A stretch of DNA of 64,000 nt from the NCBI GenBank assembly GCA_019058245.1, contig JAHPZJ010000014.1, forward strand, positions 51,085 to 115,084, written 5' to 3'. Of the stretch, positions 1 through 64,000 are shown in pieces. Source of the stretch: Promethearchaeota archaeon (GTDB taxonomy: Archaea > Asgardarchaeota > Lokiarchaeia > Sigyniarchaeales > SOKP01). The position numbers and the translations under genes were made by a program. Every line of letters begins with the position of its first letter. The stretch's first letter is position 1. Under the pieces are notes generated by a model, which had not been told where the DNA came from, ran no database searches, and saw nothing but the letters and a program-made list of their open reading frames with translations.

Positions 1-83
1 TTTAAATTATTACCTTAATTAATAAAGACATACTAATCAATTCAATATTATTAAAATTCATAAATTTAGTAAAAAAGAGTTTG

Positions 84-482
84 ATGAAAATGACTAAATG
101 GTTTACCAAAACACATCAATGGTTTGATGATGCCACAAAAATGGTTGGAATTACTCCTTTTGCTGCAGAACAGCTTGGAGAAATTAGTTTTGTTGATGTA
201 GAAGGCCTTGAAGGTGCTACTCTTGAACAAGTTAAAATGGATGGAGATGAACCTTCAAGTGACCCAATTGATTGTACTGTTGAATCAAGTAAAGCTGTTG
301 GAGATATTTATTCACCAGTAAGTGGTAATGTAATTGAAGTTAATTCCGATTTGATGGATGAACCTGAGAAAATTAACGAAGATGCTTTTGCTGCATGGCT
401 ATTTAAAATAGAACCATCAAATTGGGACGGTGAAAAAGGCAACCTATTAGATGAAGGAGCATATAACGCCCTAATAGGTTAG
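84..482 (+). CDS. gcvH: Glycine cleavage system H protein (lipoyl carrier)
   Basis: GITPFAAEQLGEI and lipoyl-lysine motif VESSKAVGDIYSPVSG; start 84 or 90 uncertain. Confidence 0.9.
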   Translation: MKMTKWFTKTHQWFDDATKMVGITPFAAEQLGEISFVDVEGLEGATLEQVKMDGDEPSSDPIDCTVESSKAVGDIYSPVSGNVIEVNSDLMDEPEKINEDAFAAWLFKIEPSNWDGEKGNLLDEGAYNALIG

Positions 483-684
483 AATATAAAACTTATTATA
501 TCTTTTTTCTAATTTTTTTTATCTTTTTTTTCTTTTCTTAAATAATTCCAAGAGAATTTAATAATTTGAGTTATTAATAGCAAAAAAATATAGCTTTAAT
601 TTATCAAATAAATCTGAGAATTTTTTAAAAATTATTAACATATTAAATTAAAAGTGGAGAAAACGCCATTTTCCTATTTAAAGG

Positions 685-1185
685 TTAAATTTCACCCATT
701 TTTACAGCTATCATATATTGGAGCATTATAAATGTTATAATAATCATTACCATTCCAATTACTAAAATCCAAACAGCCATTCTTTTATTATACACATATT
801 TAGATGCTTGAAATAATGCAATAAAACCAATAGAACAAAATAAAATTAAAATAGAGGCCACAATCCCTTCAATAATAAAACTTTCATGGATATCTTTATA
901 GATAAGCACAGGATTCCCTTGGCTATCTCCCCCTATTGCAGGAGGGTCTCTAACCATAAAATAAACTACACCAGTTTGAAGGATAAATAATATTATTAAG
1001 ATGGTAATTATACTTAGGGATCTTGAAGGTGATGGAAATGAAAGTCTTGGAAGTTTTAACTTAGGAAAATTAATCTTTGGTCTCCTTAATGATTTTCCAA
1101 AAACCCAAGGTGTTTTATCTTTAATCTTCTCAAAAATAGTTTCAGAACCAATAATTTCCTCTTTTTTTGATCCTACTTTCTGCAT
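685..1185 (-). CDS. OST3/OST6-family (OSTC/DC2-like) oligosaccharyltransferase accessory subunit
   Basis: Three TM segments; DPPAIG...SFIIEGIVASILILFCSIGFIAL resembles OSTC EPPSVG...[23 protein letters not shown]. Confidence 0.65.
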   Translation of the reverse strand: MQKVGSKKEEIIGSETIFEKIKDKTPWVFGKSLRRPKINFPKLKLPRLSFPSPSRSLSIITILIILFILQTGVVYFMVRDPPAIGGDSQGNPVLIYKDIHESFIIEGIVASILILFCSIGFIALFQASKYVYNKRMAVWILVIGMVMIIITFIMLQYMIAVKMGEI

Positions 1186-1254
1186 AGGCTATGAAATAAA
1201 TATTAAAATAAATTTAATAAGTTTTTCAAAGAAGTTCAAAATTACTCGTGGAAT

Positions 1255-2751
1255 TCAATTTAATTTTCTGAGTAAATTAATTAACAAATCCCAGACTTTT
1301 GCAACTGACTTAATGAGTAAACGTTCATCTGGTGAATGCGCACCTTCATTTGTCGGGCCAATTGAAATCATTTCCATTTTAGGAAAAGTTTTTTTTAAAA
1401 TTCCACATTCTAAACCAGCATGAATTGCTATAATCTCGAATTCTTCATTAAATAATTTCTTATATGTTTCATTATATTTTTTTAGTAAGTGTGATTGAAA
1501 ATTTGGAGTCCATCCTGGATAATCAGAATCTTTTATAATCTTTATTTCTAAACCACTTAAATCTAATAAAATTTTTGTTTTTTCCCAAATTACGTTTTTA
1601 AAATATTCACTTAAGCTTCTTTGGCTTACTTTAAGTTCTATATCATCTTCTCTTGTTGTTATTGTACTAAAATTTGAAGAACTAAATACTAATCCTTCAA
1701 TTCGAGGATGCATTGATAATGGACCGTTAGGTATTAAGTACATTATATTTAATAGATTATCTTGAATATTTTTATTTAAAACCTTATTATTACTATGTGA
1801 ATCTAATCTCTCTAATGATAAAGTTAGATTGGGTTCAATCTCATCGAAAATTACCTTTATCTCAGTAAATAGAGTTTCTATAGAGGATATAATCTCTGAA
1901 GATTGATCTTGCTCAACATATAATACAGATTCAACTTCTCTAGGTATAGCATTTGGTCTATTTCCCCCATCAATTGAACAAACATAAATTGAATATTGTT
2001 TATTTAATTTCCAAAGAAGTTGACCCATGATTTTTAACGCATTTCCCCTTCCTAAATGAATATCTCCTCCTGAATGACCTCCTCTTAATCCAGATATAAA
2101 AACTCTAATTGCTGTTAATTTTTGCTCTGGCAAGTTTAATTCTATCACATTTTTTTTTATTTCAATAATATGTACTAGACCACCTGCACAACCTATCGTT
2201 ACTGCATTATCCTCTTCTGAATCGAGGTTTATCAAGAAATCCCCATCTAAAAACTCTTTTTCAACTTTAAATGCCCCTCTAAGACCCTGTTCTTCATCAA
2301 CAGTAAATAACAAATTTAAATCTAATAAGTTAAAATTTAATTCCCTCTTACAAATCTTTTTCATCAAAGTTAAAATATAACATATTCCAACACCATCATC
2401 AGCTCCTAAAGTAGTTCCATCTGCTGTTAGCCATTTATCATTTTCTATTTCTTCAATTTTTAATTTTAATGGATCTCTTGAAAAATCATGAGATACTGAT
2501 TCATTTTTTTCACAAACCATATCCATATGACATTGTAATACAACGGTTGATTTTTGCTTTACTTTAGCAGGTACTATAACAACTAAATTTCCAACAGAAT
2601 CAATTTTATATTTAAATCCCAAACTCTCTGCTTCCTCCTTTATAAATGATCTTATTTTTTCTTCATGCTCAGAACATCGAGGAATTTTAGAAATTTTTTC
2701 AAAATAATCCCAAAATTCAGAGGGTTCTCCTAAATCTTTTAAATTTAGCAA
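1255..2751 (-). CDS. pepD: Aminoacyl-histidine dipeptidase (M20C)
   Basis: LQCHMDMVCEK, TTLGADDGVG, TVDEE, INLDSEE, IHAGLECG, HSPDE motifs. Confidence 0.92.
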   Translation of the reverse strand: MLNLKDLGEPSEFWDYFEKISKIPRCSEHEEKIRSFIKEEAESLGFKYKIDSVGNLVVIVPAKVKQKSTVVLQCHMDMVCEKNESVSHDFSRDPLKLKIEEIENDKWLTADGTTLGADDGVGICYILTLMKKICKRELNFNLLDLNLLFTVDEEQGLRGAFKVEKEFLDGDFLINLDSEEDNAVTIGCAGGLVHIIEIKKNVIELNLPEQKLTAIRVFISGLRGGHSGGDIHLGRGNALKIMGQLLWKLNKQYSIYVCSIDGGNRPNAIPREVESVLYVEQDQSSEIISSIETLFTEIKVIFDEIEPNLTLSLERLDSHSNNKVLNKNIQDNLLNIMYLIPNGPLSMHPRIEGLVFSSSNFSTITTREDDIELKVSQRSLSEYFKNVIWEKTKILLDLSGLEIKIIKDSDYPGWTPNFQSHLLKKYNETYKKLFNEEFEIIAIHAGLECGILKKTFPKMEMISIGPTNEGAHSPDERLLIKSVAKVWDLLINLLRKLN

Positions 2752-2847
2752 TATCGTCCCTTATAATTAAAATATATATAATTATTCATTTATAATAATT
2801 ATAAAATAACACAAAATTCTTTATAACTTTAGTTAAAGGCTAATTAA

Positions 2848-3975
2848 ATGAGTTGGAAAGATCTATATTCAGAAGTAAAAAAACGTAAAATAGAAGCACT
2901 AAATAAAAAGGATGTTGTGCAAGCTGTTGAAAAACACGGAAAGATTCTAGCTGTAAGTGGAAGATATGAAAAGCCTAAAAAAGTAATTGAGCATATGTAT
3001 GCATCCTTGAAGAAAATTATCAGAGAAAAAGATATTATGAAAGAAGAGCTTTCTCAATATGATGTAGTGCTTATCGGGTGTCCGGGTAGTGATATTCCTT
3101 ATGCCGCTCATCCAAAAGTTAGAGATTTTGTTATGAATGGTGGATGGTTGATAACCACAGACTGGGCTATACGAAGTATAATTGAAAATGTATTTCCGGG
3201 TTTTATTCGTTGGAACCAAGCTAAAACTGCTGATGCCGTAGTTGCATGTCAAATTAATGAACCAAATCACCCGTTCTTAGAGGGTGTAATTAGTGAAATT
3301 CAACAAAGTAAATGGCAAAAACAATCCGCTAAAAATACAAAAAAAAATGAATTTCGTTGGTGGTTGGAGACAAAATCATTTCCTATTCAAATTTTAAATC
3401 ATCAGGCTGTAAAAGTATTAATTAGTTCATGGGAAATTCAAAATAAGTGGGGTGAATCCCCCGTACTTGTGGAATTTGATTACGGAAAAAGAGCTGGAAA
3501 AATAATCCACATGATTAGCCATACTCATTTACAGAAAGGTGGAGCTAAAGGTAAATATGCCTCTGCGTTAATTTTAACAAATATTCTAGATGAAAAGGTG
3601 TCTCAAAAAATGGGAATAAAAGAAAAACCAACCTCTAGATATGTCTCAGATTGGCAACAAGTTCAGCCTCAACAGCAGTATAATCAACCGCCTTTAGAAG
3701 AACAATGGATTGCACCTCCATCACAATCAGAATACTTAACACCAGCTCCAGAAGGTAGTGGGTTGACAGAAACGTCCCAAATAATTGAGATTGATACAAA
3801 TAATCCTAGCTTCTCATTTACTAATAAGTGCATTTATTGTAATTATGATTTTACAGAATATAAGGGAACTATATTTGCATGTAATGCCTGTAAAACCTTA
3901 TACCATGAGCATTGCATTAATTCCCAAGTTAATGAAGGAATATGCAAAAAATGTAATAGAATATTATTATGGTGA
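2848..3975 (+). CDS. Hypothetical protein: class I glutamine-amidotransferase-like N-domain, Q/P-rich linker, C-terminal C4HC3 (PHD/RING-variant) finger
   Basis: YDVVLIGCPG...GGWLITTDWA; C-terminus CIYC-x14-CNAC-x4-H-x2-C-x9-CKKC. Confidence 0.6.
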   Translation: MSWKDLYSEVKKRKIEALNKKDVVQAVEKHGKILAVSGRYEKPKKVIEHMYASLKKIIREKDIMKEELSQYDVVLIGCPGSDIPYAAHPKVRDFVMNGGWLITTDWAIRSIIENVFPGFIRWNQAKTADAVVACQINEPNHPFLEGVISEIQQSKWQKQSAKNTKKNEFRWWLETKSFPIQILNHQAVKVLISSWEIQNKWGESPVLVEFDYGKRAGKIIHMISHTHLQKGGAKGKYASALILTNILDEKVSQKMGIKEKPTSRYVSDWQQVQPQQQYNQPPLEEQWIAPPSQSEYLTPAPEGSGLTETSQIIEIDTNNPSFSFTNKCIYCNYDFTEYKGTIFACNACKTLYHEHCINSQVNEGICKKCNRILLW

Positions 3976-4091
3976 TTGTCCTACAATTATTATTACTCTC
4001 TCATCCTTTCTTTTGCTAAATTAATTCTTTTAATAAATTAAAAATAGAGAATAAAAATAAAAAAAAGAAAAAATTTTTCTTGTTCTAAAAA

Positions 4092-4289
4092 TTAGTTTTC
4101 TATAATTTCAATAGCTTCTTCTGGACATTGAGTTTCACAAGCCCTACATCCTACACAGTCTTCCCTATTTTCTTCAATAACATTTACTTTCCCTCCCTCC
4201 GGTTCTCCAAAGCATTCAGAAGGGCATACTTCATAGCAAGTACCACAACCAGTACAAGCATCCATATCAATATTAATATCAAAGGACAT
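4092..4289 (-). CDS. 2x[4Fe-4S] ferredoxin
   Basis: CTGCGTCYEVCP and CVGCRACETQCP. Confidence 0.9.
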   Translation of the reverse strand: MSFDINIDMDACTGCGTCYEVCPSECFGEPEGGKVNVIEENREDCVGCRACETQCPEEAIEIIEN

Positions 4290-4470
4290 TGTTTTTTAAC
4301 TCCTTTCAATTGTTTTTTCTTATGTTAAAAATTATGATTATTTAATAATAATACTAATTTTGATAATAATATAAAAAATATAAATTTCGTTTTTATTAGG
4401 AAAAATTATCAATTGATTCTTACATTTTAGATTTAGTACAACTCTTTTAATAAAAAATAATTATTTAACA

Positions 4471-5589
4471 TTGAAAGCTAATAAACTTTGGAATTTTGAA
4501 TACAACGCCCCTATTCTTGGAATTGAAGTAGTTGATATCAATAACAATGAACAATTAGAAATTATTGCTTTTACTAAAACTGGAAAGTTATTATTCATAT
4601 CACTTGATGGTAAATTGTTACATCAAGAAGTAATCTCGGAGAATTCACCACTTTGGCATATGAGAATACATGATATTGATAATGATGGAAGATATGAAAT
4701 AATAGTAGGCGGTATCGATGGGATCGTAAGAATTTTTAAATGCACATTTGCTTATAATTTAGAGCCTCTATGGACTCATAAATTTAATTCCTCTATTAGC
4801 GGAATTCTAATAGAAGATATAAATAATGATAATATCAATGAGTTAATTATATTTTCACTTGATAAAACGCTACGGGTTTTAAATTCCTTAGATGGTAAGT
4901 TAATTTGGGCGCAAATTTTTGAAGATGGTATAGGAGATGCTATCGTTTTTAAAAATAATAAAAAAAGTACAAGTAAAGAAGTACTAGCGTGTGGAAATGA
5001 CGGAACTATAAGATGTTATGATGGGAAAGATGGAAACTTATTATGGTTCAAAAAATATTCTGAAAAATTGCGAGTTATTACTTATATGAACAGAATTAAG
5101 GAAATATTAGTATTATCTGGAGGAGATGACAAAAAGCTACATTTTATAAACAAAACAACTCAAAATGAAATTAATACATTACAATTTAATAATTATGTAT
5201 GGAACTGCGTATCATATCCATTTCCAATCTTAAATAATGTTCTCGTCAGTTCTTATTCATTTGCTTTTTTTGATGAATCGACACTAATTCAAAATATTGA
5301 ATTTACTTCGAAGTTGGTTTGTTTAAATGAGTCTTTTGAAATAAAATGGGAATTAAATGGATATAATATAGAATTTTTAAAGATAATAAAAATTAATAAC
5401 ACACTTCTTATTATTGCTGGTACTACTAAAGGTGAGCTTTTGATTATTGAAGAACAAACAGGAAAAGTAAAATTTTATAAAAATTTTAATTCTTGTATTA
5501 ATATGTCTCAAGTGTGTATAGAAAAAAGGTTACTCTTTAGTTGTCATGATGATGGAACTATTATGGCCTACAAATTTCAAAAGATTTAG
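4471..5589 (+). CDS. Beta-propeller (FG-GAP/WD40-like) repeat protein
   Basis: Repeated DIxNDxxxE-II and DG-x-LxW blades, GxDGTIR motifs. Confidence 0.7.
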   Translation: MKANKLWNFEYNAPILGIEVVDINNNEQLEIIAFTKTGKLLFISLDGKLLHQEVISENSPLWHMRIHDIDNDGRYEIIVGGIDGIVRIFKCTFAYNLEPLWTHKFNSSISGILIEDINNDNINELIIFSLDKTLRVLNSLDGKLIWAQIFEDGIGDAIVFKNNKKSTSKEVLACGNDGTIRCYDGKDGNLLWFKKYSEKLRVITYMNRIKEILVLSGGDDKKLHFINKTTQNEINTLQFNNYVWNCVSYPFPILNNVLVSSYSFAFFDESTLIQNIEFTSKLVCLNESFEIKWELNGYNIEFLKIIKINNTLLIIAGTTKGELLIIEEQTGKVKFYKNFNSCINMSQVCIEKRLLFSCHDDGTIMAYKFQKI

Positions 5590-5641
5590 TATGGTTAGAT
5601 GTTCAAATTTGAAATAAAAAAAAGAAAAATATAATTAAAAC

Positions 5642-5971
5642 TTAATCTTCTGCCTCTTCAGCTTCTTCAGCAGCTAATTCCTCTTCAAGTTCTTCTAATG
5701 GGACAGGTGCGGGAGTTGTTAACATGCTGTAACCAATCCAAATAGCAATAATTGAGATAAGTAACACAAGAAGCCACATAGGTGCTACTACAAATAATCT
5801 CCAATCAAGCCAATCGATTCCAAACAAATTAGTCCATGAATCCCATTCTCCAGTAGCGGGGGCCCAAATTGTAGTGAATAAGAGATCTAAGATTGAACCC
5901 ATTGTATAAATTATGGCAATTAAAATGCCAACAATCATTACAATGGCACCAATTATTTTATCTTTTGCCAT
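5642..5971 (-). CDS. Small 2-TM membrane protein with acidic tail, DPM2-like pattern
   Basis: ATG at 5971; DKIIG...IIYT / VVAP...IWIGYSML pattern. Confidence 0.55.
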   Translation of the reverse strand: MAKDKIIGAIVMIVGILIAIIYTMGSILDLLFTTIWAPATGEWDSWTNLFGIDWLDWRLFVVAPMWLLVLLISIIAIWIGYSMLTTPAPVPLEELEEELAAEEAEEAED

Positions 5972-6182
5972 GGTTATAACCTTTCCTTTCAACCTTTTTT
6001 TTATTTTAACAATATATTGTTAAACATACAATATTATGCTTAATATTATTTTTAAAAAATTATTCAATTAAAACCATTCGATCATCCTATTTGATCATAA
6101 ATAAAATATGTGGATGATCCATAAATAAACTATATAGAAATATTAAAAATTATTAGAGATTAAAAAATCGAATACTCAATTT

Positions 6183-7151
6183 ATGTCTAAAAATACAGGA
6201 TATGTTCTAATAATTGGTTCTAGTAATCTGGATTTCATGATTTATTCTAAAAGATTTCCAAATCCAGGAGAAACTGTTACTGGAGGATCATTTAAGCAAT
6301 ATTTAGGGGGAAAAGGAGCTAATCAAGCAGTAGCTTCGGTAAGATCAGGCTCTATGACTATTTTCATTGGAAAAATTGGAACTGATTTCTTTGGTGATCA
6401 AATGGTCTCTCAATTGACAGATGAAGGAATTAATATGAATCATATTATCAGAGATTCCAAAGAACCAAGTGGAGTTGCTTTTATTTTAATTGATCAAAAT
6501 GGTGAAAATATGATAAGTGTAGCACCTGGAGCAAATTTTAATCTGAAACCAGAAGAGATTAGATCTAGAGCTCAAATCATAAAAAATGCAAATTCCATCG
6601 TGGTTCAGATGGAAATTCCTATAGAAACTATTCAGGAAATATTTAAAATAGCTTCTGAAGGGAATGCAATCAAAATTCTAAATCCTGCTCCCTTAAAACC
6701 CCTCCCAGTTGATATCTTTAGTAAAGTTGATATTATTATTCCTAATGAAGGTGAGCTTTTTCGTTTATATTCTCTATTAGGGTTTAAAGATATATTAGGG
6801 GAGAATACACAAAAAATATTCCAAATTTCGAGGGATATAGCAAATTTAGGGTTAAAATTTATCATTACAACATTAGGAAATAGAGGATGCCTAATTTTTG
6901 ATAAAAAAAATGATAAGTTTTATCAAGTGGCTACTCCAAAGGTTAAACCTGTAGACACTGTAGGGGCGGGTGATTGTTTTATAGGGGTTTTAGCTAGTCA
7001 GTTGAATAAAGGTATAGATATTGTAAATGCTGCTAAATTTGCCACGGTAGCAGCCTCTATTGCTGTTACTAGAAAAGGAGCGCAAGAATCAATGCCTTTT
7101 TCAAATGAAATTCATAATAAATTAAAAGATTTGAATTTAAATAATAACTAA
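6183..7151 (+). CDS. rbsK: Ribokinase (PfkB family)
   Basis: GGKGANQAVA, ILNPAP, PNEGE, DTVGAGDCF. Confidence 0.9.
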   Translation: MSKNTGYVLIIGSSNLDFMIYSKRFPNPGETVTGGSFKQYLGGKGANQAVASVRSGSMTIFIGKIGTDFFGDQMVSQLTDEGINMNHIIRDSKEPSGVAFILIDQNGENMISVAPGANFNLKPEEIRSRAQIIKNANSIVVQMEIPIETIQEIFKIASEGNAIKILNPAPLKPLPVDIFSKVDIIIPNEGELFRLYSLLGFKDILGENTQKIFQISRDIANLGLKFIITTLGNRGCLIFDKKNDKFYQVATPKVKPVDTVGAGDCFIGVLASQLNKGIDIVNAAKFATVAASIAVTRKGAQESMPFSNEIHNKLKDLNLNNN

Positions 7152-7159
7152 AAGGTTTA

Positions 7160-7840
7160 ATGAAGGTGTATACAGAATATATCCCCATTCAAAGAAGTAC
7201 TTTGTTGAGGAAGACAGATATTAAGGAATTAGTAATTAAAATAGATCAAAAACATCTAAAGGATATATTCTTAATTAATGGTTCAAATTTTAAAACTGAA
7301 GCAATAAAAACTTCAGATTTATTAATTAAACCTTATACTCATTACATGATAATAAATAGGGGAAAAGATATACTTGATATTCAATATAATCAAGACATCT
7401 TTGATCATCAAGTAATATATGATCCTTATAAATATGAATCATCCCAGAAGAAGTTTTTAGAACCAAATTGGTTTATAGAAAGATATAGTATCCCGAAAGG
7501 ATATATTGATACACTTCCCAAGTGGTATAGCTTTAAATTTACTTATCCCGATTATAATTTGATATTTGTTCGACCAGAATTTGGGCTTTCCATCCAAATC
7601 CATAAACATAGAAATGAAACATGGGAATTATTAGAAGGTAAACCTATTATAATTACAGGAAATACCGTACATTATTTTGTTGAAACGGGCTTTATATGTC
7701 AAAATCATATTAATACTTACCATTCTATCATTAATCCTAATAAAGAAGAAGATAAATATGTACTGATAAAAGAAAGATGGAACGGAGATTTTGATGAAAG
7801 TGATATAGATCGCGTTTTTAATCCAAATGAGTATCAATAA
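7160..7840 (+). CDS. Cupin protein, mannose-6-phosphate isomerase type II C-terminal-like
   Basis: LSIQIHKHRNETW...H...ESDIDR motif. Confidence 0.55.
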   Translation: MKVYTEYIPIQRSTLLRKTDIKELVIKIDQKHLKDIFLINGSNFKTEAIKTSDLLIKPYTHYMIINRGKDILDIQYNQDIFDHQVIYDPYKYESSQKKFLEPNWFIERYSIPKGYIDTLPKWYSFKFTYPDYNLIFVRPEFGLSIQIHKHRNETWELLEGKPIIITGNTVHYFVETGFICQNHINTYHSIINPNKEEDKYVLIKERWNGDFDESDIDRVFNPNEYQ

Positions 7841-8068
7841 TAAATTTCTACTAGTAAATGAAGTAGATAAAAAGGCGTTTCTTATTTTAGGAATAAACAA
7901 AAGTGAGATTTTCTTCAAAATTACATCTAACACTTATAAGTTTTATGATTTTTGCGTGCTTAACCTAAAAGTTAAAATTTAATTGAATACTAAAAACCTT
8001 ATCGTAATATGATTTATGAGAAAAAATTTACCAAATAATATTAATGGAATAAGTAGATTGGTTAAAAA

Positions 8069-8644
8069 ATGGCTCCAGAAGAAAAATTTGATGAAAAAAA
8101 ATCTGAAGAAAAGGAAGAAACGTTAAATAATGATTTAGAAAAAGACTCAAATTCAGAGAAAGGCACTGAAACTGAATCTGAAACAGAATCAACAGAAGTA
8201 TTAGAAGAAGAACGAGAATTAGACACAGAAGCAGAGTTAGATAGACTAAGATTCAAATATAGAGGGCATACCATTGATGAATTGAAGAAAATGAATATGG
8301 ATCAATTCATACAATTATTACCAGCCAGAGCCAGACGCTCATTAAAACGAGGCTTACCTCCTAGACAAAAAAAATTACTAGAAAGACTAAGACACGCATA
8401 TCGTGCTAAAAAAAGAGGCAAGGATTTAACTACTAGAACACATGTGAGAGATATGATCATATTTCCTGAAATGGTTGGTCTCAAAATTGGTGTTTACAAT
8501 GGTCGAATTTTTGAAATTGTTGATATAAGACCAGAAATGATTGGACATTATTTAGGAGAATTCTCTCTTACAAGGAAAAGAGTACAACACGGTTCTCCCG
8601 GAATTGGAGCCACAAGAAGTTCAAAATATGTTCCGTTAAAATGA
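8069..8644 (+). CDS. rps19: 30S ribosomal protein uS19 with acidic N-terminal extension
   Basis: [42 protein letters not shown]. Confidence 0.97.
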
Positions 8645-8664
8645 TAATATAATAAACAAGTTGA

Positions 8665-9150
8665 TTGAAATTGCCTAATTGGGGTTATTCTTTTACAGAA
8701 GAGAAATATGATGCAGATAGATTAGCAAAGGCATCGGGTAGAGATATTAGAATTAAACCAAAACATGCAAGAGAAATATGTGCTGTAATTAAAGGTATGA
8801 AAGTAGAACAAGCAAAATCATACTTAGAGAAAGTAATCAGCTTAAAACAATCAGTACCTTTTAGAAGGCATAAGAAAAAAGTGGCGCATAGACATGATTT
8901 GAAACAATTTAAATGGTATGCTGGACGATATCCTCAAAAAGCAGCGGCCAGAATATTTGAAATTCTTACATCTGTTGAATCCAACGCAGAATATAAAGGT
9001 TTAGATATTGATTTATGTAGGATTATCCATTCTGCAACGCATAGAGGTAGAATAATAAAAAGAAATATTCCTAGAGCACATGGTCGTAGCACAGCTAGAA
9101 ATAAACATCTCTCACATATAGAAATTATAATTTATGAGTTCCCTAGTTAG
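8665..9150 (+). CDS. rpl22: 50S ribosomal protein uL22
   Basis: GRYPQKAA, PRAHGR, HIEII; operon position. Confidence 0.96.
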   Translation: MKLPNWGYSFTEEKYDADRLAKASGRDIRIKPKHAREICAVIKGMKVEQAKSYLEKVISLKQSVPFRRHKKKVAHRHDLKQFKWYAGRYPQKAAARIFEILTSVESNAEYKGLDIDLCRIIHSATHRGRIIKRNIPRAHGRSTARNKHLSHIEIIIYEFPS

Positions 9151-9200
9151 GTTAATTTATAATAGATTTAAAAGTATATTTTTAAAGATTTTGAAATAAA

Positions 9201-9992
9201 ATGAGTCCACTAGTAAAAAACTTTATTGAACAAGGGATTAAGTTGATGCAAATAAATGAATATTTGCGTTCAGAGCTAGTTCGTGCTGGATTTGCCGGAG
9301 TTGAATTACAACGTACACCACTAGGGGTACGAATAACGTTAAAAACGAGTCGTCCTGGATTAGTCATTGGAAAAGGTGGAAAGAGAATTCAAGAAATAAC
9401 AGATGTTCTACAAGATAGATTCGGCCTAGAGATGCCTCAGATTGAAGTTGAAGAAGTCACAGAGCCAGATCTTGATGCTCAGATTATGGCAGAAAGATTA
9501 GCTTATTCATTAGATAGGGGACGACATTATAGACGAGCGGGTTATTACATACTCAGAAAGGTAATGGATGCTGGGGCTCGCGGTGTAGAAATTATTATTT
9601 CAGGTAAAGTAACTTCCCAACGTGCTCGAGTTCAAATCTTTAGAGCTGGAACTATGTCCAAAAGTGGTCAAACTGCTCAAGAAGGTGTGGATAAGGGTGT
9701 TGCACAATGTATTCAGAAATCTGGAGTGCTAGGTATAATTGTAAAAATCATGCGAGCTAATACTAAAATGGGTGATGACATTAAAATTAGGGAAAATCTT
9801 TTAGCTAAAGCCCAAGCAGAAGAAGAAGCAAAATTAGCAAAGACACGAGCAGATTATATAATAGAAGAAGAAGAGGGTATTTTAAGTAAAGAGGAAAAAA
9901 AATTGCTTGATGAAGTAGATGAGGAGGATACATCTGAAATCTCATTAAATTCTGATAAAGAAATCGAAAAATTAGAATCAGATGAAGAATAA
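9201..9992 (+). CDS. rps3: 30S ribosomal protein uS3
   Basis: KH motif RPGLVIGKGGKRI, GARGVEIIISGK. Confidence 0.97.
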   Translation: MSPLVKNFIEQGIKLMQINEYLRSELVRAGFAGVELQRTPLGVRITLKTSRPGLVIGKGGKRIQEITDVLQDRFGLEMPQIEVEEVTEPDLDAQIMAERLAYSLDRGRHYRRAGYYILRKVMDAGARGVEIIISGKVTSQRARVQIFRAGTMSKSGQTAQEGVDKGVAQCIQKSGVLGIIVKIMRANTKMGDDIKIRENLLAKAQAEEEAKLAKTRADYIIEEEEGILSKEEKKLLDEVDEEDTSEISLNSDKEIEKLESDEE

Positions 9993-10023
9993 CTAGTATA
10001 TGATTAATAAAGAGTGATAAGGA

Positions 10024-10224
10024 ATGGATATTATTACAGCCAAAAAAATCCGAGAAATGGATGATAGAGAAAGAGAAAGAACGTTAATGAATTTAAGAGA
10101 AGAATTGATGATGCTCTACTCAATGCAAACTGGTGGTGGACTTGCTGATAACCCTGCTAAAGCAAAATTATTAAAAAAACAAATAGCGAGAGTATTAACA
10201 GTAATAAATGAAGAGGAACGATGA
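10024..10224 (+). CDS. rpl29: 50S ribosomal protein uL29
   Basis: NPAKAKLLKKQIARVLTVINE. Confidence 0.93.
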   Translation: MDIITAKKIREMDDRERERTLMNLREELMMLYSMQTGGGLADNPAKAKLLKKQIARVLTVINEEER

Positions 10225-10535
10225 TCGATCCAAAATATTTAATATATCATGACTTAATAGGGTTTTCTGCCTATATTAAGCCCAAATCAAAATTAAAAGA
10301 CAGGGTTTTCTTAGATATAGGTGTTGTAATTAATGATACAAAAAATATGCTAATTACTGAAAAAAATAACAAAATTAAAAAATATATCAAAAAAGATAAT
10401 ATCTTTCGATTTAAGATACCTAACTACAAAAGTGAAGAAGAAGAATACTATTTAGAAGTTCAAGGGAATAAAATTGTTGGGTCTCCTATAAATAGATTAA
10501 GAAGTTTAAAGAAAAAGAGATGGTTAAAAACATGA
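10221..10535 (+). CDS. rnp1: RNase P protein subunit p29 (Pop4/Rpp29)
   Basis: HDLIG, GVVINDTKNML, VQGNKIVGSPINRL; canonical position between uL29 and uS17. Confidence 0.85.
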   Translation: MIDPKYLIYHDLIGFSAYIKPKSKLKDRVFLDIGVVINDTKNMLITEKNNKIKKYIKKDNIFRFKIPNYKSEEEEYYLEVQGNKIVGSPINRLRSLKKKRWLKT

Positions 10536-10885
10536 GTGACAATATTGGTATTCCTGGTGTGGTTCCTCCAAAGATCAAACCTGGAGAATGCAAAGATCTT
10601 TCTTGCCCTTTTCATGGTAAAACAAGAATTAGGGGAAAAATTACTCAAGGAATCGTAGTAAGTAAAAAATCAAAAAATACCATCATTATAAGACGTGATT
10701 ATGTTCAATTTGTTAAAAAATATCAAAGATATGAACGTCGTAATACACGCTTAGCATGTCATTTAACAGATTGTTTAAGTCATGAAATTCAAATTGGAGA
10801 TTTAGTAAGAGTTGGTGAATCTAGAAAGATTTCGAAAACAAAAGCTTTTATCGTGTTAGAAAAAATTTCGAGTAAGGTGGATTAA
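10532..10885 (+). CDS. rps17: 30S ribosomal protein uS17
   Basis: CPFHG, KKYQRYERR, GESRKISKTKAF. Confidence 0.96.
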   Translation: MSDNIGIPGVVPPKIKPGECKDLSCPFHGKTRIRGKITQGIVVSKKSKNTIIIRRDYVQFVKKYQRYERRNTRLACHLTDCLSHEIQIGDLVRVGESRKISKTKAFIVLEKISSKVD

Positions 10886-11311
10886 ATGGGAACTAGAAGA
10901 AAATTGGGACGAAAAACATATTCTAAACCTCGTACCAGCTATGGATTATGCAATGGATCTAAAATAAATATTGCTGATAATTCTGGAGCTAAAATAGCTC
11001 AAATAATTAATGTAGACAGTTTCAAGACGAGATTGAGAAGATTACCAAAAGCCTCTGTTGGAAGTGTATGCACTGTAACAATAAAAAAAGGAAAACCTGA
11101 ATTAAGAGGAAATGTAGTAAAAGCTGTAATTGTTAGACAGAAAATGATTTATAGACGTATAGATGGAACTAGATTATGTTTTGAAGATAATGCGGGTGTC
11201 ATTGTCACCAAGGAAGGTGAACCTAAAGCTACAGAGATAAGAGGGCCTATTGCCCGAGAGGCAGCTGAAATGTTTCCAAGATTGGCATCAATTTCATCAT
11301 TAATAATTTAA
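10886..11311 (+). CDS. rpl14: 50S ribosomal protein uL14
   Basis: ADNSGAK, KKGKPELR, FEDNAGVIV. Confidence 0.97.
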   Translation: MGTRRKLGRKTYSKPRTSYGLCNGSKINIADNSGAKIAQIINVDSFKTRLRRLPKASVGSVCTVTIKKGKPELRGNVVKAVIVRQKMIYRRIDGTRLCFEDNAGVIVTKEGEPKATEIRGPIAREAAEMFPRLASISSLII

Positions 11312-11325
11312 TCAAAGGTGTAAAA

Positions 11326-11754
11326 ATGAAAGTAAAATCAAAACAACCAAGAAAGCAAAGAAAGGCACTGTATAGTTACAAAAATCATCAACGGTCAAAA
11401 TTACTGAGCACAAGGGTAGCAGATTTTCTTCGAGATGAATATGGAATAAAAAAACTTCCTCTCAGAGTTGGAGATCAAGTTCGAGTATGCAGAGGCGAAT
11501 TTAGGGATTTTGAGGGTGAAGTAATTGAAGTAACCAATAATTTAAGATGTAAAATTAAAGAGTGTACATTTGAAAAAACAGATGGAACTCAATTTAATCC
11601 TGCTATTCATATTTCAAATTTAGTGATAACTAAATTTACTAAAGAAAAAAAAATGGATCCATGGCGAGCTAATATGATTGAAAGAAAAGCAATATATGGA
11701 TTTTATGAAGAGGAATTAAAAGCGCCAAAGAAGGAAAAAGAGGTGGAAAAATAA
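11326..11754 (+). CDS. rpl24: 50S ribosomal protein uL24
   Basis: SKQPRKQRK, LPLRVGDQVRV KOW motif. Confidence 0.95.
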   Translation: MKVKSKQPRKQRKALYSYKNHQRSKLLSTRVADFLRDEYGIKKLPLRVGDQVRVCRGEFRDFEGEVIEVTNNLRCKIKECTFEKTDGTQFNPAIHISNLVITKFTKEKKMDPWRANMIERKAIYGFYEEELKAPKKEKEVEK

Positions 11755-11757
11755 AAA

Positions 11758-12504
11758 ATGACGAGACATGGAGGTCAAAAAACGTTAAAAAGACTAAATA
11801 CACCCGTTTTCTTACAAATTAAAAGAAAACATGGTACATTTTTTGTTAAACCAGCTGCAGGTCCACATCCTAGCAGATTTTGTTTACCACTTCTACATAT
11901 TATTAGAGACATTCTCAAGATTGTTGAAAATCATAACGAAGCAAAAAAATTAATTGTAGCAGGACAGTTTAAAGTTGATGGAAAAGTAGTGAGAGATAAA
12001 GCTTATCCCCTAGGTCTAATGGATGTATTATCCATCAAAAAATTAAATAAACATTATAGAATATTACCAGATTCTCATCATGGATTAATTCTACATGAGA
12101 TTTCTGAACAAGAGAGTGTTTTCAAATTGTGCAGGATAAATAATAAAAAAACTGTAAAGAGAGGACATATACAGTTAAATCTGCATGATGGAAGAAATAT
12201 CTTGATTAAAATTAATGATCCCAGAAATCCAAAAGAAGACACATATCAACGTATGGATGTCTTAAAGATTTCAATCCCAGATCAAGAGATTCTTAAAGTT
12301 TTAAGGTTTAAGGAAAATAATAATGCAATTATTATGTCTGGAAAAAATATTGGTCAAGTTGGAAAAATTATATCCATTTTGAAAAGATTTGGACCAAAGG
12401 CTAGTACAGTTTCAATTCAACATAACGGAAGTCATACTGAAACTCTATATGATTATACGTTTGTTTTAGGAGAAGACCAACTAGAAATTTCAATACCAGA
12501 ATGA
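11758..12504 (+). CDS. rps4e: 30S ribosomal protein eS4
   Basis: LKRL, GPH, KVDGKV, YPLGLMDV, NLHDGRNIL. Confidence 0.96.
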   Translation: MTRHGGQKTLKRLNTPVFLQIKRKHGTFFVKPAAGPHPSRFCLPLLHIIRDILKIVENHNEAKKLIVAGQFKVDGKVVRDKAYPLGLMDVLSIKKLNKHYRILPDSHHGLILHEISEQESVFKLCRINNKKTVKRGHIQLNLHDGRNILIKINDPRNPKEDTYQRMDVLKISIPDQEILKVLRFKENNNAIIMSGKNIGQVGKIISILKRFGPKASTVSIQHNGSHTETLYDYTFVLGEDQLEISIPE

Positions 12505-12601
12505 ATATATAAGAATCAAAAGAATTTTAATTATTTATACAAATAAAAATATTTAATTTCCCTCCTAATAGGAATAACAAAAATATTTTTCCTATATTGC
12601 T

Positions 12602-12710
12602 TAAAAATATTAAAGTTATTTGAGGTAAACTAAAGGTTTATTATTAACCTAAAACTTATTATAGCATAATAATGAAATAAGGGAGGGCATTCCCAAAATC
12701 TATTCGAATT
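12602..12710 (+). repeat. 109-bp inverted repeat, copy 1
   Basis: Reverse complement of 15348-15456 with 5 mismatches. Confidence 0.92.
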
Positions 12711-12767
12711 TTTACAGATATAGTATATTTATTCAACAAATTAATATTAATTTATGATAATTTCAAG

Positions 12768-14003
12768 ATGAATCATCAAAAAATAGGCAAATTAATTAAT
12801 TATTCAAATAAAACCATTGAGATTGAAAATAGTAACCGTATTGCTATTGTTAAGGTTAAGGATTATAATCCTGAAAATGTTCGAAGTGGATTATTAAGAA
12901 TCATAGAATTGTTAAAACCATCTTTTTTTGACGATGATTTGATTCATAAATCTGTATTACTAAAGCCAAATGTGCTAGCACCTGATAAAATGGCATTTAC
13001 AAACGAAAATGTGGTAGAACAATTAGCTGAAATATTAAAAAAGCAGGGTGTAAAAAAGCTTCTTATCGGAGATAGTACAATGACAAAATTAATAACAAAG
13101 ATGGCTCATAGAAAATCAGGATTGGCAGATATAGCTGAAAAACTTGGAGAAAAAATGATAAATTTTCTGGAAGATGAATTTGTTACAATATCACACGATT
13201 CATTCAGAGTATCTAAAGTGATTAGAATTCCTAAGACAGTTTTTAATGCAGATATTATAATTAATTTACCAAAAATGAAGACTCATGCAGGATATGTCTT
13301 TACTGGGGCTATCAAGAACTTTTTCGGATTAATGGAAGATAAAATATCAATGCATAAAATTTACAAGGATAAACTCTTGTTTCAAAGAATGCTGGGAGAT
13401 ATTCACCAAGCAGTTTTATGTTGCGGAGAAAAAGAACGTATAAAACCAGTTTTACATATAATGGATGCCATAGAAGCTATGGAGGGGAAAGGTCCTAGAA
13501 GCGGTAAACATAAAAAATATAATTGTTTAATAGGTTCATTCTCCCCTGTCGCTCTTGATGCATTAGCTTTTTCATTAATGGGAGGTAATCCAGAAGATCT
13601 AGAAGCTCTCAAATCTTTGTCCGAGACAAATTTATGGGAAAGGAATGTAAATAGATTAGAAGTAATAGGAGATAATTGGGAAGATTTTAAAGATAATGCC
13701 CAGATACCTCCTTTAGAAACTCTTAATTCCATAAGAACAGGAGGATCCTTAATTGAACGATTTGCTGTACCTCTTATTAGATCATTCCATCCAAGAATAA
13801 AAATAAATTCTAAAAAGTGTAAATTATGTATGAATTGTATATCTCATTGTCCAATGCAAGCATTGTATTTTGATGAAAATAAAAATAAAATTAAAGTTAA
13901 TCGCTCAAAATGCATTAATTGTTTTTGCTGTGGAGAAATTTGTCCAAATAATGCTGTACAGCAAAAAAGACCAATATCGAAATTTATTCCATTAATTAAA
14001 TAG
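12768..14003 (+). CDS. DUF362-domain protein with C-terminal 2x[4Fe-4S] domain
   Basis: VLLKPN, INLPKMKTH, TGAIKNFFG, AMEGKGP; CKLCMNCISHCP and CINCFCCGEICP. Confidence 0.88.
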   Translation: MNHQKIGKLINYSNKTIEIENSNRIAIVKVKDYNPENVRSGLLRIIELLKPSFFDDDLIHKSVLLKPNVLAPDKMAFTNENVVEQLAEILKKQGVKKLLIGDSTMTKLITKMAHRKSGLADIAEKLGEKMINFLEDEFVTISHDSFRVSKVIRIPKTVFNADIIINLPKMKTHAGYVFTGAIKNFFGLMEDKISMHKIYKDKLLFQRMLGDIHQAVLCCGEKERIKPVLHIMDAIEAMEGKGPRSGKHKKYNCLIGSFSPVALDALAFSLMGGNPEDLEALKSLSETNLWERNVNRLEVIGDNWEDFKDNAQIPPLETLNSIRTGGSLIERFAVPLIRSFHPRIKINSKKCKLCMNCISHCPMQALYFDENKNKIKVNRSKCINCFCCGEICPNNAVQQKRPISKFIPLIK

Positions 14004-14040
14004 AGTCTAAAAAGAATATATTAAAAAATTCTTTTGATTA

Positions 14041-15192
14041 TTATGCTAACACAGTTTTTAGTTTTAGCCTTTCTTGTACTCCAGGGATTTCATAATCCCA
14101 TTTTTCTATAGTAAAACTCCAATTATATTTAATTTTTTCAATTATCTCTTTTGTAAATTTATAGTTATTCTTCTTATAACCTTGAATTGATCTTAAATAT
14201 TTTTTGAGTTTAGGTTTTACCGTGTCAAATCCATTAAGATTAAACTGAGTATATATGCGATTTAATTCATATATGGGGTTTTCTTCAAGGTTTTCAAACC
14301 TTATTTCAATTAGATTCCTTTTAGGAATCAAACTCTTATTTTGAAAGTAATCTGTCATCATTTTTTTATAGATATTAAAGATATATTTTTCTATTTCCTC
14401 ATCTGATAATTTTTGGAGCATGAAAATCTGAATTGCTTTTTTATAAAAATTCTTTGTGGAAAAAAAAACAGTATAAGGATTTCGATAGATATGAATAAAT
14501 TTTGCTGTAGGAAATATTTTTAATAGAATCTTAATTCGGGATGTATTTACTGGACTTTTGAGAATCAATTGTTTCCCTCTCCAATAGTAAGTTATTTTCT
14601 TTAATAGAAAAAGATATTTTTGTTTCCATAAATTTATTTCTTTTTTTGAAAAATCTTTAAATCGAATAAAATGATCATATTGTTTTGACAATCCTTTTGG
14701 CAAGTACCAACCATTATAAAAAGAGTATGGAATAAGGTTTCCTAAAGCCATCTCTTCTTCAGTTGGGGAATACACTCTAAGTTCCATATTATCCATTGGT
14801 CGAATCTCTGGTAAATATCTCTTAAGAATTGTAAAACATAATTTATTGCTTAAAAATGATTTTGGAAAAGTTGCTTGAAGCATATCTATATATCCAAACT
14901 GAGAATCTTGACATAATAAATTTTGAAGGTGAGTTGTGCCTGTTCTCCAATGACCTATAATAAATATTGGTGGTTTTGAAAAATTAATATTATTTAATAT
15001 TTTTCGGTACCGTAAAGATTCATAGATTTCAAAGGGAGTAAAGATGGGTTTAATTAAATTAATTAAGAAAATTCTAGGGAAATAATACTTAAAATTCTTA
15101 ATTCCCTCATTCAAAAATAATTTCATCCAATTGTGAAAAGAGAGACCAATTGAAGGTCCTAATTTATTCATTATTTCATTAATTTTTGTCAT
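14041..15192 (-). CDS. PAPS-dependent sulfotransferase (Stf3-like family)
   Basis: PIFIIGHWRTGTTHL, LILKSPVNTSR, FIHIYRNPY. Confidence 0.9.
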   Translation of the reverse strand: MTKINEIMNKLGPSIGLSFHNWMKLFLNEGIKNFKYYFPRIFLINLIKPIFTPFEIYESLRYRKILNNINFSKPPIFIIGHWRTGTTHLQNLLCQDSQFGYIDMLQATFPKSFLSNKLCFTILKRYLPEIRPMDNMELRVYSPTEEEMALGNLIPYSFYNGWYLPKGLSKQYDHFIRFKDFSKKEINLWKQKYLFLLKKITYYWRGKQLILKSPVNTSRIKILLKIFPTAKFIHIYRNPYTVFFSTKNFYKKAIQIFMLQKLSDEEIEKYIFNIYKKMMTDYFQNKSLIPKRNLIEIRFENLEENPIYELNRIYTQFNLNGFDTVKPKLKKYLRSIQGYKKNNYKFTKEIIEKIKYNWSFTIEKWDYEIPGVQERLKLKTVLA

Positions 15193-15347
15193 TTTTTATA
15201 CTAACTTCCCCCCCGACCCATGAAAGTATATCGTTTTATTATTGACTGAAAATAAATTATGTAATCTATACAGAAACATTTTTGCATTACCTCAATATAA
15301 ATAAAAATTATTAGGCGAATGTCTAAAAGTCTATAAATAATTATATT

Positions 15348-15456
15348 AATTTGAATAGATTTTGGGAATGCCCTCCCTTATTTCAATATTATGATATAAT
15401 AAGTTTTAGGTTAATAATAAACCTTTAGTTTATCTCAAATGACTTTAATATTTTTA
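15348..15456 (-). repeat. 109-bp inverted repeat, copy 2
   Basis: Reverse complement of 12602-12710 with 5 mismatches. Confidence 0.92.
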
Positions 15457-15677
15457 GGTAAAAAAATCCAAAACTGTATTATAATTTTAAAAAAAAAAGG
15501 GCTATAAATTTACTAACTTCTAAATAAAAATTTACTATCTTTAATAGACTATTTCTATTTACTCAATTTTACAAAATATTAAATAAAACTTTTGTTATAA
15601 TAATAGTAATTTCGAATGAAATCCAAAGAATAAGATAAACTAATAATTAAAACTTTTAAAAAAATCCAAAATTAATA

Positions 15678-16571
15678 GTGAATGAAATGATTTTTCAAAT
15701 AGCGGATTCCAGATATCTTAACATGATACTTATTATTTTTGTTATTCTAGCATTTATTCTGGTTTTTTGGTGGAAATTAGGGAGATCCATAAAATTGGTG
15801 GAATTTCGTGTAATCGCTCTTTTTTTTCTCTCATTAGGAGTAATGATTGAGGTTGTTATGCTTGTAGATGTTTTAGGTTCTAATCCTCTTATACTCGCCA
15901 TCGGTTATCCCCTTTCATTTGCTTTTATTATTTATACGTCACTATTCATAACTAGAATTGTCTCACAGCAGCGAAAGAAAATAGAATCTAATTTAAAAGC
16001 AAGCTCTAAAGCATCGATTAATGTAGCAAACATTGCAACCGAACTCGCTGCTAACGCAAATGAAGTTAATGCTGCAGCAGAGGAAATAGCCTCATCAACT
16101 CAACAAATAGTAAATGAGAGTAAAAAGATGACAGTTTCATCCAATGAAATTAAAAATATAATGGATATTATTATTAATATTGCTGAACAAACAAACCTTT
16201 TAGCATTAAATGCTAGTATTGAAGCAGGAAGGGCAGGTGAAAGTGGAAGAGGCTTTGGGGTCGTAGCAGATGAAGTAAGAAAACTCGCTGAGGAATCAAG
16301 AAAAGTTGTAAACCAAAGTGGAACTACAATAACCGATATTATAAATAAAATTCATATAATTACAAGTTCATTGGAAGAAATAAGTGTAGCAACACAACAA
16401 CAAACTGAATCAATGGAACAAATATCTTCAACAGCGAATGATTTAGGAGAAATGGCAGAAAGATTAAAAGAAAGCTTTCTTAAAAATGTTGAAGAAATCA
16501 AGGAAAAAGAAAAGGATTTGAAGACAGATTCTAATTCTATTTATCAAAAAAAAATCATTAAAATGAATTAA
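15678..16571 (+). CDS. Methyl-accepting chemotaxis-like protein (3 TM plus short signalling domain)
   Basis: [38 protein letters not shown] hairpin tip. Confidence 0.93.
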
Positions 16572-17126
16572 CTATTGTTTTTTTTAAATATTTTAAATTT
16601 GTCGACCAAACTACTAAATTGAGTTAAAAAAAAGACCTCTTTTCATATTATTTAGCTTTTAAAAGTAGTTTTTACTTATCGATTTTGATTTAACAAAAGA
16701 CAATTGAAAATATTTCAAGAAACTGGAAATTTTAACAAAAACAATAAAAAAACAATTAAGAATATAAAAAAGGAAGTTTATTTTAATTATCTTCCCTTCT
16801 AAGAGATATATTTTTTATTATTTATCATAAAAAATAAATTAAAATAGGGAGGAAAAAACTTGTGAGCATATTAAATTTAGAGTTAAATGGAATATTATTG
16901 TTTAAATATCCTATTTTTTGATTCTAAATCTCATTCTATTATAATAGAGGCCTTGTTATACATCCTAATTTATTATATAGTAAAAAGAAACGGTTACCAA
17001 GTATTCTTTGTAATAATTTAAAAAAATTAATTAAACATGCTGAATTTTTTATCATTACATATTGAGTAGATTAAGAATAACATATTCAAATTATAAAATA
17101 TAACTTAGGATTTTTGGTGTAGTAGC

Positions 17127-17204
17127 ATGGAAACGTTATATGATTATACCTTCTTTGTAGGCAAAGAAAATTCTGAAATAGATATTCCAAAGTTAGAACG
17201 TTAA
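17127..17204 (+). pseudogene. Second copy of the rps4e 3' end (METLYDYTFFVGKENSEIDIPKLER*)
   Basis: Aligns with eS4 C-terminus ETLYDYTFVLGEDQLEISIPE; ends 30 nt upstream of rpl5. Confidence 0.8.
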
Positions 17205-17234
17205 TAAATAATGTACAGAATGATGTGAAAAAAA

Positions 17235-17828
17235 ATGTCAAGTAAATCAAAAACGAAAATTTCATCGACTCTTTCAAAAGAATTTGAAGAAAAATGGAAA
17301 AACCCTATGAAAAAACCATATCTAGAAAAGCTAGTTCTAAATATTGGTGTTGGTCTTGGGGGAGAAGAATTAGAAAAAGCAGTAAACGTTTTAGAAACGA
17401 TTACAGGTCAAAAGGCAATTAAGACTAAATCAAAAACAAATGTGAAAGAATTTAATTTAAGAAAAGGACGACCTATAGGTACGAAACTTACTATTAGGGG
17501 TCAAGATGCTGAAAAATTACTTAAAAGATTATTAATTGTTAATAATAATAAAATATTAAGAAAAAGTTTTGATAATTATGGTAATTTTGGTTTTGGAATA
17601 ACTGAACATATCTCTATCCCTGGTATTGAGTATGATAATGAAATTGGGATATGGGGTTTGGATTGTGTAGGACGAGTAGTTAGACCTGGAATGAGAGTAA
17701 AATCTAGACGAAAAGCTCGAACAAAAGTTCCAAAACATCATTATGTACAACGAGGAGAAACCCAATATTTTTTAAAACAAAAGTTTGGAGTTGAAATTGT
17801 AGAAAAATTAGAATTAGATTATTTTTAA
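17235..17828 (+). CDS. rpl5: 50S ribosomal protein uL5
   Basis: NPMKKP, KLVLNIGVG, FDNYGNFGFGITEHI. Confidence 0.97.
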   Translation: MSSKSKTKISSTLSKEFEEKWKNPMKKPYLEKLVLNIGVGLGGEELEKAVNVLETITGQKAIKTKSKTNVKEFNLRKGRPIGTKLTIRGQDAEKLLKRLLIVNNNKILRKSFDNYGNFGFGITEHISIPGIEYDNEIGIWGLDCVGRVVRPGMRVKSRRKARTKVPKHHYVQRGETQYFLKQKFGVEIVEKLELDYF

Positions 17829-17847
17829 TATGTTTAGGTGAAAAAAG

Positions 17848-17997
17848 ATACCACAAGGCAAACATTACGGCAAAGGCCAGAGAGAATGTAGAAGATGTCA
17901 TACTCATAGAGGAGTAATACGACGTTATGGATTATATATATGTAGACGATGTTTTTATGAAATTGGGAAAGATATTGGATTTAAAAGATTTGAATAA
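17848..17997 (+). CDS. rps14: 30S ribosomal protein uS14 (zinc-binding), probable ATA start; not in ORF track
   Basis: [48 protein letters not shown]; in-frame TGA at 17839-17841. Confidence 0.93.
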
Positions 17998-18024
17998 ATA
18001 TTAGAAAAAAGAGAGTGAATATCC

Positions 18025-18408
18025 ATGACAAATACCATAGCAGATGCATGTTGCGCCCTCAAAAATGCAGAAAGAGCACGCAAAAAGGAAGTTATAATTA
18101 GCCCTGCTTCTAAGGTCCTCCAACAGATTCTTCGAATATTCCAAAGACAAGCATATATTGGAGAATTCGAAAGATATGATGATGGAAGGCAAGGTAAATT
18201 TAAGATAGCATTATTAGGTAAAATGAATGAATGTTCAGGATTAATGAGACTAAATTATAAAGTATCTCAATTTGAAATGTTAGAAAGAAAATTATTACCC
18301 GCACCGGGATTAGGGATAATAATCCTCACCACAAATCAAGGTATAATGACAATGAGTGAGGCAGAAGAAAACCACATTGGTGGACATACTTTATGTTATA
18401 TTTATTAA
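18025..18408 (+). CDS. rps8: 30S ribosomal protein uS8
   Basis: YIGEFE, DDGRQG, LLPA, LTTNQGIM. Confidence 0.96.
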   Translation: MTNTIADACCALKNAERARKKEVIISPASKVLQQILRIFQRQAYIGEFERYDDGRQGKFKIALLGKMNECSGLMRLNYKVSQFEMLERKLLPAPGLGIIILTTNQGIMTMSEAEENHIGGHTLCYIY

Positions 18409-18430
18409 TCTATTACGAGGAAAATATCAA

Positions 18431-19009
18431 ATGGTAAAAATTGCGTTCTTCAAAGAAGAATTGGAAATCCCTGCTGATGTTAAAGTGACATTAGAAGGAG
18501 GACATCATATTCGAATTAAAGGTTCAAATGGTAATATAACAAAAGATTTCTCACATATTAGAGGTATAAAGGTTTCAGTTGAGAAAAATAAAATTATTTT
18601 TATAACTAACTTTCCCAAAAGTGGTACATTAGCTTTAATTAAAACTGTTGTCAGCATTATTAATAATTTAATTATCGGTGTTCAAACAAATTACAAATAC
18701 GTATCTAAAATTTGTTATTCACATTTTCCTTGTAATTGCGAAGTAAAATCTGATAAGAAAGAGATTCATGTAGTTAATTTCTTAGGAGAAAGAGCCCCTA
18801 GGAAAGCAAAATATCCTGATAATGTAAAAGTTGAAGTAAAGGGGGATGATGTATATTTTATTGGACCAGATAAAGAAGCATTAGGTCAAACAGCCGCTAA
18901 TGTTAAAAGAGCTTGTCGTATTCGGAAAAAAGATCCTCGAGTTTTTCAAGATGGTGTCTATTTATACAAAAAAATGATTGGAGATGAAACCATCTGGGAA
19001 ATCACCTAA
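18431..19009 (+). CDS. rpl6: 50S ribosomal protein uL6
   Basis: YSHFP, NFLGERAPR, KDPRVFQDGVY; ATG 18431 preferred to avoid overlap with uS8. Confidence 0.96.
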   Translation: MVKIAFFKEELEIPADVKVTLEGGHHIRIKGSNGNITKDFSHIRGIKVSVEKNKIIFITNFPKSGTLALIKTVVSIINNLIIGVQTNYKYVSKICYSHFPCNCEVKSDKKEIHVVNFLGERAPRKAKYPDNVKVEVKGDDVYFIGPDKEALGQTAANVKRACRIRKKDPRVFQDGVYLYKKMIGDETIWEIT

Positions 19010-19024
19010 AGTAAGGTAATTATT

Positions 19025-19546
19025 ATGATACAAGATAAAAGATTATTAGAACTGCGGAAAAAAATAAATAAAACACGACCTTCATTTCGACGGGTAGAAT
19101 CGTGGCGATATAAGAGAGTTAAAGATTCATGGCGGAAAGCTCGAGGCATTGACTCAAAAACAAGAAAAAAAAAGAAGTCCGGTGTTAAATCCCCCTCAGT
19201 TGGATATAGATCACCAAAGAAAGTAAGAGGTTTGCATCCTTCAGGGTATATAGAAGCAAGGATTATAACAATCCAAGATTTAGAAAATCTTAACAAAAAT
19301 AAACATGCTGTCAAAATCTCAAGTAAATTGGGTTCAAAAAAACGAATAGCCCTTATTGATTTTTGTCAAAAAAGGGGCTTTAAAGTATTAAATCTTGGTA
19401 TTTCTCAAAAAGAAATTGAGAGTTTAGAGGCACTCGCAGAAGCTCCTTTATATGAGGAGATGGAAGATGAAGAATTTTTAGATAATGATGATTTAGAAGA
19501 ATCTCTTGAAATAGATGATAAAAATGCCAAAAAAAAGAGGCGGTGA
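19025..19546 (+). CDS. rpl32e: 50S ribosomal protein eL32 with acidic C-terminal tail
   Basis: SWRKARGIDSK, GYRSPKKVRGLHPSG. Confidence 0.96.
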   Translation: MIQDKRLLELRKKINKTRPSFRRVESWRYKRVKDSWRKARGIDSKTRKKKKSGVKSPSVGYRSPKKVRGLHPSGYIEARIITIQDLENLNKNKHAVKISSKLGSKKRIALIDFCQKRGFKVLNLGISQKEIESLEALAEAPLYEEMEDEEFLDNDDLEESLEIDDKNAKKKRR

Positions 19547-19552
19547 TAATAA

Positions 19553-20014
19553 ATGAATTTAAAACCACAAAAAAGAATGGCAGCAGAACTTCTAAAATGC
19601 GGAGAGAATAGAGTTTATTTTGATCCTTATTTAATCGAAGATATTTCACTGGCAATAACTCGAGAAGATATTCGTAGTTTAATAAAGCAAGGTGTAATAC
19701 AGAAAAAATATGAAACAGGTATTTCAAATTACCGAAAAAATCAACGACATGAAAGGAAGAAGAAAGGAAGAGCTAGAGGATTAGGAAAGCGTAAAGGTAC
19801 AAAGTATGCAAGAACACCAAAAAAGAAAACCTGGATTAGACGAATACGTCCAATTAGACGAGAACTTAAAAAACTAAGGGACAGGAAATTAATTACTCCC
19901 GCTAATTATCGAAAATTATATAAGAATGCTAAAGGTGGAATGTTTAATAGTATTGCTCAGTTAAATCGATATATTCGAGAAAAAGAATTAATAAGAAGAG
20001 GAAGAGGTCGGTAG
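19553..20014 (+). CDS. rpl19e: 50S ribosomal protein eL19
   Basis: QKRMAAELLKCGENRV, GKRKG, YKNAKGGMF. Confidence 0.96.
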   Translation: MNLKPQKRMAAELLKCGENRVYFDPYLIEDISLAITREDIRSLIKQGVIQKKYETGISNYRKNQRHERKKKGRARGLGKRKGTKYARTPKKKTWIRRIRPIRRELKKLRDRKLITPANYRKLYKNAKGGMFNSIAQLNRYIREKELIRRGRGR

Positions 20015-20016
20015 AA

Positions 20017-20610
20017 ATGGCTAAAGGTCCAAGGTATAGAAGATCATTTCGAAGGCGTCATGAGGGTAAAACGGATTTTCATAAAAGATTAAAATTGTTG
20101 AAATCAAGAAAACTAAGAATAGTTATTCGAGCTTCAAATAATCATGTGAGAGTTCAACTAGTTCAGTCCAAATTAGGTGGGGATAAAATTTTAATCTCAG
20201 CATTTTCGAAAGAATTAACCTCTAAATATGGATGGAATGTAAACACAGGAAATATTCCAGCTGCTTATTTAACCGGATATTTAGCAGGATTAAGGGCGAA
20301 AAAGCAAAATATTCAGGAAGGTATCTTTGATTTAGGCGTTTTCTACCATCGAAATCGAGTACTTGCTGCTTGTAAAGGATTAATAGATGCTGGAATTAAT
20401 ATTCCATATCGTGAAGAATTTTTTCCAGAAAGTTTAGAAGAGCGAATTAAAGGAATTCATATTGAAGATTATGCCAAGACTCTAAAATCAAATGCGCCAG
20501 AAATTTATGAACAACTTTTCTCAGGATATCTAAACAAGAATAAAATAAATCCAATGAAAATAAGTCAAATGATTACAGATTCATCAAAAAAAATAGAAAA
20601 TCAAATTTAA
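20017..20610 (+). CDS. rpl18: 50S ribosomal protein uL18
   Basis: RRRHEGKTDF, NIPAAYLTGYLAG. Confidence 0.96.
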   Translation: MAKGPRYRRSFRRRHEGKTDFHKRLKLLKSRKLRIVIRASNNHVRVQLVQSKLGGDKILISAFSKELTSKYGWNVNTGNIPAAYLTGYLAGLRAKKQNIQEGIFDLGVFYHRNRVLAACKGLIDAGINIPYREEFFPESLEERIKGIHIEDYAKTLKSNAPEIYEQLFSGYLNKNKINPMKISQMITDSSKKIENQI

Positions 20611-20623
20611 AAATGTGAATTAA

Positions 20624-21238
20624 ATGAGTCGTTTAAGAAATATAGATGAAGAATGGACCCCAAAGACGCGTTTAGGCGAATTAGTTCAGCAAGGGCTCAT
20701 GACATTAGATAAAATTTTTCAAAATAATTTAGTTGTAAAAGAAAAAGAAATAATTAATATATTACTCCCACAACTCAAAGAAGATGTAATAACAATACGT
20801 ATGATACAAAAAATGACCGCTAGTGGCCAGCGTAGCAGATTTAAAGCGGTAGTCATTGTAGGATCTGATGGCTTTCTAGGAGTAGGTGCGTCTAAAAGTA
20901 AAGAAGTCGGACCAGCCATTAGAAAAGCAATTGATAAAGCTAAACTTTCTGTTATTCCAATACTTAGAGGTTGTGGAAGTAAAGAATGTGGATGTGGAGG
21001 AACACATAGTATACCTTTTAAAATTAGAGGCAAATGTGGTTCAGTGAGAATCCAATTAATACCAGCACCTGCAGGAGTAGGACTAGCTTGTGCGGATAAA
21101 GTAAAACAAGTTCTAAAATTATGCGGAATTGAAGATGTGTGGAGTAAAACGTATGGTGATACAAGGACGAGTGAGAATCTAGTTAAAGCTACCTTTGATG
21201 CACTAAAAAATGCTCATAAATTTAACTTCAATATATAA
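20624..21238 (+). CDS. rps5: 30S ribosomal protein uS5
   Basis: WTPKTRLG, GQRSRFKAVV, GKCGSVR, PAPAGVGL. Confidence 0.96.
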   Translation: MSRLRNIDEEWTPKTRLGELVQQGLMTLDKIFQNNLVVKEKEIINILLPQLKEDVITIRMIQKMTASGQRSRFKAVVIVGSDGFLGVGASKSKEVGPAIRKAIDKAKLSVIPILRGCGSKECGCGGTHSIPFKIRGKCGSVRIQLIPAPAGVGLACADKVKQVLKLCGIEDVWSKTYGDTRTSENLVKATFDALKNAHKFNFNI

Positions 21239-21255
21239 AATAGAGTGGTGTAGGA

Positions 21256-21780
21256 ATGGCTATGGCAAAAAAAAAATCAAAATTGAAGGAAACAAATCTT
21301 ACTCCAAAATTATATTTTGCAGTCCGTATTAGAGGTGCTCCTGGTATGAGGAGAAAAATATTGGATACATTAAAGATTCTTAGAATGCATAAAGTCAATC
21401 ATGGGGTATTAATTTGGGGTACTCCTTCCTATAAAGGTATGCTTACAAAGTGTAAAGATTATATTGCTTATGGAGTAATTGATGAGAAGACTTTAGTAAG
21501 GTTACTAAGAGTTAGAGGAAGAGTAGAAGGTAACAAGATGCTTACTGAAGAATACATTAAGAAATTAACTGACTATAAAAGCTTTAAGGAATTAGCTAAA
21601 GCACTACTTAACGGAGAAATACAATATCGAGAAAAATATATCTATAAAATTAAACCAGTATTCCGATTGCATCCCCCAAGAAAAGGACATAGAGGTACTA
21701 TTAAGAAACATTACAATGAAGGAGGATCACTAGGGAATGTTGGTCTATATATAAATGAAATAATCTACAAAATGCTCTAA
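21256..21780 (+). CDS. rpl30: 50S ribosomal protein uL30
   Basis: AVRIRG, KPVFRLHPPRKG. Confidence 0.95.
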   Translation: MAMAKKKSKLKETNLTPKLYFAVRIRGAPGMRRKILDTLKILRMHKVNHGVLIWGTPSYKGMLTKCKDYIAYGVIDEKTLVRLLRVRGRVEGNKMLTEEYIKKLTDYKSFKELAKALLNGEIQYREKYIYKIKPVFRLHPPRKGHRGTIKKHYNEGGSLGNVGLYINEIIYKML

Positions 21781-21797
21781 CCTGAAGGTGAATTATT

Positions 21798-22280
21798 ATT
21801 ACACGAAAATATCCTAAAAAAGTTCGAAGTATGAGAGGAAGACGTACTCACGGGTATGGGAGAGTAGGCCAGCATAGAAAAACTGGACAACGTGCGGGAA
21901 GAGGAAAAACTACTCAATGGAAAAAAAGTAAAAAGACCTATTATTTAAAACAAAAAGAACTAGGGTTTCCAGATCCTGATTGGGATTTTGGAAAGAAGGG
22001 TTTTAAAAGACCGCAAGATATACTCCGAATTTATAAAGTTAATACAATAAATGTAAAAGACTTAGACCAAAAGATTGATAATCTCCTCATTGATAATAAA
22101 GCTACGAAATCTGGTAATACTTATAGCATCAATATGGATGAAATTAATATTCAGAAACTATTAGGAAAAGGAGAAATTCATAAAGTAGTCAATGTAACCG
22201 TAAATAACGCATCGCAAAAAGCTGTTGAAAAAATAGAAGCTGCTGGTGGCAAAATTACACTACTTTCTCAAACAGAATAA
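21798..22280 (+). CDS. rpl15: 50S ribosomal protein uL15, probable ATT start
   Basis: TRKYPKKVRSMRGRRTHGYG, KLLGKG, AVEKIEAAGG; in-frame TGA at 21789-21791. Confidence 0.93.
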   Translation: MTRKYPKKVRSMRGRRTHGYGRVGQHRKTGQRAGRGKTTQWKKSKKTYYLKQKELGFPDPDWDFGKKGFKRPQDILRIYKVNTINVKDLDQKIDNLLIDNKATKSGNTYSINMDEINIQKLLGKGEIHKVVNVTVNNASQKAVEKIEAAGGKITLLSQTE

Positions 22281-22351
22281 AAAATTATAGATTTTTCATA
22301 ACTAATTCTTACCTAATTATATTTTTCAATCTAAACCTCAGAGAAAATGCA

Positions 22352-22489
22352 ATGGATGTTGAAGATTTAAATCTTAATGAACAAGAAGATGAGAGAAGAA
22401 AAAGAAAAATATGTCTATTAATTTGTTTAATAGTATTATTAGTTATGATGCTACCATCAACAATAGCCTTTCTAACTATTTTTAAATAA
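22352..22489 (+). CDS. 45-aa tail-anchored membrane microprotein; not in ORF track
   Basis: MDVEDLNLNEQEDERRKRKICLLICLIVLLVMMLPSTIAFLTIFK. Confidence 0.5.
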   Translation: MDVEDLNLNEQEDERRKRKICLLICLIVLLVMMLPSTIAFLTIFK

Positions 22490-22499
22490 TGAGTTTGAT

Positions 22500-23144
22500 T
22501 TAATAGAGCATCTTTTTTATTAACTGGATTAACCCCGGTAATATAAAGATAAATCCTAATGTATTTCCAATAATATGAACGACAGTGAATATTAAGCCAG
22601 TCATTAAATAAGGTACATATTCATCAAGTGTACCAAAATAAGATAAAACTTCTACTAAAGCAGATAAGAATTGAAAACTCGAAGTAATAAGTGCCCCTAT
22701 AACACCAAATAATGTCATAACTGAGGGTTTATACAAATCATCATTAAATTCGAATACTCTTCTCTTCTTGAAAAGAATACCTATTATGCCTCCAACCAAA
22801 CCTGTAATTGAATAGTGTGTTAATTGAAACGCAAAAAGTGGTAAAGGAGATGCCCCTAAAGGATTAAAAAAACAGAAAGTAAATGAACTTAAAAATCCCG
22901 TTATCATACCATCTCTTTTGCCAAGAATAAAACCTGCCAAAAATATAGTTAAGGTAAATAATTCGATATTGGGAATATATGCTAATAGATAACCTAAAAC
23001 TATTGCTAATGCTGTAAAAGTACTAATTAAGGCTATTCGAAATGACCTTTTTTCCAACCATATGGAATAATTTGCTCTCTCTTGCTCAGTATCAAGTATC
23101 TCCAATTTGTCACTAGATCTTTTTACTTCTGATTTTGTTGCCAA
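22500..23144 (-). CDS. ECF transporter S-component (CbrT-like)
   Basis: IPNIE motif in loop 1, about six TM helices, HIIGN. Confidence 0.7.
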   Translation of the reverse strand: MATKSEVKRSSDKLEILDTEQERANYSIWLEKRSFRIALISTFTALAIVLGYLLAYIPNIELFTLTIFLAGFILGKRDGMITGFLSSFTFCFFNPLGASPLPLFAFQLTHYSITGLVGGIIGILFKKRRVFEFNDDLYKPSVMTLFGVIGALITSSFQFLSALVEVLSYFGTLDEYVPYLMTGLIFTVVHIIGNTLGFIFILPGLIQLIKKMLY

Positions 23145-23211
23145 TCTTATTCAATCTTATAAAAATATTTTTGGGATAATTTTTTATAATCAAACATGTT
23201 TTTTAAATATA

Positions 23212-23405
23212 TAGGTTAAGTTTCCTACAGAGCATATGACCTCTACTCTTTAAAAAATGAGAGTAGAAAGGGTAGATTTTTTAATGCTTAATAGCATTGA
23301 AGAAGTCTATATTAAATATATCAGATTAAAAAAGAAATCGTAATATTAAAAAATGAGTTAAGATTATTTTTTATAGGATAAGTTTCCTAGGTAACTTATC
23401 CTATA
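23212..23405. promoter_or_regulatory. Three TAGG-N8-CCTA boxes (putative operator array) in a divergent promoter
   Basis: Boxes at 23212-23227, 23374-23389 and 23388-23403; the last two form a 34-bp near-perfect palindrome 23372-23405. Confidence 0.6.
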
Positions 23406-23450
23406 TTTATTAATAAAAAAAAATAAAAACTCAAAATATATCGATTTTCA

Positions 23451-25235
23451 ATGAAAAACATAAAAAAAATAGCATACTTCTTTGGTGCTTTAATATTTGT
23501 ACAATTATTTTATTCTGGATCTATTCCAATAGTCAAAGCTCAAGGTGAAAGTTCGAATTCTTACTTTCAAGATCTTGACTATACTAAACCCTATGTCTAC
23601 GAAGTAATACAATTTGGGGACTCAGCTGGATGGTACAATTTCTCTGCATGGCCTAATTCTTTTGAAGGAAATTGGAAATCTAACGCTAGTGGTCAAATCC
23701 GAATAAATTTCAATGGCTTCTATGATAAAGATCCAAATGATTGGGGAAATATTTTTGGAGATCCAATTCCTTGGTATGACATAGAAATTTACGAGAATAG
23801 TCTTGGTACTCTCAACTTGAATTTCACTTTAAGTAATAGATCTAATAGTGAAGTTGCCAGAGCATTAACTTTAGGTTACAATAATTTTCAGCCCGGATTT
23901 TTAATACCAAATGGGAATTTAACAAATGTGAAAGAATTAGCTTTGAATCAATCAGATCCGGGAGGACTATATGATATTGTAGGAGATATAGATATTGAAG
24001 AATCATACAATTTCCTCTATATTGATTTTGAGCAAAATGATGGGGGTCAAAAAACCTCATTGATTTATGATAGATTTAGTGGATTACTCGTCTGGGCAAA
24101 AACCAATATTTTTGGATACTTACTTGAAATTAATTCACTAAACTTTACAATAGAAGATAGCCTTATTTATAATGTCATCAAATTTAGTGGAGATACAGGT
24201 TGGTATAATTTAACAGGAGGTTTTGAAGGAGATTGGAGTACCAATTCTGGAGGCCAAATTATTGCTAATTTAACTGGATATTATAGTAAGGATCCCAATG
24301 ATTGGGGTAATGTAATAGATGATCCTATACCGTGGTTTAACGTGGAAATAATAGAGAATGAGACTGGTATTTTAACAACAAATTTTACAATAGCAAATAG
24401 ATCCAATAGTGAGTTAGGATGGACTTTTATTCTAGGATATAATTTCTTCCAACCGGGGTTTATTCTACATATTATTGATAATTTGACAAGAGTTAAGAAA
24501 TTAGCAATAAAGGAATCATCAGGATTTGCAAATGGCTTAGTTTTAATTTCAGAAACACCATTGACGATGAAAATTGCATTTGAGCAAACAGATGGAAATG
24601 GAGACCAAGAGACAAGCATGATTTACGAAAAACGGACGGGAGTATTACTTTGGGCATATACATCAATAGGAGATTACTCACTTGAAATAAAATTAGATGA
24701 TTATATTCCCTGGGAATCAACGGAAACAGATACTCGTCCAGGTCTGAATTTTTTTTTAGATATTTTTCCTTATATTCTTGTCGCTTTAATTAGTATTCTT
24801 ATAATTACCACGTCTCTTATAGCCTCAAGATTCAAGACAGACCTAAAGAAATATAATAAATATATATTAGTTGCTGTAATAGCTGTAGCCAGTTTTACCT
24901 CATTTTTCATTTTTTCTTCTAGTATAAAAATTAGCGAAGAAAATGAACCGTTAAGAGAAGTTAATGATTTAATTCTAATTGTGGATTATGGAAATGGAAC
25001 TGAAACAACTTGGGAATCTTTTGATTTAACAAATTATAACACAACGGCATTTGATGCTTTATCTAGATGGTGTAAGGTTGAAATAACTGATTATGGTGAA
25101 AGGGGCATTATTGTAGAAAGTATTAATGGGCTTAAAAAAGGCTGGCTTTATACCGTTAATGATATATCTCCAGGAGTATCTGCTGAAAAATACAATTTAA
25201 AGGATGGAGATATTGTTAAATGGACCTGTAACTAA
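23451..25235 (+). CDS. Membrane-anchored surface protein with two tandem repeat domains and a C-terminal DUF4430 (transcobalamin C-terminal-like) domain
   Basis: Signal peptide; duplicated GWYN..FEG.W..N..GQI..DPNDWGN..DPIPW unit; VDYGNG..TAFDAL..VESING..GWLYTVN..LKDGDIVKW. Confidence 0.7.
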   Translation: MKNIKKIAYFFGALIFVQLFYSGSIPIVKAQGESSNSYFQDLDYTKPYVYEVIQFGDSAGWYNFSAWPNSFEGNWKSNASGQIRINFNGFYDKDPNDWGNIFGDPIPWYDIEIYENSLGTLNLNFTLSNRSNSEVARALTLGYNNFQPGFLIPNGNLTNVKELALNQSDPGGLYDIVGDIDIEESYNFLYIDFEQNDGGQKTSLIYDRFSGLLVWAKTNIFGYLLEINSLNFTIEDSLIYNVIKFSGDTGWYNLTGGFEGDWSTNSGGQIIANLTGYYSKDPNDWGNVIDDPIPWFNVEIIENETGILTTNFTIANRSNSELGWTFILGYNFFQPGFILHIIDNLTRVKKLAIKESSGFANGLVLISETPLTMKIAFEQTDGNGDQETSMIYEKRTGVLLWAYTSIGDYSLEIKLDDYIPWESTETDTRPGLNFFLDIFPYILVALISILIITTSLIASRFKTDLKKYNKYILVAVIAVASFTSFFIFSSSIKISEENEPLREVNDLILIVDYGNGTETTWESFDLTNYNTTAFDALSRWCKVEITDYGERGIIVESINGLKKGWLYTVNDISPGVSAEKYNLKDGDIVKWTCN

Positions 25236-25301
25236 AAATAAACTCTTTTTTCTTTACTTTTTTTTTTAAATTAATTTAAAACCAGAGAACAAGTAAAAAT
25301 A

Positions 25302-25745
25302 TCAATAGGTCATATCTTTTGTCTCAATTTTCTGTAAGACAGGTTCCATTTCTTTGAAAGCTTTTCGAATCTTATGGAAATAGTAGCCCAATTTATAGCC
25401 TTTTTTGCAATTTGTAAATAACATAAAATTATTTTCAGCTGACCCTACAAGAATAATAGTATATCCTTTGGTTCCTCGAATCACAATATCCCTTAATTCA
25501 CCTTGTTGTAAACCCTGACTAATCTTCTCTCCTAACGAAATTAATGTTGCGGGACTAGCACTGTAAATATCCCATACAACATCAGCAGTTTCAGAACTTG
25601 CAATTCTTAGACCTGTTTTTGAAACAACAGCAGTTCCTTCTAAATCAGTTGAAGCTTCTAAATTTTCTAAATTACGCATCAATTCATCCAGGATATCCTG
25701 GCTGATGTTAATTTCAGATTCTTTTGCTTGACCTATTTTAAACAC
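25302..25745 (-). CDS. Roadblock/LC7 domain protein
   Basis: LEGTAVVSKTGLRIAS...GELRDIVIRGTKGYTII; start GTG 25745 or ATA 25736. Confidence 0.8.
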   Translation of the reverse strand: MFKIGQAKESEINISQDILDELMRNLENLEASTDLEGTAVVSKTGLRIASSETADVVWDIYSASPATLISLGEKISQGLQQGELRDIVIRGTKGYTIILVGSAENNFMLFTNCKKGYKLGYYFHKIRKAFKEMEPVLQKIETKDMTY

Positions 25746-25776
25746 CTCTGTTAAGATAATATTAATTTTTGAGAAT

Positions 25777-27219
25777 TTAAATGTTTTTTAGTCGAATACT
25801 TCTTAATTCTTTTAGAAAAACAGGATCTCCTTTCTTTACCTGTTTTCCATCAGACTTTATCCCTACTATAACAGCACCTTTCGTACCGAATGTATCTAAA
25901 ATTTTTGTAAATGGTGGTTCTAATGACTTCCCAATTATTTTTTTTGCTCCAATAGCACTCTGTGCCAAACCATTACAGACGATTCCTTGAGGATGATTTG
26001 GATTCTTAATGGTTCCTTGTTTTGTTTTATATTTATATAATAAGGGTGGTTCTTTATATATCTTTACCAACACTGCTGATCCCAATATTCTTAAAGTAGT
26101 AGGAGGTAAATCTAAACGACTAAGAAGCATAATATTTTTTTCTTTTCTTATTATAACTTTTTCCTTTAATAATATAATTGCCCTAAATCCCCTATCTTTA
26201 TTTGAAACAGTAGTTTGAATTTTCTTTCCATTAAGTTCATAATATGGATAAATATTTCCACTCGTAGTTACCATTCCTATAGTGATATGGATCTGAGTTC
26301 CGAATCCTGTTTTTGGTTTAAATAACTTATTATTATTCACTTCTACTTCTAAGATATTACCATAATCAAAAGCCCTAGGGTTATTTGTTGCATAGCAACC
26401 CCGGTAAACCTTTTTCAACTCTAATCCCTTTATATTTAATCCTACTCTATCACCTGCCTTAGCAATATCAACATTCTGGTGGAATATTTGAATGCTTTTA
26501 ACACGCCCAGATGTCTTCACAGGTATAATTTCTAAGTTTTGATTTACTTTCAATGTCCCATTTAAAATTGTACCTGTTAAAATGGAGCCCATTCCTTTTA
26601 TTGGAAAATGATGATCAATAGGAATTATTATACTCCCTTCAGTTTGTCTTTTTATTTGCAAAGAATTTATTGTGTTTAATATACCTGTTTTTAGATTTTC
26701 AAATCCAACCTTATTTTTCGCTGAAACAGCAAAGATTGGCACATCAGATCCAAAAATAGTAGACCCGAAAAATTCTCTGATTTTTTTTATTTCATCATCA
26801 ACATTTTTAGAGAATAAATCAATTTTATTAATCACTACAATTATTTTCTTGATATTAAGTGATTCAATTAGAATAAGATGTTCTCCAGTTTGAACCTGAG
26901 GTCCTTTATTAATATCAAGAACAACTATAGCACAATCAATAATTTCTACGGATGATGCACTAATTTTTATCAAATCCGCATGACCCGGACTATCAACTAA
27001 AGTTATAATAAATTTATCAAGTATAAAACTAGTAAAACCTAAATCAATAGTAATTCCTCGTTCTTTACTTTGAGGATGCGCATCAATACCTGCGGTGGAG
27101 ATGAATTCGCTTAGTACTTCTGCTATTGCTGTCTTTCCAGAATCGATATGTCCAAACAAACCAATGTGTATAGGGATTTTCTTTTCAATTTCCATCTTTA
27201 AGTACTTTAAAAATGACAT
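25777..27219 (-). CDS. selB: Selenocysteine-specific elongation factor
   Basis: GHIDSGKT, PQSKERGITIDLGF, VDSPGH, DHHFPIKGMG, C-terminal FGTKG domain typical of archaeal/eukaryotic EFSec. Confidence 0.9.
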   Translation of the reverse strand: MSFLKYLKMEIEKKIPIHIGLFGHIDSGKTAIAEVLSEFISTAGIDAHPQSKERGITIDLGFTSFILDKFIITLVDSPGHADLIKISASSVEIIDCAIVVLDINKGPQVQTGEHLILIESLNIKKIIVVINKIDLFSKNVDDEIKKIREFFGSTIFGSDVPIFAVSAKNKVGFENLKTGILNTINSLQIKRQTEGSIIIPIDHHFPIKGMGSILTGTILNGTLKVNQNLEIIPVKTSGRVKSIQIFHQNVDIAKAGDRVGLNIKGLELKKVYRGCYATNNPRAFDYGNILEVEVNNNKLFKPKTGFGTQIHITIGMVTTSGNIYPYYELNGKKIQTTVSNKDRGFRAIILLKEKVIIRKEKNIMLLSRLDLPPTTLRILGSAVLVKIYKEPPLLYKYKTKQGTIKNPNHPQGIVCNGLAQSAIGAKKIIGKSLEPPFTKILDTFGTKGAVIVGIKSDGKQVKKGDPVFLKELRSIRLKNI

Positions 27220-27359
27220 AAATATATAGATTATTATTCAAATTGTTTAAAAGTTGAACAAAAAATATTAAACATGAAAAATCGGACTCAATTAATTTTA
27301 TTTATAAGTTTGATTTAAAATAACATATAATTTAGAAACTAAATTTATAAGATGATTGA

Positions 27360-28226
27360 ATGAGTCCAAAGTTTTGTCCCTATTGCGGTAATCCTGTAAA
27401 ACAGACAGATAAATTTTGCATCATATGTGGTAAGCCTATGCTAACGGATATCCCAAAATCAGAAAAAAAACCAGAAATTACAGAGACTAAAAAAGAGAAG
27501 GAAATCCAAGTCATTGAGGAGAAACAAGAAGATATACAACCAGAGGAAGAAGCTATAGAAATTGAGACAAAAGAGGAAACAAAAATAAAACCAGAAAAAT
27601 TAAAAGAAAAAAAAGAAATTAAACCTCTCCCAGATACAGTTAAAGAACAAATTGATTTATATATTGATTATAATGATGTTCAATTAAATAAAACAATATT
27701 AAGTGAAAAATTAACTGAATTATCAAAATCCACTAAGGATGCCAGATATGAATATGATCTCGATTTTAAAAAGGATGTAAACATAAAATTAGAAGCGTTA
27801 AAAACTCTAATAAGTGAATTGAAGGAAAAAGAAAAGGAAGTTAAACAAAATTTAGAAGAACCATTTATTGTTCAGAGAATTAATAGTGATATTGAAACAA
27901 AGATATTCCAACTTGAGAATTTAACAAGAGAACATAAATTAAAAAAAGTAGATAAAGAATCATTTGAAAAACTAAAAGATAAATATAAACAAGAAAAAGA
28001 GAGTCTAGAACAAGAAAGAGACGACTTAGTCTCTGGAATGAAATTATGGATTCAAGATTTAAAATTGGAAAAAGCAGAGATATCCGGAGAGAGAAAACTT
28101 ACTAAAGGGAGACTACATTCAAAAGAACTTACTGAAGTAGAATTCGCAAAAGCAGATAAAGAATTTGACCTTAGATTAAAAAAAATTGATACGAAAATTA
28201 AAACATTAGAAAAATTAACAAAATAG
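27360..28226 (+). CDS. Zinc-ribbon plus coiled-coil hypothetical protein
   Basis: FCPYCG...FCIICG; long heptad-rich C-terminus. Confidence 0.6.
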   Translation: MSPKFCPYCGNPVKQTDKFCIICGKPMLTDIPKSEKKPEITETKKEKEIQVIEEKQEDIQPEEEAIEIETKEETKIKPEKLKEKKEIKPLPDTVKEQIDLYIDYNDVQLNKTILSEKLTELSKSTKDARYEYDLDFKKDVNIKLEALKTLISELKEKEKEVKQNLEEPFIVQRINSDIETKIFQLENLTREHKLKKVDKESFEKLKDKYKQEKESLEQERDDLVSGMKLWIQDLKLEKAEISGERKLTKGRLHSKELTEVEFAKADKEFDLRLKKIDTKIKTLEKLTK

Positions 28227-28277
28227 ATAGAATAGTGAAAATATTTTTACTATGTAATATTATAGAATGCTAGAAAA

Positions 28278-28403
28278 ATGAGAAATAAAATTATCGCTAT
28301 AATTATTCTACTTATTGGATTATCACTGCTAACAATTGGAATTATTCAAGGACAAAATTTATTAATAGATATATTATATGATAAAATGGCAGCAGTCCCT
28401 TAA
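28278..28403 (+). CDS. 41-aa single-TM microprotein; not in ORF track
   Basis: MRNKIIAIIILLIGLSLLTIGIIQGQNLLIDILYDKMAAVP fills the gap up to the convergent gene. Confidence 0.4.
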   Translation: MRNKIIAIIILLIGLSLLTIGIIQGQNLLIDILYDKMAAVP

Positions 28404-28406
28404 TAA

Positions 28407-28703
28407 TCAATCCCATTTTCCTTTTCTAATAGCTATAGAATTATCTAAAAAACCCTTCTTCTGAAAAATCTTATCTTGTGATTTTCTATATTTATTAGAT
28501 TGATTATAATGAATTTTGCACAAATAAATTTTATGTCGTGAATTTTCTTTATATTTTAAACCTGAATTTTCAACATACGGTTTCCACGCATTTTCAGAAA
28601 GCGACCGAATTGCAACTTCACTACAACCCTTAATAGAACACAGTCTTTTTTTTTCAGATCCGCCAATGTCGCTTTTATCTTTAAGTTCCTTCGGAAGTTT
28701 CAT
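28407..28703 (-). CDS. Small putative zinc-binding archaeal protein
   Basis: CSIKGC...YLCKIHY; ATG 28703 avoids overlap with the NUDIX gene. Confidence 0.6.
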   Translation of the reverse strand: MKLPKELKDKSDIGGSEKKRLCSIKGCSEVAIRSLSENAWKPYVENSGLKYKENSRHKIYLCKIHYNQSNKYRKSQDKIFQKKGFLDNSIAIRKGKWD

Positions 28704-28788
28704 AGGTAAACACTTGCTAAAAACTTTTTTAGAATCAATTATTATGTATTTCAAATTATTTATCATCTTAAAATTTTTGCCAAAACTC

Positions 28789-29499
28789 ATGGATAAATTA
28801 AACTTGATTTTCAATGGAAATTTAATTAGGAAATCTGTTTATCCATTTGATTCACCTTTAAGAATCTCTATAAAAGATGATTTCTTTACCTCTTCAGCTG
28901 TTCTTTTTTCAATAATTCCCCATGAAAATAAGACATATGAATTAATACTAATCCATAGATCTGATCGAGGTACAAAACATAGAGGAGAAATGTCTTTTCC
29001 TGGAGGCAAATTTGACCCTCAATTAGATTCCTCATTGAAAGATACAGCATTAAGAGAAACAGAAGAAGAAATTGGTGTATCTCCCAAGAACATTAAAATT
29101 TTCGGATGTTTAGATGACTTTCCTACAATGACCCGATATATTATTACCCCATTTGTAGGTATTATTAATAAAGATCAAGTTTTAATTAAAGATAATAGAG
29201 AAGTTCAGAGAATCTTAAAGATTCCAATTAGTTTTTTTACTAGCAAAATACATTTTAGAGAAGAAGCTGTTGATATAGAAAGAAGAAAATTTCCTATTTT
29301 TTATTATAATTATATTGATGATTCTAGTGGTCAAAAATATACTATATGGGGAGCTACCGCTTATTTAATAACAGTATTTATTGAAAAAGTGTATGGATTT
29401 AATATGTCAGAATCAGGACTAGAACGTTTCCAACTTAAAACAATTAAGCAATTGAAAGAGTATATCAAAATTAGAAATCAAATAACAAAAAAATTTTAA
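28789..29499 (+). CDS. CoA pyrophosphatase (NUDIX, NudL/Pcd1-like)
   Basis: HRGEMSFPGG, TALRETEEEIG, IWGATA. Confidence 0.88.
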   Translation: MDKLNLIFNGNLIRKSVYPFDSPLRISIKDDFFTSSAVLFSIIPHENKTYELILIHRSDRGTKHRGEMSFPGGKFDPQLDSSLKDTALRETEEEIGVSPKNIKIFGCLDDFPTMTRYIITPFVGIINKDQVLIKDNREVQRILKIPISFFTSKIHFREEAVDIERRKFPIFYYNYIDDSSGQKYTIWGATAYLITVFIEKVYGFNMSESGLERFQLKTIKQLKEYIKIRNQITKKF

Positions 29500-29956
29500 C
29501 CCTTAATTATGAAATCCACAGAATTTCCAGAAAAAATACCTATTTTATTTTTCTAACTTTGTATAAATAATCTGGACAATTCTTACAATCTGGAATCTTA
29601 CATAAAAAACGGATTTTAGGAAGTATACATGATGAAAAAAAGGGACATTCAATTAACTCTAAATCTGATATTAATTCAACATCACTACTCATATTATTTT
29701 CACTTTATCTCATTTTGATTTAAATAAAATACCCAATCTAAATATATAAAAAAAAAAGCAGTCTAAGTTTAGTAATTCAGTAATTAAGTTGCTTTTATTT
29801 TGAAATGGATTTCTTCTTATTTGTTATAATATTTAAAAAATAAGCTTAATAAAAAAGAATTTGAACAATTTTTTGAACTATAAAAATCATGCATAATATT
29901 CATTTAGTAACATAGACTATGTATATTAATTTTACAAGAGGAAAAGAGATACTAAT

Positions 29957-39403: not shown

Positions 39404-40351
39404 ATGTCTCAGACAGTTGCTGCATTTCAGCGTTGTCCTAGATGTGGAAATGAGAATAGTGCCGATATTTTTGCATGTAATTTCTGTGGATATCGATTAA
39501 AAATTGAAAAAATTGAAAAAATTAGTTTTTTTAGGAGATACGAAGCAGAATGGACTACGCCAGATCCATGGTATAAGAAAATTTTATATCTTATTATAAA
39601 TCCCCCAAGAGCCTTTCACGATATTAATCATAAAAGAAGTCAAGCTCCTGGGTGGTTAATTTTATTATTTATTGCACTATTATATGGGTTAATGGGCCTA
39701 GCTTTCTTTTCACATTTTAATATTGTGGCAATCTCAGATGATCCCCTTCGAGAATTCCTGTTTAATTTGAGTTTTTTTGTGTCTTTCTTTGTGTTTGGCT
39801 ATATTTTTCATTTAATTTATTTTGCAATTCTAATTTGGTTATTCACAAAAGGAGCTAATTATGCTGTAGGATTCTCAGATAGATTAGAAAAACGTTTTGG
39901 AGGAGTAAAAGAACAAAGGGATAAATATAAACAAACAGATGTGAGTCCGTTTAGTATTTATAAAGGGGGTACTATGTTACAATTGGAAGGGGCATATAAA
40001 TTTAGAATGATGTTATGTGCATTTATACCATTCGTATTAATATATGCTATTAAAATTCTAATTATCCTTGTTGGTTTTCAACCCGTGACCATTGGTGATG
40101 AAGATCTAACGGCTCAACAAGCACTTGATAATATCCCTATTTATTTTGATCTGATTTTCAATTCTCCAACCTGGGCTATTTTCGATATAATCGATGCGGT
40201 AATTATTGCATCTTGGGTACCAATTCTAATGACACTAGCAATAAGAGAACTAAGCAATTGTTCTACGACACGAGTGCTTGTCTCCACTATTATCATTGGT
40301 GTTATTGTAGCAATTATATTCTATTTTCTGCGTCCAACATTATTTGGTTAA
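39404..40351 (+). CDS. Zinc-ribbon plus Yip1-like membrane protein
   Basis: CPRCG..CNFCG; LIINPPRAFHDI followed by about five TM helices. Confidence 0.6.
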   Translation: MSQTVAAFQRCPRCGNENSADIFACNFCGYRLKIEKIEKISFFRRYEAEWTTPDPWYKKILYLIINPPRAFHDINHKRSQAPGWLILLFIALLYGLMGLAFFSHFNIVAISDDPLREFLFNLSFFVSFFVFGYIFHLIYFAILIWLFTKGANYAVGFSDRLEKRFGGVKEQRDKYKQTDVSPFSIYKGGTMLQLEGAYKFRMMLCAFIPFVLIYAIKILIILVGFQPVTIGDEDLTAQQALDNIPIYFDLIFNSPTWAIFDIIDAVIIASWVPILMTLAIRELSNCSTTRVLVSTIIIGVIVAIIFYFLRPTLFG

Positions 40352-40422
40352 ATTTATTAGCTCTTAATCCAAAGGATATATAAAAATCTGATTTTATTTT
40401 TTATTCTTTAACGAAGCACAAC

Positions 40423-41043
40423 ATGGGAGAAGATAATAATATTCCAGAAAATAATACCAAAATCGAATCTGAGCTTTTCGCTCTAGTAAAATCTATAACA
40501 AACCTAAACAAAAAATATCAAAAAGGTATAGTGAATGATAATTTTTTTAGGAAGGCTTTAAAAAACACAATGAATAATTTAGTAAAGCTACATATGATTT
40601 TAAAAGAAAAAAATATTCAGATGACAGGACTCTTACAAAAAATGAACCTTTCTCAAGAATACAACTCGATAATAGAAATCATAAATCACATGTCTTCTCT
40701 AAGTGTAACTGATAATACTGATGAGATAAAAAATAGAACATTTTTAGAATTGCCTGGTATTACCTCAGAAATCACCTCATCATTTATAACACTTATGGAT
40801 GCATTAACATTAGATGGATTAAGAAAGAAAGATTTAATTTTGAGATTATTTGAAGAATTAAATCAAAGTTTAAATAATTTTCCTGGATTAGATGATATTT
40901 TATCTGAAAGCAGGTCAATTCAAAAAAAAATTCAGTCTCATTTTGATGAATTTGGTGTAGATACAACCTTGAAGAAGGAAGTAATAGATAATCTTTATCT
41001 ATTATTTAAAGAATTTCAAAACAGGTTAAATCTAAAATCGTAA
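40423..41043 (+). CDS. Vps28-like ESCRT-I subunit
   Basis: ELFALVKSITNLNKKYQKG and ITSSFITLMDALTL resemble Vps28 ELFAVVKTMQALEKAY and VVSLFITVMDKLRL. Confidence 0.75.
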   Translation: MGEDNNIPENNTKIESELFALVKSITNLNKKYQKGIVNDNFFRKALKNTMNNLVKLHMILKEKNIQMTGLLQKMNLSQEYNSIIEIINHMSSLSVTDNTDEIKNRTFLELPGITSEITSSFITLMDALTLDGLRKKDLILRLFEELNQSLNNFPGLDDILSESRSIQKKIQSHFDEFGVDTTLKKEVIDNLYLLFKEFQNRLNLKS

Positions 41044-41128
41044 ATAAAATAATAAAATTAATATTTTTTTAGTAATTTAAATCCATAGAAACTTAATATT
41101 CAATACAGAAAAAAAAAAGGTAATATCA

Positions 41129-41398
41129 ATTCCACGTCCCGGCTTACGATCAAAAGCTCAAGCAAGAAAAAAATTGAGTACTCCAGGGAATAAAAATGTT
41201 ACTCATTACTGGAGAAAAAAACCTGAAAGAGCAAAATGTGCAATTTGCAAGAAGCCACTACAGTCAGTTCCAAGATTAAGACCTTCTAAAATGGTAAAAA
41301 CGCAAAAAACAGCAAGAAGAGCAAATAGAGTGGAAAGTGGAAGGTATTGTGCAAAATGTCTCCAAACCTTGATAAAAGAAGAAATTTGGAGTCAGTAA
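41129..41398 (+). CDS. rpl34e: 50S ribosomal protein eL34, probable ATT start
   Basis: PRPGLRSKAQARKKLSTPG...CAICKKPL...YCAKC. Confidence 0.92.
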   Translation: MPRPGLRSKAQARKKLSTPGNKNVTHYWRKKPERAKCAICKKPLQSVPRLRPSKMVKTQKTARRANRVESGRYCAKCLQTLIKEEIWSQ

Positions 41399-41458
41399 TT
41401 AATATCTACTATTCTCGATAATCAAAGTTATTTTCAGTAAAAATTATACGTCATAACT

Positions 41459-42004
41459 ATGATCTTATCCATTTCAGGTCTTCATGGAACTGGAAAATCT
41501 ACAATTGGAAAGTTATTAGCTGCAAAATTGGGATTTCAATATTATAGCACTGGTCAGGCTTTTAGAGACTTAGCTCAAGATATGAATATGACATTAGAAG
41601 AATTTTCAAAATTTGTGGAAAAGAACCCTGAAATCGATAAAGATTTCGATAATAAAATAATAAAAATTGCTCAAGAAGGAAATATCATTGTTGATAGTCA
41701 ACTAAGTGGACACCTCCTAAAATCTATTGCTGACTTTAAAATTATGTTAATTTGTCCTGTAGAAATCAGAGTTAAACGAATGGCTGAAAGAGATGGCACT
41801 TCATACCAACAAAAGTTAAAAGAAACTCAATTACGAGAGAAATCGGAACTAGAGCGATTTAAACATCTCTATAATATAGATTTAAGTGATCAAAAGGAAA
41901 TCAAAAAACTCTATAACATAATTATAAATACTGAACCTCTCACTATTGAAGAAATTATAGAAAAGATAATCTTAGCTTTAGAAGAGAATAAATTAATTAC
42001 TTAG
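41459..42004 (+). CDS. cmk: Cytidylate kinase (archaeal type)
   Basis: ISGLHGTGKST, STGQAFR, RVKRMAERDG; position between eL34 and eL14. Confidence 0.9.
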   Translation: MILSISGLHGTGKSTIGKLLAAKLGFQYYSTGQAFRDLAQDMNMTLEEFSKFVEKNPEIDKDFDNKIIKIAQEGNIIVDSQLSGHLLKSIADFKIMLICPVEIRVKRMAERDGTSYQQKLKETQLREKSELERFKHLYNIDLSDQKEIKKLYNIIINTEPLTIEEIIEKIILALEENKLIT

Positions 42005-42132
42005 TTTTAAAAATCATAAAAATTTTATTCTTGTTAATATTTTTTAAAACACTAAAAATTGTATTTGTATACTGGTGATGTTAAATAACCAGTTATAAAT
42101 AAGTATCTAAAAATAATTTGGTGACAAATTAT

Positions 42133-42405
42133 ATGAGTGTATATGATATTGGAAGATTATGCGTAAAAACTATGGGAAGAGAAGCAGGGCATTATTGTGT
42201 CATTGTTGATATAATAGATAAAAATTACCTGCTAATTGATGGTTTAAAGGTTCGAAGAAGAAGAGTGAATTATAACCACATAGAACCAATAGCAGATGTA
42301 TTGGACATTAAAAAAGGTGCTTCACACGATCAGGTAGAAGCGGCGATTAAAAAAGCTAAATTAAAAAAAAAAATGAGTGAAACTGTATCTATCCCCATCA
42401 AATAA
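42133..42405 (+). CDS. rpl14e: 50S ribosomal protein eL14
   Basis: IGRLCVKTMGREAG, VRRRRVNYNHIEP. Confidence 0.94.
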   Translation: MSVYDIGRLCVKTMGREAGHYCVIVDIIDKNYLLIDGLKVRRRRVNYNHIEPIADVLDIKKGASHDQVEAAIKKAKLKKKMSETVSIPIK

Positions 42406-42455
42406 ATTAATAAATTCGCATCCCAAATATTCTTTTATTCATTATTTTTTTTATT

Positions 42456-42586
42456 GCAACGGTTGCCTAGCCCGGTACGGCGCCGGCTTGGAGATAAATT
42501 CTTCCCAAAAAGCCGGTGTGGGTATCCACTCGGGGGTTCGAGCTATGAGGAAATTCTTCTTATAGGAATAAATCCCTCCCGTTGCG
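42456..42586 (+). tRNA. tRNA-Ser (GGA) with two BHB introns (42494-42510 at 37/38; 42542-42571 at 58/59)
   Basis: Acceptor GCAACGG/CCGTTGC, G73, CCGGC-TTGGAG|A-GCCGG, variable arm GTGG-GTAT-CCAC. Confidence 0.9.
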
Positions 42587-42613
42587 TTTTTCTATTTGTA
42601 TATCCGAAAAATC

Positions 42614-43219
42614 TTACACGTCCGGAAATTCCAAAGCTTTTGCTTTTTGTCCCGCAAACATGCCGCCCATTCCTCCAGAAGCTTGAGATTGAATCTTCAA
42701 TAATCTTTGAATAAACGTATTGATTCCCAATGAACATAAAAAATACCATGCTGTAAAATTAATCCAAATTTTTCCCGCACTTATAAGACCTCCAATAAGA
42801 GGAATATCGTTTGCATGCATCGGAGAAAGTGCCACCGGATGTCTCCCAAAAACAACCGAGTTCAAAATTCCAAAAATTATTATCATTGGAAGAAACGTTA
42901 CACAAGAAGGCTTTAATCTTTGAAGTGACATCCGTTGCTGGGTTTTCTTGACCATAATATCTTTACGTTCCCATCTTTTTCGAGCTTTTCTATATCGTTC
43001 AGGGTCGGTCTCTGCTAAATCAATTATCTTTTGTTTTTCTTCGTCATGTGCTTTGATTAATGCTTGTTTACGGTTAGTTTCTTCTGTGTCAACTAACCAT
43101 TTGGTTAAAAATGTGCTAATTAGTGCAGTTGCTGTAGATAGCAGTAATACAAATAGCATTGAACCAGGGGGCGTTCCTATCAAATTCACAAAGTCATTTT
43201 CAAAAAATAAAGATAACAT
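42614..43219 (-). CDS. EMC3/TMCO1/DUF106 (Oxa1 superfamily) insertase
   Basis: TM1-coiled coil-LKPSCVTFLP-TM2, WYFLCS motif; follows secY. Confidence 0.85.
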   Translation of the reverse strand: MLSLFFENDFVNLIGTPPGSMLFVLLLSTATALISTFLTKWLVDTEETNRKQALIKAHDEEKQKIIDLAETDPERYRKARKRWERKDIMVKKTQQRMSLQRLKPSCVTFLPMIIIFGILNSVVFGRHPVALSPMHANDIPLIGGLISAGKIWINFTAWYFLCSLGINTFIQRLLKIQSQASGGMGGMFAGQKAKALEFPDV

Positions 43220-43390
43220 CTCTATCTGTATTTATATTGGAATTATTATAAAGTTTTCATAATATAGGCTATTCTTCTTGAAATGGAGAGTAATTAATTA
43301 ATATGGATTTATCACTCTTTTTAATCATAGTTATTATTGTATCTAGAATATTCTTATCAAATTAATCAGTAATAAGTATAAAGATGTTAA

Positions 43391-44881
43391 TTAATCCATG
43401 CCAAGCAATGCACGCATGCCAGGATACTGACTCGCAGCTAACTCCTTCGATATCGTCTCTGCATAATTATGGATTATCCCTATAGCGATCAAAAGCCCCG
43501 TACCTGAAGTCAATGCACCTAATGAATCTGCCGAGAAACTTAAGATTGCGATAATTATTCCGTTGAGAATAACTAAAGTAGGGATGTACCGCTTAAGAAT
43601 TCGCTCGATGATTTTGGATGAGCTCCTAAACCCAGGAACCTGCATTTTCGAATCTAATATTTGCTGAGCTATATCTCTCGGTGCAAGACCCGAGACTTCG
43701 ACCCAGACACGACCGAGTACTATACAAAGGTATATAAATATAACAAGATATATCAGTGCTTTCGCTGGGTAATCAATTAACTGCTGATATCCCAATGGTG
43801 GAGTCAGTAACCAAACCAAACCCCCATAAGGCACTAATTGATTTCCTTGACCTCCACCTCCGGCTGATACAGAATGAAATTTCCCTATTAAATCAACCCA
43901 AAAATCAGGGACGCCCCACGAACGTAACCAACCCGATGGTCCAGCCAATAATTGCCCAAAAAATAAAATGTTCGCATATAATGCATTAACTAAAATAACC
44001 GGTATATTGGAAACATACAGGAGTTTCATTGGATATTTTCCCTTAAAACCTCGATAGCCTCGATATGCAAGTGGGATCTCAACGCGCGTAGATTCGAACC
44101 ATATTACTAATAAAAAGATAACTATAGTGGAAATTATGCCTAAAAGTGAGGGCAACCGTGATCCCCGTAAAAAAAGCCCTCCTACATTCGTCCTAGAATC
44201 TCCATCAAATATGGCAGTAAAAAATGCGATAACAATTCCTCTGGGAAGATAGACATTCGGAATACCTTCAACCTGAGTGGGAGCAAAACTAAAACAGTTC
44301 CAAAATATTTGACCAGCAACTCCTGCCGCGATAAATAGAGAAACTCCACTCCCTAATCCCCATCCTTTTTGAAGAACCTCATCTAAGAGAATAATAACTA
44401 TTCCTGCAAATAATAACTGGAAAAAAATAAAAAATGCATTATCTAATCCTAATTCGTTCGCCTTACCAAAAGCCCCTCCTATAATATAGGAAACTGCATT
44501 AAAGATTGTCAAAAAAACCGACATAACCTTTTGTGCTCCACTAAACATAGCTCTATCGTACGGATCAGACATATTTACATTTATTAACTTTGATCCCATA
44601 AGCAATTGCATGATAAGACCCGCTGTGACTATTGGTCCTATCCCTAATTCTGTTAAAGTGCCTCTCTGACTTGCTAGAATAACTCGAAGCCAATAAAAGT
44701 AATCTGTTGATTGTGCTAGATTTACTCCATATAAAGGAATATTACTCATTATCAAATAAATAATAAGGACAACAGCAGTCCAAATAAATTTCTCCTTAAA
44801 AGAAACCTCACGCTGTGGTTGTTTAATTTCGGGCATTACTTTTACAAAAGGGGTAAAGAACCTAAGAAATTTACCAGCCAT
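43391..44881 (-). CDS. secY: Preprotein translocase SecY/Sec61alpha
   Basis: RGTLTELGIGPIVTAGLIMQLL, KGWGLGSGVSLFIA, YPMKLLYVSNIPVIL, SGTGLLIA. Confidence 0.97.
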   Translation of the reverse strand: MAGKFLRFFTPFVKVMPEIKQPQREVSFKEKFIWTAVVLIIYLIMSNIPLYGVNLAQSTDYFYWLRVILASQRGTLTELGIGPIVTAGLIMQLLMGSKLINVNMSDPYDRAMFSGAQKVMSVFLTIFNAVSYIIGGAFGKANELGLDNAFFIFFQLLFAGIVIILLDEVLQKGWGLGSGVSLFIAAGVAGQIFWNCFSFAPTQVEGIPNVYLPRGIVIAFFTAIFDGDSRTNVGGLFLRGSRLPSLLGIISTIVIFLLVIWFESTRVEIPLAYRGYRGFKGKYPMKLLYVSNIPVILVNALYANILFFGQLLAGPSGWLRSWGVPDFWVDLIGKFHSVSAGGGGQGNQLVPYGGLVWLLTPPLGYQQLIDYPAKALIYLVIFIYLCIVLGRVWVEVSGLAPRDIAQQILDSKMQVPGFRSSSKIIERILKRYIPTLVILNGIIIAILSFSADSLGALTSGTGLLIAIGIIHNYAETISKELAASQYPGMRALLGMD

Positions 44882-45251
44882 AGTTTATCAATAGTGTGAG
44901 TCAATTAAATAATTTGTATAAGTTGATTATTTCAACTTCTTAACTTTTGAATGTAATATAAAAAAAATGGAATTTAAAAAAAAGTTTGCGATTTGACTTG
45001 ATCTTTACTTTGATAATAATTTACAAATTTGAAGCAGAATTAGACAATGGATTGGAAAAAAAGAAAATAAAAAAAATTTAATTCTTTTTAATTAAAAACT
45101 AAAAGTAATTGAATAATATTATAAAGATTTTATATAATCTTAAAATAGTATTATAATCCTTTTCTAGTGTTTTTATCTTTTTTTATTGTTTTTTAATTAT
45201 TTGTAAATTGCTTTTGTGGGTATCTCACTCTCACTTTTATAAAATATAAGA

Positions 45252-45542
45252 TTAAAAGAGACTTCCGATGCCAGTTGGCTCTTCTTCTTCGGTTTCTTCT
45301 TCTTTCTTTGTTTCTGCCTTTTTATCCTCAACAACTCCGCCAGTTGGGGCAGCGGCTACTGGTATTGCACTCGCAGATTGTATAATATCCTCTATATTTG
45401 TCTCCTTTAATCCTGCAATAAGTTTTGCAATTTCCGATTTATCAACCTTCGCACCTGCTGCGTTTAATACTTTTTCTACATTTGATTCGTTAACTTTACC
45501 TCCAGCTTTGTGAAGTAATAAAGCGGCATAGATACTTTCCAT
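45252..45542 (-). CDS. rpl12: Ribosomal stalk protein P1 (aL12)
   Basis: MESIYAALLLH, acidic hinge, GIGSLF C-terminus. Confidence 0.95.
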   Translation of the reverse strand: MESIYAALLLHKAGGKVNESNVEKVLNAAGAKVDKSEIAKLIAGLKETNIEDIIQSASAIPVAAAPTGGVVEDKKAETKKEEETEEEEPTGIGSLF

Positions 45543-45610
45543 ATTTTATAACCTCTTTTTTTATAATTTTATATGTAATTTTAATTGAAATTTAAAATAA
45601 TCTTGATTTA

Positions 45611-46504
45611 TTATCCAAATAATCCTCCAATACCTACACTTTCAGATTCTTCTTCCTCTTCTGGTTCTTGTTCTTCAACTTTAGCCTTTTCGTCGTGAGG
45701 TGGAATTTGAATTCCTTCTCCAAAAATAATAACATTCAATATAGTGGCCTCAGAAGCAGCTTTTCGAATATAATCTTCCGTCATATCCTCTAGGAAAAAA
45801 GGCATCTCGAATAAAATCCCTAATGCTTCTCTATAAGCTTTAGTAACATTTTGTGTAAATTGTTCCATATCCATATACAAAATATCTTCTGGGATAATCT
45901 CACCATCACTCCATGCAAAATGGATCTTAATCAACGATTCTATTGGAGTTATTCCTAGTTTTTTCAAAACTGCTGCTTGTTTCACATCAACCAAATCGCC
46001 TGCTTTATGTGTTCTTGTATCTTCACGAATATATATTGTATCATTCATTATTCTGGTAGGTAACCGTAAAGTCATGTTCAATTCACTTATAACCTGTCCC
46101 GTAGGCAATCCCGTATCTCCTGCGGGAACCCATATATCTACTGGAGTGATTTCATTTGGTTTCGCGGGAACCATCCACTCATTTTCAAGAAAAATATTCT
46201 TCAATTCGAATAAATCGATGTTAGTGAACACAAGACTAGATTGACCGGGGATTTGCTCTGCGAATTCATCTAAATTTTTCTTTTTAGATTCTTTTTTAAA
46301 TTGTTCTATTGCTCGTTGTTGAAGTGATCTTTTTGACATTCGAAATTCTGCTTTCCCTCTTAAAATCTTTCTCATCGTCTGGATTTGCTTATCACTTATA
46401 TGAGCAACTTCAATTACGACAACATTCTTATAATTCTTAAATAAATCAATTAAGTAATTGATTTCATTAATTTTCCATTGTGGGATATGTTTATTTTCAA
46501 TCAT
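45611..46504 (-). CDS. rpl10: Ribosomal stalk protein uL10 (P0)
   Basis: IPQWK, QIQTMRKILRG, VPAGDTG, LKKLGITP, GIGGLFG. Confidence 0.95.
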   Translation of the reverse strand: MIENKHIPQWKINEINYLIDLFKNYKNVVVIEVAHISDKQIQTMRKILRGKAEFRMSKRSLQQRAIEQFKKESKKKNLDEFAEQIPGQSSLVFTNIDLFELKNIFLENEWMVPAKPNEITPVDIWVPAGDTGLPTGQVISELNMTLRLPTRIMNDTIYIREDTRTHKAGDLVDVKQAAVLKKLGITPIESLIKIHFAWSDGEIIPEDILYMDMEQFTQNVTKAYREALGILFEMPFFLEDMTEDYIRKAASEATILNVIIFGEGIQIPPHDEKAKVEEQEPEEEEESESVGIGGLFG

Positions 46505-46508
46505 GTTT

Positions 46509-47237
46509 TCACACCTTGATACTTTTTAGGAACTCTTCTTGTACTTTCACAGGTTTTCCCATTGTTGATTTAAGATACATGGATTTAAAATTATTGAATT
46601 TATGGGGCATCTGATCGGCGATAAAATCTATTACTGTTTTCATATTTTCATATAACTTTTCCTGTTCCATAGATTTTTTACCTATCTTAATAAAAATAAT
46701 CGGTTGCTTTTTCATCTGAACGCGAATTACCTTTCTATAACGCTCGCTAGCTACTTTTAAATCTTCAGAACTAGAAATGATTCCATAACCTGTAGGGAAA
46801 GGTTTTGGCATTTTACCAACAGGTCCAAGGAACCTTGCTAAATACCTCGCAACGTCCCTCATCATTTTATCTTCAACAACAAAGTAGTCATATTTTTTAG
46901 CAAATTTTTTCTTGAATTTCTTCTCCTCATTGTTTAAACTTATCAGTCCAGTTGAATCCAGCGTATCCAATCCAAGTTTTTTTGCTTCGAGCAATATTTC
47001 ATCTGATGCAATCACGCAAATATTCGGGTTATTCCCTGTAATCACATCATGAGATAAAATAATTTCTTTATCTATTCTATTTTTTGGATCATTTAGATTA
47101 ATGTCTTTAATATTTATAATAAGGTCAATAGATTCATCAAATTTCCTTGATTTATCTTTAAAGCCTTCCTTTTTAATTATGGAAAAATCGAGTGCAGCAT
47201 TTAATGACTTTTTTAATAATTTATCATCTACTTTCAA
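46509..47237 (-). CDS. rpl1: 50S ribosomal protein uL1
   Basis: RKFDESIDL, LGPVGKMP, YLKSTMGKP. Confidence 0.95.
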   Translation of the reverse strand: MKVDDKLLKKSLNAALDFSIIKKEGFKDKSRKFDESIDLIINIKDINLNDPKNRIDKEIILSHDVITGNNPNICVIASDEILLEAKKLGLDTLDSTGLISLNNEEKKFKKKFAKKYDYFVVEDKMMRDVARYLARFLGPVGKMPKPFPTGYGIISSSEDLKVASERYRKVIRVQMKKQPIIFIKIGKKSMEQEKLYENMKTVIDFIADQMPHKFNNFKSMYLKSTMGKPVKVQEEFLKSIKV

Positions 47238-47243
47238 GTTTTA

Positions 47244-47738
47244 TTACTCACCCCTTATCTTTTCGTCATATTCCCCATTTTGAACTCTTTTTTGAATGAC
47301 TCTGGGATCTTCTCCTTCAACAGTCAACCCTACAGATAATGCTGTACCCAAAACTGTTTTTATCGCTGCTTTATAGGTTTTATCCAAAAATTTCTCTCTT
47401 TTTGCGTCAACTACATTCTGGATTTGGTCTAAAGTTACATTTCCAATTTTTTGTTCAGAAACACTAGAACTACCCTTTTCAACCCCTAATTCTTTAAGCA
47501 AAAGTGATGCGGTAGAAGGGGTTTCAATATATATTTCAAATTGCTTTGTCTCTGGATCACATTCAATTCTCACTGGAACCGTCAAACCTTTGAATACTGC
47601 TGTTTGTGTGTTAATCTCATCGACAACATCTTTTATATTTATGCCTGTTGGTCCGACGGCAGGACCAATTGGAGGCCCCCCACTTGCACTTCCTCCAGTT
47701 ACCAATGCTTTTACGATAATTTTTCCCTTTTCACTCAT
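47244..47738 (-). CDS. rpl11: 50S ribosomal protein uL11
   Basis: GGSASGGPPIGPAVGP, PSTASLL, VLGTALSVG. Confidence 0.96.
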   Translation of the reverse strand: MSEKGKIIVKALVTGGSASGGPPIGPAVGPTGINIKDVVDEINTQTAVFKGLTVPVRIECDPETKQFEIYIETPSTASLLLKELGVEKGSSSVSEQKIGNVTLDQIQNVVDAKREKFLDKTYKAAIKTVLGTALSVGLTVEGEDPRVIQKRVQNGEYDEKIRGE

Positions 47739-48065
47739 TTCATTTCAGTTTTCAAATTAATCTTAAATTCAATGCTGATTTATAAAGGATTAGGAACGTA
47801 AAAATGAATATTTTCATCATTTTTTCATTTCAATATCTTAAATTTATTATATTGAAACCGTTGTATTATTACGTCCTAAGTCCTCTAAAAAATATTTGAA
47901 CTTAGTAATTTTGTAGAATGAAAGAACGTTAAAAAATTTTGCTAAAAATAAGAATAGAATAATAACTGCGATATTATTTAAGTGTATTAACATTATTCTG
48001 GTTTCATAAATCCTCAAAAAGTTGGTCAAAGATACTTTCTGAATTTAGGTTGCTATTTGAAATAA

Positions 48066-49154
48066 TTAAAGGAAAAAATCCTGTACTATTTTTTCAATTG
48101 GTCGAAAAACTTTTAAATCGCCTTCCCAATTTTGTAAAAGATTGTAATAAATACCTTCTATTTTTTCAATTAAATTACTTAATATAACCTGAAGAGAATT
48201 TAACTTCTCCTTGCTTATTATTACACCATAGATAAAATCTCCTGGCTGAATAATAATGTATTTTCCTTTTTTCTCAATAATAGAAGTCTCTTTCTCTCCA
48301 CTAATTTGTTCAAGCATCATTCTTAAACTTGTCATTACTCCCGAAACAGAAGAGCTATAAGGAATTTGTTTCTCTTCTATAAAAGATTTTTCATAAATTA
48401 ATAATCCTGATTTATGCATAATAAAAAGGCTTTCAACCTTCTTTTGCCAATTATATTCTGAAAATGAAGGAGTAGATAAAAAAAAGGAATATAAGAAAAA
48501 TAATGCAATGATTTGTAAAAAATCTCCTACAATTCGAGAGATTAATCCGAATAAATTAAGTATAATATCCGTTGTTAGAAAAAATCCAGAAATTAGAGTT
48601 GTCATTCCCACTACAAATTGAATATATCTATATTTGAATTTCCCCAATATTGGATTTGATTTAAAGATTGAATTCAATTCTAAAGTATAAAAAATAAAAA
48701 ATACAATAAAAATAGGCCAAAACGTTAATGATATTACCTGTCCATATTGAAAATCATACAATATTATTATAAAAAACAAAATAATATCTGAAATGAAAAT
48801 TATGGTAAACAGATATCTTTTTATTAATACTGTATAGCTTTCGATAGTATAAATAAATAATATTACTCCTAAGATCATGGAGATGTAGCCACAATTTAAA
48901 TAGATTATCCTCAATTCAGAAGATATAACGTAATGATCTCCTATTATAAAAAATATCCACATAAATGAAAAACCTAAATATAGGTATACATATCCCCTCT
49001 CTTGAAGACTTTTTAATTCGTTTTTAAATTTAAAAACTCGCCCTAAGAAGATAATAGCAAACTCAAAATAGAGTAGCACTATTATCCATTCAGTTATCAA
49101 TGCTAGTTCTGCCATAGATCCTATTAATGGAAAATTTATTTCTTCAAATATCAT
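48066..49154 (-). CDS. 7-TM membrane protein with C-terminal longin-like domain
   Basis: Seven hydrophobic segments, then EYNWQKKVESLFIMHKSGLLIY...SGVMTSL...WEGDLKVF. Confidence 0.65.
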   Translation of the reverse strand: MIFEEINFPLIGSMAELALITEWIIVLLYFEFAIIFLGRVFKFKNELKSLQERGYVYLYLGFSFMWIFFIIGDHYVISSELRIIYLNCGYISMILGVILFIYTIESYTVLIKRYLFTIIFISDIILFFIIILYDFQYGQVISLTFWPIFIVFFIFYTLELNSIFKSNPILGKFKYRYIQFVVGMTTLISGFFLTTDIILNLFGLISRIVGDFLQIIALFFLYSFFLSTPSFSEYNWQKKVESLFIMHKSGLLIYEKSFIEEKQIPYSSSVSGVMTSLRMMLEQISGEKETSIIEKKGKYIIIQPGDFIYGVIISKEKLNSLQVILSNLIEKIEGIYYNLLQNWEGDLKVFRPIEKIVQDFFL

Positions 49155-49170
49155 GAAAAAATCTTAAATT

Positions 49171-50319
49171 TTAATTTGTATTAAGTAATATTTTAATTTC
49201 ATTGTTAAAATCTAAAAATATTTGACTCTCTTTACCCTCAATTGCTTTTAAATCAAGTATTATATTTCTATACAATTCAGTAAATCTCTCCCTTATTAGT
49301 TTTATAAAATATTTGATACTTATCATTTCCTTTTTTACCAAAATACAAAACATAAGAAAAGTTAAATCTCCCCCTCCATAATTTAACAATATCAAATTCT
49401 CACCTTGTTTGATTTTTTCTATCTTGAATTCTTTTGATTCCGTAACTCTTGAAATAATGTTATCTATTCCAATAATCCCATCAGGGAAGAGCATCTTATA
49501 TTCACTTGAAACATTAAAATCCTTCTTCATTTCCAAGTGTTCCTTATTGTTTTTAATAAAATTATATTGAAATATAACTTGAGATTTATCTGAGTTGATA
49601 ATATAAAGACTCAATAATTTTTCTTGCCAATTAAACTCTAAAAAGAGGGGGATACCAAAAATAGCATAAAATACGATAAATTGTCCTAAAATAATTATTG
49701 GACAATAAACTAATGCAATTATCATTTGTTGTGTGACAGTAAAGAAGTAAGGATTTTTCTCAGCACCGATTATTATCATTATTACAATTATACTTTCACC
49801 TATAAGCAGTAAGATTAATTTATTTCTGATAATTCCAGTTGAATTTTTTAATAATTTTAGATGAAAGAACAACATATACAACCCTCCAATAAAAACAGAT
49901 ACTATTACAAGAATTCCTACAATTGTGATGTTATTAATAATTAATATAAAAAGAGAAATTGTAAATGTAAACACACAAACTAGTTTTGTTATCTTCGTGT
50001 TAATTAAATCATTAAAATCTTTTTGAGATATTATCGCTAAAAATGAAAATGTAGCAATGAATATTAAAATATGTGAAGTTGTTAGATTAAAATTTGATAG
50101 TATTGGATTATCAACATAATAACTATTAATTGTGCGAATCACTATTCCTGTAAAACCAAATCCGTACAATGATCCGAAAGCTAATAAAAATTTATTAATT
50201 CCTAATTCTTCATCTTTAATTCGGAAATATCTATAAAAAAAATATATACTTATCTGATACCCAAGTATTAAAATAATATAGATAAATGGATAATGAAATT
50301 CTTTTAAATCAATTGCCAT
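49171..50319 (-). CDS. 7-TM membrane protein with C-terminal longin-like domain (paralogue)
   Basis: Seven hydrophobic segments, then EFNWQEKLLSLYII...GIIGIDNII...IRERFTELY. Confidence 0.62.
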   Translation of the reverse strand: MAIDLKEFHYPFIYIILILGYQISIYFFYRYFRIKDEELGINKFLLAFGSLYGFGFTGIVIRTINSYYVDNPILSNFNLTTSHILIFIATFSFLAIISQKDFNDLINTKITKLVCVFTFTISLFILIINNITIVGILVIVSVFIGGLYMLFFHLKLLKNSTGIIRNKLILLLIGESIIVIMIIIGAEKNPYFFTVTQQMIIALVYCPIIILGQFIVFYAIFGIPLFLEFNWQEKLLSLYIINSDKSQVIFQYNFIKNNKEHLEMKKDFNVSSEYKMLFPDGIIGIDNIISRVTESKEFKIEKIKQGENLILLNYGGGDLTFLMFCILVKKEMISIKYFIKLIRERFTELYRNIILDLKAIEGKESQIFLDFNNEIKILLNTN

Positions 50320-50540
50320 TGGGTATTATTAGTTTTTGAATATAATAAATGTTTATTGTATTGTTGTTCTCATAAAAAATGTTATTATTGGGTATAATTT
50401 ACATTAGGTATTATTATGCGAGTGTAATTCATGCCTTACAGAATTTTATTATCTTTAATAAAAGTTTAAAAAAAAAAATCGCTTATAATTAATATTAACT
50501 TTTTAAAAGAAATTTTAGCATTCCTAACAGGGGAAAAAGG

Positions 50541-51086
50541 ATTTCATTTGATTTTACATATAAGATAGGTGTTTTTGGCGATTCTGGTGTTGGAAAAACA
50601 ACACTAATTCATCGGTATATCACAGATAAGTTTAATTTAGACATTGGGAGGTCAATGGGAGTCAATGTGAATGCTAAAACCATAGACATAGAAGGTTTTG
50701 TAGTAAATTTACAAATATGGGATTTTGTAGGTGAGCAACGCTTCAAAACTCTATTGCCTATCTATGCTCGAGGGACTTTTGGAGGAATTTTTATGTACGA
50801 TATTTCTAATAAAAGTTCCCTCTTAAATTTAAATGAATGGATTCCACTTTTTCAAGATAAAGGAAAAAATCCCAATGATCAGATTCCAATTTTGATTGTT
50901 GGAGGTAAATCAGATTTGGATGCAGAAAGAAAGGTAAATCTTGATGATGCATATAGTTTATCAAATTCTTATGATATCCTCGAGTATATTGAATGTTCAT
51001 CAAAAACAGGTGAGAATGTGGAAAAAGTTTTTTCAACTTTAACAAAAGAGATTATAAAGAGATCAACATATTTATCTGCAACATAA
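50541..51086 (+). CDS. Rab/Ras-like small GTPase, probable ATT start (50541 or 50520)
   Basis: G1 GDSGVGKT is in frame upstream of the ORF-track ATG; WDFVGEQRF, VGGKSDL, ECSSKTG. Confidence 0.85.
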   Translation: MSFDFTYKIGVFGDSGVGKTTLIHRYITDKFNLDIGRSMGVNVNAKTIDIEGFVVNLQIWDFVGEQRFKTLLPIYARGTFGGIFMYDISNKSSLLNLNEWIPLFQDKGKNPNDQIPILIVGGKSDLDAERKVNLDDAYSLSNSYDILEYIECSSKTGENVEKVFSTLTKEIIKRSTYLSAT

Positions 51087-51254
51087 TCTACGTCCATGGT
51101 CTAAATCACATTTAAAATATTCCTCAGATAATATGTGTAAAATTGTCTCACGATCTAAATTAGTCTTTTTACTAATATCCTCTATTTCAATACCTGGAGT
51201 TGCTATTAATTGAAAGATTTCTTTCTTAACTTCCTCACTTACTTCTAAGCTCAT
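51072..51254 (-). CDS. Small HTH-like protein
   Basis: IEIEDISKKTNLDRETILHIL; follows cheB. Confidence 0.45.
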   Translation of the reverse strand: MSLEVSEEVKKEIFQLIATPGIEIEDISKKTNLDRETILHILSEEYFKCDLDHGRRLCCR

Positions 51255-51286
51255 GATAATACACTATTAGTATTTATTAATAAATT

Positions 51287-52429
51287 TTAACCTACAAATC
51301 TAATTATTTCATTTACAATTTTATAGTTGGGTATTATTAAATTAGCTGCCCCAATTTCAGCAGCAACCTTTGGCATTCCATATAAAACACTTGTTTCCTC
51401 TGATTCAGCAATAGTTTTACCCCCTTCTTGTCTAATTGCCATTAATCCTGCAGCACCATCAGATCCCATACCTGTTAATAAAATACCAAGAGTTTTATCC
51501 TTATATACTCGTGCTGTAGAATAAAATAATACATCAACAGAAGGTCTACAAAAATTGACAGGCTCTCCTTCAAAGGTTCGAATACAAGGTGTATTATTTT
51601 TAACCGTAACTTGCATATGTTTGTCTCCTGGAGAAAAATAAATAGTACCTGGTGTAATTTCCTCATAATTTAATCCTATTTTTACCTCCATTTGACATAT
51701 ATCTTTTAATGTCATTACAAATTGACGCATGAAAAGATGATTTAAATGCTGGACAACTAAGATTGGTACAGGTAAATTGGCAGGAATATCACTTAGAATT
51801 GTTCTTAACGTTCTAGGGCCCCCTACACTCGCACCAATTACGACAATTCGAGTTGGTATTCTTGCCAACGTAGTAGAAGGCATCTCTAAAAAGAATTCTT
51901 CAGCCCTATTTTCTAATGATGCTCTGAGTTTCGTGGTTAATTGAAGTTCCCGCGTTTTTCTCATTTTTTGACCTTGTTTGATAAAACTATTTTTGTCTAA
52001 CAATCTAGATTTACTATCAATTTTTTGTTTTTTAGGAATAGTTGTCAATAAAACTTTAGAAACTAGATTATCTTTAATTTGTGGAAGTACTTCCTTCCAT
52101 AAACCTATGGGTTTAACGATATAATCATAAGATTTTAGAATAATTGGTATTTCAAAAGAATTTATCACTTTTGGATTTATATCCGTTAATATTATAGTTG
52201 GAATACTGAAACTATTCATTAAAAAATTAAATGAAGCTAACCATTCTTTATTTTTATGTTCAATATCGAGAATTAGCACATCTACTTCTTTCGTTTTAAT
52301 ACTATTGATTGCTTCTTGCCCATTTCGTGCTATTCCCTCGATTTTAATTTCACTATGAGAAGAAAGCATCTCAGATAATAAATTCCTGCGAAAAGTTGAT
52401 TCAGATGCTATTAATACTTTTTTCAGCAT
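51287..52429 (-). CDS. cheB: Chemotaxis protein-glutamate methylesterase with degenerate receiver domain
   Basis: GASVGGP, VVQH, RPSVDVLF, LTGMGSDGA, YGMPK. Confidence 0.92.
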   Translation of the reverse strand: MLKKVLIASESTFRRNLLSEMLSSHSEIKIEGIARNGQEAINSIKTKEVDVLILDIEHKNKEWLASFNFLMNSFSIPTIILTDINPKVINSFEIPIILKSYDYIVKPIGLWKEVLPQIKDNLVSKVLLTTIPKKQKIDSKSRLLDKNSFIKQGQKMRKTRELQLTTKLRASLENRAEEFFLEMPSTTLARIPTRIVVIGASVGGPRTLRTILSDIPANLPVPILVVQHLNHLFMRQFVMTLKDICQMEVKIGLNYEEITPGTIYFSPGDKHMQVTVKNNTPCIRTFEGEPVNFCRPSVDVLFYSTARVYKDKTLGILLTGMGSDGAAGLMAIRQEGGKTIAESEETSVLYGMPKVAAEIGAANLIIPNYKIVNEIIRFVG

Positions 52430-52539
52430 TTTAGTTCTAATGGTCTACTATTGAAAATAATAAAAATACTCGTATAAATAAATACTGATAATAAAAATAA
52501 AACTTATTGCGAATCCGCTGGAATGATCAAATATTAAAA

Positions 52540-53235
52540 TTATTCTCCTAAAATTACCTTATGGGTGATAGTTCCAATTTGATCTATTGAGGCTTCAATA
52601 ACGTCTCCAGGTTGGATTGATCCTACTCCACTGGGTGTACCAGTTGCCACAATATCTCCAGGGACTAATGTGGTAAATTTAGATAAATATGCGAGAATTT
52701 CTGGAATTTTAAATATCATATGTTTCGTATTCGATTTTTGACGAGTCTTGCCATTTACTTTTAATTGAATTTCTAAATTATGGGGATCTTGTATCTCATC
52801 TATTGATGCTATTCGTGGACCAATTGGACCAAAAGAGTCGAAATTTTTACTTCGATACCAGGGAAAATTCATATTTCTATCACTTATCTGCATTTTCCTT
52901 GCAGTAATATCAAGAAAAACGGAGTATCCTCCAATAAAATCATAGGCTTGCTTAGTTAGAATATTTTTAGAAGTCTTAGAAATCACAAATGCTAATTCTA
53001 CTTCATGATCCACTTGATTATACTCTGGATTATTATATAACAACTTAGGATATATTATGGGATTCCCATCAGTTACCAATGTATTTACCGTTTTTACAAA
53101 AAATAGTGGACTTTTCGGTATTTGCGATCTCATCTCTTTTGCATGCTCTACATAATTTCGTCCTAAGCAAAGTATCTTTGTTGGCTCAATCATTTTTTTT
53201 CCAATCTTAAAATTCATTCTTAGTTGACCTTCCAA
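52540..53235 (-). CDS. Fumarylacetoacetate hydrolase family protein
   Basis: CLGRNYVEHAKE, DHEVELA, KNFDSFGPIGP, GDIVATGTPSGVG. Confidence 0.92.
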   Translation of the reverse strand: MEGQLRMNFKIGKKMIEPTKILCLGRNYVEHAKEMRSQIPKSPLFFVKTVNTLVTDGNPIIYPKLLYNNPEYNQVDHEVELAFVISKTSKNILTKQAYDFIGGYSVFLDITARKMQISDRNMNFPWYRSKNFDSFGPIGPRIASIDEIQDPHNLEIQLKVNGKTRQKSNTKHMIFKIPEILAYLSKFTTLVPGDIVATGTPSGVGSIQPGDVIEASIDQIGTITHKVILGE

Positions 53236-53449
53236 AATAAATCTATTTATAAAAGGACTAATTTTAATATTGTTTTCATAATTTTTTATAAAAAAAATAA
53301 ATCCTTAATAAGTATTTATGATTTTTAATATTTCAAGAGATTAAAACTCTTTAATTTCTTAGTGCTTTACAGGAGAGTTTCGTATTGACTAATAAAAAAA
53401 AAGATAAAGATACCTACATCAGTAACATAAAAAATAATGATTAAATAAA

Positions 53450-54031
53450 ATGATAAAAATGAATGAAGAAGTACAATACAACGATGAGAAGGAAAAAAAA
53501 TCATTACCACATTCGTTTATTAAAAAAATAGCTACTTCCGCTATTTTTATGGCAGTTGGATTAGTGTTAAGTTATCTCAATCCATTTGCATACTTTGAAA
53601 TATTCGGAACGAAAATTAATCCTTTTGCTCATTTCATTAATGCGATAACTGGTGTTTTAATAGGACTCATTTTTTCGTGTGTAACTGCATTAGGCATCGC
53701 AATTCTTCGATATTCACTTGGGATTGGGTCAATCCATGCATTTCATGGAGGTATTACCGGTGCTTTTGTAGTGGGAATTGTGTCTTACCTATTACGTAAA
53801 AAATTTCCTAAATATGTTGAATTAGCTGCTTTTACAGAACCGTTAGGAACAATTTTTATAGGAGGAACCATAGCTCATTTGATTACCCCAATAGGAAACA
53901 TTTTCGCAATTGAGAGTCTTTTCACATTCTGGGCTTTATTTGCTTTAAGTTGCATTCCAGGATGCATTATGGGATACATAATTCTAATAGTGCTAAAGAA
54001 AGCAAAAATAACATGGGAAGATTTTTACTAA
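53450..54031 (+). CDS. thiW: ECF S-component, ThiW family (thiazole precursor uptake)
   Basis: PFAHFINAITGVLIG, LRYSLGIGSIHAFHGG, EPLGT. Confidence 0.8.
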   Translation: MIKMNEEVQYNDEKEKKSLPHSFIKKIATSAIFMAVGLVLSYLNPFAYFEIFGTKINPFAHFINAITGVLIGLIFSCVTALGIAILRYSLGIGSIHAFHGGITGAFVVGIVSYLLRKKFPKYVELAAFTEPLGTIFIGGTIAHLITPIGNIFAIESLFTFWALFALSCIPGCIMGYIILIVLKKAKITWEDFY

Positions 54032-54058
54032 AAATTAAAACTTAATAACCCAAATTTT

Positions 54059-54646
54059 ATGAAATTTAATCCATCTTTAGATTATGAGGAAAATATTGGA
54101 CATCAGACTTTTCTTTATGGAGATGCTAATACTAAAAAGACATATTATACAGCAAAATTTGTTCAATTCCTTATAGAATTAAAAAATGTAGATCCAAAAG
54201 AAATTAGCATTTTAGATTTTGCTCCACCATTCAGTATAATTAATAATATCAAATTAGGTGGTAAAATAAGAGATTTTTATGAAGACAGTGCTAAATGCAA
54301 TAACTTATTCTTTGAAGGTGAAATCATCCCACCTCGCCTTAACGCGAAGAATATCACAGAACTCTATGAAAATGCTTGCAAAAATTTTAAAAAAACTTAT
54401 AAGATCTTATCTTCATTCAATGATAATCCAACTCCCACATTAATTATCAATGATATTTCAATATATCTACATATAGGAAATAAAGCCTTATTATTGGAAT
54501 CTATAAAAAAAGCAGCTACTTTTTTTGGGAACTCTTATTATGGATCGTCGATAAAGAGTGATTTTTCCCACCTATTTAGTCGAAGAGAAAAAAGACTAGT
54601 GGAATATTTAATAAAAAAAATGGATTTTTCATATTTTACGGGATAA
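54059..54646 (+). CDS. Hypothetical protein with degenerate P-loop
   Basis: TFLYGDANTKKT, ILDFAP, PPRL, LIINDISIYLH, NSYYG. Confidence 0.55.
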   Translation: MKFNPSLDYEENIGHQTFLYGDANTKKTYYTAKFVQFLIELKNVDPKEISILDFAPPFSIINNIKLGGKIRDFYEDSAKCNNLFFEGEIIPPRLNAKNITELYENACKNFKKTYKILSSFNDNPTPTLIINDISIYLHIGNKALLLESIKKAATFFGNSYYGSSIKSDFSHLFSRREKRLVEYLIKKMDFSYFTG

Positions 54647-54784
54647 TTCTTTTTAAATGTATATATAATTGATATAAATGTTATATAAAAAATACATAAA
54701 ATTTATATATACATTATAATATTTATATTATGATCCAACAATTATAGTATTATAAGCAAGAAGTTGGGTACTGAGGGCATAGGA

Positions 54785-55729
54785 ATGGTTAAAATTAAAA
54801 CTAATGATATAGGTAGAAAAGTTACTGTAAAAATCTTGTATTGGGGACCACATAAGGGAGGAAAAACTACTATAGTTGAAACACTTCATCGTTTGACAAA
54901 GGAAAGTGACATGGATGTTGTCCCTACTGGAGATTTGCAAAAAATTGCTTTTGGAACTGGAGCAACACTATATTTCGATAGAACAACATTCCAATCTTTA
55001 GTTGATATATCCATTTTTTATGAAGTAATTACTGTTCCAGGCTCAGAAAGGTTTAGACCTATACGAAAGAAAATATTCCGTGATACAGATGGAATAATTT
55101 TCGTTTTTAATTCAGAAAAATCTCAATGGAATAATAATATTAAGAGTCTAAAAGAGCTTAAAGAAATTACAGCTGATAGTTTAATAAAAAATATCCCTAT
55201 TGTAGTTATGATGAATAAAAAAGATTTACTTGAGACAGTAAATATATTAGAAGTCGAACAACTTCTAAAAGATGAGGGTTTAATATTCGAAGAGGAGCAC
55301 CCACTTCACATTTGGAATCCAAAAGTTTATGAAACAATAGGAACCTTTGAAAATCAAAAAAATGTGTTTCGTACATTTAAAGAATGTACTCGACGTATAG
55401 GTTTATATTCCATCTATGGGACAGGTTCGGCGCCCAATATTCAAATTTCTGAAAAAAAGATCGCAAGGATTAATTTTACACTGCCAAAGAGATTTAAAAA
55501 GGAATGGGAAACATTTGCTAAACAAACTTTAAATATTTCTCTCTCTCAAATGATACGAAATGCAGTTAGAGAATATCGCTCAAAATATATGCAAATTGAA
55601 AAAGAATCCAGTAGCATTGAAATGCAAATAATGGAAAAGCGAATTGAAAAAATTATTAATCATAAAATAGAGGAAGCAATGGAAAAACTCAAACCAAAAG
55701 GTAATAAAGAAGAAAAAAAAAGTGAATAG
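54785..55729 (+). CDS. MglA-like small GTPase fused to a C-terminal ribbon-helix-helix domain
   Basis: KILYWGPHKGGKTT, TLYFDR, TVPG, MNKKDL; RINFTLPKRFKKEWETFA...SLSQMIRNAVREY. Confidence 0.78.
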   Translation: MVKIKTNDIGRKVTVKILYWGPHKGGKTTIVETLHRLTKESDMDVVPTGDLQKIAFGTGATLYFDRTTFQSLVDISIFYEVITVPGSERFRPIRKKIFRDTDGIIFVFNSEKSQWNNNIKSLKELKEITADSLIKNIPIVVMMNKKDLLETVNILEVEQLLKDEGLIFEEEHPLHIWNPKVYETIGTFENQKNVFRTFKECTRRIGLYSIYGTGSAPNIQISEKKIARINFTLPKRFKKEWETFAKQTLNISLSQMIRNAVREYRSKYMQIEKESSSIEMQIMEKRIEKIINHKIEEAMEKLKPKGNKEEKKSE

Positions 55730-55766
55730 AACATAAAAAAGTATTATTTAAAAATTAAAAAGAGAA

Positions 55767-56246
55767 ATGAAAAAAGAAGATCAAGGTAAGGAATCTTTTC
55801 TGGATTTGGAACTACAAGTAATTCTCACTTTTTTTGATAAAAAAATAGGTCCTGTTCCTTTTCTCGTCTATCCGAGAGTAGATTCGGGATTTCATTTAGA
55901 AATCATTTCCAAATTAATGTTCCAAGAAGAAGAAGGCTTTTTTATATATACAAAACCCTCAATCGGCACAGCAAACTATTACTTTGAATTACAATCTCCC
56001 CTCGCGAGGGGTGAAAAAGAAATGATGATGATTTCTTTCATATTTAACCCAAATAATCACAACCCTGATCGATTTCAAGTTTTATTGGAAGAATTTATAA
56101 GTGATATAAAACAAAATCAAAACATCTACTGCGCGTTCCACCAAAGTGAAGTCTCTTTTGAGAAATTCCAGCGGAATCATAATGTTCTGAGAAAAAAAGT
56201 TCACATACTTTACTATAATGGTCTCGAGTTAGGAATCTTTCACTAA
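55767..56246 (+). CDS. uDENN/longin-like protein
   Basis: VILTFFDKKIGPVPFLVYP (F-D-x3-G-P hairpin), ARG..MMISF. Confidence 0.6.
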   Translation: MKKEDQGKESFLDLELQVILTFFDKKIGPVPFLVYPRVDSGFHLEIISKLMFQEEEGFFIYTKPSIGTANYYFELQSPLARGEKEMMMISFIFNPNNHNPDRFQVLLEEFISDIKQNQNIYCAFHQSEVSFEKFQRNHNVLRKKVHILYYNGLELGIFH

Positions 56247-56364
56247 AAAGTTAACAAGATCTTATTTTACTGGATAAACCATAGAACATCAATTTTGGCA
56301 AAACAATTTTAACTTATGTCCAATTTAATTATCAAAAAAGTAAAAATAAAATATGTGATGAAAA

Positions 56365-57009
56365 GTGAAGAAATTAATATTATTTGGACCGCCTGGTGCT
56401 GGTAAAGGAACCTTTTCTGGTCAAATAAAAAAAATTCTGCCAGAAATCACACACATCAGTACTGGAGATATCTTTCGAGAAAACCTAAAGAATGAAACAC
56501 CATTAGGTATTAAAGCAAAAAGTTATATGGATAAAGGAGAACTAGTGCCTGATGAAGTAGTCATTGATATGGTACGTGATAGATTGAATAAAGAAGATGC
56601 TAAGACTAATGGATTTATTCTCGACGGATTCCCTAGGACTTTACGTCAAGCAGAAGCATTAACGGATATTACTGAAATAGATCTACTTTTATTACTGGAA
56701 GTTTCGAGAGATATCATATTTAAGAGAATACTGGGCAGGTATGGTTGTAAAAACTGCGGAGAGATATACAATAAATACACCCTTCCACCAAAAGTAGAAG
56801 GAAAGTGTGATAAATGTGGCGCTGAAATTAAATTCGAACAAAGAAGCGATGATAATGAAGAAACCTTAAAAAATAGATTAGATGCTTATGAAAAAAATGC
56901 GAAACCTATAATTAAATATTACAAGAAAAGAGGAAACCTAAAGAAAGTAGATGCCAAAGATACATTAAAATATACTGAAGATGATATTAAACATATACTA
57001 GAAATTTAG
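56365..57009 (+). CDS. adk: Adenylate kinase (bacterial/AK2-type, zinc LID)
   Basis: GPPGAGKGT, HISTGDIFR, GELVPD, LDGFPRT, CKNC..CDKC, RSDD. Confidence 0.94.
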   Translation: MKKLILFGPPGAGKGTFSGQIKKILPEITHISTGDIFRENLKNETPLGIKAKSYMDKGELVPDEVVIDMVRDRLNKEDAKTNGFILDGFPRTLRQAEALTDITEIDLLLLLEVSRDIIFKRILGRYGCKNCGEIYNKYTLPPKVEGKCDKCGAEIKFEQRSDDNEETLKNRLDAYEKNAKPIIKYYKKRGNLKKVDAKDTLKYTEDDIKHILEI

Positions 57010-57044
57010 ACCTTAATTTTTTATAATCCTCCTGATTTTTTATT

Positions 57045-57788
57045 ATGAATTATAATATTTGCATAGCCATTCGGGTTAAATCAGCAAAATTAGGTGAAAT
57101 TAAAACCCTACTGGATAAAGGAATAAAAAAGAAGCCTAATTTTATTGAATTACGATTTGATTATATCGATAATGTTCAGTCTCTGTCATTAAAATTTGTA
57201 AAAGATGTATTAAATATTATTAATCATAGAATTCCTGTTGTTTTTACGTTCAGAAACTCATTGGAAGGGGGTCAGTCTAATATTTCTCAGAAAGAGCGTT
57301 TTAAAATCCTGAAAATGTTTATAGAGGCTAAACCAGAGTATATCGATATTGAAATGAGTACTCCTGAAAATTTTTTATATAATTTTATTACGTTAGCATC
57401 TCAAAATGGAGTTGATTTAATTTTATCTTACCATAATTTTGAAAAAACAAATGATCTTGAGGAAATAATTACATTTATTACAAATTTCAATGATAAACTT
57501 GATCAAAATGTAACTCTAAAATCTGAAATAGATTTAAAGATTGTGTACAAAGCTATTTTTACTGCTCAAACCTTTAAAGATAATCTTATACCCTTGAAAT
57601 TGTGTAAATACTTCGCAAATTTTCCGAGAAAACTTATCTCGTTTTGCATGGGTACAACGGGTATTTTTTCTCGTATTATGTGTGTCATAGTTGGCTCACT
57701 TTTAACTTACGCGTCCATAGAAGAAAAAACAGCCCCTGGGCAAATAAATATTGATGATATGAGAGAAATTTACAAATTTATTGATTAA
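57045..57788 (+). CDS. aroD: Type I 3-dehydroquinate dehydratase
   Basis: IELRFD, TFRNSLEGG, IDIE, SYHNFEKT, MG..G..SR, TAPGQ. Confidence 0.9.
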   Translation: MNYNICIAIRVKSAKLGEIKTLLDKGIKKKPNFIELRFDYIDNVQSLSLKFVKDVLNIINHRIPVVFTFRNSLEGGQSNISQKERFKILKMFIEAKPEYIDIEMSTPENFLYNFITLASQNGVDLILSYHNFEKTNDLEEIITFITNFNDKLDQNVTLKSEIDLKIVYKAIFTAQTFKDNLIPLKLCKYFANFPRKLISFCMGTTGIFSRIMCVIVGSLLTYASIEEKTAPGQINIDDMREIYKFID

Positions 57789-58138
57789 AACAAGATAAAA
57801 ATTAAGATTTTTTCATACAAACCATTAGAAAGGATATTTAGTTAAATATATAAAATTTAAAAAGAAAACTGAAAGTGCCCTAATCTCGTTTCTGGTTTAA
57901 TAAATGAAATAAAAATATCTTTATGTGATTGGTTTTCTGTTCTTTGAGTACATAAATCAAAAAAAAAAAGATAATTATATAATAATGAGGAATCTCTATA
58001 TTGTTGCTAATGAACTTAGCAAAACAACTTAAAAAATCAGCCTTCTACTAATTTCATTTCCATTACTGTTATTAACTTTTAATAGGAATTATAGATCTAA
58101 GGAGAGATATTATAACTCATAACAAGGAATTATTTCAT

Positions 58139-58714
58139 TTGTTTGTAAAAATTTCTTCAAAAAATGGTTCAAAACACACTAATGAAGAACACAATACGTA
58201 CCAAAATAAGATGCTTATTGAAAAATTCGAAAATTCTTTAGATATTTTATATTCTATGTTTTTGAATATAGTTCAATTAAAAACAGGGGCGAGAATAGGA
58301 ATGACCGTCTCTCTTAATATAACTCGAGATACATCTAGACTATTTACTGAAAGAATCAATAAATTACACAGCATTATCGATGAATATAAAGAAGTTTTAA
58401 ATGAAAAAATTATTGAGAAAATTGGAAAGTATTTTGATATTATTGCTCCCACAGGAGTTTTGAATCGAGAAGATTTTTTAAAATCAGATATTGCGTTAAA
58501 TATATTAAAAGAATTTATTCACAGATATAATAGAGCTTCGAGTTGTTTTACTCAAATTTCTCTTACTATTAAAAAATTAACTGATATCATAAACCTTGAA
58601 GGTGATTTCAAGAATTCAGAGATAATAAAAGATCAGAAATTCTTTGAGGCATTCTTGAAATTGTTGATTTTAGTTTCGAAACCTCAAAAAGGGGTATATG
58701 ATCTCTTTTCCTAG
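58139..58714 (+). CDS. Hypothetical protein (start uncertain)
   Basis: 191-aa ORF, no recognised motif. Confidence 0.4.
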   Translation: MFVKISSKNGSKHTNEEHNTYQNKMLIEKFENSLDILYSMFLNIVQLKTGARIGMTVSLNITRDTSRLFTERINKLHSIIDEYKEVLNEKIIEKIGKYFDIIAPTGVLNREDFLKSDIALNILKEFIHRYNRASSCFTQISLTIKKLTDIINLEGDFKNSEIIKDQKFFEAFLKLLILVSKPQKGVYDLFS

Positions 58715-58852
58715 TTTTTTTTCTTAATTAAGGAATTTAGGAAGATCTGTAAAAATTATGAATCGCTACGTGGAATCTCTGCTAGGATAAGGTTTGATAT
58801 TATTGATGAAATCTAGAATATAACGATATATTAATAACGTCCTAATTCCATA

Positions 58853-59071
58853 TTACCATGCAGAATGATTTAATATAGCATTAGTAGGACAAACGTCTAA
58901 ACATGCTAGACAATCTGTACACTCCCCAATATTATCAGCAATTACCTTTCCGTCTATAAGTGTATATACTTCTACAGGGCATACATTTACACACTCTGCA
59001 GCTCCAATACAAAGATCAAGGTCTATCTCCACCCAATGTTCTTCTTCTTCCCATTTTTTTATATTGACCAT
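58853..59071 (-). CDS. Ferredoxin
   Basis: CIGAAECVNVCP and CTDCLACLDVCP; GGAGG RBS. Confidence 0.88.
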   Translation of the reverse strand: MVNIKKWEEEEHWVEIDLDLCIGAAECVNVCPVEVYTLIDGKVIADNIGECTDCLACLDVCPTNAILNHSAW

Positions 59072-59350
59072 GTGGACCTCCCATTATTTAATAAATTTTA
59101 TTTCTAATATAGATTATGTTAAAAAATAGTTAGTAATAAAATAAAATTAATTGTTATTTTTAATAATTCAATTAGGATTAATAATAATACATTTACTACT
59201 CCTATTTTTTATAGCAGACTGAAGTATAGGTGAAGGTACTATTTTTTAACTAAAAAGGATTTTTTAACAAAATTAAATCTCTAATTTTTTCCTTTACTTT
59301 AGAACTGTTCAAAAATATAGTTTGAGAAATAGTACGTAATGTTTAAAAAA

Positions 59351-60061
59351 TTAAATCAGGTTTATTAATCTCAGATAATTTTCGAATAAAATTCTCCCTA
59401 CTTGTAAATACTCTTCTTGAATCTGCATATAATCCTTAAAAATCTGGTTAGAATCAGAATTTTTCAATTCTGGGGCCTTAATAATCCAGTCGTTTAATAA
59501 TTCTTCTGTCACTTCAAAATGAAATTGAACACCATAATTATATTGCCCAACTTTAACTATCTGGTTTTTACAAGTCTGTCCGATTCCTAAAAGGGCAATT
59601 TCTTTTATTAAATCTACTGTCTCACCATGTAATTGAAATACAATAAATGTATCATGCACATTTTTAAAAAGAGGATCTTGCTTCCCGAGTTCCGTTAACT
59701 CAACTGTATGCCATTTGTTATTATGTTTGAATCCTAATTCTTGGATTGGATTTTCATATACGGTTCCACCCATCACTTTTACTAAAAGTTGCATTCCCAG
59801 ACAGATACCAAATATAGGCGTGTTTCTTTTAAAAGCCTCTGATATGAACTGTTGTTCTTTTAGAATCTTATTCGTGTTGTCATTGGCACTATCAGGACCA
59901 CCCAAAATAATTATCAGCTTGAAGGTACTGATTTGGGGAAATCTAACTCCGTGTGACAGATCAATGATTTCATAATTTATACCATTTTCGTGGAATATAT
60001 CGAGAATTAACCCACCATTTTCATGTTCTATATTTTTTACAATGAGAGCCGTATCATTCAT
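59351..60061 (-). CDS. Class I glutamine amidotransferase (GuaA-like)
   Basis: ILGGP, FGICLGMQLL, QLHGET, GVQFHFE. Confidence 0.88.
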   Translation of the reverse strand: MNDTALIVKNIEHENGGLILDIFHENGINYEIIDLSHGVRFPQISTFKLIIILGGPDSANDNTNKILKEQQFISEAFKRNTPIFGICLGMQLLVKVMGGTVYENPIQELGFKHNNKWHTVELTELGKQDPLFKNVHDTFIVFQLHGETVDLIKEIALLGIGQTCKNQIVKVGQYNYGVQFHFEVTEELLNDWIIKAPELKNSDSNQIFKDYMQIQEEYLQVGRILFENYLRLINLI

Positions 60062-60637
60062 AATTGAATTGCACTACTTTTTTATTCATTATCTAAAAGA
60101 AAAATCGATTTGTTAGGACACCCAATATGCAAACCTTCTTTGTTAGACAGATTATTATTAATAAAACAGTAAAATATAAAAAATTATTTGGAATTTCCAA
60201 TTATTAACCTACTAGGTTATTGATATTATGGATTTTGATCGATATTTCATGATTCATAAGTCCCTCTTAAAGAGCCTCTATTTATTCTTGACACCTTAGT
60301 ATTATTGAGGAAATCCCCCAATAACGATATCCGGCTTTAAATCAATAATATTTGTGAAAAATAGATTTTGAATAGTATAGGATTCAAATCCAATACCAAT
60401 TTCAGTTTTTTGATTCTTCAATTTTTTCACCTAACAATAAAATTTTTTAGTAGAAACTTAATCTATGATATTTTAAAATGGAATAATAAGAATTTTATCA
60501 TGAAAGTTAAGCAATATTTATTCAAGGTTAGGTACTCTAAAGTATTCAACATATATCATAAGCTTATCAGAAAACTTTATAAGGCTTTAATAACAAATCT
60601 TTCCAATATTGTAAAAATATTGGATTAGATCTAAATT

Positions 60638-61489
60638 ATGAAATTATACAATCGAATTGGGCTAAATTCATTGTTAGTATCGTTATTTCCAATTGTATTG
60701 ATCTTTCTTTCAATTGATGTATTTGAATTCAATAATTATATTTTCCTGCTAATTTTCTTAGTTTTAACATTTTTTACAGGCTTAATCAGCACTATTAATC
60801 TTAACGAAAGAACAAAAGGATTCCGAGTGGGATGCTTTGGTGCCGCAGATTCCCTATTTTTATTATCTACAGCTAATTATATTCTCTTTTCTTCGCTTAA
60901 TATTGAGATTTCATTTATCTCTCAAATTTCGTATAGTGGAGTTGTACTTTTTGGAATATTTTTGAGTTATGGATATATCGCGGAGAGTGAAGAAAAAGGA
61001 TTAACACCTTTTAAGAGGGCTGCATATATTCCATTTCTTCCAATAGTTATTTTTTTTATAGTGTCTATTAGTATGGGTCTTAGCTTTTTTTTTACATATT
61101 TGATCATTATCGCTATTTCTTTTAGTTATAGTATAATATCCGGATTTGGAGGCCTCTTTGGCACCTTTATAAAGACAACAAAGTCATATAAACCTAAAGT
61201 AATAGATGAACCAATTGCAATTACCACTCCAGCTATCCATGTAAAATGTCCTGTATGTAATATAGATATGGATCCCTTAGTAACAGGGATTTTTCAATGT
61301 CCTAGCTGTAAAAAAATTTTCAACCAAAAAGAAAAAAAAAACGAGAATGGACTTCCTCGCCTTAACACCCTTGAAGAACAAATTTCAAATCCATCTTCAA
61401 GTTCAACTCAATTTAAAAAATGTCCTCATTGTGGTTATCGAAGTTATAAATCTGATGTATGCCCTCAATGTAAAAAACCTCTCAATTGA
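60638..61489 (+). CDS. Polytopic membrane protein with two C-terminal zinc ribbons
   Basis: Hydrophobic N-terminal half; CPVC..CPSC and CPHC..CPQC. Confidence 0.6.
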   Translation: MKLYNRIGLNSLLVSLFPIVLIFLSIDVFEFNNYIFLLIFLVLTFFTGLISTINLNERTKGFRVGCFGAADSLFLLSTANYILFSSLNIEISFISQISYSGVVLFGIFLSYGYIAESEEKGLTPFKRAAYIPFLPIVIFFIVSISMGLSFFFTYLIIIAISFSYSIISGFGGLFGTFIKTTKSYKPKVIDEPIAITTPAIHVKCPVCNIDMDPLVTGIFQCPSCKKIFNQKEKKNENGLPRLNTLEEQISNPSSSSTQFKKCPHCGYRSYKSDVCPQCKKPLN

Positions 61490-62086
61490 AAATGTAGATT
61501 TTAACACTCACGACAGAATAATTCTAAAATAATCGTTCTATTTTTCACACTCTTACCAGTAAAACTAAAAAAATTAAAAAAAGGAGATTTGTTCGTTTAT
61601 TATATGGTAATCTATTTTGCGTCTCTATTTCATATCTATCAACCGCCTGTGCAAATTCCCTCCTATTCAGTTTAATAGTATTTAAAGTTTTACAAACATA
61701 TTCTTTTCATTCTTTTCTTATAGATATTTTTTGAAATTATTATTGCTCTTGAAATTTAAATCCTTTACAATTTCTTTTCCATTATCATTTTTTTCAGACT
61801 CCTTTAAGAGAAAGAAATAAATTCCCTTTTTACCAATAATATATAAAAATTTTCGAAAACTTCCTGGCCATGATTTTAAATGAGATGAATCAAATATATT
61901 ATATCTTAAATTTTAAACAAAAAAAAAACCCTAGATTTAGATTTTTAATTTTTTTTTGAAAAAAACACGAGAGTTATCCAAAATTATTTCTTCAAATTAA
62001 TTAACTTTGAAAAAATTTATATGTTCTAAAAATTTCAAATGATTCGACAATAAATTTTAGAGAGCAAAATTTTTGGTGGAATCCAT

Positions 62087-62761
62087 TTGATTAGCGAAGA
62101 AGAGAAAAAGGAAAAATCTTATGGTCTTTACTGCTTATGTATTGGTGGAATAGTATGTAGCATTTTTTGTTTCACCCTCGCAATTATTGCAAAACTAGGT
62201 TTTACTATTGTTATATCCGCTGCTATCGTAGGATTAATTTGTGGACCTATTGTTACTTATCTCTTAATGTTGATAGGTGTTTATATAGCAGCTTTTTTTT
62301 TGATGGTTGGAAAGATAACGATATATATATCCCGATATATTGAAATAATTTTTTATTTATACACCGGTACTAGTGCGATTTTTTTCATAGCGATTGGAGA
62401 TGTATTTTATCCAGAAACTTTTGGACTCTGGGAAGTACTAATAGTAGTTATAAGCTATTCTGTTAATGTTTGGTTTTCTAGTCCTATTCGCGGGATAGAA
62501 ATCATTATGGGAGTATATATTATAGTTTCAGTAATTTTCTTTTATATTTGTGACGAAAATGATACAATATTTATAATTTTAGAAATTTTTGTAGCAGCAA
62601 TACCTATCTTCCTTCTATTGTTTTCACTTTTAAGTTTAAATTGTTTATATTGGGTAATAATATGCATTATCTTAATCACACTAAAACATGTACGAATACT
62701 ATACTTTAGTAAGAAAGAAGAACAAAATATAGAAAAGATAATTAATAACTCCACGATATAG
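62087..62761 (+). CDS. Hypothetical polytopic membrane protein
   Basis: 224-aa highly hydrophobic ORF. Confidence 0.5.
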   Translation: MISEEEKKEKSYGLYCLCIGGIVCSIFCFTLAIIAKLGFTIVISAAIVGLICGPIVTYLLMLIGVYIAAFFLMVGKITIYISRYIEIIFYLYTGTSAIFFIAIGDVFYPETFGLWEVLIVVISYSVNVWFSSPIRGIEIIMGVYIIVSVIFFYICDENDTIFIILEIFVAAIPIFLLLFSLLSLNCLYWVIICIILITLKHVRILYFSKKEEQNIEKIINNSTI

Positions 62762-63441
62762 TAAGTTTTCTGTGGAGTATACCCATTTGATTGTAGAAAG
62801 CTTCTCCCATTTCTTCTTATATGAATATAATTTATATTCAAACACTTTCTCTTTTTCCCTAAGATCAAATGGGAAGTTAAATAGTGATAAAATGTATTTA
62901 GGATTTTTTTTATAAATTTAACTTAAATTTATGAGATATTTATAAAACCATATTTTAATATAATTTAAATTATCGTAATTCTTTTTATAAACCATCGCTA
63001 ATTTTTATATCTACCCAAAATTAGGATTGGATACAGGATCTAGTGATAGCGAAATAATCTGATTCCATTTTTTATCCTATTTATTGAAAATAAGAAACAT
63101 TCTAACCAAATAAATTAGAACACCTTAATTTCTAATGGAAAAAGTTCTTGGAATTGTCGAAGATTTATAGTGGGTATTTCCCTAAATAAAATTATGAGAA
63201 TAAGGAAAATAAGAGAAAAATTAACTCCCCTAAGATAGAACAATGCATTTTTAATGTATTGATTCCTATTTTACACAAACCTCAAAAACCTAGCTTGCTA
63301 ACAGAATTAGAAAGGAGAGAGATATGTTCTATTTTCTAGATACCAATTCTAAATTCGGTTTAAGACTTTTAGGAATATATTTAAATATACCGTGGAATTA
63401 ATAATGAATAGTAAATTCAAATAAAATGGTTTTTGTTTTAT

Positions 63442-64000
63442 ATGCCAAAATATGAAGATATAAAACATAAAGAAACAAACTTATTCACAAATGTTCAAAT
63501 TTCACAATTTGAAAAAAAAATACTTCAAGAATTAGAAGCTTTATTAAAAAAAGAATTTCGTTTAATTGATCATAGTAAAATTAGTGCTTCTAAGAAGATT
63601 CCGACAATTTCTGTTGGAGAAAATAAAATTATCGGAATTGGTTTGAATAGGATTAAATTAAAAACATTTCCAGAACCAATTTGTAGTCTCCCTTTTCTTC
63701 AAAGTTTACACTTAATTAATAATAAATTAAAAACAATCCCACTATCAATAGGAAATATTAGGACTCTCAAAGATCTAACAATCAATTCAAGTAACGATTT
63801 AAAAACTCTCCCAGAATTCATAGGTAACTTAGAATCACTTGAGATTCTAGATTTAGCAGGAAATAATTTTATAGATCTCCCAGAGTCAATAGGTAGCTTT
63901 AAATCCCTTACATCTTTAGATTTAAGCTCTAATAACCTAAAAACTCTCCCAGAATCCATAGGCAACTTAGAAACCCTTACATCTCTAGATTTAAGCTATA
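63442..64000 (+). CDS. Leucine-rich repeat protein, truncated by window end; not in ORF track
   Basis: ATG 63442, open to the end; repeats LKTLPESIGNLETLTSLDLS. Confidence 0.88.
   Translation, partial: MPKYEDIKHKETNLFTNVQISQFEKKILQELEALLKKEFRLIDHSKISASKKIPTISVGENKIIGIGLNRIKLKTFPEPICSLPFLQSLHLINNKLKTIPLSIGNIRTLKDLTINSSNDLKTLPEFIGNLESLEILDLAGNNFIDLPESIGSFKSLTSLDLSSNNLKTLPESIGNLETLTSLDLSY

Follow-up and report, generated by a model that had tools for sequence, protein, structure and literature searches.

A replacement 3′ end within the ribosomal protein gene rps4e of a Loki-type Asgard archaeon, carried by a cassette that may belong to an integrase-free, homing-like family

The 3′ end of rps4e, the gene for ribosomal protein eS4 in the spc operon, has been exchanged by an inserted cassette in this Loki-type Asgard genome (G000). 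Judged by sequence comparison, the tail that is now read in frame is foreign and the native tail is the one adjoining rpl5. The same kind of comparison places the insert in one family with inserts from five other lineages, which use the eS4 site and have a shared tail and partly shared ends. We give about an even chance to the reading that the G000 insert is a nuclease-less, cargo-swapped member of an integrase-free, homing-endonuclease-like and recombination-driven cassette family seated in the 3′ part of rps4e in Loki-type Asgard archaea.

Within the window (the whole 64,000-nt stretch of DNA that was analysed), the intact eS4 open reading frame extends from 11758 to 12504 and encodes 248 aa, ending in ETLYDYTFVLGEDQLEISIPE and a stop codon. 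A second, orphan eS4 tail, METLYDYTFFVGKENSEIDIPKLER followed by a stop codon, lies at 17127-17204, and a 30-nt spacer (genus range 19-49 nt) separates it from the uL5 start codon, an ATG at 17235. The native spacer and rpl5, with which the spc operon resumes, occupy 17205-17828 on the forward strand; the uL5 protein is 87-91% identical to those of the nearest relatives. An earlier sequence-only reading had described the doubled C-terminus, its core and its synonymous differences, and these coordinates and counts were reproduced. The copies agree at 18 of 20 nt, including an exact run of 13 (TATATGATTATAC), and at 30 of their first 38 nt, and the codons for ETLYDYTF differ at four positions, all synonymous. 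The likely crossover core is this 13-nt stretch, at 12446-12458 in copy 1; in copy 2, where homology begins at 17130, it occupies 17137-17149. A degenerate tail motif, GARACNYTNTAYGAYTAYAC, was found in 50 of the 54 genus genomes, with one exact match per genome in 45 of the 53 others and a match in 3 more only with one mismatch. Since an exact double occurrence is seen in G000 only, and the reversed pattern used as a control gave no match in that genome, the repeat exceeds chance expectation.

The body of the gene, codons 1-227 (11758-12438, forward strand), is 84.0% and 83.1% identical at the nucleotide level to the nearest relatives, L004 and L003. Its final 150 nt match these at 82.7% and 86.0%, among the top values of any relative, so that eS4 is native through codon 227. 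Spanning 66-75 nt, the tail comparisons carry little statistical weight by themselves. Copy 1 (12439-12504, forward strand) shows only 75% and 71% identity to the tails of the two nearest relatives, and its type and low identity mark it as a cassette-borne, in-frame replacement. Copy 2 (17127-17204, forward strand) matches L004 at 63 of 75 nt (84%, equal to the value for the body), including 23 of the first 24 nt, and is of the ENSEIDIP.LE type, as in the nearest relatives. Together with the body it gives a protein of 251 aa, the genus norm and the length of 84 of the 120 homologues listed, against 248 aa with copy 1. The eS4 proteins nearest to that of G000 end in ENSEIDIPNLEN tails. Copy 1 ends in the truncated EISIP(E)-stop type common to the insert-bearing hosts L134, L139, L143 and L144, of which L180 has an EISMP-stop variant. 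EDQSEIS.PELE tails are native to another lineage (P0131, P0187 and P0188), and an empty site was seen for P0188 (locus L135). The two tails are not mutually closest, copy 1 being nearest to other lineages. The proposals that the second tail is the displaced native end, and that an island inside rps4e swapped the eS4 C-terminus, thus stand.

The same values bear on the possibility that the insert duplicated its target in place and that the copies diverged later. Integrase-free inserts of a few kilobases, flanked by direct repeats of more than 30 bp of target and often situated at a gene end, are documented for restriction-modification genes (Furuta, Abe and Kobayashi, 2010; PMC2853133), and in these respects the eS4 insert is similar. 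The published repeats are near-identical and derived from the target, however, whereas here one copy is foreign and common to several hosts, and that survey retained no archaeal case (PMC2853133). Copy 2 is only 74% identical to copy 1, compared with 84% to L004, and the in-frame tail type recurs in distant hosts; duplication in place is therefore very unlikely. Both tails evolved as coding sequence, because none of the four conserved-codon differences alters an amino acid and no indel shifts the reading frame.

At all 21 same-genus loci inspected the cassette is absent and eS4 abuts rpl5, and eS4 stands directly before uL5 at all loci checked in same-order and more distant relatives. Both junctions in G000 are real and not an assembly artefact. 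Six Logan contigs cross the left junction and agree with the window as far as 12655, five of them at 100% identity and the sixth differing at one of 8,297 nt, and two cross the right junction, identical over their full matches to 15403-18157 and 15403-18087. All derive from six other sequencing runs. The contigs break inside an inverted repeat, at 12655 in its left arm, and the others begin at the mirrored position 15403. The source genome is a metagenome-assembled genome (MAG) of 76% completeness, for which a chimera of two strains or two loci might be suspected; this explanation is refuted by the contigs from other runs, and an exact shared stretch of only 13 nt would hardly be long enough to mislead an assembler.

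The cassette body, 4,625 nt at 12505-17129, is absent at the relatives' loci and has a GC content of 20-35%, like the surrounding DNA. Pfam agrees with the earlier gene assignments, as well as with the lack of an integrase between the two tails. The cargo consists of a DUF362 protein with a 4Fe-4S dicluster domain (12768-14003, forward strand; PF04015, 1.3e-44; Fer4_10, 3e-10), a sulfotransferase (14041-15192, reverse strand; PF13469, Sulfotransfer_3, 7e-31) and a short protein with an MCP signalling domain (15678-16571, forward strand; PF00015, MCPsignal, 1.7e-29). Read from its GTG start, the MCP protein has no exact database record; gene callers took a shorter start. The inverted repeat has a 125-nt left arm upstream of the DUF362 gene (12597-12721, forward strand) and a right arm upstream of the sulfotransferase gene (15337-15461, reverse strand). 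The arms, which are 90% complementary (95% over 109 nt), are the sole genomic copies in G000. Next to the native tail is a right end that is conserved in the cassette family (16876-17129, forward strand; core at about 16998-17075, including AAAAAAATTAATTAAACATGCTGAATTTTTTATCATTACA), and this region occurs nowhere else in G000. A search of 12400-17300 against Rfam, at E values up to 1, gave no match. Removal of the island by tRNA-type (BHB) splicing was rejected, as the junction pairing was equalled or beaten in 41 of 300 shuffles.

Inserts directly after eS4 were found in five other lineages, L134, L139 (the same as L145), L143, L144 and L180/L182, known from metagenome and MAG contigs. The eS4 bodies of these hosts are only 72-84% alike, and all have the truncated tail EIS(I/M)P(E)-stop, with identities between hosts of up to 93% (L143 and L144; 57/63 for L180 and L143). 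A conserved left end, together with a gene that we call ORF-X or its remnants, is present in L134, L139, L143, L144 and L180, and close ORF-X relatives (62-76% identical) or remnants adjoin the eS4 tail in five host lineages. The conserved right end is known from G000, L143 and L144 only, because the contigs of L180-L184 stop before their right ends. Between G000 and L143 it is 79% identical over 204 nt, and between G000 and L144 76% over 193 nt; some 60 nt at the core are almost unchanged, although the cargo is unrelated. The tail of G000 matches other cassette tails at 77-82%, little different from the 78-84% at which the eS4 bodies of G000 and the same hosts agree, so that its membership of the family follows mainly from the right end, the EISIPE-stop ending and a match of 33 of the last 36 nt to L134. 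Searched as a DNA pattern, the EISIP tail was found on three contigs in JGI metagenomes and gave no match in a collection of species-representative genomes. The inserts of G000 and L139 alone are covered over their full length; in L139 an orphan tail was not above shuffled controls and no right end was detected. Cargo varies between the inserts at the eS4 site, as the sequence-only reading had anticipated, and PADLOC returned weak partial matches only. The occupied sites are patchily distributed, in six divergent lineages, while the site is empty in near relatives.

Within the genus genomes the right-end motif has only short, promoter-like partial matches. In three of these genomes the A-run/TTAATTAAA motif of the right end, whose TTAATTAAA part is near 17025-17033 in G000, recurs about 55 nt ahead of a conserved gene, and for this reason the right end may be promoter-like. 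A conserved small open reading frame in the right end was considered and rejected, given that reading-frame lengths differ between members; the region is probably non-coding.

Gene-end replacement is familiar from elements that integrate site-specifically: tRNA-targeting islands, streptococcal ICEs at rplL or rpsI and integrase-less CIME derivatives all carry replacement gene ends. The eS4 cassettes resemble these in their target-gene specificity, foreign in-frame end, displaced native end, conserved ends and non-autonomous derivatives. An integrase encoded elsewhere, whether by a plasmid, a helper virus or some autonomous relative, could have recombined an attP carrying the eS4 end with an attB in rps4e, leaving the islands as integrase-less satellites or decayed copies, comparable to the streptococcal cis-mobilisable elements. 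Such integration would account for the single target gene, the conserved cassette ends, the exact 13-nt core in G000, sharply bounded on its left, the replacement end that is a hallmark of such elements and, perhaps, the several cargo genes that belong to no known family. Against it, the members seen lack a tyrosine or serine recombinase. There were no Pfam, NCBIfam or PHROG recombinase matches in the cargo of G000, L134, L139, L143 and L144, and none among precomputed Pfam calls for the genes of L180-L184, so that integrase-bearing versions are missing from all six insert lineages, two of them seen end to end. G000 itself encodes one tyrosine recombinase (PF00589, on contig C24, which is not the contig of the insert) and no serine recombinase (PF00239). 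Neither viral contigs nor the collection of species-representative genomes contain an exact match to the right-end motif. The repeat also lacks a fixed core: behind the same conserved right end, the first duplicated eS4 codon is 228 in G000 but 167 in L143 and L144, and L139 has no repeat. In L143 the orphan is at least 170 nt long (codons 167-223, where the contig ends) and is native-like, with 82-84% identity to G000 and L134 compared with 76-79% for the in-frame copy. The duplicated arms are long, and they have diverged from end to end. We therefore regard integration by an integrase supplied from elsewhere as unlikely. Of the earlier proposal of an element family that uses rps4e as its attB, the family and its use of the site are borne out by the five other lineages, while the tyrosine-integrase mechanism is not supported; the gene conserved in the family is ORF-X. 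Aloposons were rejected as a match, because they target tRNA genes and contain giant genes (PMC8813620).

ORF-X, which is convergent with eS4 and lies at 2901-4910 in L143, encodes a protein of 669 aa; P0242 is 76% identical to it. The protein comprises roughly six repeats of 65 aa together with an HTH, and its C-terminal domain is restriction-endonuclease-like; its homologues bear NUMOD1, HTH arrays and DUF4379 zinc ribbons. An AF2 model of the C-terminal domain (pLDDT 90.9) gave no significant match in Foldseek. Its best structural matches are nearly all PD-(D/E)xK nucleases (EcoRII-C, McrC, Bse634I, Can2, PspGI and Bax1), with middling Z scores of 5-6, and the conserved residues D64, D106 and K119/K122 form an atypical catalytic motif (D...DxT...K). 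On this structural modelling and the domain company of its homologues, ORF-X is a candidate DNA-cutting enzyme. In G000 it was absent by tblastn and profile search of the 76%-complete assembly.

Homologous recombination or homing is favoured over att integration because the start of the repeat varies, the arms are long and ORF-X is a DNA-binding protein with an endonuclease-like domain; a weakness is that the exact shared stretch in G000 is only 13 nt. A full member, as in L143 and also L180-L184, would consist of its own eS4 3′ end, the left end, ORF-X, variable cargo and a right end of about 220 nt. It would enter by homologous recombination, its eS4 fragment pairing with the end of the chromosomal eS4 gene in a Campbell or 'ends-in' geometry, as a result of which eS4 would run into the cassette tail and the native end would be pushed to the far side, before rpl5. 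The putative nuclease ORF-X may cut cassette-free eS4 alleles and so drive recombination, as in intron-less homing, and an outward promoter in the right end may keep rpl5 and the downstream genes expressed. In G000, ORF-X would have been lost. The activity and target of the nuclease, the promoter and the direction of transfer are elements that we infer.

Among the closest parallels are free-standing homing-endonuclease genes at fungal mitochondrial atp6 and cob, which carry a C-terminal duplication of the host gene (PMC6279837). There, too, an endonuclease-type gene lies immediately beyond the 3′ end of an essential gene, whose C-terminal part is doubled around it; an integrase plays no part, and break repair and recombination are the presumed route of spread. 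The mobile open reading frame at atp6 of Allomyces is a further case of a homing-endonuclease gene with host-gene duplication. The eS4 cassettes differ in that they occupy an archaeal chromosome, inside the spc ribosomal-protein operon, have a putative PD-(D/E)xK-like domain behind an HTH-repeat array in place of LAGLIDADG or GIY-YIG, and carry kilobases of unrelated cargo and a conserved right end. Intron-less homing is known from the Seg and Mob endonucleases of phage T4. Similarly, these are free-standing, site-specific nucleases between genes that favour their own transmission, since they cut alleles lacking the nuclease gene and flanking markers are co-converted; unlike the cassettes, they reside in phage genomes and involve neither gene-end duplication nor large cargo.

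The cargo of the G000 cassette is also found outside the eS4 site. An island at the VIT1 gene in G045, flanked by its own 45-65-nt repeat, carries the DUF362, sulfotransferase and MCP genes at 78%, 80% and 78% identity; a 73% identical sulfotransferase occurs in a third context (L095/L096). A second G000 island (C6, at a Pyr_redox gene) follows the same logic of a foreign in-frame and a native orphan end, with more sites to compare: over 171 nt, island-free relatives match its orphan tail at 88-90% and its in-frame tail at 77-78%. Beside ordinary genes of G000 there are about 15 further orphan ends, with no mobility gene near.

Such islands could alternatively spread passively, by host homologous recombination, if the repeat-flanked eS4 island arose once and moves between related species as linear or circular DNA via its eS4 arms, with ORF-X as defence cargo. 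The further orphan ends would fit this explanation, as would the C6 island, which is shared with G024 and vertically inherited, and the VIT1 island with its own repeat. When ten ORF-X-family loci of the genus were screened for duplicated gene ends, an orphan was near one only, so that the wider family is not generally tied to duplicated ends. As most genus homologues lie away from duplicated ends, and four stand at one conserved, apparently vertical locus, ORF-X could be ordinary defence cargo. Left unexplained by passive spread are the ORF-X relatives or remnants set against the eS4 tail in five lineages whose eS4 genes differ by 20-27%, as well as cassette ends that are better conserved than the host gene. 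We consider it improbable, if still to be reckoned with.

Asgard genomes are large and contain many transferred genes, and to our knowledge few of their mobile elements, and few of the integrases of these, have been described. The eS4 cassette swaps cargo and recurs in hosts with diverged eS4 genes. It is conceivable, if doubtful, that it represents an undescribed Asgard class of nuclease-driven, integrase-free 'gene-end-replacing' carriers that home into essential genes, with a recoded end and an outward promoter, and shuttle arbitrary cargo between species. On this tentative reading the cargo would comprise metabolic genes, chemoreceptors, toxin-antitoxin pairs and defence genes, and modules would swap between eS4- and VIT1-aimed carriers; many orphan gene ends in Asgard genomes would then follow. 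ORF-X offers a sequence-specific nuclease candidate whose DNA-binding array is built of modular HTH repeats and whose likely target is defined. For annotation, the findings advise caution, as the 3′ ends of core genes in such MAGs can be xenologous, and short 'orphan' gene ends are markers of island borders.

The eS4 gene (rps4e) of the studied genome, whose window corresponds to G000:C14:51085-115084, occupies 11758-12504 on the forward strand and encodes 248 aa with the C-terminus ETLYDYTFVLGEDQLEISIPE before its stop. A second, orphan copy of the tail, consisting of an ATG plus ETLYDYTFFVGKENSEIDIPKLER and a stop, lies on the same strand at 17127-17204, 30 nt 5' of the uL5 (rpl5) start at 17235. 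The in-frame tail (copy 1, 12439-12504) and the orphan (copy 2) have GAAAC..TATATGATTATAC in common (18/20 nt, 13 exact), and their likeness extends through the stop codons into the spacer, with two 3-nt gaps, both in frame. Over the eight invariant codons of ETLYDYTF the copies differ at four positions, all synonymous. Between the copies, Pfam identified genes for a DUF362+4Fe-4S protein (12768-14003, forward), a Sulfotransfer_3 protein (14041-15192, reverse) and an MCPsignal protein (15678-16571, forward), and found no recombinase; an Rfam search of the island gave no match. The duplicated eS4 C-terminus with cargo in between, as the sequence-only reading had described it, is confirmed. The convergent DUF362-sulfotransferase pair is bracketed by a 125-nt inverted repeat, 90-95% identical (12597-12721 and 15337-15461). 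The segment may be invertible; alternatively, the repeat could represent a common regulatory leader. Breaks in independent assemblies fall at mirrored points in this repeat (12655 and 15403).

The empty sites predicted for relatives were found: uL5 starts 19-49 nt past the eS4 stop in 21/21 same-genus loci, and eS4 directly adjoins uL5 in eight same-order loci. Among the 53 other genus genomes, 45 have a single exact match to a degenerate ETLYDYT motif, and three more match it only when one mismatch is allowed; the studied genome alone has two exact matches. An assembly chimera, raised earlier as an alternative, is excluded because both junctions recur in contigs of other sequencing runs that match the window and break at mirror positions in the inverted repeat. 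Six such contigs carry the exact 248-aa eS4 and follow the window as far as 12655; five of them match it at 100%, and the sixth has one mismatch over 8,297 nt. Two more correspond to 15403-18157 and 15403-18087, both at 100%, and run from the MCP gene across the orphan tail and through uL5.

Which tail is native was judged against close relatives, and copy 2 is the one that fits. Joined to the eS4 body it makes a 251-aa protein, a length found in 84 of 120 homologues among the matches listed, vs 248 aa with copy 1. By eS4 body, the nearest relatives are L004 (84.0% nt) and L003 (83.1% nt). Copy 2 is 84% identical to the L004 tail (23/24 over the first 24 nt); for copy 1, identity to the L004 tail is 75% and to the L003 tail 71%. 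The best matches of copy 1 among genus representatives are in lineages with bodies only 78-79% identical to that of the studied genome. Over its final 150 nt the body still clusters with L003 and L004, which places the switch at about codon 228. Database eS4 proteins closest to ours (83-85%) have a copy-2-like ending, ...ENSEIDIPNLEN; tails of the form ...EDQSEIS(I/L)PELE belong to another lineage, where one contig inspected (L135) has an empty site. Each tail comparison covers only 66-75 nt and is weak on its own; all point the same way, as do the location of copy 2 ahead of rpl5 and the purely synonymous differences. An in-place "long target duplication" (PMC2853133) is disfavoured because neither tail copy has the other as its closest relative.

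Five additional host lineages carry inserts immediately after eS4, which upholds the proposal of an element family at rps4e. In L134 (eS4 248 aa, ...EEQPEISIPE) the cargo is a 223-aa protein of no known function and a Schlafen/AlbA_2 protein; L139, identical to L145 (247 aa, ...EDQSEISIP), has a 1.78-kb insert with a MazE-like/PIN pair, followed by uL5. Inserts of 4.8 kb and 3.1 kb follow ...EISIP tails in L143 and L144, and one of >4.8 kb follows a 247-aa eS4 ending in ...EISMP in L180/L182. The eS4 bodies of these hosts are 72-84% alike, each nearest to lineages with ordinary 250-251-aa tails, and their tails are much closer (L143 vs L144 93%, L139 vs L143 89%, L180 vs L143 57/63). L143 and L144 have a second eS4 fragment, from codon 167 on, at the distal end of their inserts; the L143 orphan is native-like (82-84% to the studied genome and L134) vs 76-79% for its in-frame copy. 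The stretch of 200-250 nt that leads up to the orphan is conserved in the studied genome, L143 and L144 (76-81% overall), despite unrelated cargo, and includes a near-identical right-end core of ~60 nt (window ~16998-17075). In three genus genomes, sequence ~55 nt 5' of a conserved gene resembles the A-run/TTAATTAAA motif at this end; the motif may be promoter-like. At the left end, conserved sequence follows the eS4 tail in L139, L143, L144 and L180, and then ORF-X, a 669-aa gene convergent with eS4, in L143 and L180-L184 (76% identical); parts or remnants of ORF-X occur in L134, L144 and L139. A 468-aa cargo protein (L143:733-2139, reverse strand) matches viral phrog_27609, of unknown function (6e-66), which hints at a virus-derived gene.

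All three cargo genes also occur, at 78-80% aa identity, in another species, G045, where they sit not in the ribosomal operon but at the 5' end of a VIT1 iron-transporter gene. There a 65-nt direct repeat (L056, G045:C115, 8562-8626 and 12861-12925; 45 nt at 93%, 21 nt exact) flanks the cargo. It duplicates the VIT1 promoter and start, so that a replacement gene start is supplied. The distal copy is closer to the promoter region of relatives, which fits Campbell geometry, as at eS4. Cargo order equals that of the studied genome after inversion of the DUF362-sulfotransferase block, whose orientation relative to the MCP gene is opposite; this two-gene block has a third context in L095/L096.

A screen of the studied genome (G000) for orphan gene ends gave ~15 more candidates, which share the strand of the intact gene, lie 0.5-23 kb away from it and have the geometry expected (examples are C26:55449-56507, C29:60199-61860, C28:207574-208542, C13:382399-384480 and C21:2805-3992); some may be broken paralogues. 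Two were examined, and no mobility gene is present at either. The first, within L086 (G000:C6:129575-135820), is a 4.6-kb island after a Pyr_redox_2 gene, with one 1335-aa ORF bearing a C-terminal wHTH and a diverged 215-nt repeat whose exact core is 52 nt long. Compared with island-free relatives, the orphan tail is 88-90% identical, the in-frame tail 77-78% and the gene body 85-87%. The island recurs, truncated, in G024 (C11, L142); between the two genomes the orphan tail differs at 5 sites, all synonymous, vs 14 changed codons in the in-frame tail, and the orphan looks constrained. The second is a GH57 gene just beyond the window end (G000:C14:115937-117142) with orphans of both ends: the first ~20 codons 3.2 kb upstream, within the window (61596-61662; C14:112680-112746), and the last ~35 codons 12.6 kb downstream (C14:129710-129826). 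The upstream gap holds an LRR protein gene, and the downstream gap genes for a histidine kinase, a response regulator, AFOR, 4-HFC-P synthase and a small GTPase.

In ORF-X, about six repeats of 65 aa and an HTH accompany a conserved C-terminal domain of ~230 aa, which exhaustive HMMER searches found in 98 representative clusters. ORF-X is probably a sequence-specific nuclease, because homologues carry HTH arrays, NUMOD1 and DUF4379 zinc ribbons N-terminal to the shared domain, the matches of a wider structural search were almost exclusively PD-(D/E)xK nucleases, at middling scores (Z <=6; EcoRII-C, McrC, Bse634I, Can2, PspGI, Bax1 and BamHI), and D64, D106, T108 and K119/K122 are conserved. 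The AlphaFold model of the domain has a pLDDT of 90.9, and Foldseek gave no significant match to it. The domain is present in 32/53 genus genomes and was not found in the studied one; most of these genes have no adjoining duplicated gene ends, and only a close subfamily is tied to eS4. In four species, 750-980-aa family members lie at a conserved locus beside a ~725-aa ORF (L170-L173: G068:C29, G004:C112, G043:C71, G069:C16), possibly a two-gene system with the same nuclease-like domain, perhaps for defence. In L174 (G012:C47), a gene at 6917-8341 is convergent with an ORF-X homologue, and an orphan of its first 24 codons (5490-5561) lies 1.4 kb upstream at 92% identity, perhaps marking a further carrier aimed at another target.

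The sequence-only reading was right about an island inside rps4e, a replacement end and an element family; its proposed enzyme, a tyrosine integrase, is not supported. No integrase was seen in the inserts of six lineages, two of them covered end to end, and the studied genome encodes a single Xer-like tyrosine recombinase. An integrase acting in trans is possible. The order native body, foreign tail, cassette, native tail, the long, diverged duplicated arms of varying length and the absent integrase fit homologous recombination, in which a cassette-borne eS4 fragment would recombine with the chromosomal gene, plausibly triggered by a cassette nuclease as in intron-less homing. The closest documented parallel comes from fungal mitochondria, where the C-termini of cob and atp6 are duplicated with homing-endonuclease ORFs in between (PMC6279837). 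We rate the eS4 insert as a variant, akin to known kinds of gene-end-replacing elements, whose points of interest would be its host, its target gene and its candidate nuclease.

Follow-up and report, generated by a model that had tools for sequence, protein, structure and literature searches.

Five genes in the window (the whole stretch of 64,000 nucleotides of Lokiarchaeial DNA that was analysed) and at least about 3% of the genes of this genome almost certainly begin at ATA, ATT or ATC (ATH), as judged from the DNA and its orthologues. The preferred reading, with a probability of about 0.82, is that near-cognate AUH codons are used by the ordinary initiator tRNA with the assistance of the SD, a practice that would be lineage-wide in AT-rich Lokiarchaeia and would result from mutation-selection balance.

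Start sites of the five window genes

In all five genes, the ATH codon is fixed 5-7 nt after a GGTGA-like motif and aligns with the ATG or TTG starts of relatives (20-78 related genomes), and its assignment as the real start is thereby supported. The gene identities are backed by Pfam, with uS14 just under the cut-off (26.1 bits, cut-off 27). The uS14 gene (zinc-type S14, 49 aa; 17848..17997, + strand; by reading, orthologues and Pfam) starts at ATA 17848, with a 6-nt spacer after the SD motif AGGTGA (17836..17841, + strand). The TGA within this motif (17839-17841) is an in-frame stop two codons before the start, and the frame contains no ATG, GTG or TTG (NTG) along its entire length. The aligned codon is ATH in 23 of 23 genus genomes (ATA 13, ATT 8, ATC 2) and ATG in family f2; the spacer differs among the 22 other genus genomes (AAGAAG, AATACG, AGAGGT and others), and the in-frame TGA and the ATH are retained. 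The uL15 gene (160 aa; 21798..22280, + strand; by orthologue alignment and Pfam) starts at ATT 21798, again 6 nt after AGGTGA (21786..21791, + strand) with an in-frame TGA at 21789. Its first NTG, ATG 21831, lies 11 codons downstream, and starting there drops 11 conserved residues. In M-T-R-K orthologues from other families, the ATG stands opposite this ATT. Of 78 species, 32 have ATT at the site, 9 have ATG there instead and 37 have their ATG one codon further on; the ATT is constant in all 32 species using it, and the codon before it drifts freely. Reading of both sites confirms the in-frame stops that the first-pass annotation had placed just upstream of the uS14 and uL15 starts, and the spacings of the ATG-started genes eL19, uL29, uS8 and eL32, which it had quoted as a match, are correct.

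The eL34 gene (89 aa; 41129..41398, + strand; by orthologues and Pfam) starts at ATT 41129, 5 nt after the SD-like motif GGTAA (41119..41123, + strand), which lies inside AAGGTAAT. An in-frame stop lies upstream at 41078, and the first NTG, a TTG, follows 15 codons after the ATT. The aligned codon is ATH in 21 of 23 genus genomes (ATT 19, ATC 2; GTT 1 and ATG 1 in the others) and ATG in other families. The gene for a Ras/Rab-like small GTPase (181 aa; 50541..51086, + strand; by orthologues and Pfam) follows the SD-like motif GGGGA (50530..50534, + strand) with a 6-nt spacer to ATT 50541. Its frame has a stop at 50496, ATT codons at 50520 and 50541, and its first NTG past the P-loop, and the Ras profile match starts at residue 8. 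Five orthologues carry ATT, ATC, ATT, ATA and ATA at the aligned codon (5/5 ATH), all five keep GGGGA or GAGGGA plus 6 nt, and one has a TAA two codons upstream of the aligned ATC, so that the start is 50541 and not 50520. The earlier statement that no NTG lies between 50496 and the P-loop holds; of the two start positions that it offered, 50541 is kept and 50520 is dropped.

The Roadblock/LC7 gene (144 aa; 25302..25736, - strand; by orthologues and Pfam) starts at ATA 25736, 6 nt after the SD motif GAGGTG (25743..25748, - strand). It is the only one of the five genes with a canonical start codon in frame after the upstream stop and ahead of the conserved N-terminus, a GTG (25745) that sits within the SD, upstream of the ATA. 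The aligned codon in the genus is TTG in 16 genomes, ATG in 1 and ATA in 4, and in five genomes a stop separates the SD from the start, which makes the SD-internal GTG unusable there. The ATA start suggested earlier for this gene is therefore upheld by its alignment with TTG and ATG, although that suggestion left the GTG unmentioned. The SD-like motif 5-6 nt upstream of all five starts speaks against leaderless initiation.

Genome-wide signal, extent and annotation

Codons that follow exact GGTGA in frame, before any NTG has occurred, were counted across the genome against four equally common AT-rich control codons. At spacers of 6-7 there are 42 ATH against 2 control codons, whereas at other spacers the counts are 53 and 77 (Fisher p = 2e-11 against spacer 6-7) and out of frame 5 and 33 (p = 3e-15). 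The GGTGA SD signal ends at -7 of unambiguous ATG starts, and the ATH starts occupy the start-proximal AGGTGA(T) register. Following an SD run of at least 5, 97 ATH are observed against 21 expected, besides 131 ATG, 47 TTG and 11 GTG, in agreement with the earlier claim that such starts recur in conserved genes. In the genome-wide scan, about 29% of the starts with a strong SD are ATH, and at least 2.8% of long ORFs begin this way; genome-to-genome comparison gives 3-5%. The 'relaxed AUN initiation' proposed from the window alone therefore stands as a recurrence of ATH starts but not as a general laxity, being tied to a strong start-proximal SD of the (A)GGTGA(T) type, with ATG still about 10 times above the frequency predicted from base composition. 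In the excess ATH, A, T and C take the third position in shares of 0.44:0.43:0.13, close to the genomic 0.42:0.42:0.17. ATG shows a trade-off with the SD, accounting for 24% of starts after exact GGTGA but for 69% of the first NTGs that lack an SD (p = 7e-17). Protein domains agree with these starts: position 2 of the NifU_N profile falls on the codon right after an ATA, and starting at the next NTG would cut into both the L16 and S10 domains. The ATH genes are mostly first in their units, each with its own leader, and no common function is obvious in the genome-wide set. A few genes have apparent coding sequence upstream of any NTG, with neither a clear SD nor a clear ATH.

An ATH excess is also present in AT-rich genomes of family f2 (22 vs 6.9 in G032, 8 vs 0.6 in G038), and none is seen in G033, the sample of a GC-rich family. 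The attribution to Asgard archaea as a whole was accordingly too broad, and it is in two AT-rich Lokiarchaeial families that the excess is found. Gene finders that accept NTG only shorten or miss such genes; in the window, uL15, eL34 and the GTPase would come out truncated, and uS14, whose frame lacks any NTG, would go uncalled. The earlier prediction of missed or truncated genes applies to these callers but not to every caller, since homology-aware public annotation from NCBI already has uS14 starting at ATT, and public proteins read MPQGK. A Lokiarchaeial (Kariarchaeaceae) MAG has also been reported to contain a tubulin gene, atubA, with a single 'rare ATT start codon' (PMC13394414).

Proposed mechanism and competing explanations

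In the genus, 16S rRNA terminates at its 3' end in ...GGATCACCTCC. An initiator tRNA with A1:U72 and the anticodon arm CAGGG-CTCATAA-CCCTG is present in four genus genomes (G019, G011, G009, G022) and is identical in families f2 and f4. In the proposed mechanism, (A)GGTGA(T) would pair with the 16S 3' end ...GGAUCACCUCC, ending 5-7 nt (mostly 6) before the codon, and the ordinary initiator Met-tRNA, with its CAU anticodon, would read AUA, AUU or AUC, with the first two bases paired and the third mismatched. The strong SD duplex may retain the near-cognate codon in the P site until it has passed the fidelity check presumably exerted by aIF1. At a spacer of 6, the TGA inside GGTGA is an in-frame stop, so that an upstream start is impossible. 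AT pressure would convert ATG to ATH, a change that would persist wherever a strong SD makes up for it. What is observed directly is the position of the codons with their conservation and spacing, their frame specificity, their orthology to Met starts and the canonical initiator anticodon arm; the choice of tRNA, the first residue of ATH-started proteins (Met or Ile), the efficiency of initiation and the role of aIF1 we infer. The SDs of eL34 (GGTAA) and the GTPase (GGGGA) are imperfect, with one mismatch each, so that SD strength accounts for only part of the pattern. Nor does AT pressure alone explain which genes use ATH, since f2 genomes with a similar GC content carry ATG in the four orthologous window genes. 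uL15 and aIF1 keep to ATT and do not range over ATH, a hint that selection there goes further than tolerance.

Reading of AUN as cognate, by an initiator tRNA with a chemically modified C34 (like the f5C34 of mitochondrial tRNA-Met) or by a second initiator, is improbable. It would account for start variation lying nearly all at the third position, as in mitochondrial AUN starts, and for the use of ATH in highly expressed ribosomal protein genes; since the majority of the lineage's tRNA genes go undetected, there is also room for a second initiator. However, the canonical anticodon arm of the four genus genomes is identical in the GC-rich family that lacks the ATH excess, ATH relies heavily on a perfect, properly spaced SD where cognate reading should not, and ATG continues to exceed ATC about tenfold in representation. 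An altered initiator anticodon or stem (vs CAU and three G:C pairs) is rejected, the arm sequence being canonical. Termination-reinitiation coupling that relaxes stringency at ATH, although suggested by uS14 and uL15, which follow the stop of another ribosomal protein gene at 19 and 17 nt, is very unlikely and fails as a general explanation: genome-wide, an upstream ORF on the same strand is found within 25 nt for only 14% of strong-SD ATH sites vs 38% of strong-SD ATG sites, the median distance is 262 nt, and eL34 and the GTPase are preceded by long AT-rich intergenic regions. It could contribute at uS14 and uL15.

There is about as little room for starts at a downstream ATG or TTG, or at the SD-internal GTG, with the conserved stretch upstream serving as an untranslated leader. 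Candidates are present in uL15 (ATG 21831, where the Met of MRGRRT is conserved), eL34 (the TTG) and roadblock (GTG 25745), but uS14 offers none, the GTPase would lose its P-loop, and the stop found in five relatives stands between the GTG and the roadblock start. Moreover, conservation upstream of the NTG codons is at the protein level, with substitutions mostly at third positions, and the aligned ATH is constant among variable neighbouring codons. Sequencing or assembly error, programmed slippage or RNA editing to AUG is least credible of all. An A6 run does separate the uS14 SD from the ATA, and deletion of one A brings the SD-internal GTG into frame; yet TGA-N6-ATH is kept in the 22 relatives through all changes of the spacer, other genes behave likewise in independent MAGs from several projects, and editing needs three different base changes to G. 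The homopolymer indel that the first-pass annotation had allowed for uS14 is thus refuted by ATA, ATT or ATC in 23 genomes, and a conserved slippery run is rejected because the A6 is not kept in the 22 relatives. SD-assisted initiation by the ordinary initiator tRNA is retained.

aIF1 and comparison with known systems

The one hint of a regulatory role for ATH starts comes from the aIF1 gene, which starts at ATT in 20 of 20 readable genus genomes, with no NTG ahead of the zinc knuckle. In two genera of family f2 (G030, G037) the start is ATA, and in other relatives the aligned M-P-K codon is ATG, GTG or TTG. The S. solfataricus 30S complex with aIF1 binds AUG mRNA but not AUU mRNA (PMC4705826). 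If aIF1 likewise rejects non-AUG starts here, and its own mRNA starts with AUU, its level would set itself and would also adjust the ATH-started genes, 3-5% of the total and ribosomal proteins among them. Such a translational regulon under aIF1 is possible but doubtful; it would agree with bacterial infC, autoregulated via AUU (PMC4705826), with the constancy of ATT in uL15 (32 species) and aIF1 without drift among A, T and C, and with the position of ATH genes chiefly at the head of their units. Against it, this assembly, which is 76% complete, yielded no aIF1 gene and the claim rests on relatives, the SD of aIF1 is itself non-canonical (GTGA, 9 nt from the ATT), overall third-base usage follows base composition as tolerated drift predicts, and the genes lack an obvious shared function. 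If real, this regulon would be the archaeal counterpart of bacterial infC and eukaryotic eIF1 autoregulation. The stronger proposition, that in AT-rich Lokiarchaeia aIF1 and several per cent of genes, ribosomal proteins included, start from AUU as a 'stringency regulon' set by aIF1, is somewhat less likely still; it would amount to a prokaryotic forerunner of eIF1-type start-codon control in the closest relatives of eukaryotes.

In mitochondria, AUN starts are read by tRNA-Met with a modified C34, without an SD. The Lokiarchaeial starts likewise vary at the third base only (AUA/AUU/AUC), but with a strict dependence on the SD and, by sequence, a canonical anticodon arm. In eukaryotes, eIF1 autoregulation works via a poor-context AUG. 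There, the flanking context of an AUG reached by scanning is weakened, whereas here the codon itself is near-cognate and selected by the SD. The autoregulation of eIF1 (PMC3326321) offers a parallel in that aIF1 is the homologue of eIF1 and the start site of the stringency factor itself would be weak. In E. coli, infC, encoding IF3, has an AUU start and is translationally autoregulated (PMC4705826), and pcnB is listed with an AUU start (Binns and Masters 2002, as cited in PMC13009471). As with infC, the factor that would reject non-AUG codons is itself encoded behind AUU, although the fold of aIF1 is unrelated to that of IF3. The atubA gene (PMC13394414) comes from an organism of the same class, its ATT upstream of the annotated start restoring the first beta strand at a plausible RBS distance; it is a Methods remark on one gene, called rare, and comes without genome-wide or phylogenetic analysis. 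In S. aureus, AUA and AUU starts follow extended, start-proximal SDs in four genes (infC, cvfC1, ccpN, citZ), as ribosome profiling and reporters have shown, and reach 10-30% of the efficiency of AUG (PMC13009471). Both systems have near-cognate starts conserved among relatives, a strong SD at proper spacing and a fidelity-factor gene among those affected; by contrast with the bacterial IF3 and fMet-tRNA, the Lokiarchaeial system is archaeal, with aIF1 and aIF2, and, on comparative evidence, includes at least about 76 genes, some 29% of strong-SD starts and ribosomal proteins.

Start codons of the five window genes

From comparative sequence reading it is highly probable that ATH codons (ATA, ATT or ATC) are genuine starts in this genome. 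The 'relaxed AUN initiation' proposed in the first-pass annotation is upheld as regards these starts and abandoned as a general relaxation, being narrowed to Shine-Dalgarno (SD)-dependent near-cognate initiation in AT-rich Lokiarchaeia. All five ATH sites noticed there were found as described by direct sequence reading, and the SD spacings given there for four ATG genes (eL19, uL29, uS8 and eL32) are correct. The window's assembly (3.09 Mb, 29% GC, 76% complete) has relatives labelled Promethearchaeota or Promethearchaeia MAGs, i.e. Lokiarchaeia, and orthologues of each gene were sampled from 24 same-genus genomes and 16 genomes of three other families. Pfam identities were confirmed as Ribosomal_L27A, Ribosomal_S14 (26.1 bits; cut-off 27), Ribosomal_L34e, Ras and Robl_LC7.

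The uS14 reading frame is wholly devoid of ATG, GTG and TTG. Its start is placed at ATA 17848 (+), behind AGGTGA and a 6-nt spacer, and the motif's own in-frame TGA precludes any start further upstream. All 23 same-genus genomes carry an ATH codon behind GGTGA (ATA in 13, ATT in 8, ATC in 2), and family f2 carries ATG. The escape initially allowed for this gene, a homopolymer indel hiding a canonical start, is removed by the spacers, which differ in sequence among the 23 genomes with ATH kept throughout. A three-codon mini-ORF (ATG TTT AGG TGA, 17830-17841, +), which overlaps the uS14 SD and ends at the TGA within it, is not conserved among relatives and thus probably fortuitous.

The uL15 start, ATT 21798 (+), likewise follows AGGTGA and a 6-nt spacer with the motif's TGA in frame, and the nearest canonical codon (NTG, i.e. 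ATG, GTG or TTG) lies 11 codons 3' of it. Most same-genus genomes read GGTGA, 6 nt, ATT, ACA, and other families have ATG at the exact ATT-aligned codon, reading M-T-R-K/N. Of 78 species-level relatives, 32 have ATT at this site, 9 have ATG in its place and 37 have ATG shifted one codon downstream. The species that use ATT never vary it, although the codon ahead of it differs widely; in the 37 relatives with the downstream ATG, the former ATT position varies freely and is a stop in three. The eL34 start, ATT 41129 (+), stands behind GGTAA and a 5-nt spacer, with a stop at 41078 and the nearest canonical codon, a TTG, 15 codons downstream. The aligned codon in the genus is ATT in 19 genomes, ATC in 2, GTT in 1 and ATG in 1, this sole ATG genome being without an SD, and other families have ATG. 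The GTT occurs behind GGTGTAAT (locus L083 in the relative G022).

The roadblock/LC7 gene has ATA 25736 (-) behind GAGGTG and a 6-nt spacer, with an in-frame GTG within the motif. At the aligned codon, 16 genomes have TTG, 1 has ATG and 4 have ATA, and in five genomes a stop separates the SD from this codon, so that the SD-internal GTG is not the start. The Ras/Rab-like GTPase gene (+) has no canonical codon between its upstream stop at 50496 and the P-loop, and both ATT 50520 and ATT 50541 had been considered. Its five true orthologues have ATT, ATC, ATT, ATA and ATA, 6 nt past GGGGA or GAGGGA, and in one of them a stop lies two codons ahead of the ATH, which fixes the start at 50541 and discards 50520. 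In the protein read from 50541, the match to the Ras profile starts at residue 8.

Genome-wide excess of ATH codons behind SD motifs

Unambiguous ATG starts in this genome carry a G-G-T-G-A signal ending at -7. A raw triplet count behind every genomic GGTGA gave no start signal, being dominated by in-frame GGT-GAN inside genes, and the analysis was therefore confined to ORF 5' ends, tallying in-frame codons from the upstream stop to the first canonical codon in 2,687 non-overlapping long ORFs. Behind exact GGTGA with a spacer of 5-7 nt, the counts were ATA 25, ATG 21, TTG 16, ATT 14, ATC 6 and GTG 4, with four equally common AT-rich control codons totalling 2. The ATH excess is confined to spacers of 6-7 nt (Fisher p = 2e-11) and to the ORF's own frame (p = 3e-15). 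Requiring a contiguous match of at least 5 to the anti-SD complement gave 97 ATH codons vs 21 expected (ATG 131, TTG 47, GTG 11), an excess of ~76 genes. This corresponds to ~29% of the starts with a strong SD and to 2.8% of long ORFs, and is a lower bound since the count leaves out short genes and imperfect SDs. Exact GGTGA sites also precede ACG (3), CTG (3) and GTT (3), and near-cognate codons besides ATH may be used occasionally.

Many ATH sites yield textbook N-termini (IscU, uS10, uL16, aIF5A, eL21, Rossmann folds, response regulators); the NifU_N profile begins one codon past an ATA, and the next canonical codon would cut into the L16 and S10 domains. An SD-independent comparison of 200 orthologous pairs with another same-genus genome, scoring conserved coding sequence 5' of any canonical codon, yielded 6 clear cases plus 4 probable ones (3-5%). 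Here the tblastn criterion 'alignment begins before first NTG' over-called (52-60 hits), because upstream DNA is often conserved as the previous gene or an antisense shadow, and only 6-10 pairs survived inspection. Codon-usage log-odds for coding potential before the first NTG discriminated poorly between coding and 'intergenic' segments, with a sensitivity of 15% at 1% false positives. ATH hits on contig C1 of the window's assembly were false, arising from in-frame GGTGA in tandem repeats of a large surface protein. These calcium-binding-type repeats (+, 197-491, outside the window; ...DGYITDP.DDDSD.DGL.DGYE...) each contain an in-frame GGTGAAGAAGTT ATA, and repeats of this type are a source of spurious ATH-start hits for any automated scan.

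Two odd loci were also encountered outside the window. On contig C15 (+, ~8300-8360), an in-frame TAA is kept in the window's assembly and in the same-genus genome G006 between two stretches conserved at the protein level (...LAKF..* ..RNHFVVYGLPAIA...), and past the TAA the G006 copy offers neither an ATH nor an NTG candidate; read-through, an unusual start and two tightly coupled genes are the possibilities. On contig C23 (+, ~13280), a response-regulator-like gene contains an in-frame TGA, and its G006 orthologue runs on upstream to an ATG (MKNTILIVDDEP...); the copy in the window's assembly may be truncated or a pseudogene.

The same controlled test detected an ATH excess in two AT-rich genomes of family f2 (22 vs 6.9 in G032, p = 0.001; 8 vs 0.6 in a sample of G038, p = 0.002); a GC-rich (53%) f4 genome showed no such excess. 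Inspection showed the f2 candidates to be fewer and less clean than those in the window's genus. Family f2 belongs to the same order and has single-contig genomes, and its excess would make a direct check feasible in a cultured member, if any belongs to it.

Initiation mechanism, initiator tRNA and aIF1

16S rRNA of the genus carries the usual 3' end, ...GGATCACCTCC. ATH starts favour (A)GGTGA(T), a start-proximal register in which the duplex stops 5-7 nt short of the codon. ATG starts draw on every part of the anti-SD complement. Codon strength trades off against SD strength, ATG accounting for 24% of starts behind exact GGTGA vs 69% of the first canonical codons that lack an SD. Most genes are without any SD, and at 1,628 of 1,859 first-ATG sites even a correctly placed GGT is missing.

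A changed initiator anticodon is excluded, at the level of gene sequence, by the initiator tRNA found via a relative's gene in four same-genus genomes, which has A1:U72 and the canonical arm CAGGG-CTCATAA-CCCTG, both features being identical in families f2 and f4. The gene was not found in the window's assembly or in G006, G023 and G024; ARAGORN and the Rfam tRNA model recover only 17-24 tRNA genes per genome, with 17 Rfam matches in the window's assembly and 24 in the complete 3.3-Mb genome G006. Many tRNA genes in these two genomes carry one or two insertions and measure 100-140 nt, and the initiator genes (loci L404-L417) have insertions in the D-loop (G032, G025) or in the T-arm/variable region (G011, G009, G022, G037). 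A candidate initiator with A1:U72 on contig C27, which presumably resembles archaeal tRNA-Gln, fell below the Rfam tRNA threshold on re-scan. Reinitiation by ribosomes leaving an upstream gene is not a general explanation either, because ATH genes show no clustering at operon junctions: 14% of them have an upstream ORF within 25 nt, vs 38% of ATG genes with a strong SD. The latter cluster at such junctions, and strong-SD ATH genes mostly stand alone. At their third base, the excess ATH codons track the genomic A:T:C composition, and ATG is still ~tenfold commoner than ATC as a start; the pattern fits tolerated drift under AT pressure, not a preference for ATH. An archaeal initiation machinery with aIF1 appears, on this sequence evidence, to take AUH routinely given a strong, well-placed SD.

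The gene for aIF1 is missing from the window's assembly. It begins at ATT in 20 of 20 readable same-genus genomes, with no canonical codon ahead of the zinc knuckle, and two f2 genera use ATA at the position occupied in others by ATG, GTG or TTG (M-P-K). AUU is rejected by aIF1 in S. solfataricus, and in bacteria IF3 controls its own synthesis by way of an AUU start (PMC4705826). Given this analogy and the ATT or ATA start of aIF1 itself, an aIF1 autoregulatory loop with a wider 'stringency regulon' is plausible, and we hypothesize a regulatory role for ATH starts. The fidelity factor's own ATH start, together with the apparently routine AUH initiation, makes the history of start-codon stringency testable in the lineage closest to eukaryotes.

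Annotation and known systems

NCBI and IMG records include a uS14 of 49 aa from these organisms, and in one NCBI entry the gene is called from ATT behind GGTGA; pipelines that draw on homology can therefore handle well-known genes. Prodigal and similar gene finders allow ATG, GTG and TTG alone. Such callers will lose uS14, a marker gene in completeness estimates, and will clip first strands or P-loops off several per cent of the proteins encoded by these MAGs, with effects on structure prediction and expression constructs.

Our literature search found no paper presenting the ATH-start habit as systematic. A Lokiarchaeial tubulin gene was repaired by hand assuming 'a rare ATT start codon' (PMC13394414), and a review examining a Lokiarchaeote remarks only that SDs are not prevalent (PMC7531240). 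The nearest described system is that of S. aureus, in which four genes, including infC, start at AUA or AUU behind extended SDs, these codons reaching 10-30% of AUG efficiency (PMC13009471).
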